IMG/VR virus record: IMGVR_UViG_3300021399_000108
Location: 1 to 64,000 of that record
DNA from: a virus
Taxonomy: Duplodnaviria > Caudoviricetes
Reading direction: 5' to 3' (one strand)
DNA: 64,000 nucleotides
In this document: piece by piece, positions 1-64,000 of the stretch
How positions within the stretch are numbered: position 1 is the stretch's first letter
How the letters are laid out: every line of letters starts with the position of its first letter
The notes under the pieces: generated by a model
The model's input: only the letters and a program-made list of their open reading frames with translations
Databases searched by the model: none
What the model was told of the DNA's origin: nothing
Made by a program: the position numbers and the translations under genes

Positions 1-144
1 ATAGATAATTTTTGGTATAATGAAACAGTAGAAGAATATATGAAAATTTTTCAAGTTTCTGAAGATGTAGCAAAACAAATTGTATCTACAAAGTATGAAA
101 TTGAAATCTATGATGATTATAGAGAATGAAAGGAGAACATTAAA

Positions 145-420
145 ATGAAACTATCTTACACACGCACTTGGGAAGCAGAAATCAGCGAAAAAGATATTCT
201 GAATGAATGTAAACCTTATTTTAATGTTAATTTTTCATTAGGCACTCGTGAACAAAAAAATCATATTATAGATATTATCACTGATTATATTATTAATAAA
301 TATACTTCTTATGAGTTTTCAAAACTGCCCAGGGCTTTTCTTCAACCTTTAAAAACACAAGTTAAACAATATTTAGAATCTTTTCCTATAAAGGTAGCAT
401 TAATGAAGGAAGAAATGTAA
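145..420 (+). CDS. hypothetical early protein (cassette)
   Basis: ORF with AAGGAG RBS, TAA stop, followed by hairpin and palindrome. Confidence 0.7.
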   Translation: MKLSYTRTWEAEISEKDILNECKPYFNVNFSLGTREQKNHIIDIITDYIINKYTSYEFSKLPRAFLQPLKTQVKQYLESFPIKVALMKEEM

Positions 421-489
421 GCGCATAAGCGCTTATAATAATTAGATGTTTAACATCTAAAAATCATTTAAAAAAATTAAAAAAAGTTA

Positions 490-518
490 TTGACAATTTT
501 CAAATCATGTGCTATACT
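490..518 (+). promoter_or_regulatory. sigmaA/sigma70-type early promoter (representative of dozens in the window)
   Basis: TTGACA-17nt-(TG)TATACT upstream of ORF 570. Confidence 0.85.
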
Positions 519-569
519 ATATTCAGAAAGTGAAGGAAAACACTAACAAAACCAGAAAGGGAAACTTGT

Positions 570-965
570 ATGACTTATACTAAGAATGTTGTTGATGCTA
601 ACCTCCGCAATGCTATCTTTGATGATCTGTTCACTAAGTTTAGTGGAGACAACGCCGAACTGAATTTTAACTATCAGAAAATTAATGACCGTCAGTATGG
701 TGTAATTATGAATGACCTTAATGGTCATAAACGTTATGTCCGTGTAGGCGTCATTGTGGCCGAAGAACGTGAGGACATGAGTGCAGAAGAACTCATGGCG
801 AGTGAGGTCACTAAGTACAATGAAGCGCAGGAAAAGAAAGCAGAAAAGAAGCGCAAGAGCGAGGAAAAGGCCGCAAAAGATAAGGCCGCCCGTGCAAAGA
901 AAGCAAAGGAAGAAGCCGAAAAGGACGACCCGAATCAGTATCTTGATAGAGAAATTGCGGTGTAA
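570..965 (+). CDS. hypothetical protein with Lys/Ala/Glu-rich C-terminus
   Basis: ORF with own promoter, RBS and terminator hairpin at 950-976. Confidence 0.85.
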   Translation: MTYTKNVVDANLRNAIFDDLFTKFSGDNAELNFNYQKINDRQYGVIMNDLNGHKRYVRVGVIVAEEREDMSAEELMASEVTKYNEAQEKKAEKKRKSEEKAAKDKAARAKKAKEEAEKDDPNQYLDREIAV

Positions 966-1092
966 CCGCAATTTCCTTTTAACATATTTAGATGTTTAAC
1001 ATCTAAATTATCATCTTGACTTTCCTAAAACTTATGTTATAATATCTATGTAAGAAGTCAAGGGCAGACTATAAAACCAAAGGAGTTAATTT

Positions 1093-1446
1093 ATGAAGGT
1101 TGAAGTGGTTTATGTCGCTTATGATGACACAAGATTTAATTCTCCCGAAGAATGTAAAGAGTATGAAAATCGCGCAAGATCTTTAATGAATGAATTTAAT
1201 AGCCATGTACTTTTGATGGATATGCATAAGAGTCTTATTCTTTGTCCCGGTGGTCTCGACTTAGAAGGTATGCTTACATGGCTTCATATTGCTTTTCCTA
1301 ATTGTGAATATATAAATATTAATACTGTATTATCAAATAATGTAATTACTTTTATTAATCATTATTTTGGTTTTAGTTTCCCTGAAAATAAAGTTGGTTT
1401 ATATAAATATGATTATTATGAAGATAAATGGGTTAGCGCAGACTAA
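1093..1446 (+). CDS. hypothetical early protein
   Basis: ORF with promoter (TTGACT 1016) and AAGGAG RBS. Confidence 0.8.
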   Translation: MKVEVVYVAYDDTRFNSPEECKEYENRARSLMNEFNSHVLLMDMHKSLILCPGGLDLEGMLTWLHIAFPNCEYININTVLSNNVITFINHYFGFSFPENKVGLYKYDYYEDKWVSAD

Positions 1447-1565
1447 CCCATTAAATATATTTAGATGTTAAACATCTAATTTTTCTTGTTGACATTTTCA
1501 AAATACATGGTATAATATAGTCAAGAAGTCAAGGAAAAGACTTTAAAACCAGAAAGGGTATCGGA

Positions 1566-1775
1566 ATGACTACTCATGTTACTGTTGAATTAAATAATGA
1601 AGAAATTGATCAGATCAGCGTCACTTATGATTTATTGACTGAAATGTATAATGAACTTATTGCAAGTGAAAAGACAAACAAGGAAGCAATTAAACTTATA
1701 AATGATACACAAGAAAATTTAGATCAAATTATTTATAAATTTTGCAATGAAAATTATAGAGAAGCACATTATTAA
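1566..1775 (+). CDS. hypothetical early protein
   Basis: ORF with promoter (TTGACA 1489) and RBS. Confidence 0.75.
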   Translation: MTTHVTVELNNEEIDQISVTYDLLTEMYNELIASEKTNKEAIKLINDTQENLDQIIYKFCNENYREAHY

Positions 1776-1881
1776 GCGCTCACGCGCTTAAAATTATTTT
1801 AGATGTTGAACATCTAAAACAATTTCTTGACTTTTTCTATATTTCATGATATACTCATATCGTATCAAGGAGGTAAAAAAC

Positions 1882-3238
1882 ATGAAGGAAAACAATTATC
1901 GAATTAAAAATGACATTGACTTTGAAGCGGCATTAATTGCAGTTGGTTTTATTTACTATCCTTATGCTTGCCCCGCCGCGCGTAAACGATATGATGAAAT
2001 GTCAGAAGATGAAAAAATTTTTTACAAAAAGCACTTGACAGGTAATTTACTAACTGATATAATGGAATAGAAAGGAGAAAAAAGCAATGACTAAGAAAAA
2101 GAAAACTAAACCCCGTAACTCTTATGAAATAAATAGAAGTATAAGAAGAGATTGGGGCAACATTTCTCCCGTAACTAAAATTATTCCTGATAAAAGAAAG
2201 AAGAAGGAAAAGCACAAGAAAGGATGGGAAGAAGAATGACAGAACAAGAAGCAAAAATTTTGAATGACTATCTTGCTGAATGTATTAAAAACAGTCATCA
2301 TTGTGCACATTGTATTTATAATTATAATAACATTTGTTTCTTCGCAGGTGAATGTATTAAAAATGATTATAAGTTTTATACAGAGGAAGATGAAGAATGA
2401 AACATATTATAATATGGATTTTAAAAAAATTTCATAAATGGCCTCTTACTATTGTACATAATGATAAAGTAAAACCACAAGGCAAGTATAGAATAGGAGA
2501 ACAAAAATGACAAACGAATTAAACAATCAAATTGAAGGCATGATTGAGCACTATCTGGATGACTTTCTTAATGCTTATCAATGCCAAGATTGGGGTATCG
2601 ATGCAGAAACATTTGCAACTTATCTTTCAAATGAATTTAACAAAAGAATAATTGATTTTGCGCGCGATGTAGATGCCAGTTTTGGGGAGGATGAATAATC
2701 CTCTACTATTAGATGTTTAACATCTAATTTTTATTAATAATTTTTTTAAAGAAATGTTGACAAGCACGCGAATAGGTGTTATAATGATAATGTTCCAAGA
2801 GAGAACAGAAAGGAAGTAAAAGTTATGGATGAAAACGTTAAGTGCCCTAATTGCGAATCTATTAACTTTGTTACTGATGATTATGACGAAGATTTTATTG
2901 ACGATGGCGTTGTTAGTTATTATTGGCGTTGCAAGTGCAATACATGTCACAAGATTTTTCATGTTACAGAACGATATGTTCGTGAAAGCACAAATGTTAT
3001 GACTGATAAAGAATGGGAGGAAGAATAAATGAAAGTATATACTGTAATATATGAAGAATATTATCATACAAAAGAGGTACTTGGCGTATATTCTACCTTA
3101 GCACGTGCTTATCATGAAGTACAGGCTTGTTTTGGCCCAGAGGAAAAAATTGAAGATGAAGAAATGATAGATGATTGTATTGTAATATCTACAAATACAG
3201 ATACTTATTGGATACATATTAACACAGTGGATGAATGA
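1882..3238 (+). CDS. run of small hypothetical early genes (1882-2094, 2087-2239, 2507-2698, 2825-3028 Zn-ribbon, 3029-3238)
   Basis: Short ORFs with RBSs; CxxC pairs in 2825-3028. Confidence 0.65.
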
Positions 3239-3294
3239 GCGCGCATGCGCTCATTCTTTTTTAGATGTTAAACATCTAAAATAAAAATGGTAGA

Positions 3295-3885
3295 TTACTC
3301 TACCATTTCCAACATAATTTTAATAAATTCATTTCTATTAGAAAAAATATTGCACAATTCATAATACATTTCTTCATTTACATAATACCACTCTTTTGTA
3401 TTTTGTGCTCGTGCAATTGCCCTTTTTTCTAAATACTTATGACAAATCTTTTCATGTTTTTCTGTTGCAGGATTAACATAACCGCCAATATACAGCATAG
3501 GATTATATGAAGCATATTGTGCAACTCTATCATGAATATCAGAAGAATAACCAACTTTTACTAAATGATACTTCTGCCCATTAGGATTAATTCCAATCAT
3601 TCCAATAAAGTATAATCCATTTTTATGCGGTAAGTTAGAAGTATCTGCAACAGGCATTGACATAACAGGTAATGTATCTGTTTCTTTTTTATAAATTCCG
3701 TGCTCATCATAAGTATAATCACGTGCCAATACTTTACAAGCATATTGACTAAGATTCATTTTAAAAAAACTAAGTGTTAATTTCAAAGTTGTTTCCTTAT
3801 TATCATCAACATTCCAAGTCTTATACTCTTCTTCCCAGTTAAATTCTTCGATGCGCTTCTGAATTTCTTCTTCGTATTTATACAT
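3295..3885 (-). CDS. GIY-YIG-like / T5orf172-domain protein
   Basis: GLYFI...KVGYSSDIHDRVAQY...HEKICHKYL...KEWY pattern. Confidence 0.65.
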   Translation of the reverse strand: MYKYEEEIQKRIEEFNWEEEYKTWNVDDNKETTLKLTLSFFKMNLSQYACKVLARDYTYDEHGIYKKETDTLPVMSMPVADTSNLPHKNGLYFIGMIGINPNGQKYHLVKVGYSSDIHDRVAQYASYNPMLYIGGYVNPATEKHEKICHKYLEKRAIARAQNTKEWYYVNEEMYYELCNIFSNRNEFIKIMLEMVE

Positions 3886-4003
3886 ACTTAAATCCTTTCC
3901 GGTTTTATAGTCTTGTCCTTGACTTCTTACATAAGGATTATATCATGAGATTCTAAAAATGTCAATTTATTTATTTAGATGTTAAACATCTAATTTCTAT
4001 TTC

Positions 4004-4742
4004 TCACAGCGTGAGAAAATAGATATTCATCACAATTAAAGACAACCGCATAATTATATTATTAATATGACATCCTTTTTTCAAATCATAAAATAGCCCA
4101 ATTACATTAACAGGCAACCCCACATATGCGCCTTTATTCCAAGCAATAATAGCCAAAGTATTTAAGCAACCAAATAATGCTACCAAATCCATGTGTTCAT
4201 ATTTATACTTTTTTCCATTTTCAAACTTAATCATCAAATCCACCAACCTTTCAAAAGTATTTTATATCATATTATTAAAAAAGTCAACACCAACTTTTAG
4301 ATGTTAAACATCTAAAATAAATTCCCGCTTAGTACGGGAGATCTTCCATCATCAAGCGCATAAAATCATAATCGCAAGGCCAAATATTATAAATTACATA
4401 TTCTTTTCCGTTCTTAATAAATCCACCTTTGAAACCGCCACCGCATAAACGAAATAGTATACCACACGCGCGGCAATACGCATCAAATAAAGGATAATAT
4501 TTCTGGTCTACCGTCATTTTTGTCATAACCAAATTTTTCATCTTTTAACCTTCCTTTCTCATCACAGTGCTTTTTTTATAGCAAATATAATTAATTCCTT
4601 CATGCTGTTTGACTTTTTCCAAAAACTCTTTTGCTTCTGATTCATTATCAAAATATTTGTTTCCAGTGCAATCTTGTCCCCAAATATTTGTACCGTCCCA
4701 TTCTACGCACCAAATAGTTGTTTCTTTCCACATACTACACAC
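4004..4742 (-). CDS. three small hypothetical cassette genes (4004-4246, 4329-4541, 4545-4742)
   Basis: Minus-strand ORFs with minus-strand sigmaA promoters. Confidence 0.6.
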
Positions 4743-5059
4743 CTCACTTTCATAGATAATATAACATAAAAATATAATAAAGTCAATAAAAAAATTTAGA
4801 TGTTAAACATCTAAATAAAGAATGTCAGAGGTAGAGCTATTCTACCCCTATATTAATTTTAATATCATCAACATTATCTTTCATGATGAGAAGTTGCACA
4901 ACTCCACTATCTTCAATTTCGATCACGTATCCTTGTTTAATCAACTTTTTTATTATTGCGTTTAAAATCTTTTCCATAACTTCTTACCTCACTTTCATAA
5001 TCATTATATCATATTTAAATAAAATGTCAACTTAAAAAATTAGATGTTAAACATCTAAA

Positions 5060-6060
5060 TTTCCACTTAGTCATATCTAACTACTTTACTATGATAAAGT
5101 GTTATCACTTTAATGTGTTAAAGTTAGACACAACTAACTACTTGACGCAAGATGTAAATTATGGTATAATAAAAATACATCAGGAAGGAGAGATAAGCTG
5201 GAAAGCTGGAAAAAGCTGCATCTAAATACAAATAAGCTGGAAAGCTGGAAGTTACAAAATAAAAGCTAAAATATTTTAAGTGACAAATATTAAATTCTAT
5301 TTTTTAAAATTATCTACAAGCTGCAATATAATACTATATAATTATAAATATTAAACTAAATAAATTATATAATAGTAATTATTATTAATAATATATTTTT
5401 ATTATGCTGGAAAAAATTTTACTAGTTAATATATGATGAATACTGAATAATAAAAGTACATCAAGGAGGAAGAGGTATAAATTATACGTATACGCCCGCA
5501 CGGCGCGAGGGAGCTGGAAAGCTGCATCAGAAGCTGGGCGAGCTGGGAGCTGCGTCAAATACTTGACAAGCTGGAAGCTGGGTTTGCCTAATATGCAGCT
5601 GCTAAACATTTGACAAATTTTTTTAATTTATATTATAATATAATGGGATATTATATAAAAAATTTTATTTTAAAATAAAATCTAATTTTATTATAACATA
5701 ATTTATATTATTTGTCAAGCTGGAAATAATTTTTATTTTATTTTAAATAATTATTTGATTTATTTTAAAATTTATGATATAATTAAATTAAAAATAAAAT
5801 TTATTTATTTTTTTTAAAAACTAATTTTATTATAACATATTTTAAATTATTTGTCAAGTAATAAGCTGCCCGCGCATACGAGCTCTAAGTATAATAATTG
5901 CGGGAGAAATACTTGACATAGAGCTGGGATTGTGGTATAATAAAATTAGTTTTAAATTTATAAAAACTATATTTTCAGTTCATACAATTCTTTGAAATAT
6001 CTTTCATATATATTATGTATATAAAATTACAAATAAAAAATAAGCGCAGTCAAGCTGCGC
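5060..6060. repeat. AT-rich non-coding block with about 18 co-oriented AGCTG motifs (often AAGCTGGAA) and several gene-less promoter-like sites; candidate origin or regulatory region
   Basis: Visible repeats, no credible ORF, 19-bp direct repeat at 5682 and 5821. Confidence 0.55.
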
Positions 6061-6064
6061 TTAT
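6038..6064 (-). terminator. intrinsic terminator of the helicase gene
   Basis: AATAAGCGCAG-TCAAG-CTGCGCTTATT hairpin with a T-run on the minus strand. Confidence 0.7.
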
Positions 6065-7416
6065 TCATTTTCTTTTGCTGCTACGAGCTATAAGAATTCA
6101 TTATCTTTTATTTCTACATCATGCCATTCACCAGTAATATAATAGCATTGCATTATCTTTCCATTTATCTTTTTTCTTTTTTGCTCAACATTATAGCCCA
6201 TTACTGGCAAATAATCTTTTAATTTGTTCCACGTCATTATACGCGCGCAATTTTTATTTTTATTATCAAGCTACGGCACATTCATATATTCAGCTAACTC
6301 GCGGCAAACCTATACAGGCAGCCATGTATTTAAATACTAAGCTGGAATCTCAGGCGCTAAAACTTTCAAGTGTCGTTGATATTCAAATGTTTGGCGCGCT
6401 GCTTGTATTCTATCGACTTGATTAACAGAATCAATAATTACATGGTCAAAGCGTTTATCAACAATTGTGATGCCTCGCGCAAGAGCTCGATTAACAATCA
6501 CAAAATCATACTATGGCGGAATTAAGCCAGTAGCAACAATCATATTATATACTCGTTTTTGCTAGTCATCCATCGGCTTATCAGTATTTTGTAAAGAATG
6601 TAATTCAATAGCGTTAAAGCCTCGCGCACGAGCTGCACGAACAAGCTATTGATTAGGCTCGATTAAAGGAGAAAAGCACCAGTATCCATGTCCTGCCACT
6701 GGGACTAATTGATTTATATGTTCTATAATATTACAAAAATATATATCCTTAGCTACGCGATAGCCCATCTATAATTTGCCTTGATAACTCGCGCTTACTA
6801 ATGATTTATAATAGGTATACGCGCGTTCAGGTGTAGCAGACAAGCCAATACACATGATCTCGCCTAACTAAATAATGTGCTACCATTCGCCTAACAATAT
6901 AAGCGGCATATATTCTTTTTTAGTAGACATCTGTTGAATAACTGAAAGGACTTCTGCATTAGATACATCTCGTCTAGCGAAGTCAGTTTTACGTGCTTTT
7001 ACAAATGCTTGTGTAGCAAAATCAAAAATACTATCACACTAGTCCCAACAGATAACATCAATCTCTTTTAAAAAATCTGTCTCTTGCTTAATAAACTTCA
7101 TGCCTAGCCTCTGATAACACATTACGCCAATTTTATTATTACTCTATCCGTCCCAAGTATTAGGCTAATGCTGCCACATATCATCCGCTTCCATGCAGCT
7201 GTCACTATAATTTGCAAGTAACTAATCCTTTAGAGCGGTAGTATCTACTAGAAATAAAATACGACCAAGTTTACCATCTCTAGTAAATTGCTGTAAATTG
7301 TTCATCGCCCAATAAGTTTTTCCAGTGCGTATGCCGCAATCAATAATATTATAGTCACCGCGACGAAAAATTAATTTTTGTTGCTATTGTAAATCTGTAA
7401 CGGTAAGTTTATTCAT
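6061..7416 (-). CDS. SF2 (DExD) helicase, possible origin-binding protein; 451 aa with about 15 in-frame TAG read as Glu
   Basis: Manual translation: Walker A GIRTGKT, Walker B ICWD(TAG)CD, motif III GLSATPE; GAGGAG RBS; TAA stop; missing from the ORF track because of TAGs. Confidence 0.88.
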
Positions 7417-7569
7417 AGACTCACTCCTCTTTGTCACTTATATTATAGCATAATTTATAATATATGTCAAATATTTGGTAAATATTTTTTTCTAATGAAA
7501 AGTAGAAAATCTATCCTCTATTACATACATTTTACTCTTTTAATTAAAATAAAATTGTAGTAATAAAAA

Positions 7570-7962
7570 GGTATATTTTTTTGACTACACCCTATGCCCC
7601 TATTAGTAGGTAGTCAAAAAAATATACCAATTTTTTCCTTATATATATTTCTTATATATATAATATATTTACTTGTAGCTGCGAAGCTGCGAAGCAGCGT
7701 AGCTGCGGAAAGTAAATATATTATACGCGAAGCGAAGCGTAGCGGGCGAAGCCCGGTAGCGTAGCGAACGCGCAATCTACATTTATACTAATAGATAATT
7801 AAAATGTAGAAGAAAAAATGTAGAAGATTTTGGACCATACCCACGCTTCTTTTATTTCCACATGAAAAACTTCTACATTTTTTTATTACATATATATTTA
7901 AATAAGCTGCAATTTCAATTTCAATTTCATTTTAAAATTTCAATTTGCAATTTCATTTTCAA
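7570..7962. other. inverted repeats, GCGAAGC mini-hairpin cluster and AATTTC tandem repeats at the strand-switch point; candidate replication origin
   Basis: 19-bp IR 7570-7628; IR-bounded GCGAAGC/GCGTAGC units 7660-7773; AATTTC repeats 7911-7962. Confidence 0.5.
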
Positions 7963-8303
7963 ATGTCCCGAAAATTTCCCCGATTATACATAAAATTCCA
8001 TTTCCCAAAACAAAATTGTAATAGTCAAATACTTGACAAGAGTTAAAAATTATGCGCACACACTCATTTTTACCCCTATTTTCTAGTGATCGTCCCTCCT
8101 ACACGACGTCGTTTACAAATTTTTTTCGCGCTATTGTTTTTTCGTAATTATTTTTTGCCTACCTTTTTCTTATTTCTTTTATTTTTGTTTACATAGAGGT
8201 ATCCGTACTTACATCCCCATAGTTTATTTTTCACCCACTTCTTGACTTTTTTTAAATTTTATATTATAATATATATGTAAGGTAAGGAAAGGAGCATGAT
8301 AGT

Positions 8304-9008
8304 ATGAATAAGAAAATGGTATTTGAACATTATTGTGATTTACTTGATGATCTGCGCGAACAGTCGTTAGCATTTCAAAATTTTCTTATTCATAATGATA
8401 CCGATGAAGATTGGGTATTTGATAATGCGGAAGTAGCCTGCGGCGCTACTCGTGCGGCCTTAATTGATACCCAAAATGACTACCCGTATATTGTTAAGTG
8501 GGATATTGATTATGATGAATGGGGCGACAGTAGTTCTGCGCGCGAAGTTGAGATTTATAAGGAAGCCAAGCATTACGGACTAGCGTCATATTTTACCGAA
8601 GCTGTTTATTTAGGTGAGTATAGGCGTATTGTGCGGGCGCATGATATTGAGGGTTATTATACTAATTTGAGTAATGAAGAATTTCTAGACGCGGCTGAAT
8701 CCGAAGAACGAGAATTTGAAATTTCAATTCGGTTATATGGATATGAGCGCGCACAATGCGATGTGAGATATGCGGAAAAAGGTAGCCCCGCACAACAAGA
8801 TTATATTAATAAGTGCAATAGCCCGCTTACGCAACGGAATAAGCAGGTTGGGCTGTGGTTCTTCATGCAATATGGAGAAGATGTATTTAATAGATTAACT
8901 GATTTTTGTACTGCATTTAGTATTAATGATTTGCATATGGGAAATGTTGGTTTGATTGGTGATAATGTAGTAATCACTGATTTTGGTAGTTATCATTGTG
9001 ATGATTGA
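8304..9008 (+). CDS. protein kinase-like (PKL fold) protein
   Basis: GATR loop, IVK, EVEIY, DLHMGN catalytic loop, TDFG. Confidence 0.75.
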   Translation: MNKKMVFEHYCDLLDDLREQSLAFQNFLIHNDTDEDWVFDNAEVACGATRAALIDTQNDYPYIVKWDIDYDEWGDSSSAREVEIYKEAKHYGLASYFTEAVYLGEYRRIVRAHDIEGYYTNLSNEEFLDAAESEEREFEISIRLYGYERAQCDVRYAEKGSPAQQDYINKCNSPLTQRNKQVGLWFFMQYGEDVFNRLTDFCTAFSINDLHMGNVGLIGDNVVITDFGSYHCDD

Positions 9009-9067
9009 CATTTCATTTATTTTTTGTTATAATATATTTGTAAGAAAAAATAAAGGATGGAGAAATT

Positions 9068-9481
9068 ATGAATGACCCCCACTTGTTTCGTATTGCGCGC
9101 GAAGTATCATTGGAAGCTAGCTATTGCGGTTCTGCACGTATAGGTTGCATTGCGGTTTATCGCGGCACAATACTTGCAAAAGGTTGCAATAGCGATAAGA
9201 CGCATACTGCTCAGGCAAAGTTTAATGTGCATAGATTTAAGAATAGCGGCAATAGGTATTTGCCTTCTAAGGGTCATGCGGAGATTTTAACATTATCTAA
9301 GATTAAATATTTGGATATTGATTTTTCGCGCGTACATCTTTATATTTATAGAGAATGGAAAGATGGTACTATTGCCATGAGCAGACCATGTGATGCTTGT
9401 TTTGCCGCAATTCAAGAATTAGGGATTAAACATATTCATTATACCACCGATAGAGGATATGCATATGAGAAACTACGATAA
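9068..9481 (+). CDS. cytidine/deoxycytidylate deaminase family protein
   Basis: HAE...SRPCDAC zinc motif. Confidence 0.85.
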   Translation: MNDPHLFRIAREVSLEASYCGSARIGCIAVYRGTILAKGCNSDKTHTAQAKFNVHRFKNSGNRYLPSKGHAEILTLSKIKYLDIDFSRVHLYIYREWKDGTIAMSRPCDACFAAIQELGIKHIHYTTDRGYAYEKLR

Positions 9482-9616
9482 TTTCATTTTCATTTTGTAA
9501 TTAACAATTAAAATACAGGTGCGCGGTGCCCTTCGTCGGGGCATACCCGCTCGGCAAGCCGATCGGGTTGCTTATCCCGACGAAGCCGCGCGGATTCTTT
9601 TAAGGAGGAAAAGTAA

Positions 9617-11041
9617 ATGGATGCAACTGAACTACATAATATGGCATTGCAAGCATGTGATGCGAAAATTGAAGTGGTTTTTGTAGAAGAACTTAATCAA
9701 ATTATAACCGCTGCGCAAGCAGGTAGGTTTAGTATTATTTTAAATAATAATAATTTTACAGACACTTTTATTAATTATCTTAGAAGAAAAAATTTTAGAA
9801 TAGCATATTATAGAGATGATCAGCATCAGTGGTGTGAGTGCTATGAAAATACCAATATTCCTTGGTTTTCTTGTTCAAAATTATGTATTAAGTGGTAATT
9901 ATTTGACTAATAATAAAAATTATGTTATAATATATATAAAGAAAGGAAAGGAGAAAAATATGACTTTTAAGGAATTTTGTGAGAATTTTAACCGCGTGAT
10001 CAATGAATGCCCTGATGAAGATAATCCTTTTATTGATGCCGCAAATAGTGATTATGCAGAAGATTGGCTTGATTGGTCACTAAATCATCCTACCCAAGCT
10101 GAGGATTTTGTCGCAACATGGGTTAAGGATCATCCTGTACCCGTTTATCCTACTTTTGGTGAGTATCTTTCTGATATGGTTGCGCACGATCCTAATCTAG
10201 ATAAGATTCCGTTACAGCGACTACTTGATATGCCAATGAGTAGGAAGGTTGCAGAATATTACAATGTTACCCCGCTTAATCTTTGCGGCATTACTAAGTA
10301 TGCGCACATGGATTGGTGATAGATATGGTAACGGTATTTATTGCGGCGTCACCGCAACAATTTGAACAGGCTAAACAAGCGGAAAAGTTTGCGCGCGAAG
10401 CAGGAGCGGAAGTTCTTAATCCTGTTGTCTCATTACCTTGTCATTTAGCACCATGTTGTTATTTACCTATTGAGTTAGCGATGTTGGAAGCTAGTGATGT
10501 AATGTGGTTACTACCAAATAGTATGGAAAATTCTACGGTAGCAAGTTGTATTCATTATGCTCGCGCGCAACATATTACTATTGTTCTAGATGAACAAGAA
10601 TTAGTAGAAGAATTGAATAAGTATGATTATAACGAGCAGATAATGATGGAAGGAGTTAAGTAAATGGAGAAGATTGTACCGTATTATAATGAAGATCATT
10701 CTGCATATGCTGTGCTTGTTTCGCATGGATTTGGAAGCGGATGGGCAACTGATCATAATGATCTGCGACTTGCCTATGATTCTCGTATCATCCGCTGGTA
10801 TCTTTCCTTGGATGAGGAAGAGATTAGAATGATTCGTATGCGCGGCACTGATGAAAATAAGGCGGCGCAAGAATTTATTCGTTCTCTGGGATATGATATT
10901 GAGTTTCTTTATTTTGGCGGCTTTAAGCCTGATATGATTGAATGGGTACCTGTGGATAAAATATGGCGTTTGCATGAATATGATGGCGCTGAATCTATTG
11001 AATACTTGAACGAAGACGATTGGGTATGTTTTAATGGTTGA
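9617..11041 (+). CDS. hypothetical genes (9617-9898, 9960-10319, 10313-10663 DUF4406-like, 10664-11041)
   Basis: Co-oriented ORFs with RBSs; VLNP...LAMLEASDVMWLLP resembles DUF4406. Confidence 0.6.
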
Positions 11042-11172
11042 AGAAGCTTTACGTTATTTGGAAGTAATTGCGCGAGCAAATACAATAATGGCAGCTACAC
11101 AAGCTGTTATGGCAATGCTAATGTTACTATTTTATTTTATATATTTATTTAGAAATAAAGGAGATTAAGAAA

Positions 11173-11952
11173 ATGAAGAAGTTTGTCGCTCTACTACTAA
11201 TGGTTACTATTACCCTTGTTCCAATGTTTGCTTTTGCTTATACCACCACAGAAGATGCGCTATGGGCGCTATCAACGAATCAGCATGTAACTGGTATTCT
11301 AGGGCCGGAAAAGGTAGAAGAATATCTGGGGCCGCAGAATCCCGCTAAGCCATATATTCGTGGTTTTCTAGAAAATGGACTAGTGCGCGAAAAGGGACTA
11401 CAATCTTTTGTTGCTAGTACAAGTGGGCAGCTTGGTGGATTTACATCTATTCGCACTACTGTAAAGATTTTTTCGCAATATGAGGAAGTAGTGGCGGAAG
11501 TAGTTGAAGATACACTAGGTTACGTGCCTAATGGCGCACTGGATTATATTATGGCAACTATGTATTTTGAAGATAAAAATGTAGGACATAAGTTTTTTAA
11601 GACTAATGTACCTACTTGGAATGTAGGCACTATTACAGTAAATAAGACCGATACTTTTAATCTATATATGGGTGATTGGGACTTTGATGGTGAATATGAT
11701 CTTGGTTTTGCCGCGGGTTGGACACAGTGTAAGAAGCCAGAACCTACCCCGGAACCTACGCCAAAGCCTTGTAAGCCCTGCCATCCTTGTAAACCTTGTA
11801 AGCCAACAATTGTTGTTGTACAGCCACAGGTAGTATGTCCAAAGGTTACGCCTTCCTGCCCTAAGATTAGAGATTGCGATGAAGTTAAGGTTTGCGGCAA
11901 GAATGTGCAAATCAATCTGTTTAGCATTGTGAAGAATTGCATTAAAAATTAA
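11173..11952 (+). CDS. secreted/exported protein with Pro/Cys-rich C-terminus
   Basis: N-terminal signal peptide MKKFVALLL...AFA; PEPTPEPTPKPCKPCHPCKPCKP. Confidence 0.8.
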   Translation: MKKFVALLLMVTITLVPMFAFAYTTTEDALWALSTNQHVTGILGPEKVEEYLGPQNPAKPYIRGFLENGLVREKGLQSFVASTSGQLGGFTSIRTTVKIFSQYEEVVAEVVEDTLGYVPNGALDYIMATMYFEDKNVGHKFFKTNVPTWNVGTITVNKTDTFNLYMGDWDFDGEYDLGFAAGWTQCKKPEPTPEPTPKPCKPCHPCKPCKPTIVVVQPQVVCPKVTPSCPKIRDCDEVKVCGKNVQINLFSIVKNCIKN

Positions 11953-12038
11953 CCATTATCATTCATTTATTAGGGACAAGTATTTGACTTGCCCCTAATT
12001 TTATGTTATAATATAGGAAAGAAGAAAGGAGGTATAAA

Positions 12039-13156
12039 ATGAAAAATAGTTTGAATACCTTAAAGGATTTTCCATTAAGACGCATATATTATATTAAACA
12101 TCCTTGGAAATTCTTTTCTCACGCTTGGGACAATTGTAAGGCCGCATGGCAACGTGCAACCAAAGGTTTTGCCGCAAGTGATGTATGGGATCTTGATCAT
12201 TATCTTCTAACACTTTTACCCGCTATGTTACGTAAACTCGCGGATGAAGGTATGAGTTATCCCGGAATTGCACCATTTGAAACACCTGAAAAATGGGAAA
12301 CATGGCTGCATGAAATGGCGGATAAATTAGAATCATTGCAAGAAGATTGGGCAGAAACTCGTAATGAGTATGATGAACCTTATTTCCATGCTTTGGAAGA
12401 ACATCGACGTGTAAAGCGCGCGGATCCTAGTATTGTTCGTTATGCTTACGAGGATGAAGTTTTAAAACAATTACATGATAAATGGCTTGCACGCGTAAAT
12501 GAATTGAATCAAGAACAAAAAGATTTTACTATTAAAACATTTGAAGAATTAGGGAGGTATTTAGGATTTTTATGGAGCTAAATGACATTATTGAACTAAT
12601 TAGTAATCGTGATGGGATTTCTTATGAAGAAGCCGCAATTTGGGTGAAGAATTGCCAAGACGAGTTGGCTGAGATTTGTAATAGCGAGAATCCTTCTTTG
12701 GAAGATGCAGAATATTGTGTAGCAGATTTCCTTGGTCTTGAACCTGATTATCTAGAAGTATTACTGCCGCTATGAAAGTAATTTGTCAACAACCATTAGC
12801 CTCCATACACACTTGTGTCGAATGTGGGGCTTTATTGTATTATGGCCGCGAGGATATCTACGAAAATAAATATATCTATTGCCCACTTTGTAAAACAAAA
12901 CAAGAATGTGCTTGCGATTTAAGTTATGATGGAGTGATTAAAGATGGTAGCGTATCTAAGGAAGAAAAATAATGCTTGGTATTGTAGTAATTGTATGATG
13001 CGGCAAAACACATTCCGGCATACATGTAGCTTTTGTGGAACAGAATTTGTAAATTATATGGAAGCACTTTATAGCAATTGGAAAGTACAAGAAGATGAAA
13101 AGAGTAAGTATGATTACTATGATGATTTTAATTATGGAGATGTATATAAAAAATAA
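12039..13156 (+). CDS. four hypothetical genes (12039-12581, 12572-12775, 12772-12972, 12944-13156), two with Zn-ribbon CxxC pairs
   Basis: Overlapping start/stop arrangement, promoter at about 11983. Confidence 0.7.
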
Positions 13157-13222
13157 AATAATTTTAGCGCATTTTCCCCAATCCAAGGGTAGGTAAGTGC
13201 ACGTTCATTATGGAGGTAAAAA

Positions 13223-13423
13223 ATGACAACAAAAGAAGCAATGCAATATGTAGTTTAGGCGGGAACACCAATAGCATTTATTGCTAAAAATATTGGAAGA
13301 GATCCTACAACTATTAGTAAATGGTGGCATGGAAAGACTCGACTTTCCGCAGAAACAGAACAAGATTTACGACAAGAAATTATTCGATTAAAAGCATTTT
13401 GGGATAAAATTAATTTAAACTAA
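13223..13423 (+). CDS. HTH (XRE-like) DNA-binding protein, one in-frame TAG
   Basis: MTTKEAMQYVV*AGTPIAFIAKNIGRDPTTISKWWHG; GGAGGT RBS. Confidence 0.75.
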
Positions 13424-13441
13424 AACAAGGAAGATGATGCT

Positions 13442-13609
13442 ATGTTATATTATGTAGTATACTCTAAGAAGGTAGCAAATAAATTAGAACATATGGGTTT
13501 TAAAGTTCTAAAAATTGAACCAAATTATAAATATCCTAATCGAGCCGTATATTTTTTTGAAGATACTGTTGAATTAAGGGAGGCAATATTGCCATTAATT
13601 CATAAATAA
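13442..13609 (+). CDS. DUF5659-like small protein
   Basis: YSKKVANKLEHMGFKVLKIEPNYKYPNRAVYFFEDT pattern. Confidence 0.6.
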   Translation: MLYYVVYSKKVANKLEHMGFKVLKIEPNYKYPNRAVYFFEDTVELREAILPLIHK

Positions 13610-13638
13610 ACTAAAACTTAAACAGGAGATGATCCTAT

Positions 13639-14052
13639 ATGCCAATAGATAAAGGCAAAAATGCTCCACTCGTTGCCGCGCGTGGAGATAAATGGAATTA
13701 TAAAGGAACATATTCAAAAGATAATCCCGAAGGATTATATTTCAGCCAAGTTCCTTCTCTTATACGTAGATATATTAATAATCATTTAGATGGCTTGCAT
13801 GGCAATCATTTAAAAATCATGTATTTATTAATTGAAGTTAAAGAAGGTAATTTCCGATTATCTCAAAAATGGGTATTAGATGAAACTGGGATGGCAAAAG
13901 ATAAGTATTACAAAGCGCGAAAAGATTTAGAAGATATGGGATGGATAACATGTGAAGATGATACTATTTATGTTAATTATGATTATTTATATGATCAAAT
14001 TTTTGATACTCGACGCGAAAGGTAGCACTCTGAATCTTTTCATTCCAATTAA
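13639..14052 (+). CDS. winged-helix replication-initiator-like protein (TAG read-through to TAA 14050-14052)
   Basis: LKIMYLL...SQKWVLDETGMAKDKYYKARKDLEDMGWI wHTH pattern; followed by iteron-like repeats. Confidence 0.55.
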
Positions 14053-14172
14053 AAGGTAGCACTCTGAATCTTTTCGTTAGTAATGTTTAAAGGTAGCACC
14101 TTGAAAAGATACTTCACTCTGCTACCTTTGAAAGGTAGCACCTTGCATTAGAAAAGGTAGCACTCTGCTACC
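14018..14172. repeat. iteron-like repeats: AAAGGTAGCAC x5 plus 2 inverted TGCTACC copies
   Basis: Direct copies at about 14018, 14052, 14089, 14131 and 14153. Confidence 0.9.
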
Positions 14173-14465
14173 CATAATAGATATATAATAGATAAATAAA
14201 TAAATAATAATTATAATAAATAAAAGTTTTTAGCGGCTGCGCCGCAAAATTTTGAAAGGAGTAAAAATGAAGATTAAAGCAACATACCTAATTGAAAAAG
14301 AATATGATTATGATTTAAAAGAATGGCTAAATGGCAATCCTGGTTTAACTGAACAAGAATTTCAAGAATGTGTAACAAATTGGATTGGCGAAGATTTTGA
14401 CCGCATCCATAACCGCGCTTCTAATGTAATTGGCGAGTTCTATGATCAGCTAACATTTACAAAAT

Positions 14466-14711
14466 ATGAATAGTAAAGTATATATTATTAAACCTTATAA
14501 TAAATATATGTTGCCATAGCCAGGTGAGTAGATTCTATACAAATTTAATTTATATAATAATGAATATTGTATTAGTGAAACTAATTTATAGTGGGGCAAA
14601 CCAATTGTAGCTCGCCCGCTAGAATAGCAAGATGATTTTGGCTATCATTTATATAATACTTATGAATAGGCTTTGTCCTATGTTTTACAATTAAAACGAA
14701 TTGCGCGTTAA
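14466..14711 (+). CDS. hypothetical protein with 5 in-frame TAG
   Basis: Open 82-codon frame if TAG is sense; TYE*ALSYV reads naturally as YEEAL. Confidence 0.65.
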
Positions 14712-14723
14712 AGGAGAATTAAT

Positions 14724-17255
14724 ATGAAAAAATTTTGGAAATATAGTAGTTTATTTCTTGCAGTATATAATTTCTTTCTAGTAATTGTAGCTATCTTTGA
14801 TCTTTTCCAATTTCCTAATGGCGGTTTGCGGCTACTACTAGCGCTTACAGCATTTCAAGTTGCAATTTATAAATTTTCTGAATATGTAGAAGATGAGTGG
14901 TCTAGCTTAGAAAATAAACCTGACCCAACTTTAAATAAAACAATTAATATTGAAACTACGCCCGCGCCTATTGTTCGTGTTAGAGAGGTTGTGGTAGAAC
15001 ATAAAGAAGTATATCAAAAATTCTCTGAGAGTATTAAAAATAATCTCGCGCGGAATTTAGGAGAGAGAATGCTTGATGATAATCTAATTACATTTACAAT
15101 ACAGGCACGAACGCCTAATACTCCTGATATTTTAACAATTTCAGCCGATGCAAAAGTAGTAGGAGGAACTAATAATGAGAAGAACAAGTGATATACCTTG
15201 GCAATTTATAGCGTTACTTATATTATTAATAATAATTGTATTGTTTATTCAAAGTTGTGCTTCTAATGATCTATACAATAATGGTATATGTCAAATATGC
15301 GGCGGCAACTATGAATTTTATCAAGCAGTAGGACATCAATATTTTACAAATTACTTATATAAATGTGATAAATGTGGGAATATTATTGAAGTAAATCAGA
15401 TCTATTAAATAATTGATTCAAAATAAAAATTATGATATAATAAAAGAAAAAGGAGTAAAAAATGTTTCTTGACGATGATAGAGAACAACAGCATAGAGAT
15501 TTTATGCAAGTAATACAAAAAATAATCCAACTGTATGATGAATTATTACAACAAAAAAATGAACGAATTAATTTCTTACAATGTGAAGTAAATAAACTTG
15601 ATGCAGAATTATTGCAATTACATATGACTAAAGATAATCATAATACTACTATACAAAAACCGCCAAAATTAAGATAAGGAGATTAATAAAGATGATTAAC
15701 GCAATGGAAGCTAATGATTTAATGCCTTCTACTCAGAAACTTCAAGCATATTATGATGAATATATGAAAATGATTGAAGAAAAAATTATTGAGGCTGCGA
15801 AGAAAGATCAGCGTAATATCACTGTGCGGATACCACCAAAGCTAAAATATAAAATTATGGCCGCGCTTGAAGAAGCTTTTTATGAATGTGATGCAAGTGA
15901 ACCATATATGGCTTATGATGATGTATATGCATGTACTTTAACTATTTTTTGGGGAGCATAATATATGATAGATGCATATGAAGTTTGTCTTTATAGACCT
16001 ACTATAAAAGCAAGAATTGAGCGGCAAAAGAAACTTTTAAATGATGTTTCAGTTGCAATTATTGATGCCGCAAATAATGATGCAGATAGTGTTTGCTTTT
16101 CATTTGATGCTATTGATAAAGATTATTTATTTGCTGTATTATTACAATATCATTATATTTGGAATATTATTTTTGAATCAGCAAGCCCTAATCCACATCA
16201 TAACATAGACATTGAAATTCAATGGAGGCTACCAAATGGATAAAAAATTATTTCCAATGACACTAACACAACGGCCTAGAAAATATGAAGATTATGGTAT
16301 AGAATCCCAGGAACTAGAATGGGATCATGATAATTTTCAGGGTAATTTTTCAGTTTATAATCTATGTGAATGCCCAGAAGATGCTATTATTGGCCGCGAT
16401 TTATTTGATGCAGATGATTTTATTTATGCGGTAAGATTTGGTATGGATTTGCGCGATAAAGGTTATACTGACTTACAAATTACTGAACGAGAATGGGAGG
16501 ATGATGATGAATAAAGAATTTCATTGGTTTGAGGATTACAACGGCCTTATTGATGCTATCTTTCGCCTTGATTCTCCTTTAAAAGAAGGCATTGTTTGCC
16601 GCTGCTATCGTGAAACAGAGATTGCTTTTTTTCAGCGTAAGCCGCTAATTCTTTCAACACAATCTGCATTTTTTCGACAAGAATTACTGGATTGCGGTTA
16701 TAAGCTTTTCGCGCATCCAGCGCATCGTCCTATGACAGAAGTTGCGCGCGGTCAATATACTAATAGTGGCGCGCTAATTACAGATAAAAGTGATTTAGAA
16801 AAGTTATTGTTAGAAGGTGAACTATAATGTTTGGAATAATTATTTTGTATATTATATTAGTATGGCCTTTTGCTAGTTATATTATTGACTATTGGGCTAA
16901 AAGGATTTATATTGGCGTAAAATATGTTCAAAAATTTTGGAGAAATTTTAAAAAGAAGTCAGTTTCTTGACTTCTTTTTTAATTTTTGGTATAATAATCA
17001 TAGAAAGGAGAAATTAATATGGGACTTACTGAAAGACATTGGTTTGAAGAAGAAGATACATTAAATGAGCGTCAATTAGAAAATGAAGTAGAATATGGTG
17101 AAAGACGCTATCAAGAAGGATATAAGAAGGGATACGCCGATGCATTAGCCTCGCGGTCGCTAGGAACGAATTTTTATCCTTGTCAATATTGCACTCGTTA
17201 TGAATGTGATAGATGTTTATATCATCAGATGTGCCAGCAGAATATTTATAGATGA
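14724..17255 (+). CDS. cluster of small hypothetical genes (membrane and Zn-finger proteins)
   Basis: Tandem ORFs with RBSs from the ORF track. Confidence 0.6.
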
Positions 17256-17468
17256 AAAAAATTATATTACACTTATGGCTGTAATTTAAATAGGAGTATA
17301 AGATGATTACTATATGCAAACGCCAATGTGCGACGAATAAATTCAAATGGTTTTATCATCCGATGCTTCCGCAGAATGAGAAGAAGTATTTTCATTTCTT
17401 TATATGGGTAGGAAAACATTGGTTAATCGCATGGCCTAAGAAATTTAACTAATATAAAGGAGATTTAG

Positions 17469-17951
17469 ATGAAAGGTTTAATCATGATCGGGTATCAAGG
17501 AATCGGAAAAAGTTCCTGTGCCGGAAAAGAAAACTGTATTGATCTGGAAAGCGGAAGCTTTTGGATTGGCGATTATAGAGCGGAAGACTGGTATATTCCG
17601 TATTGTAATGTTGCTTTACATTTAGCAAGTCAAGGATATACAGTATTCACCAGCTCACATAAGGTTGTTATTAATTGTCTGAAATTTGTTCCTTCAATGG
17701 AAAATATTGGCAAGATTGTTGTATTTTGTCCAGAAGTTAGATTTAAGGAAGAATGGATTGCTAGATTACAGGAACGATATGATCGAACTGGATTAAATAA
17801 AGATTACAAAGCCCTGATGAACGCAAAAGAAAGATATACAGAAAACATTATCGAGCTTGTAAATTGTGGGTTTCCGGTTTATCAACCCAGCTGGATTGAT
17901 TATGATCTAATGGATTACGTTCACAAGGCAAGACATGATTGGTGTCAGTAA
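17469..17951 (+). CDS. P-loop NTPase / nucleoside-kinase-like protein
   Basis: GYQGIGKS Walker A, IDLES. Confidence 0.7.
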   Translation: MKGLIMIGYQGIGKSSCAGKENCIDLESGSFWIGDYRAEDWYIPYCNVALHLASQGYTVFTSSHKVVINCLKFVPSMENIGKIVVFCPEVRFKEEWIARLQERYDRTGLNKDYKALMNAKERYTENIIELVNCGFPVYQPSWIDYDLMDYVHKARHDWCQ

Positions 17952-18140
17952 TTCAAATAACATAATAAAATAACATGAGATAAGCTTATGACAATCATAG
18001 TAGAATTGGAATTATCGAGTCCGTATAATCTTACAGCTGAAGAAATTGAACAGGATTTGCGGCTGGCAGAAGATCAGATTGGATGGAATTATGATTATAT
18101 AATTAAGTCAGTGGAAGTAACTTAAATAGGAGTATATTAA

Positions 18141-21100
18141 ATGTCAGAAGATTTTGCAACAATTCAATTTTTGCCCGTATGTAGTAATTGCGGGCGCATT
18201 ATTTATGATATTATAGATATAACAGAAGTACCATTAGCTGAAGGAATAGCTACTATTCCACATGATATGATTGAGCCTAGGCAATGTAAACGTTGCGGCG
18301 CAATTTTTAGACAGATTGATGTCCCTAATCGTTTTCCTTTTAATAATAAAAAAGAATTTTCTATACCTGAATAAAAGGTGGTAATTATGCAAGTAGCAAA
18401 TAAAATTTGTCCTAAATGTCATAATGCTAATTATGTAAGATATTTAGGAGAATTAAGTAATTCATATAAATATAAATGTATAAATTGTAATGCATATCTT
18501 AATGATGAAGATTTTGAAAAACCAGCACTAAATAATTCAGAAAATAATAAAAAAATGAATAGCGGCGGAATAGTATCTTATGAGGATATGAATAAAATAT
18601 TTGCAGAAATGTATGAACGCCAAGAAGATTATATTGCTCATATTATTGAACAATATCTTGATCCAATTATAGAAACAAAAATAAATGAAAAAATTACTTG
18701 TCCGCGCATGAATAATGATTGTCCTAAATATGAGAGGAAGGTAACTTAGGATGATTGATAATAAAAAAGTAATTGAGGGACAAAAGGAAGTTATTATGCA
18801 TCTATTGCACATGAGTGAAATGTGCAGTGAAGATGATGAACCATACTATGATGAATTACGGAACTATGCTATAAATACTTGGGCTTTACTGGAAAATTTG
18901 TTGAAAGAGCAGGAAGCGGTGAAACCGATAGTTGCTCAATATGCTTTTCCAGTACAATTCATAAAAAAGTATTACTGCGGTATATGCAAGGAAGAAATAA
19001 CCAGGAACAATGTCTATTGTTACAAGTGCGGGAGAAAGGTGAAGTGGGATGGCTGACGTAGAAAGTGTCATTTACGCAATCGAACGATGCACCTGTCATG
19101 TTCCAGACGCTTGTCGAGATTGTCCATATGATGCTGGGCATCCATACAATGAGTGCATTGAAATGCTTTTAAAGGATGCGATGGAACTGTTGAAAGAGCA
19201 GAATAAAATAATTAAGTCGCTCACAGATGAGAAGGAGAGACTTTTATCAGAACGCATTGCGGAATTGCAACATAATATAGATGCATTGCATGCTATAATG
19301 CAGGATACAATACTTGTAAATAATGCTATTGAACAAAGGAAGGGCGGTTAAAATGAGATGACTGATAGAGCAAAAGAATTACGTAAATATATGGTAATGC
19401 ACGAACTTAAAGAACATATTAATTTTGCTGAATGGCGTGATGAATTATATATAGACTGTGTCCCAGTTTGGGCATTAAAGGAAGCATATGAATTATTAAA
19501 AGAGCAAGAACTTCATGAACTTACTAAAAATGAATGGGAACAATGGAAAAACAATCCGCGAAGAGATCCTATTTGCATGTTATGGTATAAAGACACAACA
19601 CCTATGTGGATTTTGACACCAGTAGAAGTACATGAACCCGCGTATCTTATGGGAAAAGTTAAATTATTTAATAGGAAACCTACAACAGAAGAAATACACG
19701 GAGTAAAATGGAATGATTGATGAACGATACGTAATGACTAGAATGATTGAAGATCAACTTGCTATAATTAAAAGTATGGGTCAGCACGAAATGTTTGTAA
19801 CAACTGATGTCATGCAGGAAATACTTGCAATGCTGAAAGGGCAGGAAGAGCAGTTTATTGATGCGTTCAATACGATTAGAGATGCTTACAACACACCAGC
19901 TAACAGAGAGAAAATATTACTGAATTATTTATTAAGAAATGCCTGTTGTTGCGCTGACGGAGAATGAAAGAAAGGTCGGTGAGACGAATGGATGAACTTG
20001 TTGATATTCTTAAATGGATTCACATAGATTTGGTGGTAATTGCCGCTACACTGATTTGTTTTGTATTGTTTAAGGACTGCCACGGTGATAGCCATTTTGG
20101 AATTATTGATGAATTAAAGAATATAAAGTCAACAATTGCGAATAAGAAATGGGGAGGTCGGTGAAGTGGAATGCGATTAATTGATGCTGATGACTTATAT
20201 GACAAATACCAAGAAGCAATGAAGAAATTACTTTCTAGCACAAATATGGGAAACATATCGGCCGAAGCAATTAGCTTGCTTTGCGGCTCAGCTTTAATTA
20301 GAGAAGCGCCTACAATTATTAATGCACGTTTATTAACTATTGAAGAAGCGGATAGCATGCATCATGTTTGGGTAGAGGTGCTTCCACATACTATTATTGG
20401 TCCTAGACTTATGCGAGTAGTAAAAGATATAGCTGCATGTCTGATATATACTTCTGGTGCGGATACACCAACTTGCTATGATATATATAATTATAATAAA
20501 ACTTGGCGTTGTTGGTCTGCTCAACCTACTTTTAAACAACAATTAGAGGAGAGATGGCTTGATGAAAATACAGGTGCCCGCGCATTGTAAGGAATGTTTG
20601 TATATTACACAACTAAATAATTTAATAGCATGCGGATATCCTTCATTCTCAAAAGAAACGGAAGTTCTAGATATTACTTCATTTAAAGTTAATCCAGATT
20701 CTTCACCACCGGAATGGTGTCCTTATATAACAACAAATAATTTTATAGCGACTCTGCCGCAAGAAAAACAAGACGCTATTGATAATATATGGGGCGGATT
20801 AGCAGAATTATTGGGATGGAATAAAATAAAAGAGAAGAAAGATTATGAATGAGGTCACGGCATAGATGAAATTTTGGATTTTTAAAACTAGTGATTGGCC
20901 ACGCGCAGGCTGTGTTAGAGAATTTGATTCATTAGATGAATGTATTAAAACGTTAGATAACGAATATTATAATATGGATTATGTAATATCACCTTCTTTA
21001 AGTTACGGACGAGATTACATTCCAGCTGATGTAACAAAAATTGTTGAAATTTATGATACATATAGAGAATAAAGGAGATAAAATAAAATGACTGTATCTG

Positions 21101-22029
21101 AATTATATAAGTATTTATATGACTTGGTAGAAACTAATATGATTAATTGCAACACAGAAGTACAAGTTGCCTCATGGGAAGATGGTCCGTATGATGGTTT
21201 TAAAGTAGTTGGTGTACGAACCTTAACTGATTGTGATTATGATACACAAGATGACTGTAATCATTATAAAGAGAGAGTATTTATTATTCATGAATAAACG
21301 GAGGAAATATAATGCAAGTTTATAAATGTTTTATTCGACCAATGTTATCTGTACCTGATCAGCATTACAATCCAAAACGACTTCCTATTGAAAAACAAGA
21401 AAAATGGTATCCCGTAGAATTAGAAGAAGATCTTTATAAGAAATTTAAATATCTAGAAACTACATTTGAATGGGTAGTTTTTGATAAAAAATACGAACCA
21501 ATTGAAATTGTACAATGCCGGGATTGTAAATATTATCCTAAAATTGATAAAAATGGAGATATAGAATGGCCGGATGATTTATATAAATGTCCTGGTCGTG
21601 TTGACGATCCTTATTATGACTGGATGCCGCCAGAGGATTTCTTTTGTGCAAATGGAGAAAGGAAAGAAGTAAATGAATAATTATATTATTAATCCATCTA
21701 TATTCTATTGGATGAATGTATTGGATAGTATTCGAGGCGTAGCTACTGTAACTTTACTTATATCAGTAGCATGTTTGATAATTGCATTAATACTTTATTT
21801 TGTTGATATGGATGAAGACGATGAAGTCGTTAAATTATGTCGAAAATTAACGTTTATTTCAGGAATTATTACAGTAATTAGTATTATTATTATAATTTTT
21901 ATTCCTGATAAAAGAACCAGTATTGAAATGCTAATCGCGCGAACCGCTACATATGAAAATGCTCAACTTACTGTACAAGGCGTTAAAGAAGTAGTTGATT
22001 ATATTGTTCAAGCCATTAAAAGTATTTAA
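18141..22029 (+). CDS. cluster of small hypothetical genes typical of Firmicutes phage accessory regions (many Zn-ribbons, an MRLIDAD-type protein, membrane proteins)
   Basis: Tightly packed co-oriented ORFs. Confidence 0.6.
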
Positions 22030-22272
22030 TTGACTTCTTATTAAAATTATGATATAATAGTTATAGTAAAACAAAGGAGATTTTAAATGGCTGATAAGAA
22101 ATTTCCACGAGATTGTACAACAGATTGCCCGCATTTCCATACGTGGGATATGTCAATTGATGATTGGACTTGTGTATGTGATTTACTAAAAGTCCAAATT
22201 GACGAATGTGATATGGATTTCCAATTTGAGTATTGTCCACAAAGTAGTGAAAGTTAAAGGAGATAATTAATA

Positions 22273-22440
22273 ATGGGTAAGGAAGAGCTACACCATTGCA
22301 AGTGTGGCGGAAAAGCAAAAGTTAAAAACGTAGATGGATATGTTTGGGTTGAGTGCAAAAAATGCGGCAAAACTACAAGCAAATATCCCGAAGAAATGCG
22401 CGAACTAGCTGTGGAGGACTGGAATGGCGACAGTAATTAA
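22273..22440 (+). CDS. Lar-like (restriction alleviation) zinc-ribbon protein
   Basis: LHHCKCGGKAKV...VECKKCG...AVEDWN. Confidence 0.55.
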   Translation: MGKEELHHCKCGGKAKVKNVDGYVWVECKKCGKTTSKYPEEMRELAVEDWNGDSN

Positions 22441-22663
22441 GGAGAACTGATAATGTGTAAATATTGCGAATTAGAAAATAAAGAGTATCTTATTGATAAT
22501 GACATGGAAATGGCATATATTATGAATAATATTGGTATTCCAGCACAATTTGTTTTTAGCACAGGAGAGCGGGGCAGATTTAGCTATTTAAAAATTAGTT
22601 ATTGCCCTATTTGTGGTACGCGGCTTGTAGACTATGAAAATTTACATAAGGAAGGATATTAAA

Positions 22664-23155
22664 ATGAAGTATGGTATTAGTGCAGAAGAACCTAAGAAAA
22701 TGAAAGTTACATATATTGTAGATAAAGACAATCGTAAAGTAATTTGTTTAATTGAAAATACTAAGCGCGCTTTTGAAGATTTTATTAATGAACAAGACAG
22801 TATGCTACCATTTATTCTAGATGGCACTCGGGAACTTTTTTTGAAAAAAGCCAAAATGAATAATGTATTCCGTGGTGTAGCAACTTGTGCGCCGGAAGAT
22901 GAGTGGGATGAAAAGGTAGGCCGACAAATTGCATATGCTCGCGCGCGATATAAGTTTGATGTAAGCTTTTTTAATCGTGCAAATTGGTTTATCCATGCGC
23001 TTGATAAGCAAATAGATAGACTATATGATACTATTAACAATTATGGCGACAAGATTAGTAAGAAACATAATTATAGGGTAGAACGATTAATTGAACATTT
23101 CGGAAAAGATTTTGAACTTTTTAAGAGTGATAAATACATTGCGCAGGATAATTAA
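22664..23155 (+). CDS. hypothetical protein
   Basis: ORF with GVATCAPEDEWDEKVGRQIA motif common in phage hypotheticals. Confidence 0.7.
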   Translation: MKYGISAEEPKKMKVTYIVDKDNRKVICLIENTKRAFEDFINEQDSMLPFILDGTRELFLKKAKMNNVFRGVATCAPEDEWDEKVGRQIAYARARYKFDVSFFNRANWFIHALDKQIDRLYDTINNYGDKISKKHNYRVERLIEHFGKDFELFKSDKYIAQDN

Positions 23156-23170
23156 TCGCAGGAGAATAAT

Positions 23171-23305
23171 ATGAGTAGATATGACGATAATGCATTAGAT
23201 GACATGTCATATGAAATTGAAGAATTTTTAAAAAATCATAGCATTTCTTAGCTACTTGAACTTATAACATATGTAATTAAAATAAAGGAAGAATATGGCT
23301 ACTAA
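23171..23305 (+). CDS. small hypothetical protein, one in-frame TAG
   Basis: NHSIS*LLELI; GGAG RBS; TAA stop. Confidence 0.55.
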
Positions 23306-23510
23306 TCAAGAATTACAAACTTGGGAAGAATTTAAATTATTAATTAATACTGATAATTATTTACCTGCACGCACACAAGTTAATGTTGCATGTCCTGAAT
23401 GTGGTCGGCCGCTATGGCGGCGAAATGATGTCACTTTAACTACCTATCCTGAGCAATACCGGTATGAATGTGATTGTGGCTGGGTAGGAACAGCATTTAG
23501 ATAAAAAAAT

Positions 23511-23537
23511 AAAGAGAGGATGAAATCCTCTCTTTTT
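23511..23537. terminator. bidirectional terminator
   Basis: AAAGAGAGGAT-GAA-ATCCTCTCTTT between convergent genes. Confidence 0.75.
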
Positions 23538-24261
23538 AAATTTCTTTTAAATATTCACTTGCCGCGTATCCTATATGTCCATTATACTTAATCTTCCACC
23601 AATCCTAAATTTCCTTATCAATTAATATAACTCGCGCACCTTGTGGTATATGCGCGATTGCCTTAGATTTTTTCGTAGGACTTTCGCGCAGATTAAGATA
23701 ACTGCCAGGATTAGTGGTAATAGCATATTGTACTCCAATTTCATCTTGCTTTTCCGGCGCTTTATTATCATAACTTATGCACTTTAATTCTCCCCAAGCA
23801 TCCCAGTGAGCTAACTATGATGTTACGATACCCCATTGTGTGCCTTTGGCTTCGATAACTACATTATCACCGCAATATACACCAACATGGTGCTTGCGGC
23901 CTTGCTCATTAACCAGAAAAACTAGTGAGCCAGGAAGAGGTTCAGTACCATCTGCCCGTAATCCGTCTATCAACTTACCCTTATTACGGCAATAATCTGT
24001 GTATAAATAATGAGAATGATGGGCTACTTCTTCACCTAATTGATGGCAAGCCCAGCGCACTAACCCCGAACAATCAGCCACCATTCTGCCTATCCACTGG
24101 CTACCATATTGCTTTGTTTTCTTCCAATTGGTTTTAGAGGGTTGGGAATACGCACGTTGTAGCTATGTTGTCCAAATACGACCCCATGTACCATATATAT
24201 AGCCCCATTGCTGTTGTAATGGAATACGAACTTTCTATATAAAATCTTTTGCGTTTATCAT
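23536..24261 (-). CDS. endolysin-like cell-wall hydrolase: NlpC/P60-type domain plus SH3b; 4 in-frame TAG
   Basis: WGYIYGTWG...ADCSGL...HVGVYCG...EAKG, then YLNLRESP...WWKIKYNGHIGY; GGAGGT RBS; TAA stop. Confidence 0.85.
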
Positions 24262-24524
24262 TATTAGTCACCTCCTAGAAATAAGTAGGGAGATTAGGAG
24301 AAAAATGGGGTGATATGTGTTTAAGTTACATATTATATAACAAATATTTGACAAAATAAAATTTTATGATATAATATAATCATAATAGAAGTTCCATATA
24401 ATCTCTCTCTAATAGACCTCTTCGGAGGTCTTTATTAGTATAAAAAGCCTCATTTTTACGATGATATTATGACATACAAATAGAAAGATATTTATCTTAA
24501 ATTACATATAAAGGAAGTAAAAAT

Positions 24525-25010
24525 ATGTCTTATACAATACATACAGCAAAAGCCCACTGCATTGGTATTGATGTACGTTGAGCAGCAATATTACAAAATA
24601 TTCATGGATATGTTGCGGCAGAAAATATTTTTGAAGAATCTATTTTTATGCAACTTGCTGATAGAGCAAGTATTGTAAATGCTTATCCTGATACACAAGC
24701 AAAATTCTTTAATATTTTAACAAGTTAGCCCATTAATATTATTGGAGGATATAGCTGGTATAATGGTGATGCCATACATGTGGAAAATTTCTCACAAGGA
24801 TATGTTATTTATACAACAAATGAATCTTATATGTCTAATATTTGTTGTTCTAATTTTAATTTTAGTCAACCAAATAACATCACTAAGCCTTATTTATTAA
24901 CAAATGCACAAAATATGCCAGGACTTATTGGATGTTTCCAATCTGGTATTGATATAATTAATTCAGAACATACTTCTATTGCAACTCAACGTATTCCTTC
25001 TAATTGGTAA
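24525..25010 (+). pseudogene. probable disrupted gene (one TGA at 24579, one TAG)
   Basis: RBS and ATG; frame stays open to TAA at 25010 apart from one TGA and one TAG. Confidence 0.45.
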
Positions 25011-25367
25011 TATTATTATATAATTAGGAAGATTTATCAAAATCAATCTTTCTAATTATTAACATATAATGAAAAAATTTTTAATAAATTGGGAGAAAAT
25101 ATCTTAACTCTTGCCTAGCCATATTACTTATTTAATGACGAGATAAAATAAAAAATTTCATGAAAAATTTAAAATCGCGCGCAAATTCTTAGATTTTATC
25201 TCTAATAATAGCTCATAGTCTATGAGAGAAATAACCGATAGACATTTTCTCTCATAACATCCATTTTTTATATACCTTACATACATTCTATATAGGTAAA
25301 TACTTGACATTTACCTAAATCTATGTTATAATAAAATTAACAAAATAAATAAGAGGGATAGATATAA

Positions 25368-25541
25368 ATGATCAAATACAAAGAATTAGCACCTATTGAA
25401 TAGCCACAACAAGAAGAAGAAAAATGTGGATTTTGTTACGATAACAAGCATCACGCTAATATTGATCTCTATTTTTTCGATCGTGCAAACAACATGCGCG
25501 TTTGCAAATATTGCCCTAATTGCGGTCGGTTCTTAGAATAA
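25368..25541 (+). CDS. small Zn-ribbon protein, one in-frame TAG
   Basis: CGFC...CPNCG; own promoter at 25304. Confidence 0.6.
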
Positions 25542-25552
25542 AGGAGGAGAAA

Positions 25553-25960
25553 ATGCAATATCCTAATTTTTTTAATACTAATAACAATAATAACAATAAT
25601 ATGATCCCTTCACAAATGATGGGTACGCAGTATCTTCCTCGTATGTAGGTAATAAAAGTTAATGGAGAAGCAGGAGCACGTAATTTACGTATGGCTCCTA
25701 ATAGTAGCGCACTTGTTTTAGATGAAACCGCGCCTATTGTTTGGTACGCACAAACAGATGGTACAGGATATTTAACAGTGACTCCTTTTGATATTCATCC
25801 TCATGAGAATCAACCACCTGTAAATTTAAATGATTTATTACAGCGAGTAAATAAATTAGAGGAGGAAATGGTAAATGTACAACAATCCAATTCTGGATCT
25901 GCAAAACAAGCAAAACGTAGGCAACCAGCCGTTGAATCCACAATGGATGCAACAAGTTAA
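25553..25960 (+). CDS. conserved phage protein (first gene of spore-protein-like cluster), one TAG
   Basis: PRM*VIKVNGEAGARNLRMAPNSSALVLDETAPIVW; AAGGAGG RBS. Confidence 0.8.
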
Positions 25961-26153
25961 AAACATGATGCACCAGATTCAAGCCGCGGCAAACCCTCAG
26001 CTCGCTTTAAATCAAATGCTTATGTCTAATCCACAATTATCACAAGCGTTTTCTTTGATACGGTCGATGGGTGGTAATCCTCAAACTACTTTTTATAATT
26101 ATGCCAAGCAATTAGGCATAAATCCAGAAGAAGTACTTAATAGTTTGAAATAA
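25875..26153 (+). CDS. Gln/Asn/Met-rich small protein
   Basis: ORF; NPQ-rich. Confidence 0.7.
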   Translation: MYNNPILDLQNKQNVGNQPLNPQWMQQVKNMMHQIQAAANPQLALNQMLMSNPQLSQAFSLIRSMGGNPQTTFYNYAKQLGINPEEVLNSLK

Positions 26154-26218
26154 AAAGCCTACGGAAGTAGGCTTTTTTATTATATAAAAATATATATTAT
26201 ATATGGAGGTAAACCGCA

Positions 26219-26863
26219 ATGAATGAAAATGGTGGATTATCTGCTTCTGATGTCGCTTTAATGAATCGTGATGGCGGTTTTGGTGAAGGTTGGGGCGGTA
26301 TGATTTGGTTATTTGCAATTTTAGCTCTTATGGGCGGTGGTGGCTTCGGTTGGGGCAATGGCGCTGGCAATACTAACGCTATTCAGGCTGATGTAAACCG
26401 TGGCTTTGATAACCAAAATCTACAAGCACAGACTCGTGATATTTTAGCCGCAGTTACATCAGGAACTGCTCAATCAGTGAGTGCAATTAATCAAAGCTAT
26501 CATGACATAACAAACTATGTAGGAGATAAGTATTTTGAATTACAACGCGATGTCGCTGCATTAGCAGTAGGACAAGCAAATGTATTAGCTAATCAAAATC
26601 AGTGTTGTTGTAACACTCAACAATTAATTCAGCAAATGAATTATGAAGCCGCTATGCGTGATGCCGCAACAAATGCCAATATTGTTGCTCAGAATCAGAA
26701 GATTATTGATTTAATCCAGGGCAATAAAATGGATGAGATGCAAAATCGTATTAATCAGCTAGAACTACAAAATCAACTCGCAGGTGTGGTTCGTTATCCA
26801 AATGGTTACACTTATAATGCTGGCCAGAGTCCTTTCTGCGCTTGCAACTGCAATAATATGTAA
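26219..26863 (+). CDS. conserved Gly-rich/coiled-coil protein of the same cluster
   Basis: GGGFGWG, CCCNTQ, RINQLELQNQLAGVVRYP. Confidence 0.85.
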   Translation: MNENGGLSASDVALMNRDGGFGEGWGGMIWLFAILALMGGGGFGWGNGAGNTNAIQADVNRGFDNQNLQAQTRDILAAVTSGTAQSVSAINQSYHDITNYVGDKYFELQRDVAALAVGQANVLANQNQCCCNTQQLIQQMNYEAAMRDAATNANIVAQNQKIIDLIQGNKMDEMQNRINQLELQNQLAGVVRYPNGYTYNAGQSPFCACNCNNM

Positions 26864-26958
26864 TATATATATAGAGCGTATTAAGTACGCCAGGATAATA
26901 TAGGGACGTGCTTATGCACGTCCCACTTTATTTTTTTGTTTGTGAGGTACAAGGTAAT

Positions 26959-27270
26959 ATGAAAATTATTGAAAAGCTATCTGATAAAATTTCTTGTGAA
27001 ATTTCTAATGCTGAATAGTATGCTAAATGTGCCCTTGAATATAAAGAAGAGAGGCCAGCATTAGCAGAAACTATGTATAAAATTGCTAATGGTAAACTGG
27101 AACATATGGGGCTATTACATACCCAAGTTGTTGCTATTATAAATGAATATAAACAAAGTAAGGGTTAGCCGTCAGAAGCAATGAAAACCTTATACTAGAT
27201 ACTACATCGTAAACATATAGAACATGCGGCTGCCGTGAAAGGTATGCTAGCTTTATATAAAGAAATGTGA
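26959..27270 (+). CDS. helical (ferritin-like) protein, 3 in-frame TAG
   Basis: MKIIEKLSDKISCEISNAE*YAKCALEYKE...KG*PS...LY*ILH; TGA stop. Confidence 0.8.
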
Positions 27271-27284
27271 AAGGAGTGATAAAT

Positions 27285-27695
27285 ATGTTACAAGCTTATA
27301 GTTCTAATTTAACTGTCGATGCAAATACTGCTTTTCCTTTTAATAATGTAACTATTGATAAAGGTTGCGGCGAAACCTTATCCGCGCCCGCTTCTATTCA
27401 ATTAAATCAACGTGGTGTATATTTAGTAGAAGTAGATGGCTACGGGACAGGTGCTGCTGATGGCGTAAACACTGTACAATTATATGTAAACGGTGTTGCT
27501 CAACCACAGGCTATTAGTTCTTTTACCGCCGCTACTACAACTACTAGTAATTTCAGCTTTAAAACTTATGTCCAAGTAACTTCTAATAATTGTCCTTGCA
27601 ATTGTATTTCTAGTCCTACTGTATTACAAATTCTTAATGGAGCGCAAGGTCTTACCACCGCACATATTAATGTTCTTGTAACTAAAATTCGTTAA
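27285..27695 (+). CDS. BclA C-terminal-like beta-sandwich protein
   Basis: FPFNNVTIDKG...IQLNQRGVYLVEV...VQLYVNGVAQP. Confidence 0.6.
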   Translation: MLQAYSSNLTVDANTAFPFNNVTIDKGCGETLSAPASIQLNQRGVYLVEVDGYGTGAADGVNTVQLYVNGVAQPQAISSFTAATTTTSNFSFKTYVQVTSNNCPCNCISSPTVLQILNGAQGLTTAHINVLVTKIR

Positions 27696-27717
27696 TATAT
27701 AAAAGGAGGCCATAGAG

Positions 27718-28287
27718 ATGACAATTGAAGAAATTTTTACTGAATTAGTAAGTCATATGAAGAAAGGATTATCATTACATGATGAATTAACTCATCTCTA
27801 TGGTTTCCTTAATTTAAAAGGCTATTAGAAACAACAAGAATATCAGTATTTATCATAGTCTAAATCATATATATAGTTAAAGCAATTTTACTTAAATTAT
27901 TATAGAAAAATGATTATAGAAAAGGAAATTTAGCTATATAATCTTATACCTCAAAATTGGTATAAATATAAAAAAGAAAATGTAGATATTAGTACTAAAA
28001 GAACTGCAATACGAGACTTATTTAATAAGTGGTTATAGTGGGAAGAAAATACACAATTATTATTAAATAATTGTTACAAATAGTTGTATGATTTAAAATA
28101 GTTTACAAGTTGTGATAAAATTTTATCACTTTTAAATGATGTTAATGAAGAATTAACTGAATCGCGCAATTAGTATATCAATTTAGAAAGTTCCGGCTAT
28201 GATATAGTTTTTATTCTTGAAAGTCAATAGTAGCTTTATAAAAATTATATACATAAAATTAAAAAATTATATAGAGGAGATGATTAA
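27718..28287 (+). CDS. ferritin-like helical protein, 10 in-frame TAG including a tandem TAG-TAG
   Basis: 190-codon frame open only if TAG is sense; KWL*WE, YK*LYDLK*F; AAGGAGG RBS. Confidence 0.8.
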
Positions 28288-28289
28288 AA

Positions 28290-29177
28290 TTGATTCGTCT
28301 AGTAGATAAAAAACTTATCATCCCTCGTGGTGATACTGGCAGCTTTTCACTTCCAGCATTAACTTCTTTTTAGGAAGGAGACGTAGCTATATTTTCAATT
28401 ATGGATGCTAGAACAAATACAAATGTTCTACAAAAAGAATGTACTTATGAAAATGGTAATTTGACAATTGAATTTACTCATAATGATACTATAAATAAAG
28501 TGCCAGGGAAATATTATTGGGATATTAAAATTTATAAAGATGCAGAATTCTTAGAAGGGAAGTTAATTAATGGCACAGAAATTGATTCCTATTATGCTGC
28601 ATATCGTTTACCAATTTGTGAAATTAGACAAACTGGTGATACTTATTTAGCCGATAGCGATTAGGAGCAAATAGATAATAATACAATTAATTTTGTCGGT
28701 ACGGCTTTGGCTTAGGTTAATGCACTAAATACTCAGTTAGAAAGTGCATTAGACAAAATCCCATAGTATTTGCCTCCTTATAGTATTATACAAACTGCAA
28801 ATAGTTCAATACCACAATTTGATTTATCTGGTTCCTATCAACGTCTAGTTTTCCAAGGAAAGTATCAATTAATTGATGCTAATGGAAATGTTATAGACAC
28901 ATTTTTAACGGGAACAAATGTTACGAATACAGGTATCGCAGTTAGTTATATGGGATCTGTATTAATGATACCGTCTTATACTAAACCCGCTTTCGCTAAT
29001 GATGATTTTTCCTCTATTTATTACATTGTATGGGATACTACCAAATCATCATCTGAAAAAGTAAGTATTATTACACCAGATAAGAAAACGGATACAAAAT
29101 ATTTAATCGGTGTTTGGGATGCCAATACTAAAAAAGGTTGGATTAACGGTAATTATGTTAATACTATTGAAGGGTGA
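28290..29177 (+). CDS. baseplate-upper-protein-like (BppU-like N-terminus) structural protein, 4 TAG
   Basis: LIIPRGDTGSF...GKYYWDIKIY; joins track ORFs 28401 and 28770 in one frame. Confidence 0.7.
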
Positions 29178-29183
29178 TGTAAT

Positions 29184-29669
29184 ATGAAGACATGGAATAG
29201 AGAACGATTTAAAACACGTGACCGTTTACTAGAATATGATACTTCTATTATGCCCTTAACTCCTACCGCAGGCGCATCTATGCCAATGATTTATCCTTGG
29301 GAAAATGCTTCATTAGCAATATTATCACATCAAATTTTTAAATTAGCACAAGCAAGTGGATATACTGGGCCAGAAGACTTATTATTTAAACGTTTTGATG
29401 CTGGTGCGATTCATCATTATTCCAGCCTAGCAGATTTTCCTGTACCCGGTGTTGAGGGCGACCTATATTTCGATACTACTTCACAAATTGTATATTATTA
29501 TATTAGTACAACTAATGAAATAGATGCAGCAAAAATTGCATTGGTAGGTGGCGCAATTGTTGGTTATTCTGTTGTAAGTAATGAAACTTATTTATATTTA
29601 CCAATCCGTGCACTTCCGTTAGAAGATATTATATTTAATAGCGGCGATGCCGCAGAATACATTGACTGA
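29184..29669 (+). CDS. tail-associated hypothetical protein
   Basis: LADFPVPGVEGDLYFD motif. Confidence 0.65.
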   Translation: MKTWNRERFKTRDRLLEYDTSIMPLTPTAGASMPMIYPWENASLAILSHQIFKLAQASGYTGPEDLLFKRFDAGAIHHYSSLADFPVPGVEGDLYFDTTSQIVYYYISTTNEIDAAKIALVGGAIVGYSVVSNETYLYLPIRALPLEDIIFNSGDAAEYID

Positions 29670-29692
29670 AATGATGTCAAGGTGGTGTTTTA

Positions 29693-30226
29693 ATGGCAAG
29701 TAATACTGTTAAAGCAAGAATTCAGTTGAAAAGTGATACTGAGGAAAATTGGAATAAAGCAGGTCCAAAACAGGGATCTTCTGGTTTTATTCCATTACGT
29801 GGTGAGGTCATCATTTATTTAACTGATGATACTCACCCTTTTTCTCGTTTAAAGGTTGGAGATGGAACTACGCCAGTAACAGATTTACCATTTGTTGCAG
29901 GTAACAGCACCAATTCTAACATTGAATACGGTACAACGAATTCTTGGAATGAGAAAAGAGATTATGTGCCAAAAGAAGGCACAATAATTATTTACTCTGA
30001 TAAATCAACAATATAGAAAGATAATCAACAGTATTATCAACCATCTTTTAAAATAGGAGATGGAAGCACCTATCTTGTTGATTTACCATTTTTTGATGAT
30101 TATATAGCAAATCATATTAATAATTCAACAATACATATCTCAGAAGCAGAACGAACCTTTTGGAATAATAAAATTAACTGCAATGAAATTGTTTCTGAGG
30201 AAACTTTAATTTTTAATAGAAATTAA
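29693..30226 (+). CDS. tail-fibre-associated protein (hyaluronidase/Mtd N-terminal-like repeats), one TAG
   Basis: Two copies of KxGDGxTxxxDLPF, one on each side of the TAG. Confidence 0.75.
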
Positions 30227-30239
30227 GGAGGTATGAAAT

Positions 30240-31151
30240 ATGCCTGATATTAGTAAAATTACATTACCTTCTGGCTCAACTTATAATATTAAAGACGCAT
30301 AGGCCAGAAGTCAAATAGCCGCATTAACCGGCGGCGATGCGGTAGTGTTTATAGGTGTATCTAGTGTAGAGTTAACCGATGGTGGTAATTAGACACCAAG
30401 AGTGGGCGGCGAAGATAAAGTCCCAGCGGCGGGACAATTATTCTTCTATGGTACACAAGAATTTATTTATGGGCCTGACAGTAAATGGCATGCTCTTGGT
30501 AGCTTAGAAACATTAGGCGCGTTAGCTTATAAAGATAACGCATCTGATATTTACACCCCAGCGGGTACAGTATCTCAACCCACTTTCAGCGGTGATACAC
30601 TATCTTCTACGGGTAAATTTACACCCGTAGGTAACGTGACTGTCACCACAGCTACTACGGAAAATAAAACGGCTACTGTTAGCAAAGCAGACAGTGGTAC
30701 TGCCACATACACACCCGAAGGTTCTGTTGCTGCTCCTACAATTAGCATAGCAACCGCAGGCACAACTGGAACTATTCATAATCCTACAAAAGTAACAGTC
30801 GCAAAAACTGTTGTTGCTGCCGCACCAGGTACTACTGCTCCAACGAATAACCTAACTTATTATTCTGTTACTGATGAGACATTAAGTTTATATCAACTTG
30901 GTTATACAACTGGTGACTCTATTACTACTAGTGATGTTACTGTAAAAACTGGTGATGCAGCTTATTCTGCTTCTGCACCTGAATTTACCGGTACTGGGGC
31001 ACGTTTAGTAACTGATAATATTCCTGTTCCAGCAACTTATACTGCGGGCTTTATTGGTACAGAAGGAAATATTAGCGTTAGTGGTACTCCTAGTGGCACT
31101 GTTTCTCAGCCGACCTTTACCGGCACTCAGGCAACAATTACGGTAGAGTAA
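30240..31151 (+). CDS. Thr/Gly-rich tail fibre-like protein, 2 TAG
   Basis: MPDISKITLPSGSTYNIKDA*AR...; TPxGTVSQPTF repeats. Confidence 0.8.
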
Positions 31152-31178
31152 TTTTATCACTATTAAAGAGGTGATAAA

Positions 31179-32798
31179 ATGAGTACGTATAATATTAATA
31201 AAATTAAATTACCAAATGGTGATATTTGTAATTTAAAAGATTCAAATACAATTGACCCTATAAAGATATCTAGCCAATCTAATACATCAAACATTACTCT
31301 TCCAAGCGCGGCAAAAAATTATCCAATTGATTCATTTTAGATTAATTTAACACCAACACAAGAAGGAGAAGGGACCCCTAGTGTAAATAATATTAGAAAT
31401 ATTACTGGATGTACACATATTTAGGTTGAACGAAATAATAAAAATTTATATGCTCAAGGTGATCAAACATTTAAAGCTATACAATTAATTACGTTATCTA
31501 ATCCTTTACCAAGTGGGACATATACACTCTCTGCAGTAATTACAACTACTAACACTAATTCTCAAGGATGCCTAATACGTTTATTAACATAGAATGAAGT
31601 TGATTGTGATACAACAACACACAATTATTTACCATCAAAAAATGGAGCAAGAGTAGCACAAACATGGCATTTATCTTAGCCAGCATACAAAATGTACTTA
31701 TATGCTGGAATAAGTTATCCTGATGCTGCGTCTCATACAGCAACATATTCTAACATTCAAATTGAATATGGAGAATGGGCAACAGAATATGAACCATATT
31801 CAACGATTACTATCCCTATTGACTTTGATCCAATTTATTATGGTAAAATTGATCTTGTTAATGGTTTAATAACGCAATACACTGCTATGGCGGTATATGA
31901 CGGCAGTGCTGACGAACCTTGGAAGACAAATGATAATGATTTATTTTAGATTAGTTATAATAGTATTTCACCTACTCCGAAAAAATCACAATTTCTTAAT
32001 TAGACTTATTTTTTAAGTAATTTAGGCGTACCAGGTTCGAGAACAGAAGGTGTAATTCCTACTAAAGTTATGATTACTTGGAGTGGAATATTATATGCAT
32101 ATTTAGGTGCAACAATAGGTATTAGTAGTATGGCAGAATGGCGTGCGTGGTTAGCACAGCATCCTTTACAAGTAGTATATCAATTATAGACTCCAATAGT
32201 GTCTAAAATACCTTCTAATATTATTAAAACAATCTATGGTACTAATTATTTTAATATAAATCATGGGACTATTTCTAATATTCATTATGCAGTAGATCTT
32301 ACAGCTACTTTATCATACGGTGGTTTTATTAGAAAAAATAATTATGCTACAACTACCACTGGCGGTATAGTAAAAGTTAATGGATATGGATTAAAAATGG
32401 ATAATGGCCAAATAAAAACTGATGCTGCTACGACTTCAGAAATAAAAACTATTAATAGTAGCTATAAACCTCTTGTTCCTCAGCATCAGCATGAGGCAAC
32501 CTTTTATGGTTTAGCTACTGCTGCAGGGGATATAACACAAAAAGCTTCTTCTAATACAGTAGGATATTATACTGATTCAGCAATTGCTGCCATTTTACAT
32601 ATGTTAGGTATTGATACTTTAATTGGTAATTATGAAGCTGATGCGATTGCAGATAAAGATTATGCTATAGGAGAACTTTTTATGTATAATGGTAAATTAT
32701 ACAAAGTAACTTAGGCTATCTCTTTAGGTGGAACAATTACGCCTGGAACAAATAGTATTCAAACAAATTTAATAAATAGTTTAATTAGTACCAATTAA
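31179..32798 (+). CDS. tail fibre / receptor-binding-like protein, multiple TAG
   Basis: 540-codon frame joining track ORFs 31692 and 32199; GTPSVNNIRNITG, QIEYGEWATEYEPY. Confidence 0.8.
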
Positions 32799-33009
32799 AA
32801 CTAATATAAATAAAGTTTAGTTTTATATTTATTATAATAATAATATTATAAATTTTATTTATATTAAATTATTTACAATATGAATATTATATTTTTATTA
32901 ATATAATTTATTTAATTAAATAATGAATAATAATAAATAATATTATTATATTAAATTCTATTAATATCAATAAATGGAAATCAATAAAATAAAATAATGA
33001 GGTGATAAT

Positions 33010-33207
33010 ATGGCAAATATTATGACAAAGCGTGGTCAACAAGACAACGTAGTAACTTATGAACATATCTGTGATGAAACCGCAGATTTACAAAATATTG
33101 ACCCTGAATATATCACATTAGGTAGCGTCGCACTTGTACTTGATGGTGCGGCCGGTCTTGAAGTTTATATGGCTAAAAGTGATAAAACTTGGGTGCAAAT
33201 TAAGTAA
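33010..33207 (+). CDS. small structural-module protein
   Basis: ORF with GAGGTG RBS. Confidence 0.7.
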   Translation: MANIMTKRGQQDNVVTYEHICDETADLQNIDPEYITLGSVALVLDGAAGLEVYMAKSDKTWVQIK

Positions 33208-33212
33208 GGAGG

Positions 33213-35129
33213 TTGCGTATGGATATTATTGATGTAATTTTAGGTAGCGCACTTACTCCTCAGGGCGAAATTGAATCTTTTGCCACACGGGCTGAAAAAG
33301 CAGTTGCTGACGCAAATACCGCTCTTAATAATATTGAATCTATTACTGACCAAACAAACGCCAACAATGCCGCAGCACAAGAAGCACTTTCAACAGTTAA
33401 TACCGCATTAACCGAGCTTGAAGATGCTACCATTGATCTGGTTAATGACGAAGTTAAAAAACTAGCAATTGAATTAACGACTGTAAGCAATCAAGACAAT
33501 AGTATTGGTCAACGTTTTACTGTCCATTATCCTGATAGTAGCACACAAGTTATAAATAATGTAGCTAAATATTATACTAATAGTGGCAATAATGTTGATG
33601 GCACAATGACACAACGAGCAATTACCGAAGCAATTAGAACTGCGGTTAATAGCATTGTCATACCTTCTACTAATCTTGGCGCGCAAAATGCAAATAAAAT
33701 TGTTATTGTTGGGCCCGATGGAACTATTATTCCAAGTGCTAATGTAACAGAAGAATCTATTATGAACGGCACCCACGGTGGCGGTAGTGGTGGTGGTGAT
33801 ACGCCTACTCCTACACCAGGTCCCGCAACCGGTGTTGTTGGTGTTAAAATTAATTATAATACTGCTATTATTATACCAACAGATGATGCAATTAATGCTA
33901 CCACTATGGACTTTAACAATTTTAAAATGTATGGTGGTCGTATTAAATGCTTAGTAGATGATACTGGCGCAATTGTTGCGTTTTATGGTGATAGTCAATA
34001 TACTGATACTCCTAGTAATGGTTATCAAGTTATGATTTATCAGCCTAAATTCTATTATAAGCGTACTCCTAGTTTGCTTACGACAAATCAATATGGGACA
34101 GCAATTAAAGAAGAAGTATTACAATTATCTGATACTTTAAAGACTGGTTATAAACTTCATCCACTGTTTATTGATGAAAATGGTGCAGAACTTGAATATG
34201 CTTTGTTATCTGCTTATGAAGGGTCTATTGAAGCCGAAGATAATAGTTATTTAGATGTTACTTTTACTGATTTTCTTGCAACCAAGCTTAGTTCTGTATC
34301 AGACGCTAAACCAATTAGTGGAGTAAATAATACTCTTAATGCTATTAATGCTGAAAAATTAGCTAGTAATCGTGGCTATGGCTGGCATATTACTACTAGT
34401 AAAGCCCTTAGCGCTCAACAAATGCTTATGCTAGTTGAATTTAATGCCTTAAATGTGCAAATAAGCTTTAATGATGGTATTAGTAGATTGGCCTCAGGTG
34501 ATAATAATTCAACAAAAGGTGCACAAACTGGTGCAACTAAAATTTTAGGTAATCAAACAGGGCAAGCTTCTTCAACTTCTTTCTATTACGATAACAATAC
34601 TTATACAGAAACAGAAACAGGAAAAGTATCAATAGCATATCGTGGTTACGAGAATCCGTGGGGCAATATGTGGGATTATATTGGTGATCTTGTAATTAAG
34701 AATAATTCTTCAACTAATCACACATTATATATGTGTAATAATTATAATTATTCAGAAAATATTACTAATAATTATACTGCATTACCATTTACTCCGCCAC
34801 CGACTACTGGTTGGATTTCAGCTTTTGCTTATGATACAGAATATGATTGGCTATTTTTACCTATTGAATGTAATTCTAACGCTAATTCCTTAACTCCTAT
34901 TGGTGATCACTTCTTTGGCGCGCGTACTAATACTGGTGTTAGTACTTGTATAAACGGTGGCCCTTGGTTTGGAGAAGATAATAATGGTATTTTCTATTAT
35001 ACTTTTGATCGGAAAACAACCGAATCTGGCGGGAAAAATGTAGGAGCGCGTTTACTTCATATCCCACAAGCAACTAGTTCTATTTATATTAATAATGTTG
35101 TTAAATGGAATACAAAAATGGGAGGTTGA
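33213..35129 (+). CDS. tail/receptor-binding protein (coiled-coil N-terminus, C-terminal YRGxENxWGN domain)
   Basis: QVMIYQPKFYYK, LHPLF, YRGYENPWGNMW, GARL. Confidence 0.75.
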   Translation: MRMDIIDVILGSALTPQGEIESFATRAEKAVADANTALNNIESITDQTNANNAAAQEALSTVNTALTELEDATIDLVNDEVKKLAIELTTVSNQDNSIGQRFTVHYPDSSTQVINNVAKYYTNSGNNVDGTMTQRAITEAIRTAVNSIVIPSTNLGAQNANKIVIVGPDGTIIPSANVTEESIMNGTHGGGSGGGDTPTPTPGPATGVVGVKINYNTAIIIPTDDAINATTMDFNNFKMYGGRIKCLVDDTGAIVAFYGDSQYTDTPSNGYQVMIYQPKFYYKRTPSLLTTNQYGTAIKEEVLQLSDTLKTGYKLHPLFIDENGAELEYALLSAYEGSIEAEDNSYLDVTFTDFLATKLSSVSDAKPISGVNNTLNAINAEKLASNRGYGWHITTSKALSAQQMLMLVEFNALNVQISFNDGISRLASGDNNSTKGAQTGATKILGNQTGQASSTSFYYDNNTYTETETGKVSIAYRGYENPWGNMWDYIGDLVIKNNSSTNHTLYMCNNYNYSENITNNYTALPFTPPPTTGWISAFAYDTEYDWLFLPIECNSNANSLTPIGDHFFGARTNTGVSTCINGGPWFGEDNNGIFYYTFDRKTTESGGKNVGARLLHIPQATSSIYINNVVKWNTKMGG

Positions 35130-35134
35130 TTATA

Positions 35135-35392
35135 ATGAAACAAATTACTAATATTCATAGTAATGGCATCCCAAACTCTGTTGAAATTTTTAGTGACCAA
35201 GTATTTGTTCCTAAAAATGTACATGAATTTAGTAAAATAACTGATGACGGCACAATTACTGGTTATGAATTCGATTGTGATGTATATACCAAAGACTAGT
35301 ATATAATTCTTATGGCACAACAGACTAATCGTATTGCAGAATTAGAAGACGAACTCGCCGCAGCAAAAATACTATTGGGGGTTGATGAATAA
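35135..35392 (+). CDS. small tail-associated protein, one TAG
   Basis: YTKD*YIILM...AAKILLGVDE; TAA overlaps the next ATG. Confidence 0.8.
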
Positions 35393-35799
35393 TGACTTTA
35401 ACAGAATTAGCCCGTAAATTAAGGCCACTAATTGAAAAAGCCGCCATCTCATTAGATGATGCTGATGCTCTTGAAGCAAAAGAATTATATCCACAATGGT
35501 CTGGTGATGGAGTAGGATATTTTGCAAATGATCGGGTAAGGTATGAGGGCATATTATATAAGGTTTTACAACCACATGTATCACAAGAAAGTTGGGCACC
35601 TACCGCGGCACCAAGCTTGTTCGCTAAGGTATTAATTCCAGATCCAGATGTTGTGCCTGAATGGGAGCAACCTGATAGCACCAATCCATATATGATTGGA
35701 GATAGGGTCATGTTTGATGGGCAAGTTTATGAATCTACAATTAATAATAATATTTGGTCGCCGGAGAGTTATCCAGCAGGATGGAAACTAATTTCTTAA
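35392..35799 (+). CDS. carbohydrate-binding (CBM5/12-like) domain protein
   Basis: Two W-x(n)-Y-x-x-x-D-R-V-x-[YF]-x-G repeats. Confidence 0.8.
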   Translation: MTLTELARKLRPLIEKAAISLDDADALEAKELYPQWSGDGVGYFANDRVRYEGILYKVLQPHVSQESWAPTAAPSLFAKVLIPDPDVVPEWEQPDSTNPYMIGDRVMFDGQVYESTINNNIWSPESYPAGWKLIS

Positions 35800-35915
35800 A
35801 GTTAAATATTTGACTTTTAATAAAAATCATGATATAATAATAATGTTGAAAGGGAGAAAAAGGATTCTCCCTTCCAACAAATATTTTATAATAACCATAA
35901 GGAGGGTTATGTATT

Positions 35916-36251
35916 ATGGCAGTAAAAATTTATAGCGACAAGACGAATCAGTTTTATGATTCCATTGAGGCCGCAAATAAGGCTGAGTTTGCTCTAAAAG
36001 AGAAGGAAAATCTTGAAAAGATTCGCAAAGAACGTGAAGCTCTCGCGGCACAAGAAAAGAAAGAAAAGGAAACCGCAGAACGTAAGGCTATGGCCGCAGA
36101 GGTCGAAACCGCGCGTCAAGCAATGATTAAGGCGCAAAAGTCTTATCGTGATAAACTTGAAGCATTCTGTAAGCGTTGGGGCGCTTATCATCTAACTCTT
36201 GATAAAGCCGAAGATTTTCCAACTCTCTTTGATTTCTTTAGTTGGCTATAA
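35916..36251 (+). CDS. hypothetical coiled-coil protein
   Basis: ORF with promoter and RBS. Confidence 0.75.
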   Translation: MAVKIYSDKTNQFYDSIEAANKAEFALKEKENLEKIRKEREALAAQEKKEKETAERKAMAAEVETARQAMIKAQKSYRDKLEAFCKRWGAYHLTLDKAEDFPTLFDFFSWL

Positions 36252-36278
36252 TATTACGGGTTGATTTTTCAACCCCAT

Positions 36279-36350
36279 GCTGGTGTAGCCTAGTGGTAGG
36301 GCACAACACTTTTAATGTTGGCACCGGAAGTTCGATTCTTCTCACCGGCA
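36279..36350 (+). tRNA. tRNA-Lys(UUU)
   Basis: Cloverleaf; anticodon loop CT-TTT-AA. Confidence 0.85.
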
Positions 36351-37338
36351 CTTTGGCTCTCTTATTATTGCCGGCCTGCAGCAAAAATAATAAGCGGATA
36401 TGACTATCAACGTTAATGATAGCTAGGAGTTTCTATTACCCTATGAATCAGTCCGGAATGATATAATAGACAAAGTTTCAGAGCTTTGTTTTTTTCTCTG
36501 TCTGAGGGAATACCTCATTAAAAAGCCGTAGAACGACACGATATATCGGTCCTTGAGAATCCGTCATGGTTAAACGCTCGGCTCGTTTTCGATATAAACG
36601 CGCATTAGCCTTGGTTAGCTAAGGGGAGATGGCTGCGCGGCCATCAATCCAAGAAAGGGTTATATGTTCAATAAAATTATAGAATTTCTCTTCAATATAA
36701 CCCTTTCTTTATTTGACTTTTTCTACAAATTTTGTTATAATTATTATAGAAAATGACAGGAGGTACTTAGTATGCTTGATAATTATATTTGTAATGAAAG
36801 TGTTGAAGATTCCTACCGTTATTTTGATTATATTTCAGAAGAAGAAGTTGAATGGTATTTTTTACAGCAAAATGAAATTGAAGCTGAATGTTATGAAGAT
36901 TAATGTTTGACTTTTAATAAAAATTATTATATAATATATATGTAAGATGAAAGAAAGGAAGTAAGATAAATGAATCAATCTTTACAGTCGCTTGATCGCG
37001 CGATGAATGAATTAATGGAAAAATTTGATTGGCATGATACTTCCGATGAAGAAGATAATTTTCTTATTAATCTTACTAATGATTTAGTTGAACTTCTTCA
37101 TGAACATAACATTAAATTAAATATTGACAAACAGTGAAAATTATGATATAATTTTTATGTAAGAAAGAAGAAAGAAGGTAAGTTTATGATTAATGAAATT
37201 ACTTGGGAGTATATGCATCATATTTACCATGCTTCTGAAAAAGATGAATTTCAAGATTATCTCGATTATGTAAATTTTCAAGAAGAAGAAGTATTTGACG
37301 AAGAATAAAAATTATGGTATAATAAATACATAAGAGAT

Positions 37339-37413
37339 GGGGCATTCGTTCACTCGGCAGGACACAACCCTTGCAAGGTTGAAAAATCAGATCGTAACTG
37401 ATATGCTTCACCA
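37339..37413 (+). tRNA. tRNA-Ala(UGC)
   Basis: Cloverleaf, G3-U70, CCA end, atypical T-loop. Confidence 0.8.
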
Positions 37414-37539
37414 GACGCCGCGAGGATGACTGGGCGACGGCAATGAAGCGGAGTCATGACCGCATCGCTTTCCCGAGATACTGACAGCATCAACTCGTTA
37501 AAGGTTGAAACATGACCATCATACGGACGCTGTACGCGT

Positions 37540-37615
37540 AGCAGACAGGACAAATGGCTAAGTCACTAGGCTCATAACCTAAGAGGACCGAGTTCGACTC
37601 TCGGGTCTGCCACCA
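37540..37615 (+). tRNA. tRNA-Met(CAU), possibly initiator-type
   Basis: CAT anticodon, A1xC72 mismatch, CCA end. Confidence 0.8.
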
Positions 37616-37796
37616 GGGCCAGCACCGCCCGAAATAGGTGCCGTGGGGAACGCCAGCGCGCATCTGGTGAGGGCGAAAAGGTAGAAGGCACTGCCCGGGT
37701 TCGACTCCCGGCGGAGGAGGGTCGCGGTGTCAGAAAACCCTGATGCACTTAGAGTCTAGCCCAGCTCAAAGGTTGGCCGCCTGAGAGCGCAAATTG

Positions 37797-37868
37797 ATTC
37801 CAGTAGTTTAATGGAGAGAATACTCACCCAGTGGTGAGAGATGTTGGTTCGACCCCAACCTGGTGCCG
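37797..37868 (+). pseudogene. degenerate tRNA-like element
   Basis: D- and T-arms present; 6-nt anticodon loop; weak acceptor stem. Confidence 0.45.
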
Positions 37869-37892
37869 CACATCGTTCGCGGTATATTAAGT

Positions 37893-38747
37893 AAGCGGTC
37901 TCGGCAAGCAGGGGCAAACTGCTGCAACTCTGGTAGGCAGGCAGAGTAAAAAAGGTAAGTAAAACCGGTTAAAACCTTAATTCACTGGTCGTCGGCCATC
38001 GTGAGGTCGGGATGGCAACCTGATAGCTAATGCAATTCTAGCTTCCATAAGGTGAGAATGAATGGTTCTCATAGTTAGAATTAACTGGATACATGACCCA
38101 GTATAAAAAGGTGCCGCGTTTATAAGCCGCAAGTTCGCAATAGCTTATACAGTTGCCCACTCTGTAAAAGGAGGCGCGCTAATAGACCGCAAGTATAAAT
38201 AGTCTATTGCCACTAAGCCAAAGTGGGATATAAATAAGAGCGGTAGACATCCTAGAAGGTTGTTACGACGTATAGGATAAGGCTCCATCTAAATAGATGG
38301 GAAGCGCTATACAGGTGCCCAAATGCGGTAATTAGCGTGTAAGTTTTGAACAACTAAGACTAAGGAGCTCTGGGTCGCGCGCTATGAAGAATGGGTTAAA
38401 TGGAGTTTGAGGAACAGCCAATGAATCCTTCGCTAAATGCTTGGGATCTGTCGAGGCTTCGATCAACTGAGCCGGATAATCAGTGGTTAAGCGCAAAGTG
38501 AAGGGTTGAGCACTTATACCGAACTTACTCGGCGCTAGATAAGTGAGGAGTAAAATAAAGTGCCTAGTGCGCCAAAAAATGAGAATGATCTGGTTCTCAT
38601 CGCTAGTAATGGTGAAAAACGGGAGAAAAGAGAGAAGGCTCCATTCAGTCGGGTTGATCACCAAACTTGAAGTAAGCGGAATACTCGCCGACCGCTCCCC
38701 GTCACACAGTGTAGCCACTCAGTTGCGGCTGAGTTATCAAACCGCTT
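37893..38747 (+). ncRNA. large structured ncRNA, GOLLD-like candidate
   Basis: About 855 nt, GC-enriched, many hairpins, no credible ORF, ends pair (AAGCGGT/ACCGCTT), lies between tRNA genes. Confidence 0.45.
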
Positions 38748-38749
38748 GT

Positions 38750-38822
38750 GCCAATATAGCTTAATTAGCAAAGCAGCCGCCTTGTAAGCGGCAGAGTGTA
38801 AGTGCAATTCTTACTATTGGCT
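38750..38822 (+). tRNA. tRNA-Thr(UGU)
   Basis: Cloverleaf; loop CT-TGT-AA. Confidence 0.8.
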
Positions 38823-38824
38823 TT

Positions 38825-38895
38825 GCGGGTGTAATTTAATGGTAGAATGTCAGCCTTCCAAGCTGATCACGTGGGTTCAATTCCCATTACTCGCT
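38825..38895 (+). tRNA. tRNA-Gly(UCC)
   Basis: Cloverleaf; loop CT-TCC-AA. Confidence 0.9.
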
Positions 38896-39379
38896 TTCAA
38901 CCACATAAAGCCTGAATTGACAGGATATGACTGGCCGGTTGAGGTCCGGCGGCATGTTCGATGTGGACTTGTTGAAGCATTGGATATGCGTCTCGTGGGC
39001 GACGACAGCCGTGGTGCCCAGTTGTAAGTTCCGAGGGAAAAGAGTGATACTAATGTGAACTTACAGGATTCTTCCTATATATCAGTCTGCGGAACACACG
39101 AATTCTCACTAAACTACCACCGGCATTGGCCGCCGCGGTTTCATAGAGAGTACACGAGGAGCAAAAGCACACCGGGTTAGTACATACTACAGCGGACTTA
39201 AATAGGTCTTCCAGTTCAGTAAGACACAGCCAATGATATGTGGTTTACGGCTTAGCAGCAGACTATAATAAAAAGACAGGCGAAGTAAGTGAAAGGGTGG
39301 CTTCATCCCGGCTCATAGCCGGTGGTAGCAGGGTGATGAAGTAGCGTAGAGATGTCAGAGGGAACACTACGCATTTTAT

Positions 39380-39455
39380 CGGGGTGTAGCGCAGTTGGTA
39401 GCGCGCCACATTTGGGATGTGGATGCCGCAAGTTCAAGTCTTGCTACTCCGACCA
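39380..39455 (+). tRNA. tRNA-Pro(UGG)
   Basis: Cloverleaf; CCA end. Confidence 0.92.
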
Positions 39456-39611
39456 TTGCCCTTAAATGGGACGCCCTTTAAAGTTGTTTGCGGTAGTCGA
39501 ATAACCTTCGCCGTAGCGAAGTAAAATATCTGCGGCATTATATGGAACTAAATCTATCCCGAGTTCCTGCGGTTCACGGATAGGGCTTGCGGCAGCCTGA
39601 ACGCCGCGCAT

Positions 39612-39687
39612 AGGTGGGTGATGTAATTTGGCAACATTCTGCACTCCAAATGCAGCTATTTAGGTTCAAGTCCTAACCTTCCTGCCA
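39612..39687 (+). tRNA. tRNA-Trp(CCA)
   Basis: Cloverleaf; loop CT-CCA-AA; CCA end. Confidence 0.85.
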
Positions 39688-39781
39688 TCGTGCTTTGAGA
39701 TCAAATGTGGCTTCAGCAGTATAAATATGTAATGCCAATGCGAGATTATGACGTAATGCCTTTAGCTTTAAAGACTATTTT

Positions 39782-39855
39782 GGCCGATTCGCAAAGTGGT
39801 TTTGCAGGCGGCTGTTAACCGCCCTAGGGGAGTTCAATTCTCTCATCGGCCGCCA
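39782..39855 (+). tRNA. tRNA-Asn(GUU)
   Basis: Cloverleaf; loop CT-GTT-AA; CCA end. Confidence 0.8.
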
Positions 39856-39936
39856 TCTTTCCTGAGCAAATGCGGAGATTAAACCGATGTGCGGTTAGCT
39901 GACCTTAAAGCTAATTTTTTAAACGAGGTATAAATT

Positions 39937-40476
39937 ATGAGTGATGTAAGGCTAAAAATTTTGCCACCTTGGACAATTGCTATTCGTAAATTTGAAGCAC
40001 TGTTTGATGGTGATCCACAAATTGCATGTAATTGTGAATTTGGAGGCTCCGCTCCTTCTATTGTACTTGCTTGTAACAATGGCGATAAGGTAGCCGCACT
40101 TCAACAGATTCTTCCTGAAGAAGTTAGCTTTGGTAATATTAAGTTAAAGGTTGCTGTGGACGGTACTCCTTCTAATCGTGCCTTTAAGAGCAAGGTTGAA
40201 CTATTTGATACTGCTTTTAAGGGCAATCCCGCTTATGCTTATTCTGTTTGCCCTGCTGAGGAAGGCTATCAGTGGATTGGAACAACTTATGTTGTATTCA
40301 ATAATTGCGTTGTGCAATTTGCCGCAGATAATCTAAATGATTGTCATGGTGTTATCAGTACTCTTTATGAAACTATTGCTGATGAGCTATTAACGGGACC
40401 TGCTACTGCAGGCGTGTTTTTTAATACAAATGTTGAGCGCGCTAATCTTGGTAAACCGCTTGGAGAATGGCCTTAA
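39937..40476 (+). CDS. hypothetical protein, paralog of 41264-41821
   Basis: Shared LxPPW, FGNIxLxV, TYVVF.N.VVQ, DNL.D..G, G.WP motifs. Confidence 0.85.
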   Translation: MSDVRLKILPPWTIAIRKFEALFDGDPQIACNCEFGGSAPSIVLACNNGDKVAALQQILPEEVSFGNIKLKVAVDGTPSNRAFKSKVELFDTAFKGNPAYAYSVCPAEEGYQWIGTTYVVFNNCVVQFAADNLNDCHGVISTLYETIADELLTGPATAGVFFNTNVERANLGKPLGEWP

Positions 40477-40566
40477 AAATTAAATAATTTAGAAAGCGGA
40501 CAGTTAGGCTTGGGTAAGAGGACCCTACAAGTAGTTGATAGTGGAACAATAACCTATTTAAAATGA

Positions 40567-40728
40567 ATGTGGTGGTGGAATAGGTAGACACTGCGTCGTG
40601 AGATTACGGTAATCACTTAATTCATGGCCGAGATCAAAAGTCGTTGACAGCCACTAATAGTAAGGAATATTAGTAAAGTGAAGAGCGAAAAAACGTATAT
40701 CATGTCGGGTGCAAATCCCGACTCACAT
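40567..40728 (+). ncRNA. tRNA-Leu-like mimic with a long insert replacing the anticodon arm (copy 1)
   Basis: GTGGTGGAATAGGTAGACAC D-arm, GTCGG-GTGCAAAT-CCCGAC T-arm, paired ends. Confidence 0.6.
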
Positions 40729-40828
40729 AGTTAATAGGGACGAGTCACCTTGTCAAAGCCGTAGTGCGTGGCTGTAAATAACGGATGGCGTGGCTCATGG
40801 CAGACTGTTGGGAGAAGGCTTGGTCTGC

Positions 40829-41034
40829 TAAATGCGGTGGCGGAATAGACGGGTCAATCTAACGATGTCCTGGTAAAGTCGTGGCGTAACACCCGACAAT
40901 AGTAGACGCTAAGGGCAAATGTACATGGGAGAACAGCGTAAGCCATAAGGCCATAGCAGTATAAACGAATTATACTAAGTTTATATATTAGTATCGGGCT
41001 ACATATGCGGGGTGCAAATCCCCGCCCGCATTTA
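40829..41034 (+). ncRNA. tRNA-like mimic (copy 2) with an additional insert in the D-loop
   Basis: GTGGCGGAATA...GTAGACGC; GCGGGGTGCAAATCCCCGC; TAAATGCGG/CCGCATTTA ends. Confidence 0.6.
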
Positions 41035-41043
41035 AAGGAAACA

Positions 41044-41162
41044 TATGGCGTGACGGAATAGGTAGACGTGCGAAACACTGGGAGAATAATCACCTCACCG
41101 CAGAGACTGCTTTACCTGTGTGCTGATGGTTTCTATGTATGGTGCAAATCCATACCGCCATG
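41044..41162 (+). ncRNA. tRNA-like mimic (copy 3)
   Basis: GTGACGGAATAGGTAGACGT; GTATGGTGCAAATCCATAC; TATGGCG/CGCCATG ends. Confidence 0.6.
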
Positions 41163-41233
41163 CGTCAAATGCTCGGCGGCCGAGCGTTGGCCTGCAAAGC
41201 CAATGTTAGAAAGTTCAACTCTTTCTTGACGCT
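41162..41233 (+). tRNA. tRNA-Cys(GCA)
   Basis: Cloverleaf; loop CT-GCA-AA; U73. Confidence 0.75.
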
Positions 41234-41263
41234 TTATAATATTTTAACAATGAGGTACAATTT

Positions 41264-41821
41264 ATGGCACAATTGAAGCTTTCACCGCCTTGGATTAAAT
41301 ATGTGCATGAAATGGAACAATTATTTAAATATGATCCAGAAGTACATGTAATTTATGATGAAGATGAACATATTATTCATTTATATGTTGATAAACAGCG
41401 TAAAGCAGACGCACTCGCAACTTTAATTCCAGAAACAGTAACATTTGGTAATATTACTTTACAAGTAAATGTTGTGCCAGCAAATGGCGCACTTAGTACA
41501 ACTACTGGTTTAACTAATGCACAATTATTTGAAAATGCTTTTGAAGGTAATGGAGCATTTGCTTTTGTTAGATGGCTTCCTGGCATTTTTTCTAATAATT
41601 TAACATATGTGGTATTTAAAAATAAAGTTGTACAATATTTTAATGATAATTTAAGTGATGTTTATGGCAATTGTAATACTTTATATCAAGATATTGCAAA
41701 AAATATTTTTGGTGAAATTGCTAGCGTTTATTTCTGTACTGATATTGAACAGCCAGTAACAATGCAAGATAAACTTGATAATTATATACCTGTTTTTGCA
41801 CCTGAAGGTTATTGGCCTTAA
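41264..41821 (+). CDS. hypothetical protein, paralog of 39937-40476
   Basis: See paralog motifs. Confidence 0.85.
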   Translation: MAQLKLSPPWIKYVHEMEQLFKYDPEVHVIYDEDEHIIHLYVDKQRKADALATLIPETVTFGNITLQVNVVPANGALSTTTGLTNAQLFENAFEGNGAFAFVRWLPGIFSNNLTYVVFKNKVVQYFNDNLSDVYGNCNTLYQDIAKNIFGEIASVYFCTDIEQPVTMQDKLDNYIPVFAPEGYWP

Positions 41822-41917
41822 TATTTGACTTTTTATAAAAATTATAGTATAATAAATAAGTAAGAAAACAGGACAGGAACTGTTTGTAAGGATGACGAAT
41901 TATCGCTGTCCTAGTTT

Positions 41918-41991
41918 GGGGCATTAGTTCACTAGTAGAACATAACCCTTGCACGGTTAAAAAGACAGGGCGGTACTGTCATGCTCCACCA
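41918..41991 (+). tRNA. tRNA-Ala(UGC), second copy
   Basis: Cloverleaf, G3-U70, CCA end, atypical T-loop GGCGGTA. Confidence 0.75.
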
Positions 41992-42949
41992 TTACGCCTC
42001 TAAATTATGCGCACCACTAGAGGACTTATGTTAGAGCCTAGCACGCATAGGCATAGCAAGCGAACCACGCTAGGACTTTTATAAGACTTGTGTTTAATGA
42101 GCACAAGTTCTCGTGTAGACGAGGGACCAACACGTCTCAAAAGCAATCATAATGCTTAAAACTGTTTATGGGACGCTATAGCGCTCCACCCCTACGCCGC
42201 TGAGTTGAAAAGCGAAAGCGCGCCGTAGATAGGTTTTGCTTCACCTTAGGGAGTCCCTTAAAGAAGTAGTTAAAAAGTTTTGACGTGATAAGCACAGGTT
42301 GCGTGTCTATACTAGTTAACGTCATTACTTTTTATCAAATATTGAGGAGTGCTGAAGGTTATTGCACTTAATACTCGACCACTATTTCTAGAGTAGATAA
42401 ACAAATCCTTAATTATTTGACTTTCTTTTAAAATTATGTTATAATAAGTATATAAGAAAGGAAGGAGAAAATGAAAGTTATTGTTTTAAATAAAAAAGAA
42501 AAAGATGTTCTTCTTAAAGTATTAGCTCAATTAGTTATAAAACCAAAATGTCCATATGAATTAACAACTATTTTAGAAAAACTAGATTGGCGAATGTACA
42601 AATATGTTTTTGAACATCCTGAATTATTTAAAACAAATATTTGACTTTTCCCAAAATTCATGGTATAATAAATATGTAAACAAGAGAGAGAGAGGAAGTA
42701 AGAAAATGAAGAATGAAATTAAGCGTGCAATGCACAAAACACCACTTCATTATTCATACCATGCTAAATCATATAGTAAGCAGGCACGTGAAATGTCTGA
42801 TCTTATTATGCACCATGTAAATTGTGGTGCTTGGAGTATTAAAGAAGCGTTTCATTTTTTTAGTATTTCTTATCGACCTAGCATTATTAGAAATCGTGCA
42901 TGTAATAGATTTAAACGATACTTGAAAAACGGGAAAATTAATAAAAATT

Positions 42950-43534
42950 AACTCTTCTCCTTAGTAATTATGAACCAAGTGAAGATGCGCTAATCACGCA
43001 GCTTGGGCTATCCTAATAACAGCGAAAAGAAATTGTTAAGGATACTTACAATTTGACGCCGTTTTACCGAAAGGGAAAAACGATAGACAGAAACTGGCAA
43101 TGTTAAGGATAGGCGCTTGGTAATTCGCAACTAAAAGCATTATTCTTTCCGGCTACATAATAGAAAGCTTTTTGAATAGAAAAGCCGAATCCAGATAAGA
43201 TATTAGTGTGGTAGCTAGTATAAACTCTGGAATACCATAAGTAGCTAATGTCGCTGATGAAAACCAGAAATGGTCTATAAGGAAAGTTTAAAGTAGTAGT
43301 AGCCCAATACAGCGATAATTTGGATAAATTAAAATTTTTAGTGGTATAAAAATTTTCTGAATGATTTGGGTGAGGCTTGGGAGTAATCAAACTCCTTCGT
43401 ACTAGGCGAAAGCGGATTAAAGAAGTTATAAGGTAGCTCCTTATGGCTCAGACTTTAGTTCTACGATGGCTGAATATAGTTGAAGAATTATACAAGTATG
43501 GCGAAGGTCACAGCAATTACTAAGGAGAAGGGTT
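42950..43534 (+). ncRNA. large structured ncRNA, ROOL-like candidate
   Basis: About 585 nt closed by a perfect 16-bp terminal helix (CTTCTCCTTAGTAATT/AATTACTAAGGAGAAG); abuts tRNA-Leu. Confidence 0.6.
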
Positions 43535-43538
43535 ATAT

Positions 43539-43624
43539 GCTGGTATGGTGGAATGGCAGACACCTCAGACTTAAAATCTGATGTCCGTATGGACGTGCCG
43601 GTTCAAGTCCGGCTACCAGCACCA
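43539..43624 (+). tRNA. tRNA-Leu(UAA)
   Basis: Class II cloverleaf; CCA end. Confidence 0.93.
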
Positions 43625-43671
43625 AATTATTATTTAATTAACAATTTAATATATTAATAAGGAAGAATATT

Positions 43672-43917
43672 ATGCGAAAAGGTCGCGGTATAGATCATTC
43701 TTGGGAAACAAGAAAGTATATTGGAGATGGTGCAATATATGCTCATTGCAAATGTGGATTTGAATATGCTTGTTCTTCTTCAAAAAGAAACAAAGATGGA
43801 AGTTGGAGTTTAGAACAAGAAATAACTAAATTATATTATTATTGTCCCAATTGTGGCGCGCATAAAAAGTATTATAACGATATTCCTATAAAAATAAATA
43901 AAAGTAGATATGAATAA
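43672..43917 (+). CDS. Zn-ribbon hypothetical protein
   Basis: HCKCG...CPNCG. Confidence 0.65.
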   Translation: MRKGRGIDHSWETRKYIGDGAIYAHCKCGFEYACSSSKRNKDGSWSLEQEITKLYYYCPNCGAHKKYYNDIPIKINKSRYE

Positions 43918-44254
43918 AACAAGTGGGATGTGGAATCCGTAGCGTTCATCATCTAAGGAGTCTTTAATTCTTCTATTTGTGCAAAATGTATCATAGGCTA
44001 CAAATGTTATTTTGTCCTATGAGTATGATGTACGGATAGGCAATAAGAATATGAAGTTTGGCGTAAAAGCACACCACTTGATTAGCTCATCTGCCATGTG
44101 TAGAAGGAGCGGAGTTATCGTTTATAACGATAATATGATCGCGTTGCAGAAACTTGTGAAGCCTGTGACCTTTGGGGAGGATGCGTCCTCCCCATTTTTT
44201 ATTTGACTTTTTATATAATTTATAATATAATATTATAAAGAGGAGGGGAGAATT

Positions 44255-44698
44255 ATGGATAAACTAATTGATTCACTTAAAACTTTACATATTCCTGAAA
44301 GTGATTATTTTGATATTAGCACGGACGTACAATGCGCATATGACAAAGCAAATGAAATACTTGATGATTGTATTGATATTGTGAAGAAAAGCGAGCAACC
44401 TATTTATGAAGTTCTAGTATACTCGCATCCTTGGCGTTTAGACGAGCATCACTTCCTTGATTTTGGATCAGAAGAACGTGTTGGTTTCTATTATGAAAAA
44501 AGTACGGCTATTCAAGCTATTGAAGAAAATTGGTGCGATTTACAAGATCATTATGCACAAGCCGCCGCAATACGAGAAGTAAAACCTGGTTTGTACCAAT
44601 ATCCTCCATTTAGTACATATCTTTATTATTTATGGAATACAGAATCGCAACAATGGGAGCACGCGGAAGTACCAGTAGAAGTAGGTGAATTTTGTTGA
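44255..44698 (+). CDS. hypothetical protein
   Basis: ORF with promoter and RBS. Confidence 0.75.
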   Translation: MDKLIDSLKTLHIPESDYFDISTDVQCAYDKANEILDDCIDIVKKSEQPIYEVLVYSHPWRLDEHHFLDFGSEERVGFYYEKSTAIQAIEENWCDLQDHYAQAAAIREVKPGLYQYPPFSTYLYYLWNTESQQWEHAEVPVEVGEFC

Positions 44699-45144
44699 AA
44701 TTATATACTTCTTATTGGGCACAGGTGAAAAATTTTCCTAAAAATTTAGTGGCGCTTTCGACAGTAGTTTGGGAGCCTAAGTGGTATAAAGTTGGCGGCA
44801 CGGATAAAAATGGAGTAATTAGCTTACGATGCCCGCCATTACGACCAGGGAAAGCTTGTGATGGACTTTGTAATGGGAAGTGCAGTCCAAAACATCCACA
44901 AGATTGTAGATTCTTACAAGAATATAGGAAGCAATTAGATGCAATTGATTTTTCTGCTTTTATGCGAAAAATTAATAAATTACATGATATTATTCAAGAG
45001 CAAGAAAAAATTAATGATGTTAATTTCGCTTTTATATTCTATGAAAAATATAATAATCCGTGCAGTGAACGTTGGCCAGTACAAGAATGGCTTCGCGCGC
45101 ATAATGTGGAGGTAAAGGAATGGCAATTAGACAAGAACCGATAA
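44692..45144 (+). CDS. DUF488-like protein
   Basis: LYTSYW N-terminus; FYEK..NPCSERWPVQEWL C-terminus. Confidence 0.55.
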   Translation: MLKLYTSYWAQVKNFPKNLVALSTVVWEPKWYKVGGTDKNGVISLRCPPLRPGKACDGLCNGKCSPKHPQDCRFLQEYRKQLDAIDFSAFMRKINKLHDIIQEQEKINDVNFAFIFYEKYNNPCSERWPVQEWLRAHNVEVKEWQLDKNR

Positions 45145-46855
45145 CAACCGAAAAAGAATTTTTAATTGCAACAGAAGCAGCAATTAAAAATGGTACTACT
45201 ACTTTTGTTCAATATAGAGATGTAGATCCAAATACTTACGATCCAGAAGTAGTATTAGCTGAAAATTATATTTGGTATTTAAATAATCCAAATGAGATTT
45301 GGAAATATTTTGAGGATAAAAGCGTGCGTGCCTGGACACAATTTCCAAATAGAGAAGAAAGAGATATGCCGTGGGATAACTAAGTTAGAAGAATGGAAAA
45401 GGAATAATGATTAAACATTTATTAATGAAATTACGATTTAATAAATTCTGCAAACAAAATCAATATAATTGTCCTAATTGTATTTATCATAATTTTATTT
45501 TTGAAGGATGTATTTTTCGTGGCAATAAATGCGAACATCCTTATCAAATATTTAGGAGAAAACGCAATGGTTATAGAAGAAATTCGTAAATATAATAAAC
45601 AATTAATCGCAAAATATCCTTGGCTTCTACCGCGCAATAGATGGACGGGAGAAGTAATAGAAGACTATGATTATAGTTATACTGAATTAGATGATATGCC
45701 TGATGGTTGGCGTGCTGCATTTGGCGAACAAATGTGTGAAGAAATTCAACAAGAACTTAATATGATGGAGCCATATCAAGCCGCGGATTTCCGCATCGTA
45801 CAGATTAAAGAAAAATATGGTATGCTCTGTTATTATACAAATTGGACAACCAAAGAAATTGATGCTATTATTAATAAATATGAAAAGCTTAGTGAGCACA
45901 CCTGTATTTCATGTGGCGCGCCCGCTACTAAAATTTCTATTGGCTGGATTTCTCCTTGGTGTGATAAATGCGCGGAAAAACTTCATGCCAAATTCGTAAA
46001 AATTGCTAAAAAAAATACTTGACATTTTATAAAAATTATAGTATAATATGTACAGAAAGAGGAAAGGAAGGAAATTAAAATGAACGTTTATGTGATTCAT
46101 GCCTTTGATGAAATTTATGGTGGCCTTCATGGTATGGAAGATTGGACTATTGAAGAATGTAAGGATGAAAATGAAGCAATAGATATTGCAAAAGATATGT
46201 CTTGTGATGTTATTGACAGATATGCCGATATTACTGATATTCTTGCAGAACGCGCAGAAGATTTACTTTCTTATGATATTGAAGAAGGACGCATTATCTC
46301 AGAACAACAAAAAGAAACTGCTTTTAACAATTATTATGAGGAATGTGTAGTAGAAGATATGGCCTATGAAATTGTAAAATTAGATGCTTCTTATACAATT
46401 GATCAATATAATGAAATGCTTGATAGTGGTGAATATGACTATGAAGATCTTGTAGAAGAATTTGGAGTGGAGGAATATTAATGAAGATTATTGATTTTGA
46501 ACGCAAAGGCAATGTAGTGCGCTTTTACCTTGGTGAAGATAATCTTGAAAATTGGTATGGCGATGATTGGAATGATGCTCCTTATGAGCATAATGCGGGC
46601 AAGGTCTATGACGAATATATTTCTGGTATAAAAGATATTGCTTTCCCTTTTGATAGTCTTGTGCTTGAGCCACAGGACGATTGGCGTAACGAAGGTAATA
46701 GTGCCTGGTGCAAAGATGACATGAGGAATCGTTCTGTGCCTTGCATTATTGTTGTGCCAAAAGAAAAAGTACATGAATGGCAAGATAATTTTAATTTTTA
46801 TGTTGGCATGGATGGTATCCAAAAGTATTATTTTGGTGACAAAATGGAACTTTGA
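45120..46855 (+). CDS. hypothetical genes (45120-45383, 45567-46022, 46080-46481, 46481-46855)
   Basis: Co-oriented ORFs with RBSs; QIKEKYG motif in 45567-46022. Confidence 0.7.
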
Positions 46856-46914
46856 TATTTGATACATAATATAAATTATGTTATAATTAATATATAAAAA
46901 TATAGGAGAAAATT

Positions 46915-47466
46915 ATGAATAGTATGTTTAATGGAATGTTTGGAAAAATTGCCCCAGGTATGTGTCGTATTTCTATGAATGGTGAAATTGCTATTAAAAC
47001 TTCTAATGGCTATAAGACATATAATGTAGAAACTGGCACACTAACTAATTGTGATAATTTCGCATTTGATATTGGTGAGGATTTCTTCTTCATTATCCCA
47101 ACTAATAAAGTTCACAAGGGAGACATTATTCTCGCTGGTGGTAGGCCGCGTTGTGTAATTGAAGCCGCAACAAATGAAATTAAGACTTTTTGTTACGAAG
47201 ATGGTACTATTGGAACTATTGTTCCTGAACATCATATGTTTATGGGTAAGCAATATTTCTATGGCAAGATTGTTTCTATGTTCGGTAATATGATGAACGA
47301 AAAAGGCGGCATGAATAACATGTTAAAGTATATGATGATGTCTGAAATGATGAAAGGCAACAGCAATACTAATTCTATGATGCCAATGATGCTCATGATG
47401 AACGGCGGATTTAATTTTGATGGAATTTTTGATATGGATGATGAAGAAAAGAAGGAGGATAAGTAA
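46915..47466 (+). CDS. conserved Met-rich protein, first gene of vWA/PurA-like operon
   Basis: ORF; tightly coupled to the next two genes. Confidence 0.8.
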   Translation: MNSMFNGMFGKIAPGMCRISMNGEIAIKTSNGYKTYNVETGTLTNCDNFAFDIGEDFFFIIPTNKVHKGDIILAGGRPRCVIEAATNEIKTFCYEDGTIGTIVPEHHMFMGKQYFYGKIVSMFGNMMNEKGGMNNMLKYMMMSEMMKGNSNTNSMMPMMLMMNGGFNFDGIFDMDDEEKKEDK

Positions 47467-47468
47467 GT

Positions 47469-48320
47469 ATGGGTAGCGGCATGTGGACTACTGCGGCTTA
47501 CAACACAAGCATTAGAAGTATGGGTTTTACTGATGCTACTTCTGTAAGCTATACTAATAATGTCCAGTCAGTTTATAAAGAAAATCATCTGCATCCATTA
47601 CTTAATCCTTATGGAGTTACTCGTGAATGCCGCGATACAGAAGAACATCCAGAAACAATTCCTGTTATTCTCGCACTAGATGTCACTGGGAGTATGGGGC
47701 GAGCAGCTACAATGTGCGCTGGTAAACTAGACGAAGTAATGCAGGAACTTTACTCAAAAGTAAAGGATGTAGAATTTCTAATGATGGGCATTGGCGATTT
47801 GAATTATGACGATGCGCCAATCCAGGCATCACAATTTGAAAGTGATATTCGTATTCTAGATCAGACCACGAAAATTTACTTTGAAGGCGGTGGTGGCGGT
47901 AATTCTTTTGAATCGTATACTGCTGCTTGGTATTTTGGTCTACATAATACTAAACTTGATTGTTGGAAACGTGGGAAGAAAGGTGTTATTATTACACTTG
48001 GTGATGAGCCGCTAAATCCATACCTTCCTGGTGGTGCTTTAAGTAGCGCTCTTGGCAATCCGACGCAAGATGTTAGTACTCCTGAACTTTATAAAGAAGT
48101 TTGTGAAAAATTTGATGTATATCATATCGCTATTACTAATGAAAGTAGTTATAGACATTATGATGAAGCAATTAAAAACACTTGGGGTAAACTTCTAGGT
48201 CAACATCTAATTATTGCTTCTAGTGAAGAACTACCAAAAATCATTGGTGAAATTATTACTGATCATGAAGCTAGTACTATGCCTACAATTAATGTAACAG
48301 AGGAAGGAATTAGTTGGTAA
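47469..48320 (+). CDS. von Willebrand factor A (vWA) domain protein
   Basis: ILALDVTGSMG MIDAS motif, EGGGGGN..ESY, ITLGDE. Confidence 0.85.
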   Translation: MGSGMWTTAAYNTSIRSMGFTDATSVSYTNNVQSVYKENHLHPLLNPYGVTRECRDTEEHPETIPVILALDVTGSMGRAATMCAGKLDEVMQELYSKVKDVEFLMMGIGDLNYDDAPIQASQFESDIRILDQTTKIYFEGGGGGNSFESYTAAWYFGLHNTKLDCWKRGKKGVIITLGDEPLNPYLPGGALSSALGNPTQDVSTPELYKEVCEKFDVYHIAITNESSYRHYDEAIKNTWGKLLGQHLIIASSEELPKIIGEIITDHEASTMPTINVTEEGISW

Positions 48321-48321
48321 T

Positions 48322-49398
48322 ATGGAAGTTAAAGTTGTAATTGGTAGTAACTATGGCGATGAGGGTAAAGGATTAGTATCAGCAAATCTTGCGCGCGTAG
48401 CACAACAAAATAACAAAAAGTCTCTTACTGTATTTTATAATGGTACTACACAAAGAGCACATTCATTTGGAGATAAAGTACGTCATTGTACAGCCGCAGG
48501 TGAAGAATTTAATAGTGATACTTATTATCATTCTATGTTTGTCGTAGACCCAATTGCACTTTGGCTTACACAATCTTATGTATATATCGACCCTAATTGT
48601 CGCGTAATTTTACCTTGTGACGTAATGGAAAATCGCAAGATAGAAAAAAATCGTGGTGACAAGCGTCATGGCTCATGTGGACTGGGCTTATTCGCTGCGG
48701 TAAAACGTAGTAAAAAATTAGAAGATAATGTTCTAATTAATGATTTTCGTAGCCCATATGATCTATATCTTAAATTAAAGGATATTGAATCACGACATTC
48801 AACAGAAAAAGATACGTTGTATAATATTGATATGTTTATGCGCGCAGTCGCATGGATTACGAATAATTGTAGAATTATTACATTTGATGATCTAGTAAAA
48901 AATCATAAATATGATACAATTATTTATGAAGGCGGACAAGGACTACTACTTGATCAAACAAATATGGATGACTTTCCACATTTAACTCCTTCAAGTGTAG
49001 GAATGTATAATATTACAAATGATATTAATAAACTAAATTGCACGCCTGAACTATTTTATGTTTCGCGTACTTATATGACACGACATGGCGCGGGCCCAAT
49101 GGAATTTGAATGTAAAAAAGAAGATATTAATTCAAGTATTGTTGATAATATTAATCAACCAAATGAATGGCAAGGCGCTTTAAGATTTGGCCGCATTGAC
49201 TTAGAAACTCTTTATAAACGTATACAAAAAGATGCTGCATTATATAATAATAATTCAAATATTAATCTTGTTTTTACTCAATTAAACTACACCGATAATA
49301 AAATTGAAACAAATAAAGGCCGAGTAGATATTATTAAACCAAATTTTTGTTCAAAAATTTATATTTCTACTGATAAATATTATATATATAATATTTGA
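48322..49398 (+). CDS. purA: adenylosuccinate synthetase-like protein
   Basis: GSNYGDEGKG, HGSCGLG, EGGQGLLLD, TYMTRHGAGP. Confidence 0.85.
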   Translation: MEVKVVIGSNYGDEGKGLVSANLARVAQQNNKKSLTVFYNGTTQRAHSFGDKVRHCTAAGEEFNSDTYYHSMFVVDPIALWLTQSYVYIDPNCRVILPCDVMENRKIEKNRGDKRHGSCGLGLFAAVKRSKKLEDNVLINDFRSPYDLYLKLKDIESRHSTEKDTLYNIDMFMRAVAWITNNCRIITFDDLVKNHKYDTIIYEGGQGLLLDQTNMDDFPHLTPSSVGMYNITNDINKLNCTPELFYVSRTYMTRHGAGPMEFECKKEDINSSIVDNINQPNEWQGALRFGRIDLETLYKRIQKDAALYNNNSNINLVFTQLNYTDNKIETNKGRVDIIKPNFCSKIYISTDKYYIYNI

Positions 49399-49453
49399 CT
49401 TTTAATAAAAATTATAGTATAATATATATAGAAAGAGGAAAGGAGTAGAAGTA

Positions 49454-50009
49454 ATGACTGAATATAGCATGAAAAGTAAAAACCGCAAAGTTCATCAGCG
49501 TTGGCTTAATCGTTTTTGCCGCAAGATAAACAAAAGTATTGCTGATGATCCTCTATGGCTTGGTCGTTTCGTAGTAGAACAAAAGGCTACAAATATGGAT
49601 TGGTTTGAAGATAAAAGCGGCGGTTTAATGTATTGTCTACTCCAATTCCGTGATAAAAAGACAGGTATTACCAAGGAATGGCATACTGATTGTCTTGAAA
49701 TTACTTGGCAAATGTTCTTAAAAATGAATAATTTTATTGTTGAAGATTGTCAAGTTTGGGAAAATGAAAAGCCTTATGAAGAAGTGAGGGATTATAGAAA
49801 TGTGCGATAAAGATACCTATAATTTTGAATATTATCCTGGTGATGAACAATATGACACTGTGGTGAGATTAAGTTTTGATAGTAATTATACTTCGTTAGA
49901 AGAGTTTAGAAATATGTGTAGAACATTTGCTATTGCTCTTGGATACGATAAAAATGAAGTTTATCAAGTTTTCCCTACCTCCTTTCAAAATACATGTCGG
50001 CTAAATTGA
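49454..50009 (+). CDS. two hypothetical genes (49454-49810, 49800-50009)
   Basis: ORFs with promoter and RBS. Confidence 0.65.
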
Positions 50010-50020
50010 GCCGACAATAT

Positions 50021-50095
50021 GGGGCATTAGTTTAACGGTAAGAGCGGTGGTCTTATAAACCATTGACGATAGTTCGACTCTATCATGCCCTACCA
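50021..50095 (+). tRNA. tRNA-Ile(UAU)
   Basis: Cloverleaf; loop CT-TAT-AA; A73; CCA end. Confidence 0.85.
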
Positions 50096-50997
50096 GAGCT
50101 TACGCTCAATAAAATAAAAGAAAGGTGATTAAAATGGAAGAGTATTTGTTTGATCTTGAAGATTACTTCTATCACGATGATAGCTTAAATGACTATGAAT
50201 GCTTTTCTAAGAGTGGTTATCCCTCACAAGATGAATATGCAGAAAATCCCGATGTAATTTATTTCAGTGATTATGAATATCCATTTTAAATACTTGACTT
50301 TTAATTAAAATTATATTATAATAAATATGTACCAAAGAGAAAGGATGATAAAAGATATGCGTAGAAATTCTCGTCGTGTAGTGTTTTCCTCCTCTTGGAG
50401 CCGGGTCGAACAAGCCATGAAGATGGATGACGACTGGCAGTAATAGGCGCAACCCCATACAAATTACGGCCAAAGCAAGCGCCACCGTTTATAATATAAT
50501 TGCACTGCTTTAATCTATGGGCCTTGACGATTATTGAGTGCACCGCTAATTAAATCCTAGTTCCCGCGGAATATAAAAAGAACATAAGGACAGCCGGAGA
50601 GACGACAGTTAAGTCTTTTAAATCGCGCACTCCATTCTGCTTAAATGAAAATTAAAGCCCTTAAAAAGACTGGGGAGGGAAGCGTAACCCTGCACCGAAG
50701 CGGCAAAACACTAGGATGCATTCGGGTTTATGGTTATCCTCTTGACGGAGAAAAACCATATTTTTTATATAAGGATTAATAAGATGTATAGATATGATGT
50801 CGAATATTGGGATAATGATATAAAAGAACCAAATAATGATCAAGGACTTGTGGCCGCGAATAGTTATTCAGAGGCAGCACAACTTATTACAGAACAATAT
50901 GGTGAAAATGATATTGTTACTTTAAGGTTAACAGCTTTATATACTATACTTACAGAAGAAAATATCATAGAAGAATTTAAAAGAAAGGAGAATTAAA

Positions 50998-51246
50998 ATG
51001 GAAGAATATAGTCGCGCGCGAGTTCGGCTTGTAACAAATCAAGACGCTGTAAATTTTGTTAGCACGATTAATAGTGATGGCACAGCAATCAAGTATTCAC
51101 TAGAAGATTTTGATGGTCATTATCGTGTAAATGCGCGTAGTTTGCTTGGTGTCTTGTATTTTACAACTGAACATAATGAAGATACTTATTTAGTAAATGA
51201 TGACGGTGGCAGCATCCCTTCTAGTATTGATAAATTTAGGGTTTAA
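50998..51246 (+). CDS. HPr-family phosphocarrier-like protein
   Basis: VNARSLLGVLYF resembles the HPr Ser46 motif (VNAKSIMGVLSL). Confidence 0.6.
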   Translation: MEEYSRARVRLVTNQDAVNFVSTINSDGTAIKYSLEDFDGHYRVNARSLLGVLYFTTEHNEDTYLVNDDGGSIPSSIDKFRV

Positions 51247-51256
51247 TACCCTACAT

Positions 51257-51330
51257 TGGGGATTCGTATAACGGGAGTACTTTTGGCTTTGACCCAGACA
51301 GCGAAGGATCGTCACCTTCATCCCCAGCCA
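51257..51330 (+). tRNA. tRNA-Gln(UUG)
   Basis: Cloverleaf; U1-A72; loop CT-TTG-AC; CCA end. Confidence 0.85.
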
Positions 51331-51345
51331 TAAAGGAGAAATAAT

Positions 51346-51822
51346 ATGCCAATACTTTATATGTTATGTGGGCCTAGTGCATCAGGGAAAAGCACCTGGG
51401 CTCATAATTTTATCAGTAAAAATTCACAAAAAGATATACGCTATGTATCACGTGATGAAATACGTTTTTCACTACTGAAAGAAAATGAAAAGTATTTTGC
51501 GCATGAAAAGCAAGTATTTAAAAAATTTGCTGGTACAGTTACACAAACACTTGTAGATGGATTTGATGTAATTGCAGATGCGACGCATTTGAATATCTTT
51601 TCTCGTAAAAAATTAACTAATGCAATTGATAAATTTTATACTGATTATCAAATTATTTACATAATTTTTGATATTCCATTACAAGATATTTTAAGCCGCA
51701 ATCAACAACGTCTAGGACTTGAACAAGTGCCGGAAGAAGAAATAAAAAGAATGTACAATGATTTTTCGCCGCCAATTCACGAAGATAATAGAGAAATTGA
51801 TCGGTATATAGTAAAGGAGTAA
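51346..51822 (+). CDS. polynucleotide kinase-like P-loop protein (AAA_33)
   Basis: GPSASGKST, SRDEIR, DATHL, RNQQR. Confidence 0.85.
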   Translation: MPILYMLCGPSASGKSTWAHNFISKNSQKDIRYVSRDEIRFSLLKENEKYFAHEKQVFKKFAGTVTQTLVDGFDVIADATHLNIFSRKKLTNAIDKFYTDYQIIYIIFDIPLQDILSRNQQRLGLEQVPEEEIKRMYNDFSPPIHEDNREIDRYIVKE

Positions 51823-51826
51823 GAAA

Positions 51827-52438
51827 ATGGAACTATATCTTACTAGTGATACTCACTTTTGTCACACTCCTAATTTTCTTTGGGAACCACGCGGTTTTTC
51901 TTCTGTGGAAGAAATGAATGAAGCTATTGTAGAACGATGGAATAAAGTAGTAAAACCAAATGATCGGGTAATTCATCTTGGTGATGTTATGCTCTCAGAT
52001 ACTGAAAAAGGTCTTGAATATTTCAAGCGGCTTAATGGAGAAATTTGTCTTATTTTCGGGAACCACGACTCCCCTCGGCGGCAAGAAGAACTAGCTAAGC
52101 TTCCTAATGTTATTATTCTTGGATATGCTCATGTATTTAAATATAAAAAGCTTACATTTTATGTTTCTCATTATCCGACTTTAACTGGAAACTATGATGA
52201 AAAACATTTTTCTCAACATGTAATAAATTTGCATGGACATACACATCAACAAGCTAATTTTTTATATCCTAATAATCCATTTATTTATCATGTAGGAGTT
52301 GACTCTCATAATTGTACCCCAGTACATATTGATGAAGTTATTACGGATATTCGGCAGCGCTGGAACGATTTACAGACACTAAAAATTCCAATTCAAGAAT
52401 TGTATATGTATCCAATGAAGGAGAATAAAAATGAATGA
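51827..52438 (+). CDS. calcineurin-like metallophosphoesterase
   Basis: SDTHF, HLGD, GNHD, SHYP, HGHTH. Confidence 0.9.
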   Translation: MELYLTSDTHFCHTPNFLWEPRGFSSVEEMNEAIVERWNKVVKPNDRVIHLGDVMLSDTEKGLEYFKRLNGEICLIFGNHDSPRRQEELAKLPNVIILGYAHVFKYKKLTFYVSHYPTLTGNYDEKHFSQHVINLHGHTHQQANFLYPNNPFIYHVGVDSHNCTPVHIDEVITDIRQRWNDLQTLKIPIQELYMYPMKENKNE

Positions 52439-53243
52439 TATTTCAGCAAAAGTTATAGAAAAGCATAATTGGCTTGTAGCTAATAAAGAAAAATATGGAA
52501 TTGAATATGTAGTAATGTCTGTATTAATCGGTTCACAAAATTATCATTTAGAATCTAATACTAGTGATATTGATGTTTATTCTTTTATTTTCCCGAAATA
52601 TGAAAATTTTATTAAAGATACTAAATTAATTAATTTTGAGCATGAGTTTGAAGATGGTAGCAAAATTGTAGCAAAAGATGTTCGTTTAATTTTCAATCTT
52701 TTACGGAAACCTTCTCCTAATAGTATTGAATGTTTTACAAGTCATTATAAAGTATATAATCCATTATTTGAAAAAGTATTAGAGTCTTATCTTGGCGATG
52801 ATTATACTTTATATTATTTAACTCATGCTAATTATACGAATATGGTAAATGCTATTGCTGGTTGCGCGCGTGGAGTACATGGTAGGAACATGACAATTGG
52901 GAAACAATTTTCACATATTTTACGACTGCATGATATGCTAATTCGTTATCTAGATAGAAAATATAGACCATGTGAATATTTAGAATTAGACCCAGCTAAT
53001 TTACATGTGGCTTTGGCGACGAAATTTAATCTATTGCCTGTAACAGAGCAATCTTGTAAAAATTTAAGTGATACTTTATCTGTATTCGCAAAAAACTTTA
53101 CTCCAACCGTCACAGAAAAAGTACGAGAAGAAGTTGCTAATAAAGTAATTGATGAATTTCAACTTGAACTTACGGAGATTTATTTAGATGATGCAAAAAA
53201 ACATCTGGAAGAAATTAGAAATCGCAATGCCACTAACAGGTAA
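52431..53243 (+). CDS. predicted nucleotidyltransferase (Pol-beta superfamily)
   Basis: GSQNY...SDIDV motif. Confidence 0.75.
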   Translation: MNDISAKVIEKHNWLVANKEKYGIEYVVMSVLIGSQNYHLESNTSDIDVYSFIFPKYENFIKDTKLINFEHEFEDGSKIVAKDVRLIFNLLRKPSPNSIECFTSHYKVYNPLFEKVLESYLGDDYTLYYLTHANYTNMVNAIAGCARGVHGRNMTIGKQFSHILRLHDMLIRYLDRKYRPCEYLELDPANLHVALATKFNLLPVTEQSCKNLSDTLSVFAKNFTPTVTEKVREEVANKVIDEFQLELTEIYLDDAKKHLEEIRNRNATNR

Positions 53244-53487
53244 AGACATACCGCAAATTTGGAAAAGTATACCCGCTGATCAACAAAATTCTATTACTAT
53301 TAGTTTTGAATATGAAAATATTATTTATCTAGCAAATTTAATTACAATCACACAGTATGATACCTCCTTTCTAATAAATTGCCAAGATATAAAAATTTGG
53401 CAATTACAAAAAGCAAGTAATTAAATACTTGCTTTTTTTTATAATTTCTGATATAATATTTATAGAAAAGATAAGGGAGGAATTGAA

Positions 53488-54327
53488 ATGGCTGTCGCGA
53501 AATCTTATGAAAATTACAAAATTATGGGCGAGCCTTATTCTCATGATGGGAAAATGTATGTTATCGTACAGTGCCCTTGTAAACGTTGTGGCGGCAGCGG
53601 CCATTACAGCATGAACGCGATGGGCGATACTACTTGCTATCGCTGTAATGGTATCGGAAAAGAGAATACCGAAGTTCGTTGGTATACCGACAAACAGCGT
53701 GAAGCTCTTGATCGTGCGGCTGAAAAACGTCAGGCCGCCGCAAAAGTAAAGCAAGAGGAACGCCGTGTAAAGTTTGCAGCGCGTAATGCATTTGGTTTCG
53801 GCAAAGCAGGGTTTATTACTCTCATTTGGGGTAATAATGATGAAATTCAAGCATGGCGTGCGGAACTTCCTCTGCATACTGTCTTGTATAACAATGTTTT
53901 TGGCTGGTATATTCCTTCTGATAAAACCCCGGAAATGATTCCAGAGCGTTTTTGTTCTAAGCGCCTTGAATGGGCTGAAATTAAAGATGAATCTGATGCA
54001 GAAGATCTCTCTATGCAGGATCATGCTATTGTACGTAAATATGTATATACTCTTATACATGGCGTAAGCAAGAGCGAATATCAAGGTGAAAAAGATACAT
54101 GGCTGGAAAAAGACGTAACTATTAAAAAGAATATTGCTCTCAGTAGCCAGTATGGTGATTCACACATGCACATTATGGAAGATGCGGATGAAAATGTATA
54201 TGTATGGACTACTGCAAGTAAAAACTTGGAAGTTGGTAGTACAGTACATATGAAAATGAAAGTTAAAGAGCATAAAGAATATGATGGAGTAAAACAAACT
54301 ATTGTATATTATTGTAAGATTAAGTGA
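53488..54327 (+). CDS. DnaJ-type zinc finger plus C-terminal OB-fold-like protein
   Basis: CKRCGGSG, CYRCNGIG; KVKEHKEYDGVKQT. Confidence 0.65.
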   Translation: MAVAKSYENYKIMGEPYSHDGKMYVIVQCPCKRCGGSGHYSMNAMGDTTCYRCNGIGKENTEVRWYTDKQREALDRAAEKRQAAAKVKQEERRVKFAARNAFGFGKAGFITLIWGNNDEIQAWRAELPLHTVLYNNVFGWYIPSDKTPEMIPERFCSKRLEWAEIKDESDAEDLSMQDHAIVRKYVYTLIHGVSKSEYQGEKDTWLEKDVTIKKNIALSSQYGDSHMHIMEDADENVYVWTTASKNLEVGSTVHMKMKVKEHKEYDGVKQTIVYYCKIK

Positions 54328-54863
54328 GGAAATATGACAAACTTAGAAGAAGTAGAATTTACTTGCCCAAATTGTGGTGTGCAATGGACTGAATGGCAGG
54401 ACCCAGATGATGATTGGTTTAAACTAGCTACTAATCAAACATTATGTCCCAATTGTGGACGAATTACAATGCAGCGGATTTTATCTGAATTAAATAAAAA
54501 TAATAATTGAGGTAACTATATGTGGATTGTAATTATATGCTTAGTTATTTTGTTATTTATTGGAGCTACATTAGGTAATCCGCCGCGTAATGGAGGAGAT
54601 TTTTAATGAGTAATGAACATAAAGATTGGCTAAGAGATCAAGCTAGTGATATAATGCTGGACAACGGGATATTAAAAAACATCGAGTATTGTGAATCTTT
54701 TCATGGCGGTTACATCACTATTGGTGAAGATTATGATTGGTGTCGCCGTATATTTTTTATTTGGAATGATGATTTGGATGGTTGGAGTTATAGAGAAATA
54801 AATATTTGACTAGTAATTTAAATTATGATATAATAATTATATCAAAGGAAAGGAAGTAAAAAT

Positions 54864-56252
54864 ATGGCATATTGTGGATATGTAGTAAAGGTTGATCATC
54901 TTCGTAAACATACTAATGCAGATCGTCTGCAAATTGCTACTTTTTTTGGTAATGATACTATCGTTGGTATGAACACTCAATATGGTGATATTGGTGTTTA
55001 TTTCCCTGTTGATGGTCAGCTGTCTGAGCGCTTCTGCGCGGTAAATGACCTGGTGCGCCGCAAGGATGAAAATGGTAAGCAAGTTGGTGGTTATCTTGAT
55101 CCTGATAAGCGCAACATTAAGGCTTTAAAGTTACGTGGCGAAAAGTCTGACGGACTTTATCTGCCTATTACTTGTCTAGCTGACTTCTGTAAAATTTCTG
55201 ATTTAAAGGTTGGCGACACCATCACAGTATTAAATGGTGAAACTATCTGTCAAAAATATATTCCAAAGCGCACTAATCCTGGTTATCGTGGTAGTGGGCG
55301 TAAATCTCAAAAAAGCAAGACTAATTATGCTCCTACTTTTTATGAACATGTGGATACTGAACAGCTAGCTTATAATCTAGATAAGTTTAAGCCAGGGGAT
55401 ACCATTCAACTTACTCTTAAGATGCATGGGACCTCAGGACGTACCGGTTTTCTACCAGTGCTAAAAACTAAACGCACATTCTTAGATAAAATGTTCCATC
55501 GTCATGGTACAGATTATTATGAATATGATTATGTAACTGGCACGCGCCGTGTAGTTCTTGATGGGGTACGTAAGGCCGGGTTCTATGATTCAGATGAATG
55601 GCGGCTTGCTATGGCGGATAAGTTTGCCAATAAGCTTCATAAAGGCGAAATTGTATATTATGAAATTGTTGGTTTCCAGGGACCAAATGGTGCTCCTATT
55701 ATGAGTCAGGTTCAGAACTCTAAGGTAAAGGATCCTGAATTTACTAAACAATATGGTGCAATTACTACTTTCTCTTATGGTTGTGAGCAGGATTCTACTT
55801 ATGTAGAGCCTATGCATGAGACTGGCGTGTGGCATCCTTGCTGCGAAGTATATGTCTATCGTATGACAATGGTCAACAAAGATGGCGATGTGGTAGAATA
55901 TTCTCCCGCACAAATTAAGGAACGTTGTGAGCAAATGGGTGTACATACTGTAATGGAATTTGAAACCTTCATAATTCCTGATATGATTCAACTGCCTGAT
56001 GATGTTGGGTCTTTGCAGGCAGTTGATGCTGGCGAATATGTTCTTCGTAAGGTTGAGCAGTATTTTGATGGCCCTGACCCTATTGGCAAGACTCATGTGC
56101 GCGAAGGTGTAGTTGCTCGTATCCTTAACCGTACTAACTTCGCAGTTTATAAGCACAAGAATTTCTCTTTCAAGGTGTTGGAAGGCATTGCCAAGGATGA
56201 AGCTACTGCACCTGACATCGAAGAAGCACAGGAATTGGAGGAAACTAATTAA
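54864..56252 (+). CDS. RNA ligase, Rnl2 (DRB0094-like) family
   Basis: HTNADRL N-domain, motif I KMHGTS, YYEIVG, REGVV, YKHK. Confidence 0.88.
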   Translation: MAYCGYVVKVDHLRKHTNADRLQIATFFGNDTIVGMNTQYGDIGVYFPVDGQLSERFCAVNDLVRRKDENGKQVGGYLDPDKRNIKALKLRGEKSDGLYLPITCLADFCKISDLKVGDTITVLNGETICQKYIPKRTNPGYRGSGRKSQKSKTNYAPTFYEHVDTEQLAYNLDKFKPGDTIQLTLKMHGTSGRTGFLPVLKTKRTFLDKMFHRHGTDYYEYDYVTGTRRVVLDGVRKAGFYDSDEWRLAMADKFANKLHKGEIVYYEIVGFQGPNGAPIMSQVQNSKVKDPEFTKQYGAITTFSYGCEQDSTYVEPMHETGVWHPCCEVYVYRMTMVNKDGDVVEYSPAQIKERCEQMGVHTVMEFETFIIPDMIQLPDDVGSLQAVDAGEYVLRKVEQYFDGPDPIGKTHVREGVVARILNRTNFAVYKHKNFSFKVLEGIAKDEATAPDIEEAQELEETN

Positions 56253-56624
56253 ATGAATATATTATATGAGGGTATGAGCGGTTCCGCCGCAAATCCACAA
56301 CTAGGTGGGCTATTGCTTTCTATTGGTATAGTTGTTATGATAGTAGGGACAATACTTCTCGCACTTTCAGGTGCAGATGAGAATTGGCTAGTTTTACTTA
56401 TAATTCCACTTGCATGTATTATTATTGGAGTTTTTAATCTTATAGATAGTCGAACACCAGTTGTTAAAGCAACATTAAATGATACCATTCCATTTACCGA
56501 AATTCAAAAGCATTACGAATATGTAGATAAAGAAGGCGATATCTATATTTTTAAGCCGCGTAATATCAATATAGATGAATGGGAACGACAAGTAAAAGAG
56601 CAAAATAAAGAAGCTGATGAATAA
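56253..56624 (+). CDS. membrane protein
   Basis: Two hydrophobic segments. Confidence 0.65.
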   Translation: MNILYEGMSGSAANPQLGGLLLSIGIVVMIVGTILLALSGADENWLVLLIIPLACIIIGVFNLIDSRTPVVKATLNDTIPFTEIQKHYEYVDKEGDIYIFKPRNINIDEWERQVKEQNKEADE

Positions 56625-56655
56625 AGAACACACATATCAGTAGGAGGTGATTGGC

Positions 56656-57123
56656 GTGACAATTGATGAATGCCGCCTAAGTATTTAGGCGCATAGGTAG
56701 AAAGTCCGCAAATACATTCGATTTTTTACTGATAGATTAACTACACGTGGAGAACGTCATGATTTAAGTAAATTAGAAGAACCTTAGCTATCTGGTTTTG
56801 CTCAATATACAGATTGTTTAAAAGATTTAACATATGGTTCTCCTGAGTATTATGAAAATTTACAAGCTTTACGTCCTGTGTTAGATCATCATTATGCAGT
56901 GAATCGTCATCATCCTGAGCATTGGAAAAATGGTGTTTCTGAAATGACACTCGTGGATATAATTTAGATGATATGTGATTGGAAAGCATCTAGTGAACGA
57001 CAAAAAGATGGTAATCTATTACTTTCAATAGAAAAAAACGCAGAACGTTTTAATATAGATGATCAATTAAAACAAATTTTAATTAATACTGCTAAAATTT
57101 TAGATGAAATAGATTAGAGATAA
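56656..57123 (+). CDS. DUF5662-like (HD-type) protein, 5 in-frame TAG
   Basis: HDLSKLEEP*L, HHYAVNRHHPEH, LVDII*MICDWKA; GGAGGTG RBS, GTG start; absent from the ORF track. Confidence 0.85.
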
Positions 57124-57363
57124 AGGAGAATAATTATGACTAATGAAGAAAAAATTGCCGCTCTCGAATATCGTCGTGATAAACTACTAAGTCGTGGTTT
57201 TTTTAATCATAATCTTGCCGCAAAAGTACAACGTAAAATTTATCAATTGCAGAAAAAGAAGGAGGAAGAAAAAGTATGAATCCCTGTTGGCTTATTCCAA
57301 CATTTCTCGCAGGAGTGTTCATTGGGATCGCACTTATCGCACTTATCTCTGCAAATCGACTTG

Positions 57364-58212
57364 ATGGATAAAAATATATATTTCTTTACTGATATACACG
57401 GCCATTATCCACTTTTTCGCGCGATTTTAAATTGGTGTAATAATGATGTTATTATATACGGCGGTGATGCTTGTGATCGCGGGAAGGATGGCTATAAAAT
57501 AATCAAAGAGTTACTAGAAGCACCTAATGTAATCTATTTATATGGTAATCATGAAGAATTATTTACTAATGCTGCAAAAGCAATTTTAAAAACTTATTAT
57601 AATAATAAGAATATTCATTCTTGTGATGCAGAAAAAGCAAAATTAGTATTAAAACATATGCGTACGCTCGGAGATGAAGATGTAAAATTACATCTAATGA
57701 ATGGCGGTGAGTCTACATTAATAGATTGGTTACTTGATGGCGCACCAAAAGAAATAATTGATAAACTATCTACATTACCACGCACCTATTCTTATAAAAA
57801 TTATGATTTTTGTCATGCTGGTAGCACTTATACTACGTTTTCATATATAAGTGCATTAACCGAATACAAAGGCGCCTATGACGAACAAGCAATCATTTGG
57901 GATCGTAATTGTATACCGATTGGATGGGAAACAGGCAGAATAGGAATATTTGGTCATACCCCGACCGTCTTTTTGCCGCATGGTATTTATGGTCATGACA
58001 CAAGTCTAGCTAATATTCATCCTTGTTATTGGCAAGATAAGATGGGTGGAAGAAAAAAGCGCGGTGGATGGAAATTAGATATGGATACAGGAGCTTATGC
58101 TACTAATCGCGCATTTGTTTTCAATTGTAATAATTTTACAATTACTGGCTTTGAAATGGATGAAAATAACCAAATTAAAATTATTGACCAATATCAAATT
58201 GACTTTTCGTAA
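57364..58212 (+). CDS. Ser/Thr protein phosphatase (PPP family, lambda-PP-like)
   Basis: TDIHG, GDACDRG, GNHE, HAG, GHTP, DTG. Confidence 0.88.
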   Translation: MDKNIYFFTDIHGHYPLFRAILNWCNNDVIIYGGDACDRGKDGYKIIKELLEAPNVIYLYGNHEELFTNAAKAILKTYYNNKNIHSCDAEKAKLVLKHMRTLGDEDVKLHLMNGGESTLIDWLLDGAPKEIIDKLSTLPRTYSYKNYDFCHAGSTYTTFSYISALTEYKGAYDEQAIIWDRNCIPIGWETGRIGIFGHTPTVFLPHGIYGHDTSLANIHPCYWQDKMGGRKKRGGWKLDMDTGAYATNRAFVFNCNNFTITGFEMDENNQIKIIDQYQIDFS

Positions 58213-58236
58213 GGCCAGAAGTGGCCTTATTTTGGT

Positions 58237-59766
58237 ATGGAGGTTTCAATGAAAATTAAGTTAAAAATTGGACGTCAAGATAACGCTGATTATTTTGGTG
58301 TTAATGTTGATGATATTATTGAAATTGAATTTGAACGCTATCTAATCGGTGTAGTTGCATCAGAAATTGGCAATAGCAATTTAGAAGCTTGTAAAGCACA
58401 AGCAATAGCTTCACGAACATACGCTATGTCTCGAAATGTATTGATTGGTGAACCAATTTCTGATTCAGCAAATGTTATGGCTTATCGGGCCACACGAGAA
58501 AATCAAAATAAATTTCCTAATGCTTATAAAGCAGTAAATGAAACACAAGGTAAGATACTTACTTATAATCATGTACCAATTCGTGCAGTATATTCTGCAA
58601 ATAATGGCGGGCGAACTACCTCATCAGAAGAACGTTGGGGCAGTGTTTTTCCTTATTTAATCGCGCAAGATGACCCTTGGGATGCAGCAGATGGGCATCC
58701 TAAAAAAGGACATGGAGTAGGATTAAGTCAACTAGGAGCAATATATGCAGGCGCGCATAATATAGATTATAAAACAATTCTTACCTTTTACTACCCAAAT
58801 GCCGTATTAACAGAAAATTACGGCGAGGAGGTAAAAAGTATGAACGTATTTTTAAATGAAAAAGCAAAAAATATTATAGAACTTGCTCGACAACATTTAG
58901 GACATCCTTATGTATACGCGGGTGCAGGTCAATTATGTATTCCTGATAATAGAAGGAAAAAAATTAATAGTACATATCCTGACATTGTAAATAAATGCAA
59001 TGTATTAAATGGTAGTAATACTAATTGTGAAGGATGTAAATATCAAGGTTGCCGCTTTTTCGATTGCCGAGGTTTTACATATTGGATACTTAAACAAAAT
59101 GATGTTAATATTTCCGCAGTTGGCGCTACAACACAATATAATACTGCTGTCTCATGGATAAAACGTGGAAAAATTGAAGACATGCCAAATGTAGTATGCT
59201 GCGTTTTTAAATATAAAGATGATAGTAAACAAATGTCGCATACTGGTTTACATATAGGTAATGGTGTAATTATACATTGTACCGGCGTGAAATTAGGAGA
59301 GGTACAATATGATGCTGTTGGTGGCCAAGGCTGGACACATTTTGCAATTCCAAAAGATTTATATACATTAGATGAAATAAATCAAGCTGAGAAATTAACT
59401 ATTCTTGCTGGATTAAAGAAAGGTGCAACTGGAATTGCTGTCACAGAATTACAACAGAAATTAAATGAATTAGGATATTCTTGTACTGTTGATGGACGTT
59501 ATGGGACCGATACGGCCAATGCTGTAAAACAATTCCAGCAAAAATATCGTTTAACAGCTGACGGAATCGCGGGCGCAATTACAAGAACATTATTAGTTAA
59601 TATAGTGCCTGATAATAATTATACAAAACCTCAAATTAATTTTGAAGCTGAGCAAGTACCTGAATCTATTACAATTATGCCTATTATTAATAATAATAAA
59701 GTTTCACTTATCTTAGACAAAAAATTAGCAGAAGCTTTATATAAAGCATTAAAACAAATATTATAA
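58237..59766 (+). CDS. multidomain cell-wall hydrolase: SpoIID/LytB, NlpC/P60-like and peptidoglycan-binding domains
   Basis: YLIGVVASE...KAQAIASRTYA, GHGVGLSQLGA; FDCRGF...HTGLHIG; LQQKLNELGY...DG.YG..T..AVKQFQ. Confidence 0.88.
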   Translation: MEVSMKIKLKIGRQDNADYFGVNVDDIIEIEFERYLIGVVASEIGNSNLEACKAQAIASRTYAMSRNVLIGEPISDSANVMAYRATRENQNKFPNAYKAVNETQGKILTYNHVPIRAVYSANNGGRTTSSEERWGSVFPYLIAQDDPWDAADGHPKKGHGVGLSQLGAIYAGAHNIDYKTILTFYYPNAVLTENYGEEVKSMNVFLNEKAKNIIELARQHLGHPYVYAGAGQLCIPDNRRKKINSTYPDIVNKCNVLNGSNTNCEGCKYQGCRFFDCRGFTYWILKQNDVNISAVGATTQYNTAVSWIKRGKIEDMPNVVCCVFKYKDDSKQMSHTGLHIGNGVIIHCTGVKLGEVQYDAVGGQGWTHFAIPKDLYTLDEINQAEKLTILAGLKKGATGIAVTELQQKLNELGYSCTVDGRYGTDTANAVKQFQQKYRLTADGIAGAITRTLLVNIVPDNNYTKPQINFEAEQVPESITIMPIINNNKVSLILDKKLAEALYKALKQIL

Positions 59767-59782
59767 TAAAGGAGGTAAAAAT

Positions 59783-62700
59783 ATGCCATTTAGTCATATA
59801 TATAAAAAAAATAATAAATGGAGATTTGGGTAGGCCATTACTCCGCAAGAATTAAATGCGATTAGTGATACCTTAGAATAGGTTACTACTGTACTAACTA
59901 ATACAAATAGCTTAAATAATATCAAAGATGGAACAGGAACTGGATCAATTATAGAAGGATTACTAAATTTAACTCCAGATACATATACTGAAGAACAAGA
60001 TGCAAATGCCAATATCGCGAATGGTAATTATGCTCATGCCGAAGGTTTCAGTACAACAGCATCAGGAGAAATAAGTCATGCCGAAGGTGCATATACTTCT
60101 AGTATTGGTAAATCAAGTCACGCTGAAGGAAAATCTACAATCAGTAATGGAGAAAGTAGTCATGTTGAAGGTGAACTTTCTGGTTCCGTTGGAAAATGGT
60201 CTCATGCAGAAGGATACAGATCTCATACATATGGAGAGGCCGCTCATGCTTAGGGTTACAATACTAATGCTCATAATACAGGTGCTCATGCGGAGGGCTC
60301 AGGCGCATATGCCAGCGGAGTAGGTGCCCATGCTTAGGGATATCAATCTCAGGCTAATAAAGAAGGCAGCCATGCTGAAGGATATAGTACACATGCCACT
60401 AAAATGGGCGCTCATGCAGAAGGTATCTTAAGCACAGCTTCTGGCCTGTATTCTCATGCTGAAGGACTAAATACAGAAGCTTCAGCAGAAAGTTCTCATG
60501 CTGAAGGAAATACCACAAAAGCTAATAAAAAAGCACAACATGTGTTTGGACGTTTTAATGTTGCAGAAGATGGTACAACAAATGATTATGGAACTTATGT
60601 TGAGATTGTTGGTAATGGTACATCAACTACTCAATGTTCTAATGCTCGTACTTTAGATTGGCAGGGCAATGAAGTATTAGCTGGTGGAATAACATTAGGA
60701 AAAGGAACAGATACAGAAATTAATATTACACCTACACTTGCTCAAACTATTATGAGTAGTGTAGAAGATACGAATATGTTAAAAAATAGTATTTTAGATT
60801 TAACTTCTTTAAATAGCACTGGAATTGATTTTATACATGATACATATACTGGTGAAACACAAATAAATATATATAAAAATTTACCCTCGGGTGAATACAA
60901 TTTAACTATAGACAGCATAGTAAGTGATGATACTGATGCTTCTACATGTCAATTATTATTTACTAATCGTAATGCATCTACTACAGTATTAGTATTATTA
61001 TTATCACGTGATACCTTAATTAATAATACTATTACACTGACATCAGATGTCGAACGTGTTATATTATATGCATCAAATAGTTATCCTCATAGTATGGGAG
61101 ATACATTTACTTTTAATAATATTCAAATTAGTTCAAGTTCTAAATTAGTAAATGCTATTAATAAACTTAGTAATGATATATAGCAATTTAAAAATGATAA
61201 TCGAGAAATAGTATTTAGTGGTGAACTATTTCAAGGAACACAATCTTTAAGAGTAAATACACATATTGATCCAGGCGAATATATTTTACATTGTGGCCCT
61301 ACAATTAGTTCTGATACAGACAGCTCTTGGTCAGGTATATGGTTTGGTAAAGGTAATACTGATGAAATCACTATAACTTTTCCTCGTGATGAGGTATCAA
61401 AATATATTAAATTTAATAATGAAGTTACTGATATTGTTTTTTGGGCATCTGATACTTTTTTTAAAGGTGTGAATGATACTTTTAAATTTCAGAATGTTTG
61501 GATTGAAAAAATAAATTCTTTACCCGAAACATTAAAACTACCAGAAACATCAACATTATATACATTTACTGGTTCCACTGTATCTAATCAAGATATACGC
61601 TATAATCATCATATTTTACCTGGCAGTAAGATTGAAATTAAATCTTCTACCACTGATAATCAAAGTGGCGTACTATAGGTACGATGCTATATGCCAGACA
61701 ATCCTGATTATTATAGACAACATGGCTGGGATATGAGTATAAACAGTACTTATTCATTTATCGCACAAGCAGAATATACAGCAATTATATTCAGAACAGT
61801 ACAATCCTATAATAATGTTAAAATTGATATTACCATTAACGATGTTTTTTCTGCTCATACACGATTATGTGCGTTAGAATAGCGGTTCCAAGAAGAATCA
61901 TCTGCATATATTATTAAAAATAAAAATTATTCTGGCACTACTTTACTTGAAATACCACAATAGTTCCCAGAAGGTGATTACTTAATTTCAGTGGAAAATA
62001 TAACTTCTACTGATACAGATACTGATAGTTGTTTAGTATTTTTTACTAGTAATGACGCTAATGTAGAACGTGCAAGAGTATTACTAGAACGTGGAGTGTC
62101 ACAAACATATCAAATATATATTCCTGCTGATACTCATAAAATGTTTTTATTCGCAAGTTCAACAGGTTATGCCGACAGTAGAAATGATCAATTTAAATAC
62201 ACTAATTTAACCATTCAAAAATATGATACTACTAGTAATCGTACTCCAATTTTAACGCCTCTTGGCTTTGAATGGACTACACATCCGTTATTTGGACATT
62301 TGTTTCGTTCTGAAAGAGGAATTGAATGTGATTTTGATATTACGAATTACAAACCTGTCGCTAACTCAACAGTATGGGTGTCTCCATCTGGAGATGATAG
62401 CTTTACTGGAATTGATTCTGTCCATCCCTTAAAATCTCTTAAAACCGCATTAAACCGAAAAAATGTTGATACAATTATCGTGGAAGATGGATTTTATACT
62501 ATTTCTATGGCACCACAAGAAATTAATACTTTAGACCATTCTGTAGCAATTCTCGCCGCAGAAAATGCTCATCCCGTTATTTCTACTAACGCAGGACCAC
62601 ATACCTTCGCTAAACTAGGTGAATATTCTTATGTTTATTCAGTTAAAGTTAATAGTAATTGTGTATGGGACATTCCTAATGCGAGGCCGTTATCTTATGT

Positions 62701-63511
62701 TGGTTCTATTGCATTAGTTAATAGTACTCCTTCATCTTATTTTACTGATGGCACATACACTTATGTTCATACTAAAGACGGGTCCGCACCAACAAATAAT
62801 ATTAGATGCTGCCCCCAAGCAGAAAACTGTAAACTTATAACCGAAGGTCGCATTACAGTATATCTCGAAGGTTTGACTTTTTGTGGCGGTAATCAAGGCG
62901 CTTTCCATGCGTGTAATAGCGTAGCCAATATTCGTCCTCGAATATATGGAAAAGATTGTATATTCGTTGGGGCTGTCGGCGGTGGAGCCTGTTTTTTAGA
63001 AGGATGTGAAAGTATTATGCAAGGCTGTGAAGCATGTGAATCTGTTAATGATGGATTCGGTATTCATAGAAATAATACTAAAGTACATACTTCTCCTTAT
63101 GCGATTGAAATTAATTGTTAGGGACACCATAATGGTAGACCGGCATAGGGTGGATATCTTACAAAAAATGGTAGTACATCACACGCTGGCGCGAAAGTAA
63201 TTAGAGTTAATGGCTCATATCATCATAATTATGGTCCTAATGTTGGTGATGTACATAATAATACTCAAAGTTGGAATTTAGGTTGTCAAGCATATTGTTC
63301 GACCGTAGGCACTGATCAGCGGAACAATGTTGATTATATAATTTCAGATGGTACTACTCCAAAAATGTGGCTAGATACATGTGCAGGCTACGGTTCTTTA
63401 CATTCTTTAGTTGTTGTAGGAGAACCTAATGGTAATGTACAAGCTTTTGTAAAAAATAGTGTTTTATCCAATGTTGTAGTTGAAGGTACTGGCACATTAA
63501 TTGCTTATTAA
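59783..63511 (+). CDS. large tail fibre/adhesin (1242 aa) with 12 HxEG repeats and a C-terminal beta-helix; multiple in-frame TAG
   Basis: One frame joins track ORFs 60404, 61469, 61691 and 61991; AAGGAGGT RBS; TAA stop. Confidence 0.85.
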
Positions 63512-63533
63512 TATTAATAAATTAGTTTAATAT

Positions 63534-63562
63534 TTGACTTTTCTTTTAATTTTTGATATAAT
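63534..63562 (+). promoter_or_regulatory. sigmaA-type promoter for ORF 63596 and the suppressor tRNA
   Basis: TTGACT-17nt-TATAAT with extended -10 TG. Confidence 0.8.
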
Positions 63563-63595
63563 ATATATAGAAAAATAAAAAAGGAGAAATAATAA

Positions 63596-63823
63596 ATGGG
63601 TAAACTATTTTTTGAAAATTCTCAAGGTAGCCGTCGAGAAATTGCTTCTAATATTTCTAGAGAAGATTGTGGAAAAGAAATTCAAAAGTTTATTCAAGAT
63701 CATAATAAAGGCAAGCCGAAAGATAAGAAGTTTCATTCATACTATACCCGTACTTGGGAAGAAAATGGAGAAACAGTATTTGATGTAGGCTCATGGAGCG
63801 AATTTTTCTATTATAAAAATTAA
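63596..63823 (+). CDS. conserved phage hypothetical protein
   Basis: SYYTRTW...FDVGSWSEFF. Confidence 0.8.
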   Translation: MGKLFFENSQGSRREIASNISREDCGKEIQKFIQDHNKGKPKDKKFHSYYTRTWEENGETVFDVGSWSEFFYYKN

Positions 63824-63844
63824 TCGCGGGTAATACCCGCGTGT

Positions 63845-63919
63845 GGCGGTGTCTTCTAGTGGTTAGGAAAGCGGTCTCTAAAACCGCGAACCTGAGTTCG
63901 ATTCTCAGTACCGCTACCA
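63845..63919 (+). tRNA. amber suppressor tRNA (anticodon CUA) with a tRNA-Glu-type body
   Basis: GGCGGTG/TACCGCT acceptor, GCGGT-CT-CTA-AA-ACCGC anticodon arm, 4-nt variable loop, TTCGATT T-loop, encoded CCA. Confidence 0.93.
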
Positions 63920-63928
63920 ATTATATTG

Positions 63929-63956
63929 TAAGGATGACTAATTATAGTCATCCTTA
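63929..63956 (+). terminator. hairpin downstream of the suppressor tRNA
   Basis: TAAGGATGACTA-ATTA-TAGTCATCCTTA. Confidence 0.6.
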
Positions 63957-64000
63957 TATTATATTAGTGAAAATTATCAAAATTAATCGCTAATCATACT

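Follow-up and report, generated by a model that had tools for sequence, protein, structure and literature searches.

In-frame TAG probably encodes glutamate in a 163.5-kb phage and its sub-clade

We analysed the initial 64 kb (the window) of a 163.5-kb phage genome. Once only TAA and TGA are taken as stops, the window contains long open reading frames (ORFs) with many internal TAGs, among them the following, listed here with one TAG-free gene:

6061..7437, minus strand: SF2 helicase (ResIII) with a D-E-C-D motif II, 15 in-frame TAGs
14466..14711, plus strand: 81-aa ORF common only to this phage and the related genome G006, 5 TAGs
23536..24261, minus strand: NlpC/P60 and SH3 cell-wall hydrolase with outside homologues, 4 TAGs at variable, uninformative columns
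26908..27270, plus strand: 120-aa ORF, 3 TAGs
27718..28287, plus strand: 189-aa conserved protein, 10 TAGs, most of them aligned to Glu/Asp
28290..29177, plus strand: 295-aa ORF, 4 TAGs
31179..32798, plus strand: 539-aa ORF with an orthologue almost only in G006, 8 TAGs, columns variable
33213..35129, plus strand: tail protein, TAG-free (30 Glu codons, 0 TAG)
35105..35392, plus strand: 95-aa ORF with a TAG at 35297-35299
56617..57123, plus strand: DUF5662 protein, 6 TAGs
59783..63511, plus strand: tail fibre of 1242 aa, 10 TAGs

Genome-wide, 363 in-frame TAGs within otherwise intact genes require readthrough, and one such gene, of 5384 aa, contains 96 in-frame TAGs. The initial annotation had counted about 18 window genes as intact only with TAG as sense, a number that we recovered as 17 TAG-bearing ORFs with phage orthologues plus the NlpC/P60-SH3 gene. 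The coding-density comparison it had proposed gave the same answer: coverage of the genome by non-overlapping ORFs of at least 100 aa rose from 54% to 78% with TAG as sense, whereas the control, with TGA as sense, reached only 59%, and a standard-code relative showed no gain from TAG as sense (76% to 78%). TAG ended none of 70 conserved genes in this phage and none of 61 in G006, compared with 5 of 85 and 4 of 79 in two standard-code relatives; TAA was the main terminator (46 of the 70 conserved gene ends in this phage).

Sequencing or assembly artefacts, or pseudogenes, might give the appearance of recoding, an explanation that we regard as practically excluded. TAG positions recur in independent assemblies, the 15 helicase TAGs being identical there (proteins P0002 and P0003, in which TAG is read as Q), G006 has 23% of the TAG sites in common with this phage, and a cognate tRNA(CUA) is present. 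An error origin is also implausible because random G-to-T errors would turn the far commoner GAA into in-frame TAA, which is absent from these frames, themselves defined by TAA and TGA stops. TAG is confirmed as a sense codon in this phage, in which internal TAGs in intact conserved genes, the lack of TAG terminators, restored coding density and a phage tRNA(CUA), the marks of recoded phages, are all found together.

To identify the amino acid, we built codon-level orthologue alignments with six complete genomes from this phage's family (G001, G002, G003, G005, G006 and G010) and scored the TAG sites by likelihood, using an empirical substitution matrix derived from the same alignments. Across 237 aligned TAG sites in this phage, Glu was the best fit, with Gln lower by 451 and Asp by 563 log-likelihood units; across 553 sites in G006, a second genome of the Glu type, Gln was lower by 1428 units, all of these gaps being inflated because the relatives are non-independent. 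The sister genomes G002, G003 and G005 served as an internal control and fitted Gln, by 708-876 log-likelihood units over Glu; a pipeline that assigns Gln to these three sisters and Glu here is able to separate the two residues. G001 and G010 had only 3-4 aligned TAGs each, and the pipeline called no recoding in them.

At conserved sites (at least three relatives with at least 75% agreement), the residue facing TAG was Glu in 44 of 57 cases in this phage and in 118 of 140 in G006, and the sites identical in at least four relatives comprised 28 Glu, 2 Gln, 1 Lys and 1 Asp. The relatives' residues at this phage's TAG columns (43% Glu, 12% Asp, 8% Gln) match the substitution profile of Glu codons (56% Glu, 9% Asp, 4% Gln) and are unlike that of Gln codons (10.5% Glu, 42% Gln), although conservation is weaker at the TAG columns than at true Glu columns (43% versus 56% Glu). 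Codon exchange gave a concordant picture: Glu codons of this phage correspond to TAG in G006 at 9.7% and its Gln codons at 3.4%, a relation that is reversed against the Gln-type genomes (about 1% of Glu codons, 7-9.5% of Gln codons). The initial annotation had proposed glutamate and had named, beforehand, columns dominated by Gln or by mixed residues as the outcome that would speak against it; genome-wide, the columns proved to be dominated by Glu. The Gln-dominated columns that characterize code 15 were found in the sister phages, whereas in this phage they held 8% Gln versus 43% Glu.

Individual sites agreed with the genome-wide signal. The helicase TAG at 7039-7041, singled out earlier as the Walker B glutamate (context VICWD(TAG)CD), is aligned to Glu in five relatives and to TAG in the sixth; the motif, D123-E124-C125-D126, is invariant in 18 relatives, and its Glu is encoded by TAG both here and in G006. 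RuvC residue 140 is TAG in this phage and Glu in five of five relatives. DUF5662 columns 28, 57 and 117, each TAG here, are Glu in 79, 118 and 109 of 120 homologues, respectively. In the HAEG repeat of the tail fibre, 10 of the 12 copies use Glu codons, two use TAG (60251, 60335) and none uses Gln, as had been noted. The remaining TAGs cited in the initial annotation were aligned to Glu at 35297, 56965, 56785 and 27166, and to mixed columns at 28036 (Glu/Asp/Lys) and 28081 (Glu/Arg/Lys). The TAG at 28171, in the 189-aa protein, faces Lys in all relatives.

A meaning of glutamine, as in code 15, would make the Glu-TAG correspondences tolerated Glu-to-Gln replacements. Code 15 is the sole published phage meaning of TAG, sister phages of the same family fit Gln, databases already render these genes with Q, and a minority of TAGs here lie at uniformly Gln columns (helicase 72, helicase 450 and DUF5662 24, the last being Gln in 104 of 120 homologues). 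Against these points stand the likelihood deficits in both genomes and the 8% Gln among aligned residues where 42% is expected; glutamine would moreover be placed at the invariant Glu of helicase motif II and at a RuvC Glu present in all relatives, and the suppressor tRNA described below is unlike tRNA-Gln. We therefore consider glutamine very improbable. Collectively, these comparisons argue that UAG has changed from a stop into a glutamate codon in this phage and the sub-clade to which it belongs, with a probability of roughly 0.87.

The end of the window contains a candidate decoder of these codons, which we compared with a tRNA-Gln of the same phage:

51257..51330, plus strand: phage tRNA-Gln(UUG) with U1-A72 and G73, unlike the suppressor (comparator)
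63534..63562, plus strand: sigma-70-type promoter-like site, near-consensus TTGACT-17-TATAAT with TG (pattern match only)
63845..63919, plus strand: amber-suppressor tRNA, anticodon CUA (ARAGORN; Rfam RF00005, 56.6 bits)
63927..63958, plus strand: terminator-like hairpin directly 3' of the suppressor tRNA (pattern match only)

The suppressor lies about 280 nt downstream of the promoter-like site and has G1.U72, A73 and an encoded CCA at its acceptor end, a U10-A25/U11-A24/C12-G23/U13.G22 D-stem and a variable loop of 4 nt without base 47. It shares this loop length and the D-arm string TCTAGTGGTTAGGA with bacterial tRNA-Glu (UUC/CUC), to which it is 73-75% identical, some of these tRNAs also having G1.U72 and A73. 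Among 113 prokaryotic tRNA matches to the D-arm 14-mer, 106 were tRNA-Glu and none was tRNA-Gln. It differs from tRNA-Glu, and from laboratory amber suppressors derived from it, in being a natural, phage-borne and conserved gene with a CUA anticodon (base 36 being the sole difference from CUC) and at least three variants. These variants (this phage, G006/L111 and L241) have the acceptor stem and D-arm in common, but their anticodon and T stems differ by compensatory changes. The copy in G006 is 84% identical, and three genomes not of the Glu type have none; tRNA-Glu(UUC), in turn, is absent from both Glu-type genomes and present in all five others. ARAGORN labels the suppressor 'Pyl' from its anticodon alone, and pyrrolysine decoding was rejected in view of the canonical cloverleaf with a Glu-type D-arm and of the Glu at TAG columns.

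These features suggest a mechanism. The phage carries its own tRNA(CUA), which is of the bacterial tRNA-Glu type in its acceptor stem, its D-arm and its short variable loop, and the host glutamyl-tRNA synthetase (GluRS) would charge it with Glu. Charging by the host enzyme is probable because no match to PF00749 (GluRS/GlnRS) or PF00472 (release factor) was found in these phage genomes. A point against it is that the anticodon is normally read by GluRS. The attached Glu would escape conversion to Gln by GatCAB, and the tRNA would be a poor substrate for GlnRS, as it carries G1.U72 and a tRNA-Glu-type D-loop instead of the U1-A72 of tRNA-Gln. The charged suppressor may then outcompete release factor 1 at UAG, and translation of late genes may be delayed until it is made, as thought for other recoded phages.

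If amidation by GatCAB were partial, or if GlnRS mischarged the tRNA, UAG would be ambiguous, mainly Glu with a sizeable share of Gln, and selection would favour TAG at sites that accept either residue, or at sites where Glu is important but some Gln is tolerated. An amber suppressor derived from E. coli tRNA-Glu is reportedly mischarged in part with Gln; TAG columns contain about 1.5-2 times as much Gln as the Glu-codon baseline (8% versus 4%), and at three further uniformly Gln sites the Gln-type relatives also have TAG. However, Asp, Ser and Lys are raised to about the same degree, which is what less constrained sites would give, a large share of Gln would be costly at the functional or invariant Glu residues encoded by TAG, and the suppressor is without U1-A72, so that we judge such ambiguity improbable.

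TAG makes up about 10% of the Glu codons in this phage, and its use is extremely uneven between genes (chi-square P = 4e-39): it is concentrated in virion genes, lysis-type genes and some nuclease and helicase genes, and the replication module is free of it (68 TAGs expected, none seen, in 15 large genes). Judging by CIRCE and CtsR boxes, Shine-Dalgarno use and the presence of an anaerobic RNR, the host is likely to be an anaerobic member of the Bacillota. Code-25 phages follow the code of their Absconditabacteria hosts, and the present phage might likewise follow a host that itself reads UAG as Glu, with the phage tRNA acting as a booster; the genomic signs of an anaerobic Bacillota host can be set on the side of this idea. 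Yet the TAG-free replication module and the uneven use form the pattern of phages that must begin translation in standard-code cells, the sister phages use TAG as Gln or stop, the phage has its own suppressor, and a sample of 401 Clostridia genomes yielded no tRNA that combines the Glu D-arm with a CUA anticodon loop. We consider a Glu-reading host unlikely, though less so than the other alternatives, and favour a code carried by the phage.

The recoding resembles that of code 15 phages (crAss-like, Lak, Garnet and Topaz among others; 10.1101/2021.08.26.457843, PMC9523058), which likewise have TAG in virion and late genes, TAG-free early and replication genes, a phage tRNA(CUA), no TAG terminators and a coding density that rises strongly when TAG is read through. 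It differs in that TAG columns here are Glu rather than Gln, and the suppressor is of the tRNA-Glu type, unrelated to those of the Gln-type sisters. The nuclear code of peritrich ciliates (NCBI table 30) is also a stop-to-glutamate reassignment, but there both UAA and UAG mean Glu throughout a eukaryotic nuclear genome, whereas here UAG alone is reassigned in a subset of genes of a bacterial virus and UAA is still the main stop. In phages whose code is unlike that of the host, Borges et al. (10.1101/2021.08.26.457843) state that the sole reassignments seen were those of TAG to Gln and of TGA to Trp. In line with the suggestion that TAG as Glu may be undescribed in phages, full-text literature searching found no such report.

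Within the family, sequence comparison suggests that TAG is read as Glu in this phage and in no fewer than three or four of its close relatives. A quick tree of a single gene, the helicase, places the Glu-type phages together in one clade (SH-aLRT 98), and the tRNA-Glu-like suppressor is confined to them; sister phages of the same family use TAG as Gln (three) or stop (two). It is tempting, as a tentative scenario only, to picture a single family of 165-190-kb phages of anaerobic Bacillota in which UAG as stop, Gln and Glu exist side by side and the Glu code arose once, via an amber suppressor derived from tRNA-Glu. Since in hosts with GluRS and GatCAB every UAG suppressor would first be charged with Glu, the outcome would be set only by whether GatCAB accepts the tRNA. 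Under this scenario, each of the two recoded lineages would misread the late genes of the other, which could make the code difference a recombination barrier between co-infecting relatives.

Annotation pipelines apply code 15 and thus yield database proteins with Gln at hundreds of Glu positions, as in P0002 and P0003, which show D-Q-C-D at helicase motif II; such calls would mislead predictions of function and structure for Glu-type phages. The suppressor may be a natural, compact Glu amber suppressor, and could serve as a tool in Gram-positive anaerobes. To our knowledge, the published view is that phage stops are reassigned only to Gln or Trp, a limit explained by only those two synthetases being open to hijacking. 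A phage UAG that means Glu would widen the known set of natural genetic codes, and the presence of the standard code and two meanings of UAG in one family would offer a natural test of how codon meaning changes and would allow us to ask whether code differences isolate related viruses.

The window spans the first 64 kb of a virus record that comprises 163,520 bp, with 33% G+C and a CheckV completeness of 93%. Read with only TAA and TGA as stops, both the window and the genome as a whole resolved into long abutting genes with in-frame TAGs. The called ORFs of the whole genome contain 363 of these, including 96 in a 5384-aa tail protein. Six-frame summed ORF length did not tell the codes apart, and the coverage by non-overlapping ORFs of at least 100 aa was used instead. 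This coverage increased from 54% to 78% with TAG read through and to 59% when TGA was read through instead, and a standard-code relative gained no coverage from TAG read-through. TAG was found at none of 70 conserved gene ends in this phage, compared with 5/85 and 4/79 in two standard-code relatives. The increase in coding density and the lack of TAG gene ends confirmed the proposal of the initial annotation that TAG is a sense codon; the coordinates and sequence contexts on which that proposal was built were all correct.

To obtain comparators, we scanned IMG/VR from a helicase alignment, which recovered 40 loci from this phage family; many of them lie in complete 165-190-kb genomes, and whole genomes (G001, G002, G003, G005, G006, and G010) were taken from these loci. 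A search for related loci with the tail protein alone had returned nothing. GenBank phages gave no match to a 9-kb query in megablast or to a 539-aa ORF in tblastn, and neither PHROGs nor Pfam offered a family for most TAG-rich ORFs.

The meaning of TAG was then scored in a Codetta-like analysis. ORFs of the seven genomes were called with TAG as X, which is neutral in scoring, best hits were aligned by blastp, and the partner codon was taken at every column with five ungapped residues on each side. A conditional residue matrix was built from those alignments, and each of the 20 amino acids was scored as the meaning of TAG.

Best-fitting meaning of in-frame TAG in seven genomes of the phage family
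This phage: 237 aligned TAG sites; best Glu; log-likelihood margin 451 over Gln and 563 over Asp
G006: 553 aligned TAG sites; best Glu; log-likelihood margin 1428 over Gln
G002, G003, and G005: 346-395 aligned TAG sites; best Gln; log-likelihood margin 708-876 over Glu
G001 and G010: 3-4 aligned TAG sites; effectively standard code; margin not applicable

Because relatives are not independent, sites with at least three relatives and at least 75% agreement were also counted once each, giving a Glu consensus at 44 of 57 sites in this phage and 118 of 140 in G006, and a Gln consensus at 44/49, 46/62, and 51/77 in the three Gln-type genomes (those whose TAG best fits Gln). Among the TAG sites of this phage with at least four identical relatives, 28 were Glu, two Gln, one Lys, and one Asp. 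The residues of relatives at its TAG columns (43% Glu, 12% Asp, 8% Gln, 7% Lys) parallel those opposite real Glu codons (56% Glu, 9% Asp, 4% Gln, 5% Lys) and not those opposite Gln codons (42% Gln, 10.5% Glu). In the reciprocal comparison, TAG in G006 matched 9.7% of this phage's Glu codons versus 3.4% of its Gln codons, and TAG in the Gln-type genomes matched approximately 1% versus 7-9.5%. The claim that TAG denotes glutamate and not glutamine is thus strongly supported by comparative evidence that carries its own positive and negative controls. We also tested whether an earlier Gln stage had left an excess of shared TAG positions; this phage shared 3-5% of TAG positions with Gln-type relatives, a value between the Glu-codon and Gln-codon baselines.

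The window's ResIII helicase (P0001; 6061-7437, minus strand) contains 15 TAGs. A large protein collection includes 474 homologues of it at 70-96% identity, the nearest of which carry Q at each TAG position because, as DNA look-up revealed, the collection holds code-15 translations. The DNA of the helicase P0010, for example, matches its protein only under TAG=Q, and P0002, P0003, P0010, and P0122 are code-15 products of Glu-type genes with Gln at every TAG, so that helicase motif II can appear in public translations as D-Q-C-D. The helicase P0020 was translated by table 11, and its residues therefore represent real codons. In table-11 relatives, the 15 helicase TAG columns were Glu at 9-10, Gln at two (72 and 450), Arg at one, and variable at the rest. 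Motif II, D-E-C-D, is invariant in 18 relatives, and its Glu is written as TAG in this phage (7039-7041) and in G006; since PDB sequence searches with the helicase and its profile gave no usable match, motif II was assigned from Pfam ResIII and the invariance of D-E-C-D. Residue 140 of RuvC is Glu in 5/5 non-Glu-type relatives and TAG in G006, the Glu of the tail-fibre HAEG units is written as TAG in two of 12, and, of 120 DUF5662 homologues, 79, 118, and 109 have Glu at three TAG columns. The four TAGs of the NlpC/P60 endolysin fall at columns that vary among 150 distant homologues and were uninformative on TAG meaning.

Exceptional sites are few. Most relatives have Gln at columns 72 and 450 of the helicase and at column 24 of DUF5662, and at three late-gene TAG sites of this phage relatives have Gln and the Gln-type relatives themselves have TAG. 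Loci with exceptional sites include the following:
Window 28171-28173: TAG; Lys (AAG/AAA) in all relatives
Genome 120404-136555 and 136622-137509, minus strand: ORFs with exceptional TAGs; relatives' columns Lys or Gln
These sites could have arisen by single-step CAG or AAG to TAG changes at tolerant positions, could be left over from exchange with Gln-type phages, or could hint at some ambiguous decoding.

ARAGORN detected 14 tRNA genes in the window, one with anticodon CUA and none for tRNA-Glu. Its calls in the window include the following:
63845-63919: tRNA with anticodon CUA, the putative suppressor
37796-37869, plus strand: tRNA-like gene within the tRNA cluster, with a 6-nt anticodon loop, a two-base "anticodon" ag, and acceptor-stem mismatches, which may be a degenerate or unusual tRNA

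The suppressor forms a canonical 75-nt cloverleaf with encoded CCA, G1.U72, A73, U8, C9, a U10-A25/U11-A24/C12-G23/U13.G22 D-stem, an 8-nt D-loop, a 4-nt variable loop, and the anticodon loop CUCUAAA. We scanned its D-arm 14-mer, TCTAGTGGTTAGGA, over one genome per prokaryotic species, and the first 120 stretches contained 106 tRNA-Glu, seven other tRNAs, and no tRNA-Gln. Over its whole length, the suppressor shares 73-75% identity with bacterial tRNA-Glu, and several of these tRNAs also have G1.U72 and A73. A copy with 84% identity was present in G006 and none was present in three non-Glu-type genomes; an IMG/VR-wide pattern search gave 14 matches, three of which are tRNA(CUA), all from the Glu-type lineage. 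Across three variants (this phage, G006 and locus L111, and contig L241), the acceptor stem and D-arm are nearly constant, and the differences are compensatory base-pair changes in the anticodon stem and the T stem, as expected if selection acts on a functional tRNA whose identity elements are fixed. tRNA-Glu(UUC) is absent from both Glu-type genomes and present in 5/5 others. Descent of the suppressor from this tRNA of the family was unsupported, as its overall identity to the relatives' own tRNA-Glu(UUC) did not exceed that to other isotypes.

The Gln-type genomes G002 and G005 carry suppressors of a different lineage, both of which adjoin tRNA-Pro(UGG). According to the ARAGORN reading, the CUA tRNA genes of the comparators are as follows:
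G002 117710-117978: CUA suppressor with a ~190-nt intron in the anticodon loop
G005 51768-51854, complement: CUA suppressor of 87 nt whose variable region is expanded and contains CCTCTGAAG
G001 91293-91369, complement: tRNA-like gene with a CUA anticodon
In G001, the conserved genes are almost free of in-frame TAG, and TAG remains in use as a terminator; the tRNA-like gene may be a suppressor that is dormant or mispredicted, or may mark an initial step to recoding. In the same genome, the orthologue of a 619-aa late protein (161106-164240; L054) is split by ~1.3 kb of inserted sequence, perhaps an intron or a homing-endonuclease insertion.

No GluRS/GlnRS catalytic domain or release-factor domain was found in this phage, G006, G001, G002, or G005, so that host enzymes would have to charge the suppressor. 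GluRS recognizes its tRNA largely through the augmented D-helix and U35, and CUA departs from CUC, the natural Glu anticodon, at position 36 only. Most Bacillota lack GlnRS and form Gln-tRNA via GluRS and GatCAB, which picks tRNA-Gln by U1-A72 and the D-loop. Given these identity rules, the suppressor should remain Glu-charged because it combines a Glu body with G1.U72. The host is probably an anaerobic member of the Bacillota, as suggested by CIRCE (HrcA) and CtsR operators, Shine-Dalgarno-like motifs, and a phage-encoded anaerobic ribonucleotide reductase. Two perfect CIRCE elements flank two CtsR-type boxes (genome 151872-151966, outside the window), G006 has two perfect CIRCE elements at 152635-152698, and Shine-Dalgarno-like motifs precede approximately half of long ORFs versus 5% at random positions. 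Among 401 sampled Clostridia genomes, none yielded a tRNA combining the Glu D-arm with a CUA anticodon loop, and BLAST of the suppressor against three Clostridia-type genomes returned fragments only.

In a quick maximum-likelihood tree of the helicase, the three Glu-type sequences (this phage, G006/L042, and ENA contig L009) formed one clade (SH-aLRT 98) nested in a family of 28 Gln-type and eight TAG-free sequences, with a mostly TAG-free sister group. A single origin of the Glu type is likely from this one-gene tree. Helicase clusters P0004-P0006, P0008-P0010, and P0081 and the IMG/VR contig L241 add further Glu-type members; L111 has the same suppressor tRNA and too few aligned TAG sites for typing.

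Full-text literature searching, with most subscription-journal papers outside its reach, found no report of UAG as Glu in a phage, and within that coverage the initial suggestion that such a code may be undescribed stands. For phages whose code differs from that of the host, Borges et al. (10.1101/2021.08.26.457843) state that the sole reassignments they observed were of TAG to Gln and of TGA to Trp, and a 2026 jumbo-phage survey equates TAG recoding with code 15.

TAG use is very uneven among genes (chi-square P = 4e-39 in this phage and 2e-90 in G006). Fifteen large genes, among them those for gyrase-like topoisomerase subunits, DnaB-type helicase, RecJ, DNA polymerase III alpha, NrdD, PhoH, and an AAA_24 protein, contain 604 Glu codons and no TAG, versus 68 expected, and one module is entirely TAG-free:
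Genome 81950-103116 (L001, L002): replication module with GyrB-/GyrA-like subunits, AAA_24 protein, DnaB-type helicase, RecJ, DNA polymerase III alpha, and NrdD
TAG occupies 5-50% of Glu positions in tail, tail-fibre, and other late genes and in the genes for the ResIII helicase, RuvC, and a GIY-YIG protein. This distribution matches the early/late partition of TAG described in other recoded phages, which argues that infection begins in a cell still terminating at UAG.

Follow-up and report, generated by a model that had tools for sequence, protein, structure and literature searches.

At the right-hand end of the window, i.e. the 64,000-nt stretch of DNA that was analysed, a large rumen phage carries a 75-nt tRNA gene whose anticodon, CUA, reads the stop codon TAG. 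The window is the first 64 kb of a single 163,520-bp phage contig of 32.7% G+C, which CheckV places at 93% complete, and all 14 of the tRNAs of the contig lie within it. The tRNA gene sits in a lysis-associated neighbourhood (Table 1), is the only tRNA(CUA) gene in the genome, and is called both by ARAGORN and by Rfam RF00005 (56.6 bits against a gathering score of 29). ARAGORN labels it 'Pyl', but that label comes from the anticodon alone; the short D loop, 3-nt variable loop and long anticodon stem of tRNA-Pyl are not seen, and the cloverleaf is canonical with an 8-nt D loop.

Table 1. Features at and around the tRNA(CUA) locus, and loci used for comparison (window coordinates)
Position	Strand	Feature	Remarks
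63845..63919	+	tRNA(CUA), 75 nt	tRNA-Glu(CUC)-type body; CCA encoded
63878..63880	+	Anticodon CTA (reads UAG)	Loop CUCUAAA; differs from native tRNA-Glu(CUC) loops CUCUCAA/CUCUCAC mainly by C36 to A
63534..63562	+	sigmaA/sigma70-like promoter, candidate for the 75-aa ORF plus the tRNA	TTGACT, 17-nt spacer, TG, TATAAT; 11 of 12; consensus match only
63596..63823	+	75-aa ORF without TAG, between the promoter and the tRNA	No Pfam family
63825..63841	.	G+C-rich 7-bp hairpin, 3 nt upstream of the tRNA 5' end	Scores as a terminator on the minus strand; may be a processing or insulating element on the plus strand
63927..63958	+	Terminator-like hairpin with a T-rich tail	Directly after the tRNA; consensus match only
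59783..63511	+	1242-aa tail-fibre/hydrolase-like ORF with 10 in-frame TAGs	12-copy sHAEG repeat; its TAG codons at 60251-60253 and 60335-60337
6064..7437	-	SF2 helicase (ResIII domain) with 15 in-frame TAGs	TAG at 7039-7041 occupies the catalytic Glu of motif II (D-E-x-D)
51257..51330	+	tRNA-Gln(UUG) of the phage, comparator	U1-A72, G73, a different D arm
58213..63970	+	About 5.7 kb absent between the flanking orthologues in relative G001	Endolysin-like gene (SpoIID/NlpC_P60/PG_binding_1), the 1242-aa ORF and the tRNA

Architecture and conservation of the tRNA

A parse of the sequence by hand and the ARAGORN bracket string agree on the structure. The acceptor stem is G1.U72, G2-C71, C3-G70, G4-C69, G5-C68, U6-A67, G7.U66, followed by U8 and C9; the D stem is U10-A25, U11-A24, C12-G23, U13.G22; and the D loop is the 8-nt AGUGGUUA, which has no base 17 and an extra U20a. 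A26 follows, the variable loop is the 4-nt GAAC, giving A46 and no base 47, the T loop is UUCGAUU, and the discriminator is A73. The universal positions U8, A14, G18G19, A21, U33, G53, T54-C56, A58 and C61 are all present. What an earlier note on this sequence had observed, namely a complete cloverleaf with these D-arm and variable-loop features and a body unlike that of the phage's own tRNA-Gln(UUG), is thus confirmed in full. One correction is needed: G1.U72 with A73 is not peculiar to this tRNA, as several isotypes in this phage family have it (Ile, Leu, Arg, Val, Glu), as do 7 of 26 native Clostridia tRNA-Glu, and we therefore rejected this combination as a marker of Glu identity.

The gene is more than a chance cloverleaf. 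Although searches of IMG/VR with the upstream ORF and with an exact pattern of the tRNA returned nothing, use of the neighbouring DNA ligase as a handle led to three sub-clade contigs from different studies of rumen metagenomes, one of them the same 172,895-bp scaffold that carries a Glu-type terminase, and each has a homologous 75-nt tRNA(CUA). Across the four copies, pairing is retained at 100% of stem positions, and five pairs (28-42, 29-41, 49-65, 50-64, 52-62) change on both sides, compared with 0-2 in slid controls. Acceptor stem positions 1-6, A73, CCA, the whole D stem and nearly all of the D loop, the anticodon loop and A45-A46-C48 are invariant; this pattern is what one expects if identity resides in the D arm, the variable region and the acceptor end. 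Could the tRNA nevertheless be a bystander or non-functional, with TAG read by a host suppressor, another phage factor or read-through? Some recoded phages do lack suppressor tRNAs, and in the recoded relative G001 (one of the five complete relatives described below) ARAGORN found no tRNA(CUA). However, the gene is conserved with compensatory changes in every sub-clade contig that spans the locus, its universal positions are intact, and the meaning of TAG changes together with the type of suppressor across the family, such that we consider this explanation very unlikely.

To ask which native tRNAs the body resembles, we built a covariance model from the four copies and searched 151 Clostridia genomes. 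Of the 30 best native matches, 20 are tRNA-Glu(CUC), 6 are tRNA-Glu(UUC), 4 are tRNA-Trp (which share the anticodon-arm sequence) and none is tRNA-Gln, so the body does not cluster with tRNA-Gln; such clustering is what the earlier note had set as a refutation of its reading, and that test is passed. The six best hits, at 67-73 bits, are all Glu(CUC) with U8, C9, a GUCU/GGAC D stem, an 8-nt D loop, A26, a 4-nt variable loop and A73, whereas the best non-Glu match scores 64.5 bits. Isotype discrimination is modest within a single genome: in the genome G006, tRNA-Glu(UUC) scores 57.0 bits and another tRNA, which we take by position and length to be tRNA-Trp, scores 57.1. Plain or segment-wise sequence identity to phage or G006 tRNAs does not single out Glu and was not used as support, and the GUCU/GGAC-type D stem with a 4-nt variable loop also occurs in one phage tRNA-Arg. 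In other words, a Glu-type body is well supported but not proven. Its features U11-A24, U13.G22:A46 and the absence of base 47, which are invariant in all four copies, match the published GluRS identity set (PMC9976931). Of the anticodon-loop determinants of that set, U34, U35, C36 and A37, the tRNA keeps U35 and A37 and has C34, which occurs in natural Glu(CUC) isoacceptors, but C36, a strong determinant for E. coli GluRS, is replaced by A36 (PMC9976931); it is therefore not a Glu isoacceptor by anticodon. This change from C36 to A is the tRNA-side counterpart of a GAG-to-TAG codon change. Compared with the native tRNA-Glu(CUC) of Clostridia, the phage tRNA also shares U11-A24, C12-G23, U13.G22, the GGUUA of the D loop, C32, U33, C34, U35, A37 and A46, and G1.U72 with some of them, but U10-A25 replaces G10-C25 and the stems have diverged.

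TAG as a sense codon and its placement

The recoding is real. Reading TAG as sense opens ORFs of 5398, 1675, 1661 and 1252 aa, and the frames abut as genes do. Among ORFs of at least 100 aa conserved in relatives, 64 of 134 contain 326 in-frame TAGs in total, and in none of the 165 ORFs whose alignment reaches the C-terminus of a homologue does a TAG coincide with that end. A Pfam search of nine TAG-bearing late proteins gave nothing usable, but PHROGs identified a YonF-type large terminase and a portal among the recoded genes, and the structural module is SPbeta-like, with YonB, YomU, YomV and YomW hits in relatives.

The terminase has hundreds of full-length homologues at 74-98% identity. 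The closest database proteins show Q at the TAG sites, which at first looked like evidence for Gln; however, their contigs translate to those proteins only with TAG = Q, and the Q residues are a table-15 convention and not evidence. Relatives among phages in GenBank are only about 30% identical and were not used for codon inference. We therefore read codons directly from the DNA of 80 IMG/VR relatives by query-anchored pairwise projection. The 12 in-gene TAGs of this phage fall on columns whose consensus reads DEEEEEEEEQSV: GAA/GAG at eight sites, GAT/GAA at one, Val at one, and mixed TAG/CAA/CAG or TAG/TCT/CAA at two. Several of these columns are 85-97% conserved Glu in strongly conserved contexts. 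The relatives' own TAGs fall mainly on Gln columns.

For the whole genome, we compared all ORFs with those of five complete relatives of 167-183 kb, masking TAG as X and counting codon pairs only in well-aligned, gap-free contexts. TAG in this phage pairs with Glu 168 times (GAA 115, GAG 53), Asp 27 and Gln 14 of 287. With an empirical substitution table, Glu is the best reading and Gln trails by 328.6 nats, a gap that is inflated because the five relatives are phylogenetically related; the identical procedure returns Gln for each of the five relatives, which serves as an internal control. The partner profile of TAG (E.59, D.09, Q.05) is almost the same as that of the phage's own Glu codons (E.68, D.08, Q.03) and does not mirror that of its Gln codons (Q.57, E.08). 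Where relatives are at least 80% Glu, this phage has TAG at 21 of 553 sites; where they are at least 80% Gln, it has TAG at 0 of 181; and where they have TAG, it has CAA/CAG at 19 of 30. The totals balance only one way: Glu + TAG in this phage roughly equals the relatives' Glu, and its Gln roughly equals the relatives' Gln + TAG. Additionally, sub-clade relatives from other rumen metagenomes interchange TAG with GAA/GAG in both directions (for example, TAG in the relative L164 falls on GAA of this phage 32 times and on CAA 3 times), and un-recoded relatives show GAA 18-23 at the TAG sites of this phage.

Two further tests do not depend on statistics. The SF2 helicase has Walker A GIRTGKT and motif II VICWD-TAG-CD, and orthologues in four relatives read DECD there; because the helicase has no sequence relative in the PDB, motif II was anchored on these orthologues. 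The motif II (Walker B) Glu is the catalytic base of these ATPases, and its replacement with Gln is the standard hydrolysis-dead substitution. In the ORF nearest upstream of the tRNA apart from the 75-aa ORF, i.e. the 1242-aa ORF, the Glu of the sHAEG repeat is encoded by GAA nine times, GAG once and TAG twice, and there is no HAQG copy.

These data bear on the most conventional alternative, ordinary phage code 15, in which the tRNA would end up carrying Gln either through direct mischarging by host GlnRS, which favours CUA-anticodon tRNAs with a weak 1-72 pair, or through Glu charging followed by amidation. In favour of this view, the recoded phages in the papers we searched and this phage's relatives use TAG = Gln, candidate hosts have GlnRS, G1.U72 is a weak pair, G2-C71 and U35 fit part of the GlnRS identity set (PMC9976931), and gene callers already translate this clade with Q. 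However, TAG in this phage avoids Gln columns and sits on conserved Glu columns, the phage uses CAA/CAG where relatives have Gln or TAG, and a helicase with Gln at the DExD catalytic position would be inactive. Moreover, the tRNA lacks G73, G10, G3-C70 and U1-A72, and it carries the U20a and non-U1-A72 antideterminants for the amidotransferase, whose determinant is U1-A72 and whose antideterminants are G1-C72 and U20a (PMC9976931). We regard TAG = Gln in this phage as very unlikely. Ambiguous decoding, in which TAG sites receive a mixture of Glu and Gln, is also unlikely, although a minor Gln component cannot be excluded: the anticodon CUA resembles the Gln anticodon CUG, GlnRS accepts amber suppressors derived from other tRNAs (PMC9976931), 8 of 124 TAG sites lie on Gln-majority columns, and a few TAG positions are shared with Gln-type relatives. 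Pure Glu decoding explains these, and the roughly 5% of aligned pairs that fall on Gln, as tolerated Gln-to-Glu differences or as non-coding columns, since our ORFs run from stop to stop and a few shared TAG columns are conserved non-coding sequence upstream of true starts. The match between the partner profiles of TAG and of the Glu codons leaves no excess of Gln to be explained, and the placement of TAG on a catalytic Glu argues that Glu insertion is efficient.

Family context, decoding model and related codes

Four of the five complete relatives carry a tRNA(CUA) of a different kind, 86-93 nt long with an extra arm, a U1 or A1 start and G73; in one relative it shares the acceptor stem with that phage's own tRNA-Gln, and in two (G003 and G004) the body is Trp-like. 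In a terminase tree, the Glu-type genomes (this phage, L164 and L165) form one clade with SH-aLRT 98, and the other 79 sequences split into 59 with Gln-type TAGs, 19 with none, and L056 (= G003), which the terminase-only label calls Glu-type (E3 Q2 o3) but which is Gln-type genome-wide. The nearest neighbours of the clade lack TAG, although that node is weak (78) and the root is arbitrary, and these neighbours are essentially un-recoded across about 20 kb. This phage has no remnant of a Gln-type suppressor, and it lacks the tRNA-Glu(UUC) gene that four of the five relatives carry. The CAA/CAG codons at the relatives' TAG sites fit an origin from either a Gln-type or an un-recoded ancestor.

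Taken together, we favour, with a probability of roughly 0.85, a model in which this is a functional amber-suppressor tRNA derived from a tRNA-Glu(CUC)-type gene by an anticodon change from CUC to CUA. In this view, a host glutamyl-tRNA synthetase charges it with glutamate through the retained body determinants together with U35 and A37, and it inserts Glu at the roughly 330 in-frame TAG codons in about half of the conserved genes of the phage (the structural and packaging genes, a helicase and the tail fibre), while TAA and TGA remain the stops. UAG = Glu would define a small clade of large siphoviruses of rumen Firmicutes with an SPbeta-like structural module, inside a family whose other recoded members read UAG as Gln with unrelated, Gln-like suppressor tRNAs. 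The analysis itself establishes the tRNA gene with its conservation and covariation, the recoding, and the Glu-like placement of TAG; aminoacylation with Glu by the host GluRS, including acceptance of A36, is inferred from its outcome in TAG placement, expression from the upstream sigmaA-like promoter is inferred from a consensus match only, and the evolutionary route is also inferred. It is likely, though less secure than the decoding itself, that the amber codon was captured by a tRNA-Glu(CUC) mutated at position 36, such that the same freed stop codon acquired two different meanings among close relatives, possibly through a TAG-poor intermediate, given the un-recoded nearest neighbours in the terminase tree.

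The interpretation of the earlier note is partly supported. It had proposed that host or phage GluRS charges the tRNA with Glu, by way of a non-discriminating GluRS relaxed at position 36 such as occurs in many Firmicutes, and that GatCAB ignores the product, so that TAG = Glu. The Glu-type body and the meaning of TAG are supported, but the charging route is not supported as written. No GluRS/GlnRS-family (PF00749) gene and no RF-1 domain (PF00472) gene, and hence no class-I release factor or RF2, was found in the phage contig, which CheckV places at 93% complete, so only a host enzyme is available for charging. Nothing points to Bacillus subtilis, in which the earlier note had proposed an amber-reporter test; the relatives come from rumen metagenomes, and related phage contigs are binned with two Acutalibacteraceae MAGs and one uncultured Bacilli MAG from rumen, which is only a weak host hint. 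Those three genomes, and the two that hold the best-matching tRNA-Glu(CUC), all encode a bona fide GlnRS (TIGR00440, 644-742 bits), and GatB was detected in three of the five. In such hosts Gln-tRNA is made directly; a non-discriminating GluRS and avoidance of GatCAB are therefore neither needed nor evidenced, although they are not contradicted, because the tRNA does carry the antideterminants.

The papers searched on recoded phages assign TAG to Gln, including for phAss-1, a distant relative of this phage, and a literature search for TAG or UAG read as glutamate returned no phage or bacterial case, which within the literature searched is not proof of absence; apparent cases of TAG to Glu read "glutamine", and glutamate appeared only without a named source, in a 2026 survey that attributes TAA/TAG-to-glutamate signals to contaminating sequences. 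If correct, this would be the first amber reassignment to an amino acid other than Gln reported for phages or bacteria, apart from the context-dependent pyrrolysine case. Phage amber recoding by a suppressor tRNA is itself already described; what would be new here is the amino-acid meaning, together with a different origin of the tRNA. Stop-codon recoding in phages is treated as having fixed meanings, TAG = Gln and TGA = Trp, and gene callers and databases hard-wire table 15; on this reading, the present case shows that the meaning depends on which tRNA captured the codon and can differ between related phages, which bears on how genetic codes evolve (codon capture versus ambiguous intermediates) and offers a natural experiment on GluRS tolerance at anticodon position 36. 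There is also an immediate practical consequence: public protein collections already contain this clade's proteins with Gln written at every TAG (the entries P0001, P0002 and P0008 translate only with TAG = Q or show Q at all TAG sites), including at catalytic glutamates, which would mislead structure and function prediction. A compact natural Glu-inserting amber suppressor may also be useful as a tool.

Several systems provide points of comparison. As in the table-15 phages (crAss-like and Lak phages, phAss-1 and its relatives), the phage encodes a tRNA(CUA) and no dedicated synthetase, in-frame TAGs are concentrated in structural, packaging and lysis-associated genes while many early genes are TAG-free, and the host presumably uses the standard code; here, however, the amino acid is Glu on present evidence, the suppressor has a tRNA-Glu(CUC)-type body and not a Gln-like one, with G1.U72 and A73 in place of U1-A72 and G73, no RF2 gene was found, and the difference arises inside one phage family whose other members are Gln-type. 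In the peritrich ciliate nuclear code (NCBI table 30), UAG is translated as glutamate by a tRNA with a matching anticodon, but that code is eukaryotic and genome-wide and TAA is also Glu, whereas here TAA is the main stop, only part of the genes use TAG, and a virus acts in a host with the standard code. In E. coli laboratory amber suppressors made from tRNA genes by anticodon change, such as su7 from tRNA-Trp, which is charged with Gln, a single anticodon substitution likewise creates a UAG reader whose identity depends on how far the synthetase relies on the anticodon (PMC9976931). The phage tRNA is natural, fixed in a lineage, and appears to keep its parental Glu identity; the Trp-like suppressors of relatives G003 and G004 resemble the su7 case more closely.

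RNA genes in the phage tRNA region

A full-length ROOL RNA (Rfam RF03087, 313.9 bits) is found inside the tRNA region of this phage, G000, directly upstream of tRNA-Leu(UAA). A tRNA-like gene is also present, which ARAGORN reports with a 2-nt "anticodon" (a 6-nt loop) and which is absent from the Rfam hits at the gathering score; is this gene degenerate, or maybe simply an unusual tRNA? Either may be the case, and the relative G002 has a similar oddity. Across the whole genome, G000 has no tRNA-Glu(UUC) gene, while four of five relatives have one or two tRNA-Glu genes, and its GAG share of Glu codons (0.15) is lower than in the relatives (0.17-0.31). Additionally, G1.U72 with A73 recurs in many isotypes of this phage family (Ile-UAU, Leu-CAA, Arg, Val, Glu) when all six phage genomes are compared, and looks like a family-wide acceptor-end signature of unknown meaning.

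Coordinates of additional features in G000 and related phage sequences (L numbers are our locus labels)
Genome	Positions	Strand	Feature
G000	42951-43530	+	ROOL RNA
G000	43539-43624		tRNA-Leu(UAA)
G000	37796-37869	+	tRNA-like gene, 6-nt loop
G002	64854-64925		similar oddity
G003	56805-56895 (L128)		tRNA(CUA)
G004	5318-5410 (L145)	complement	tRNA(CUA)
G002	55157-55242 (L137)		tRNA(CUA)
G005	51768-51854 (L157)	complement	tRNA(CUA)
G000	58213-63970		about 5.7 kb absent between the flanking orthologues in G001
G002	52841-54673		partial homologue of the 1242-aa ORF
L169	14758-19810		permease and adenine deaminase-like genes
L170	15412-21113		permease and adenine deaminase-like genes

Suppressors of the Gln-type relatives and database translations

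The tRNA(CUA) genes of the Gln-type relatives are 86-93 nt long with a class-II-like extra arm. The G003 and G004 copies have a tRNA-Trp-like D arm and anticodon arm, which would be CCA to CUA in one step, recalling the E. coli su7 suppressor, which is charged with Gln; G004's copy shares its acceptor stem with that phage's own tRNA-Gln(UUG). The relative G001 (L117-L125) reads TAG as Gln by the codon test, but ARAGORN finds no tRNA(CUA) in its 179 kb. In public protein collections, the terminases of the G000 clade (P0001, P0002 and P0008) are on record translated under table 15, with Gln at every TAG, and by the evidence here these residues should be Glu.

Gene neighborhoods of the suppressor and of the sub-clade relatives

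The stretch that is absent between the flanking orthologues in G001 contains an endolysin-like gene, the 1242-aa sHAEG-repeat ORF and the tRNA(CUA). In G002, the partial homologue of that ORF lies just upstream of G002's own Gln-type suppressor, and in sub-clade relatives the tRNA lies upstream, not downstream, of the large ORF. Sub-clade relatives (L169 and L170) also carry two xanthine/uracil permease genes and an adenine deaminase-like gene downstream of the ligase/ClpP/PhoH block, and these may be purine-salvage auxiliary genes.
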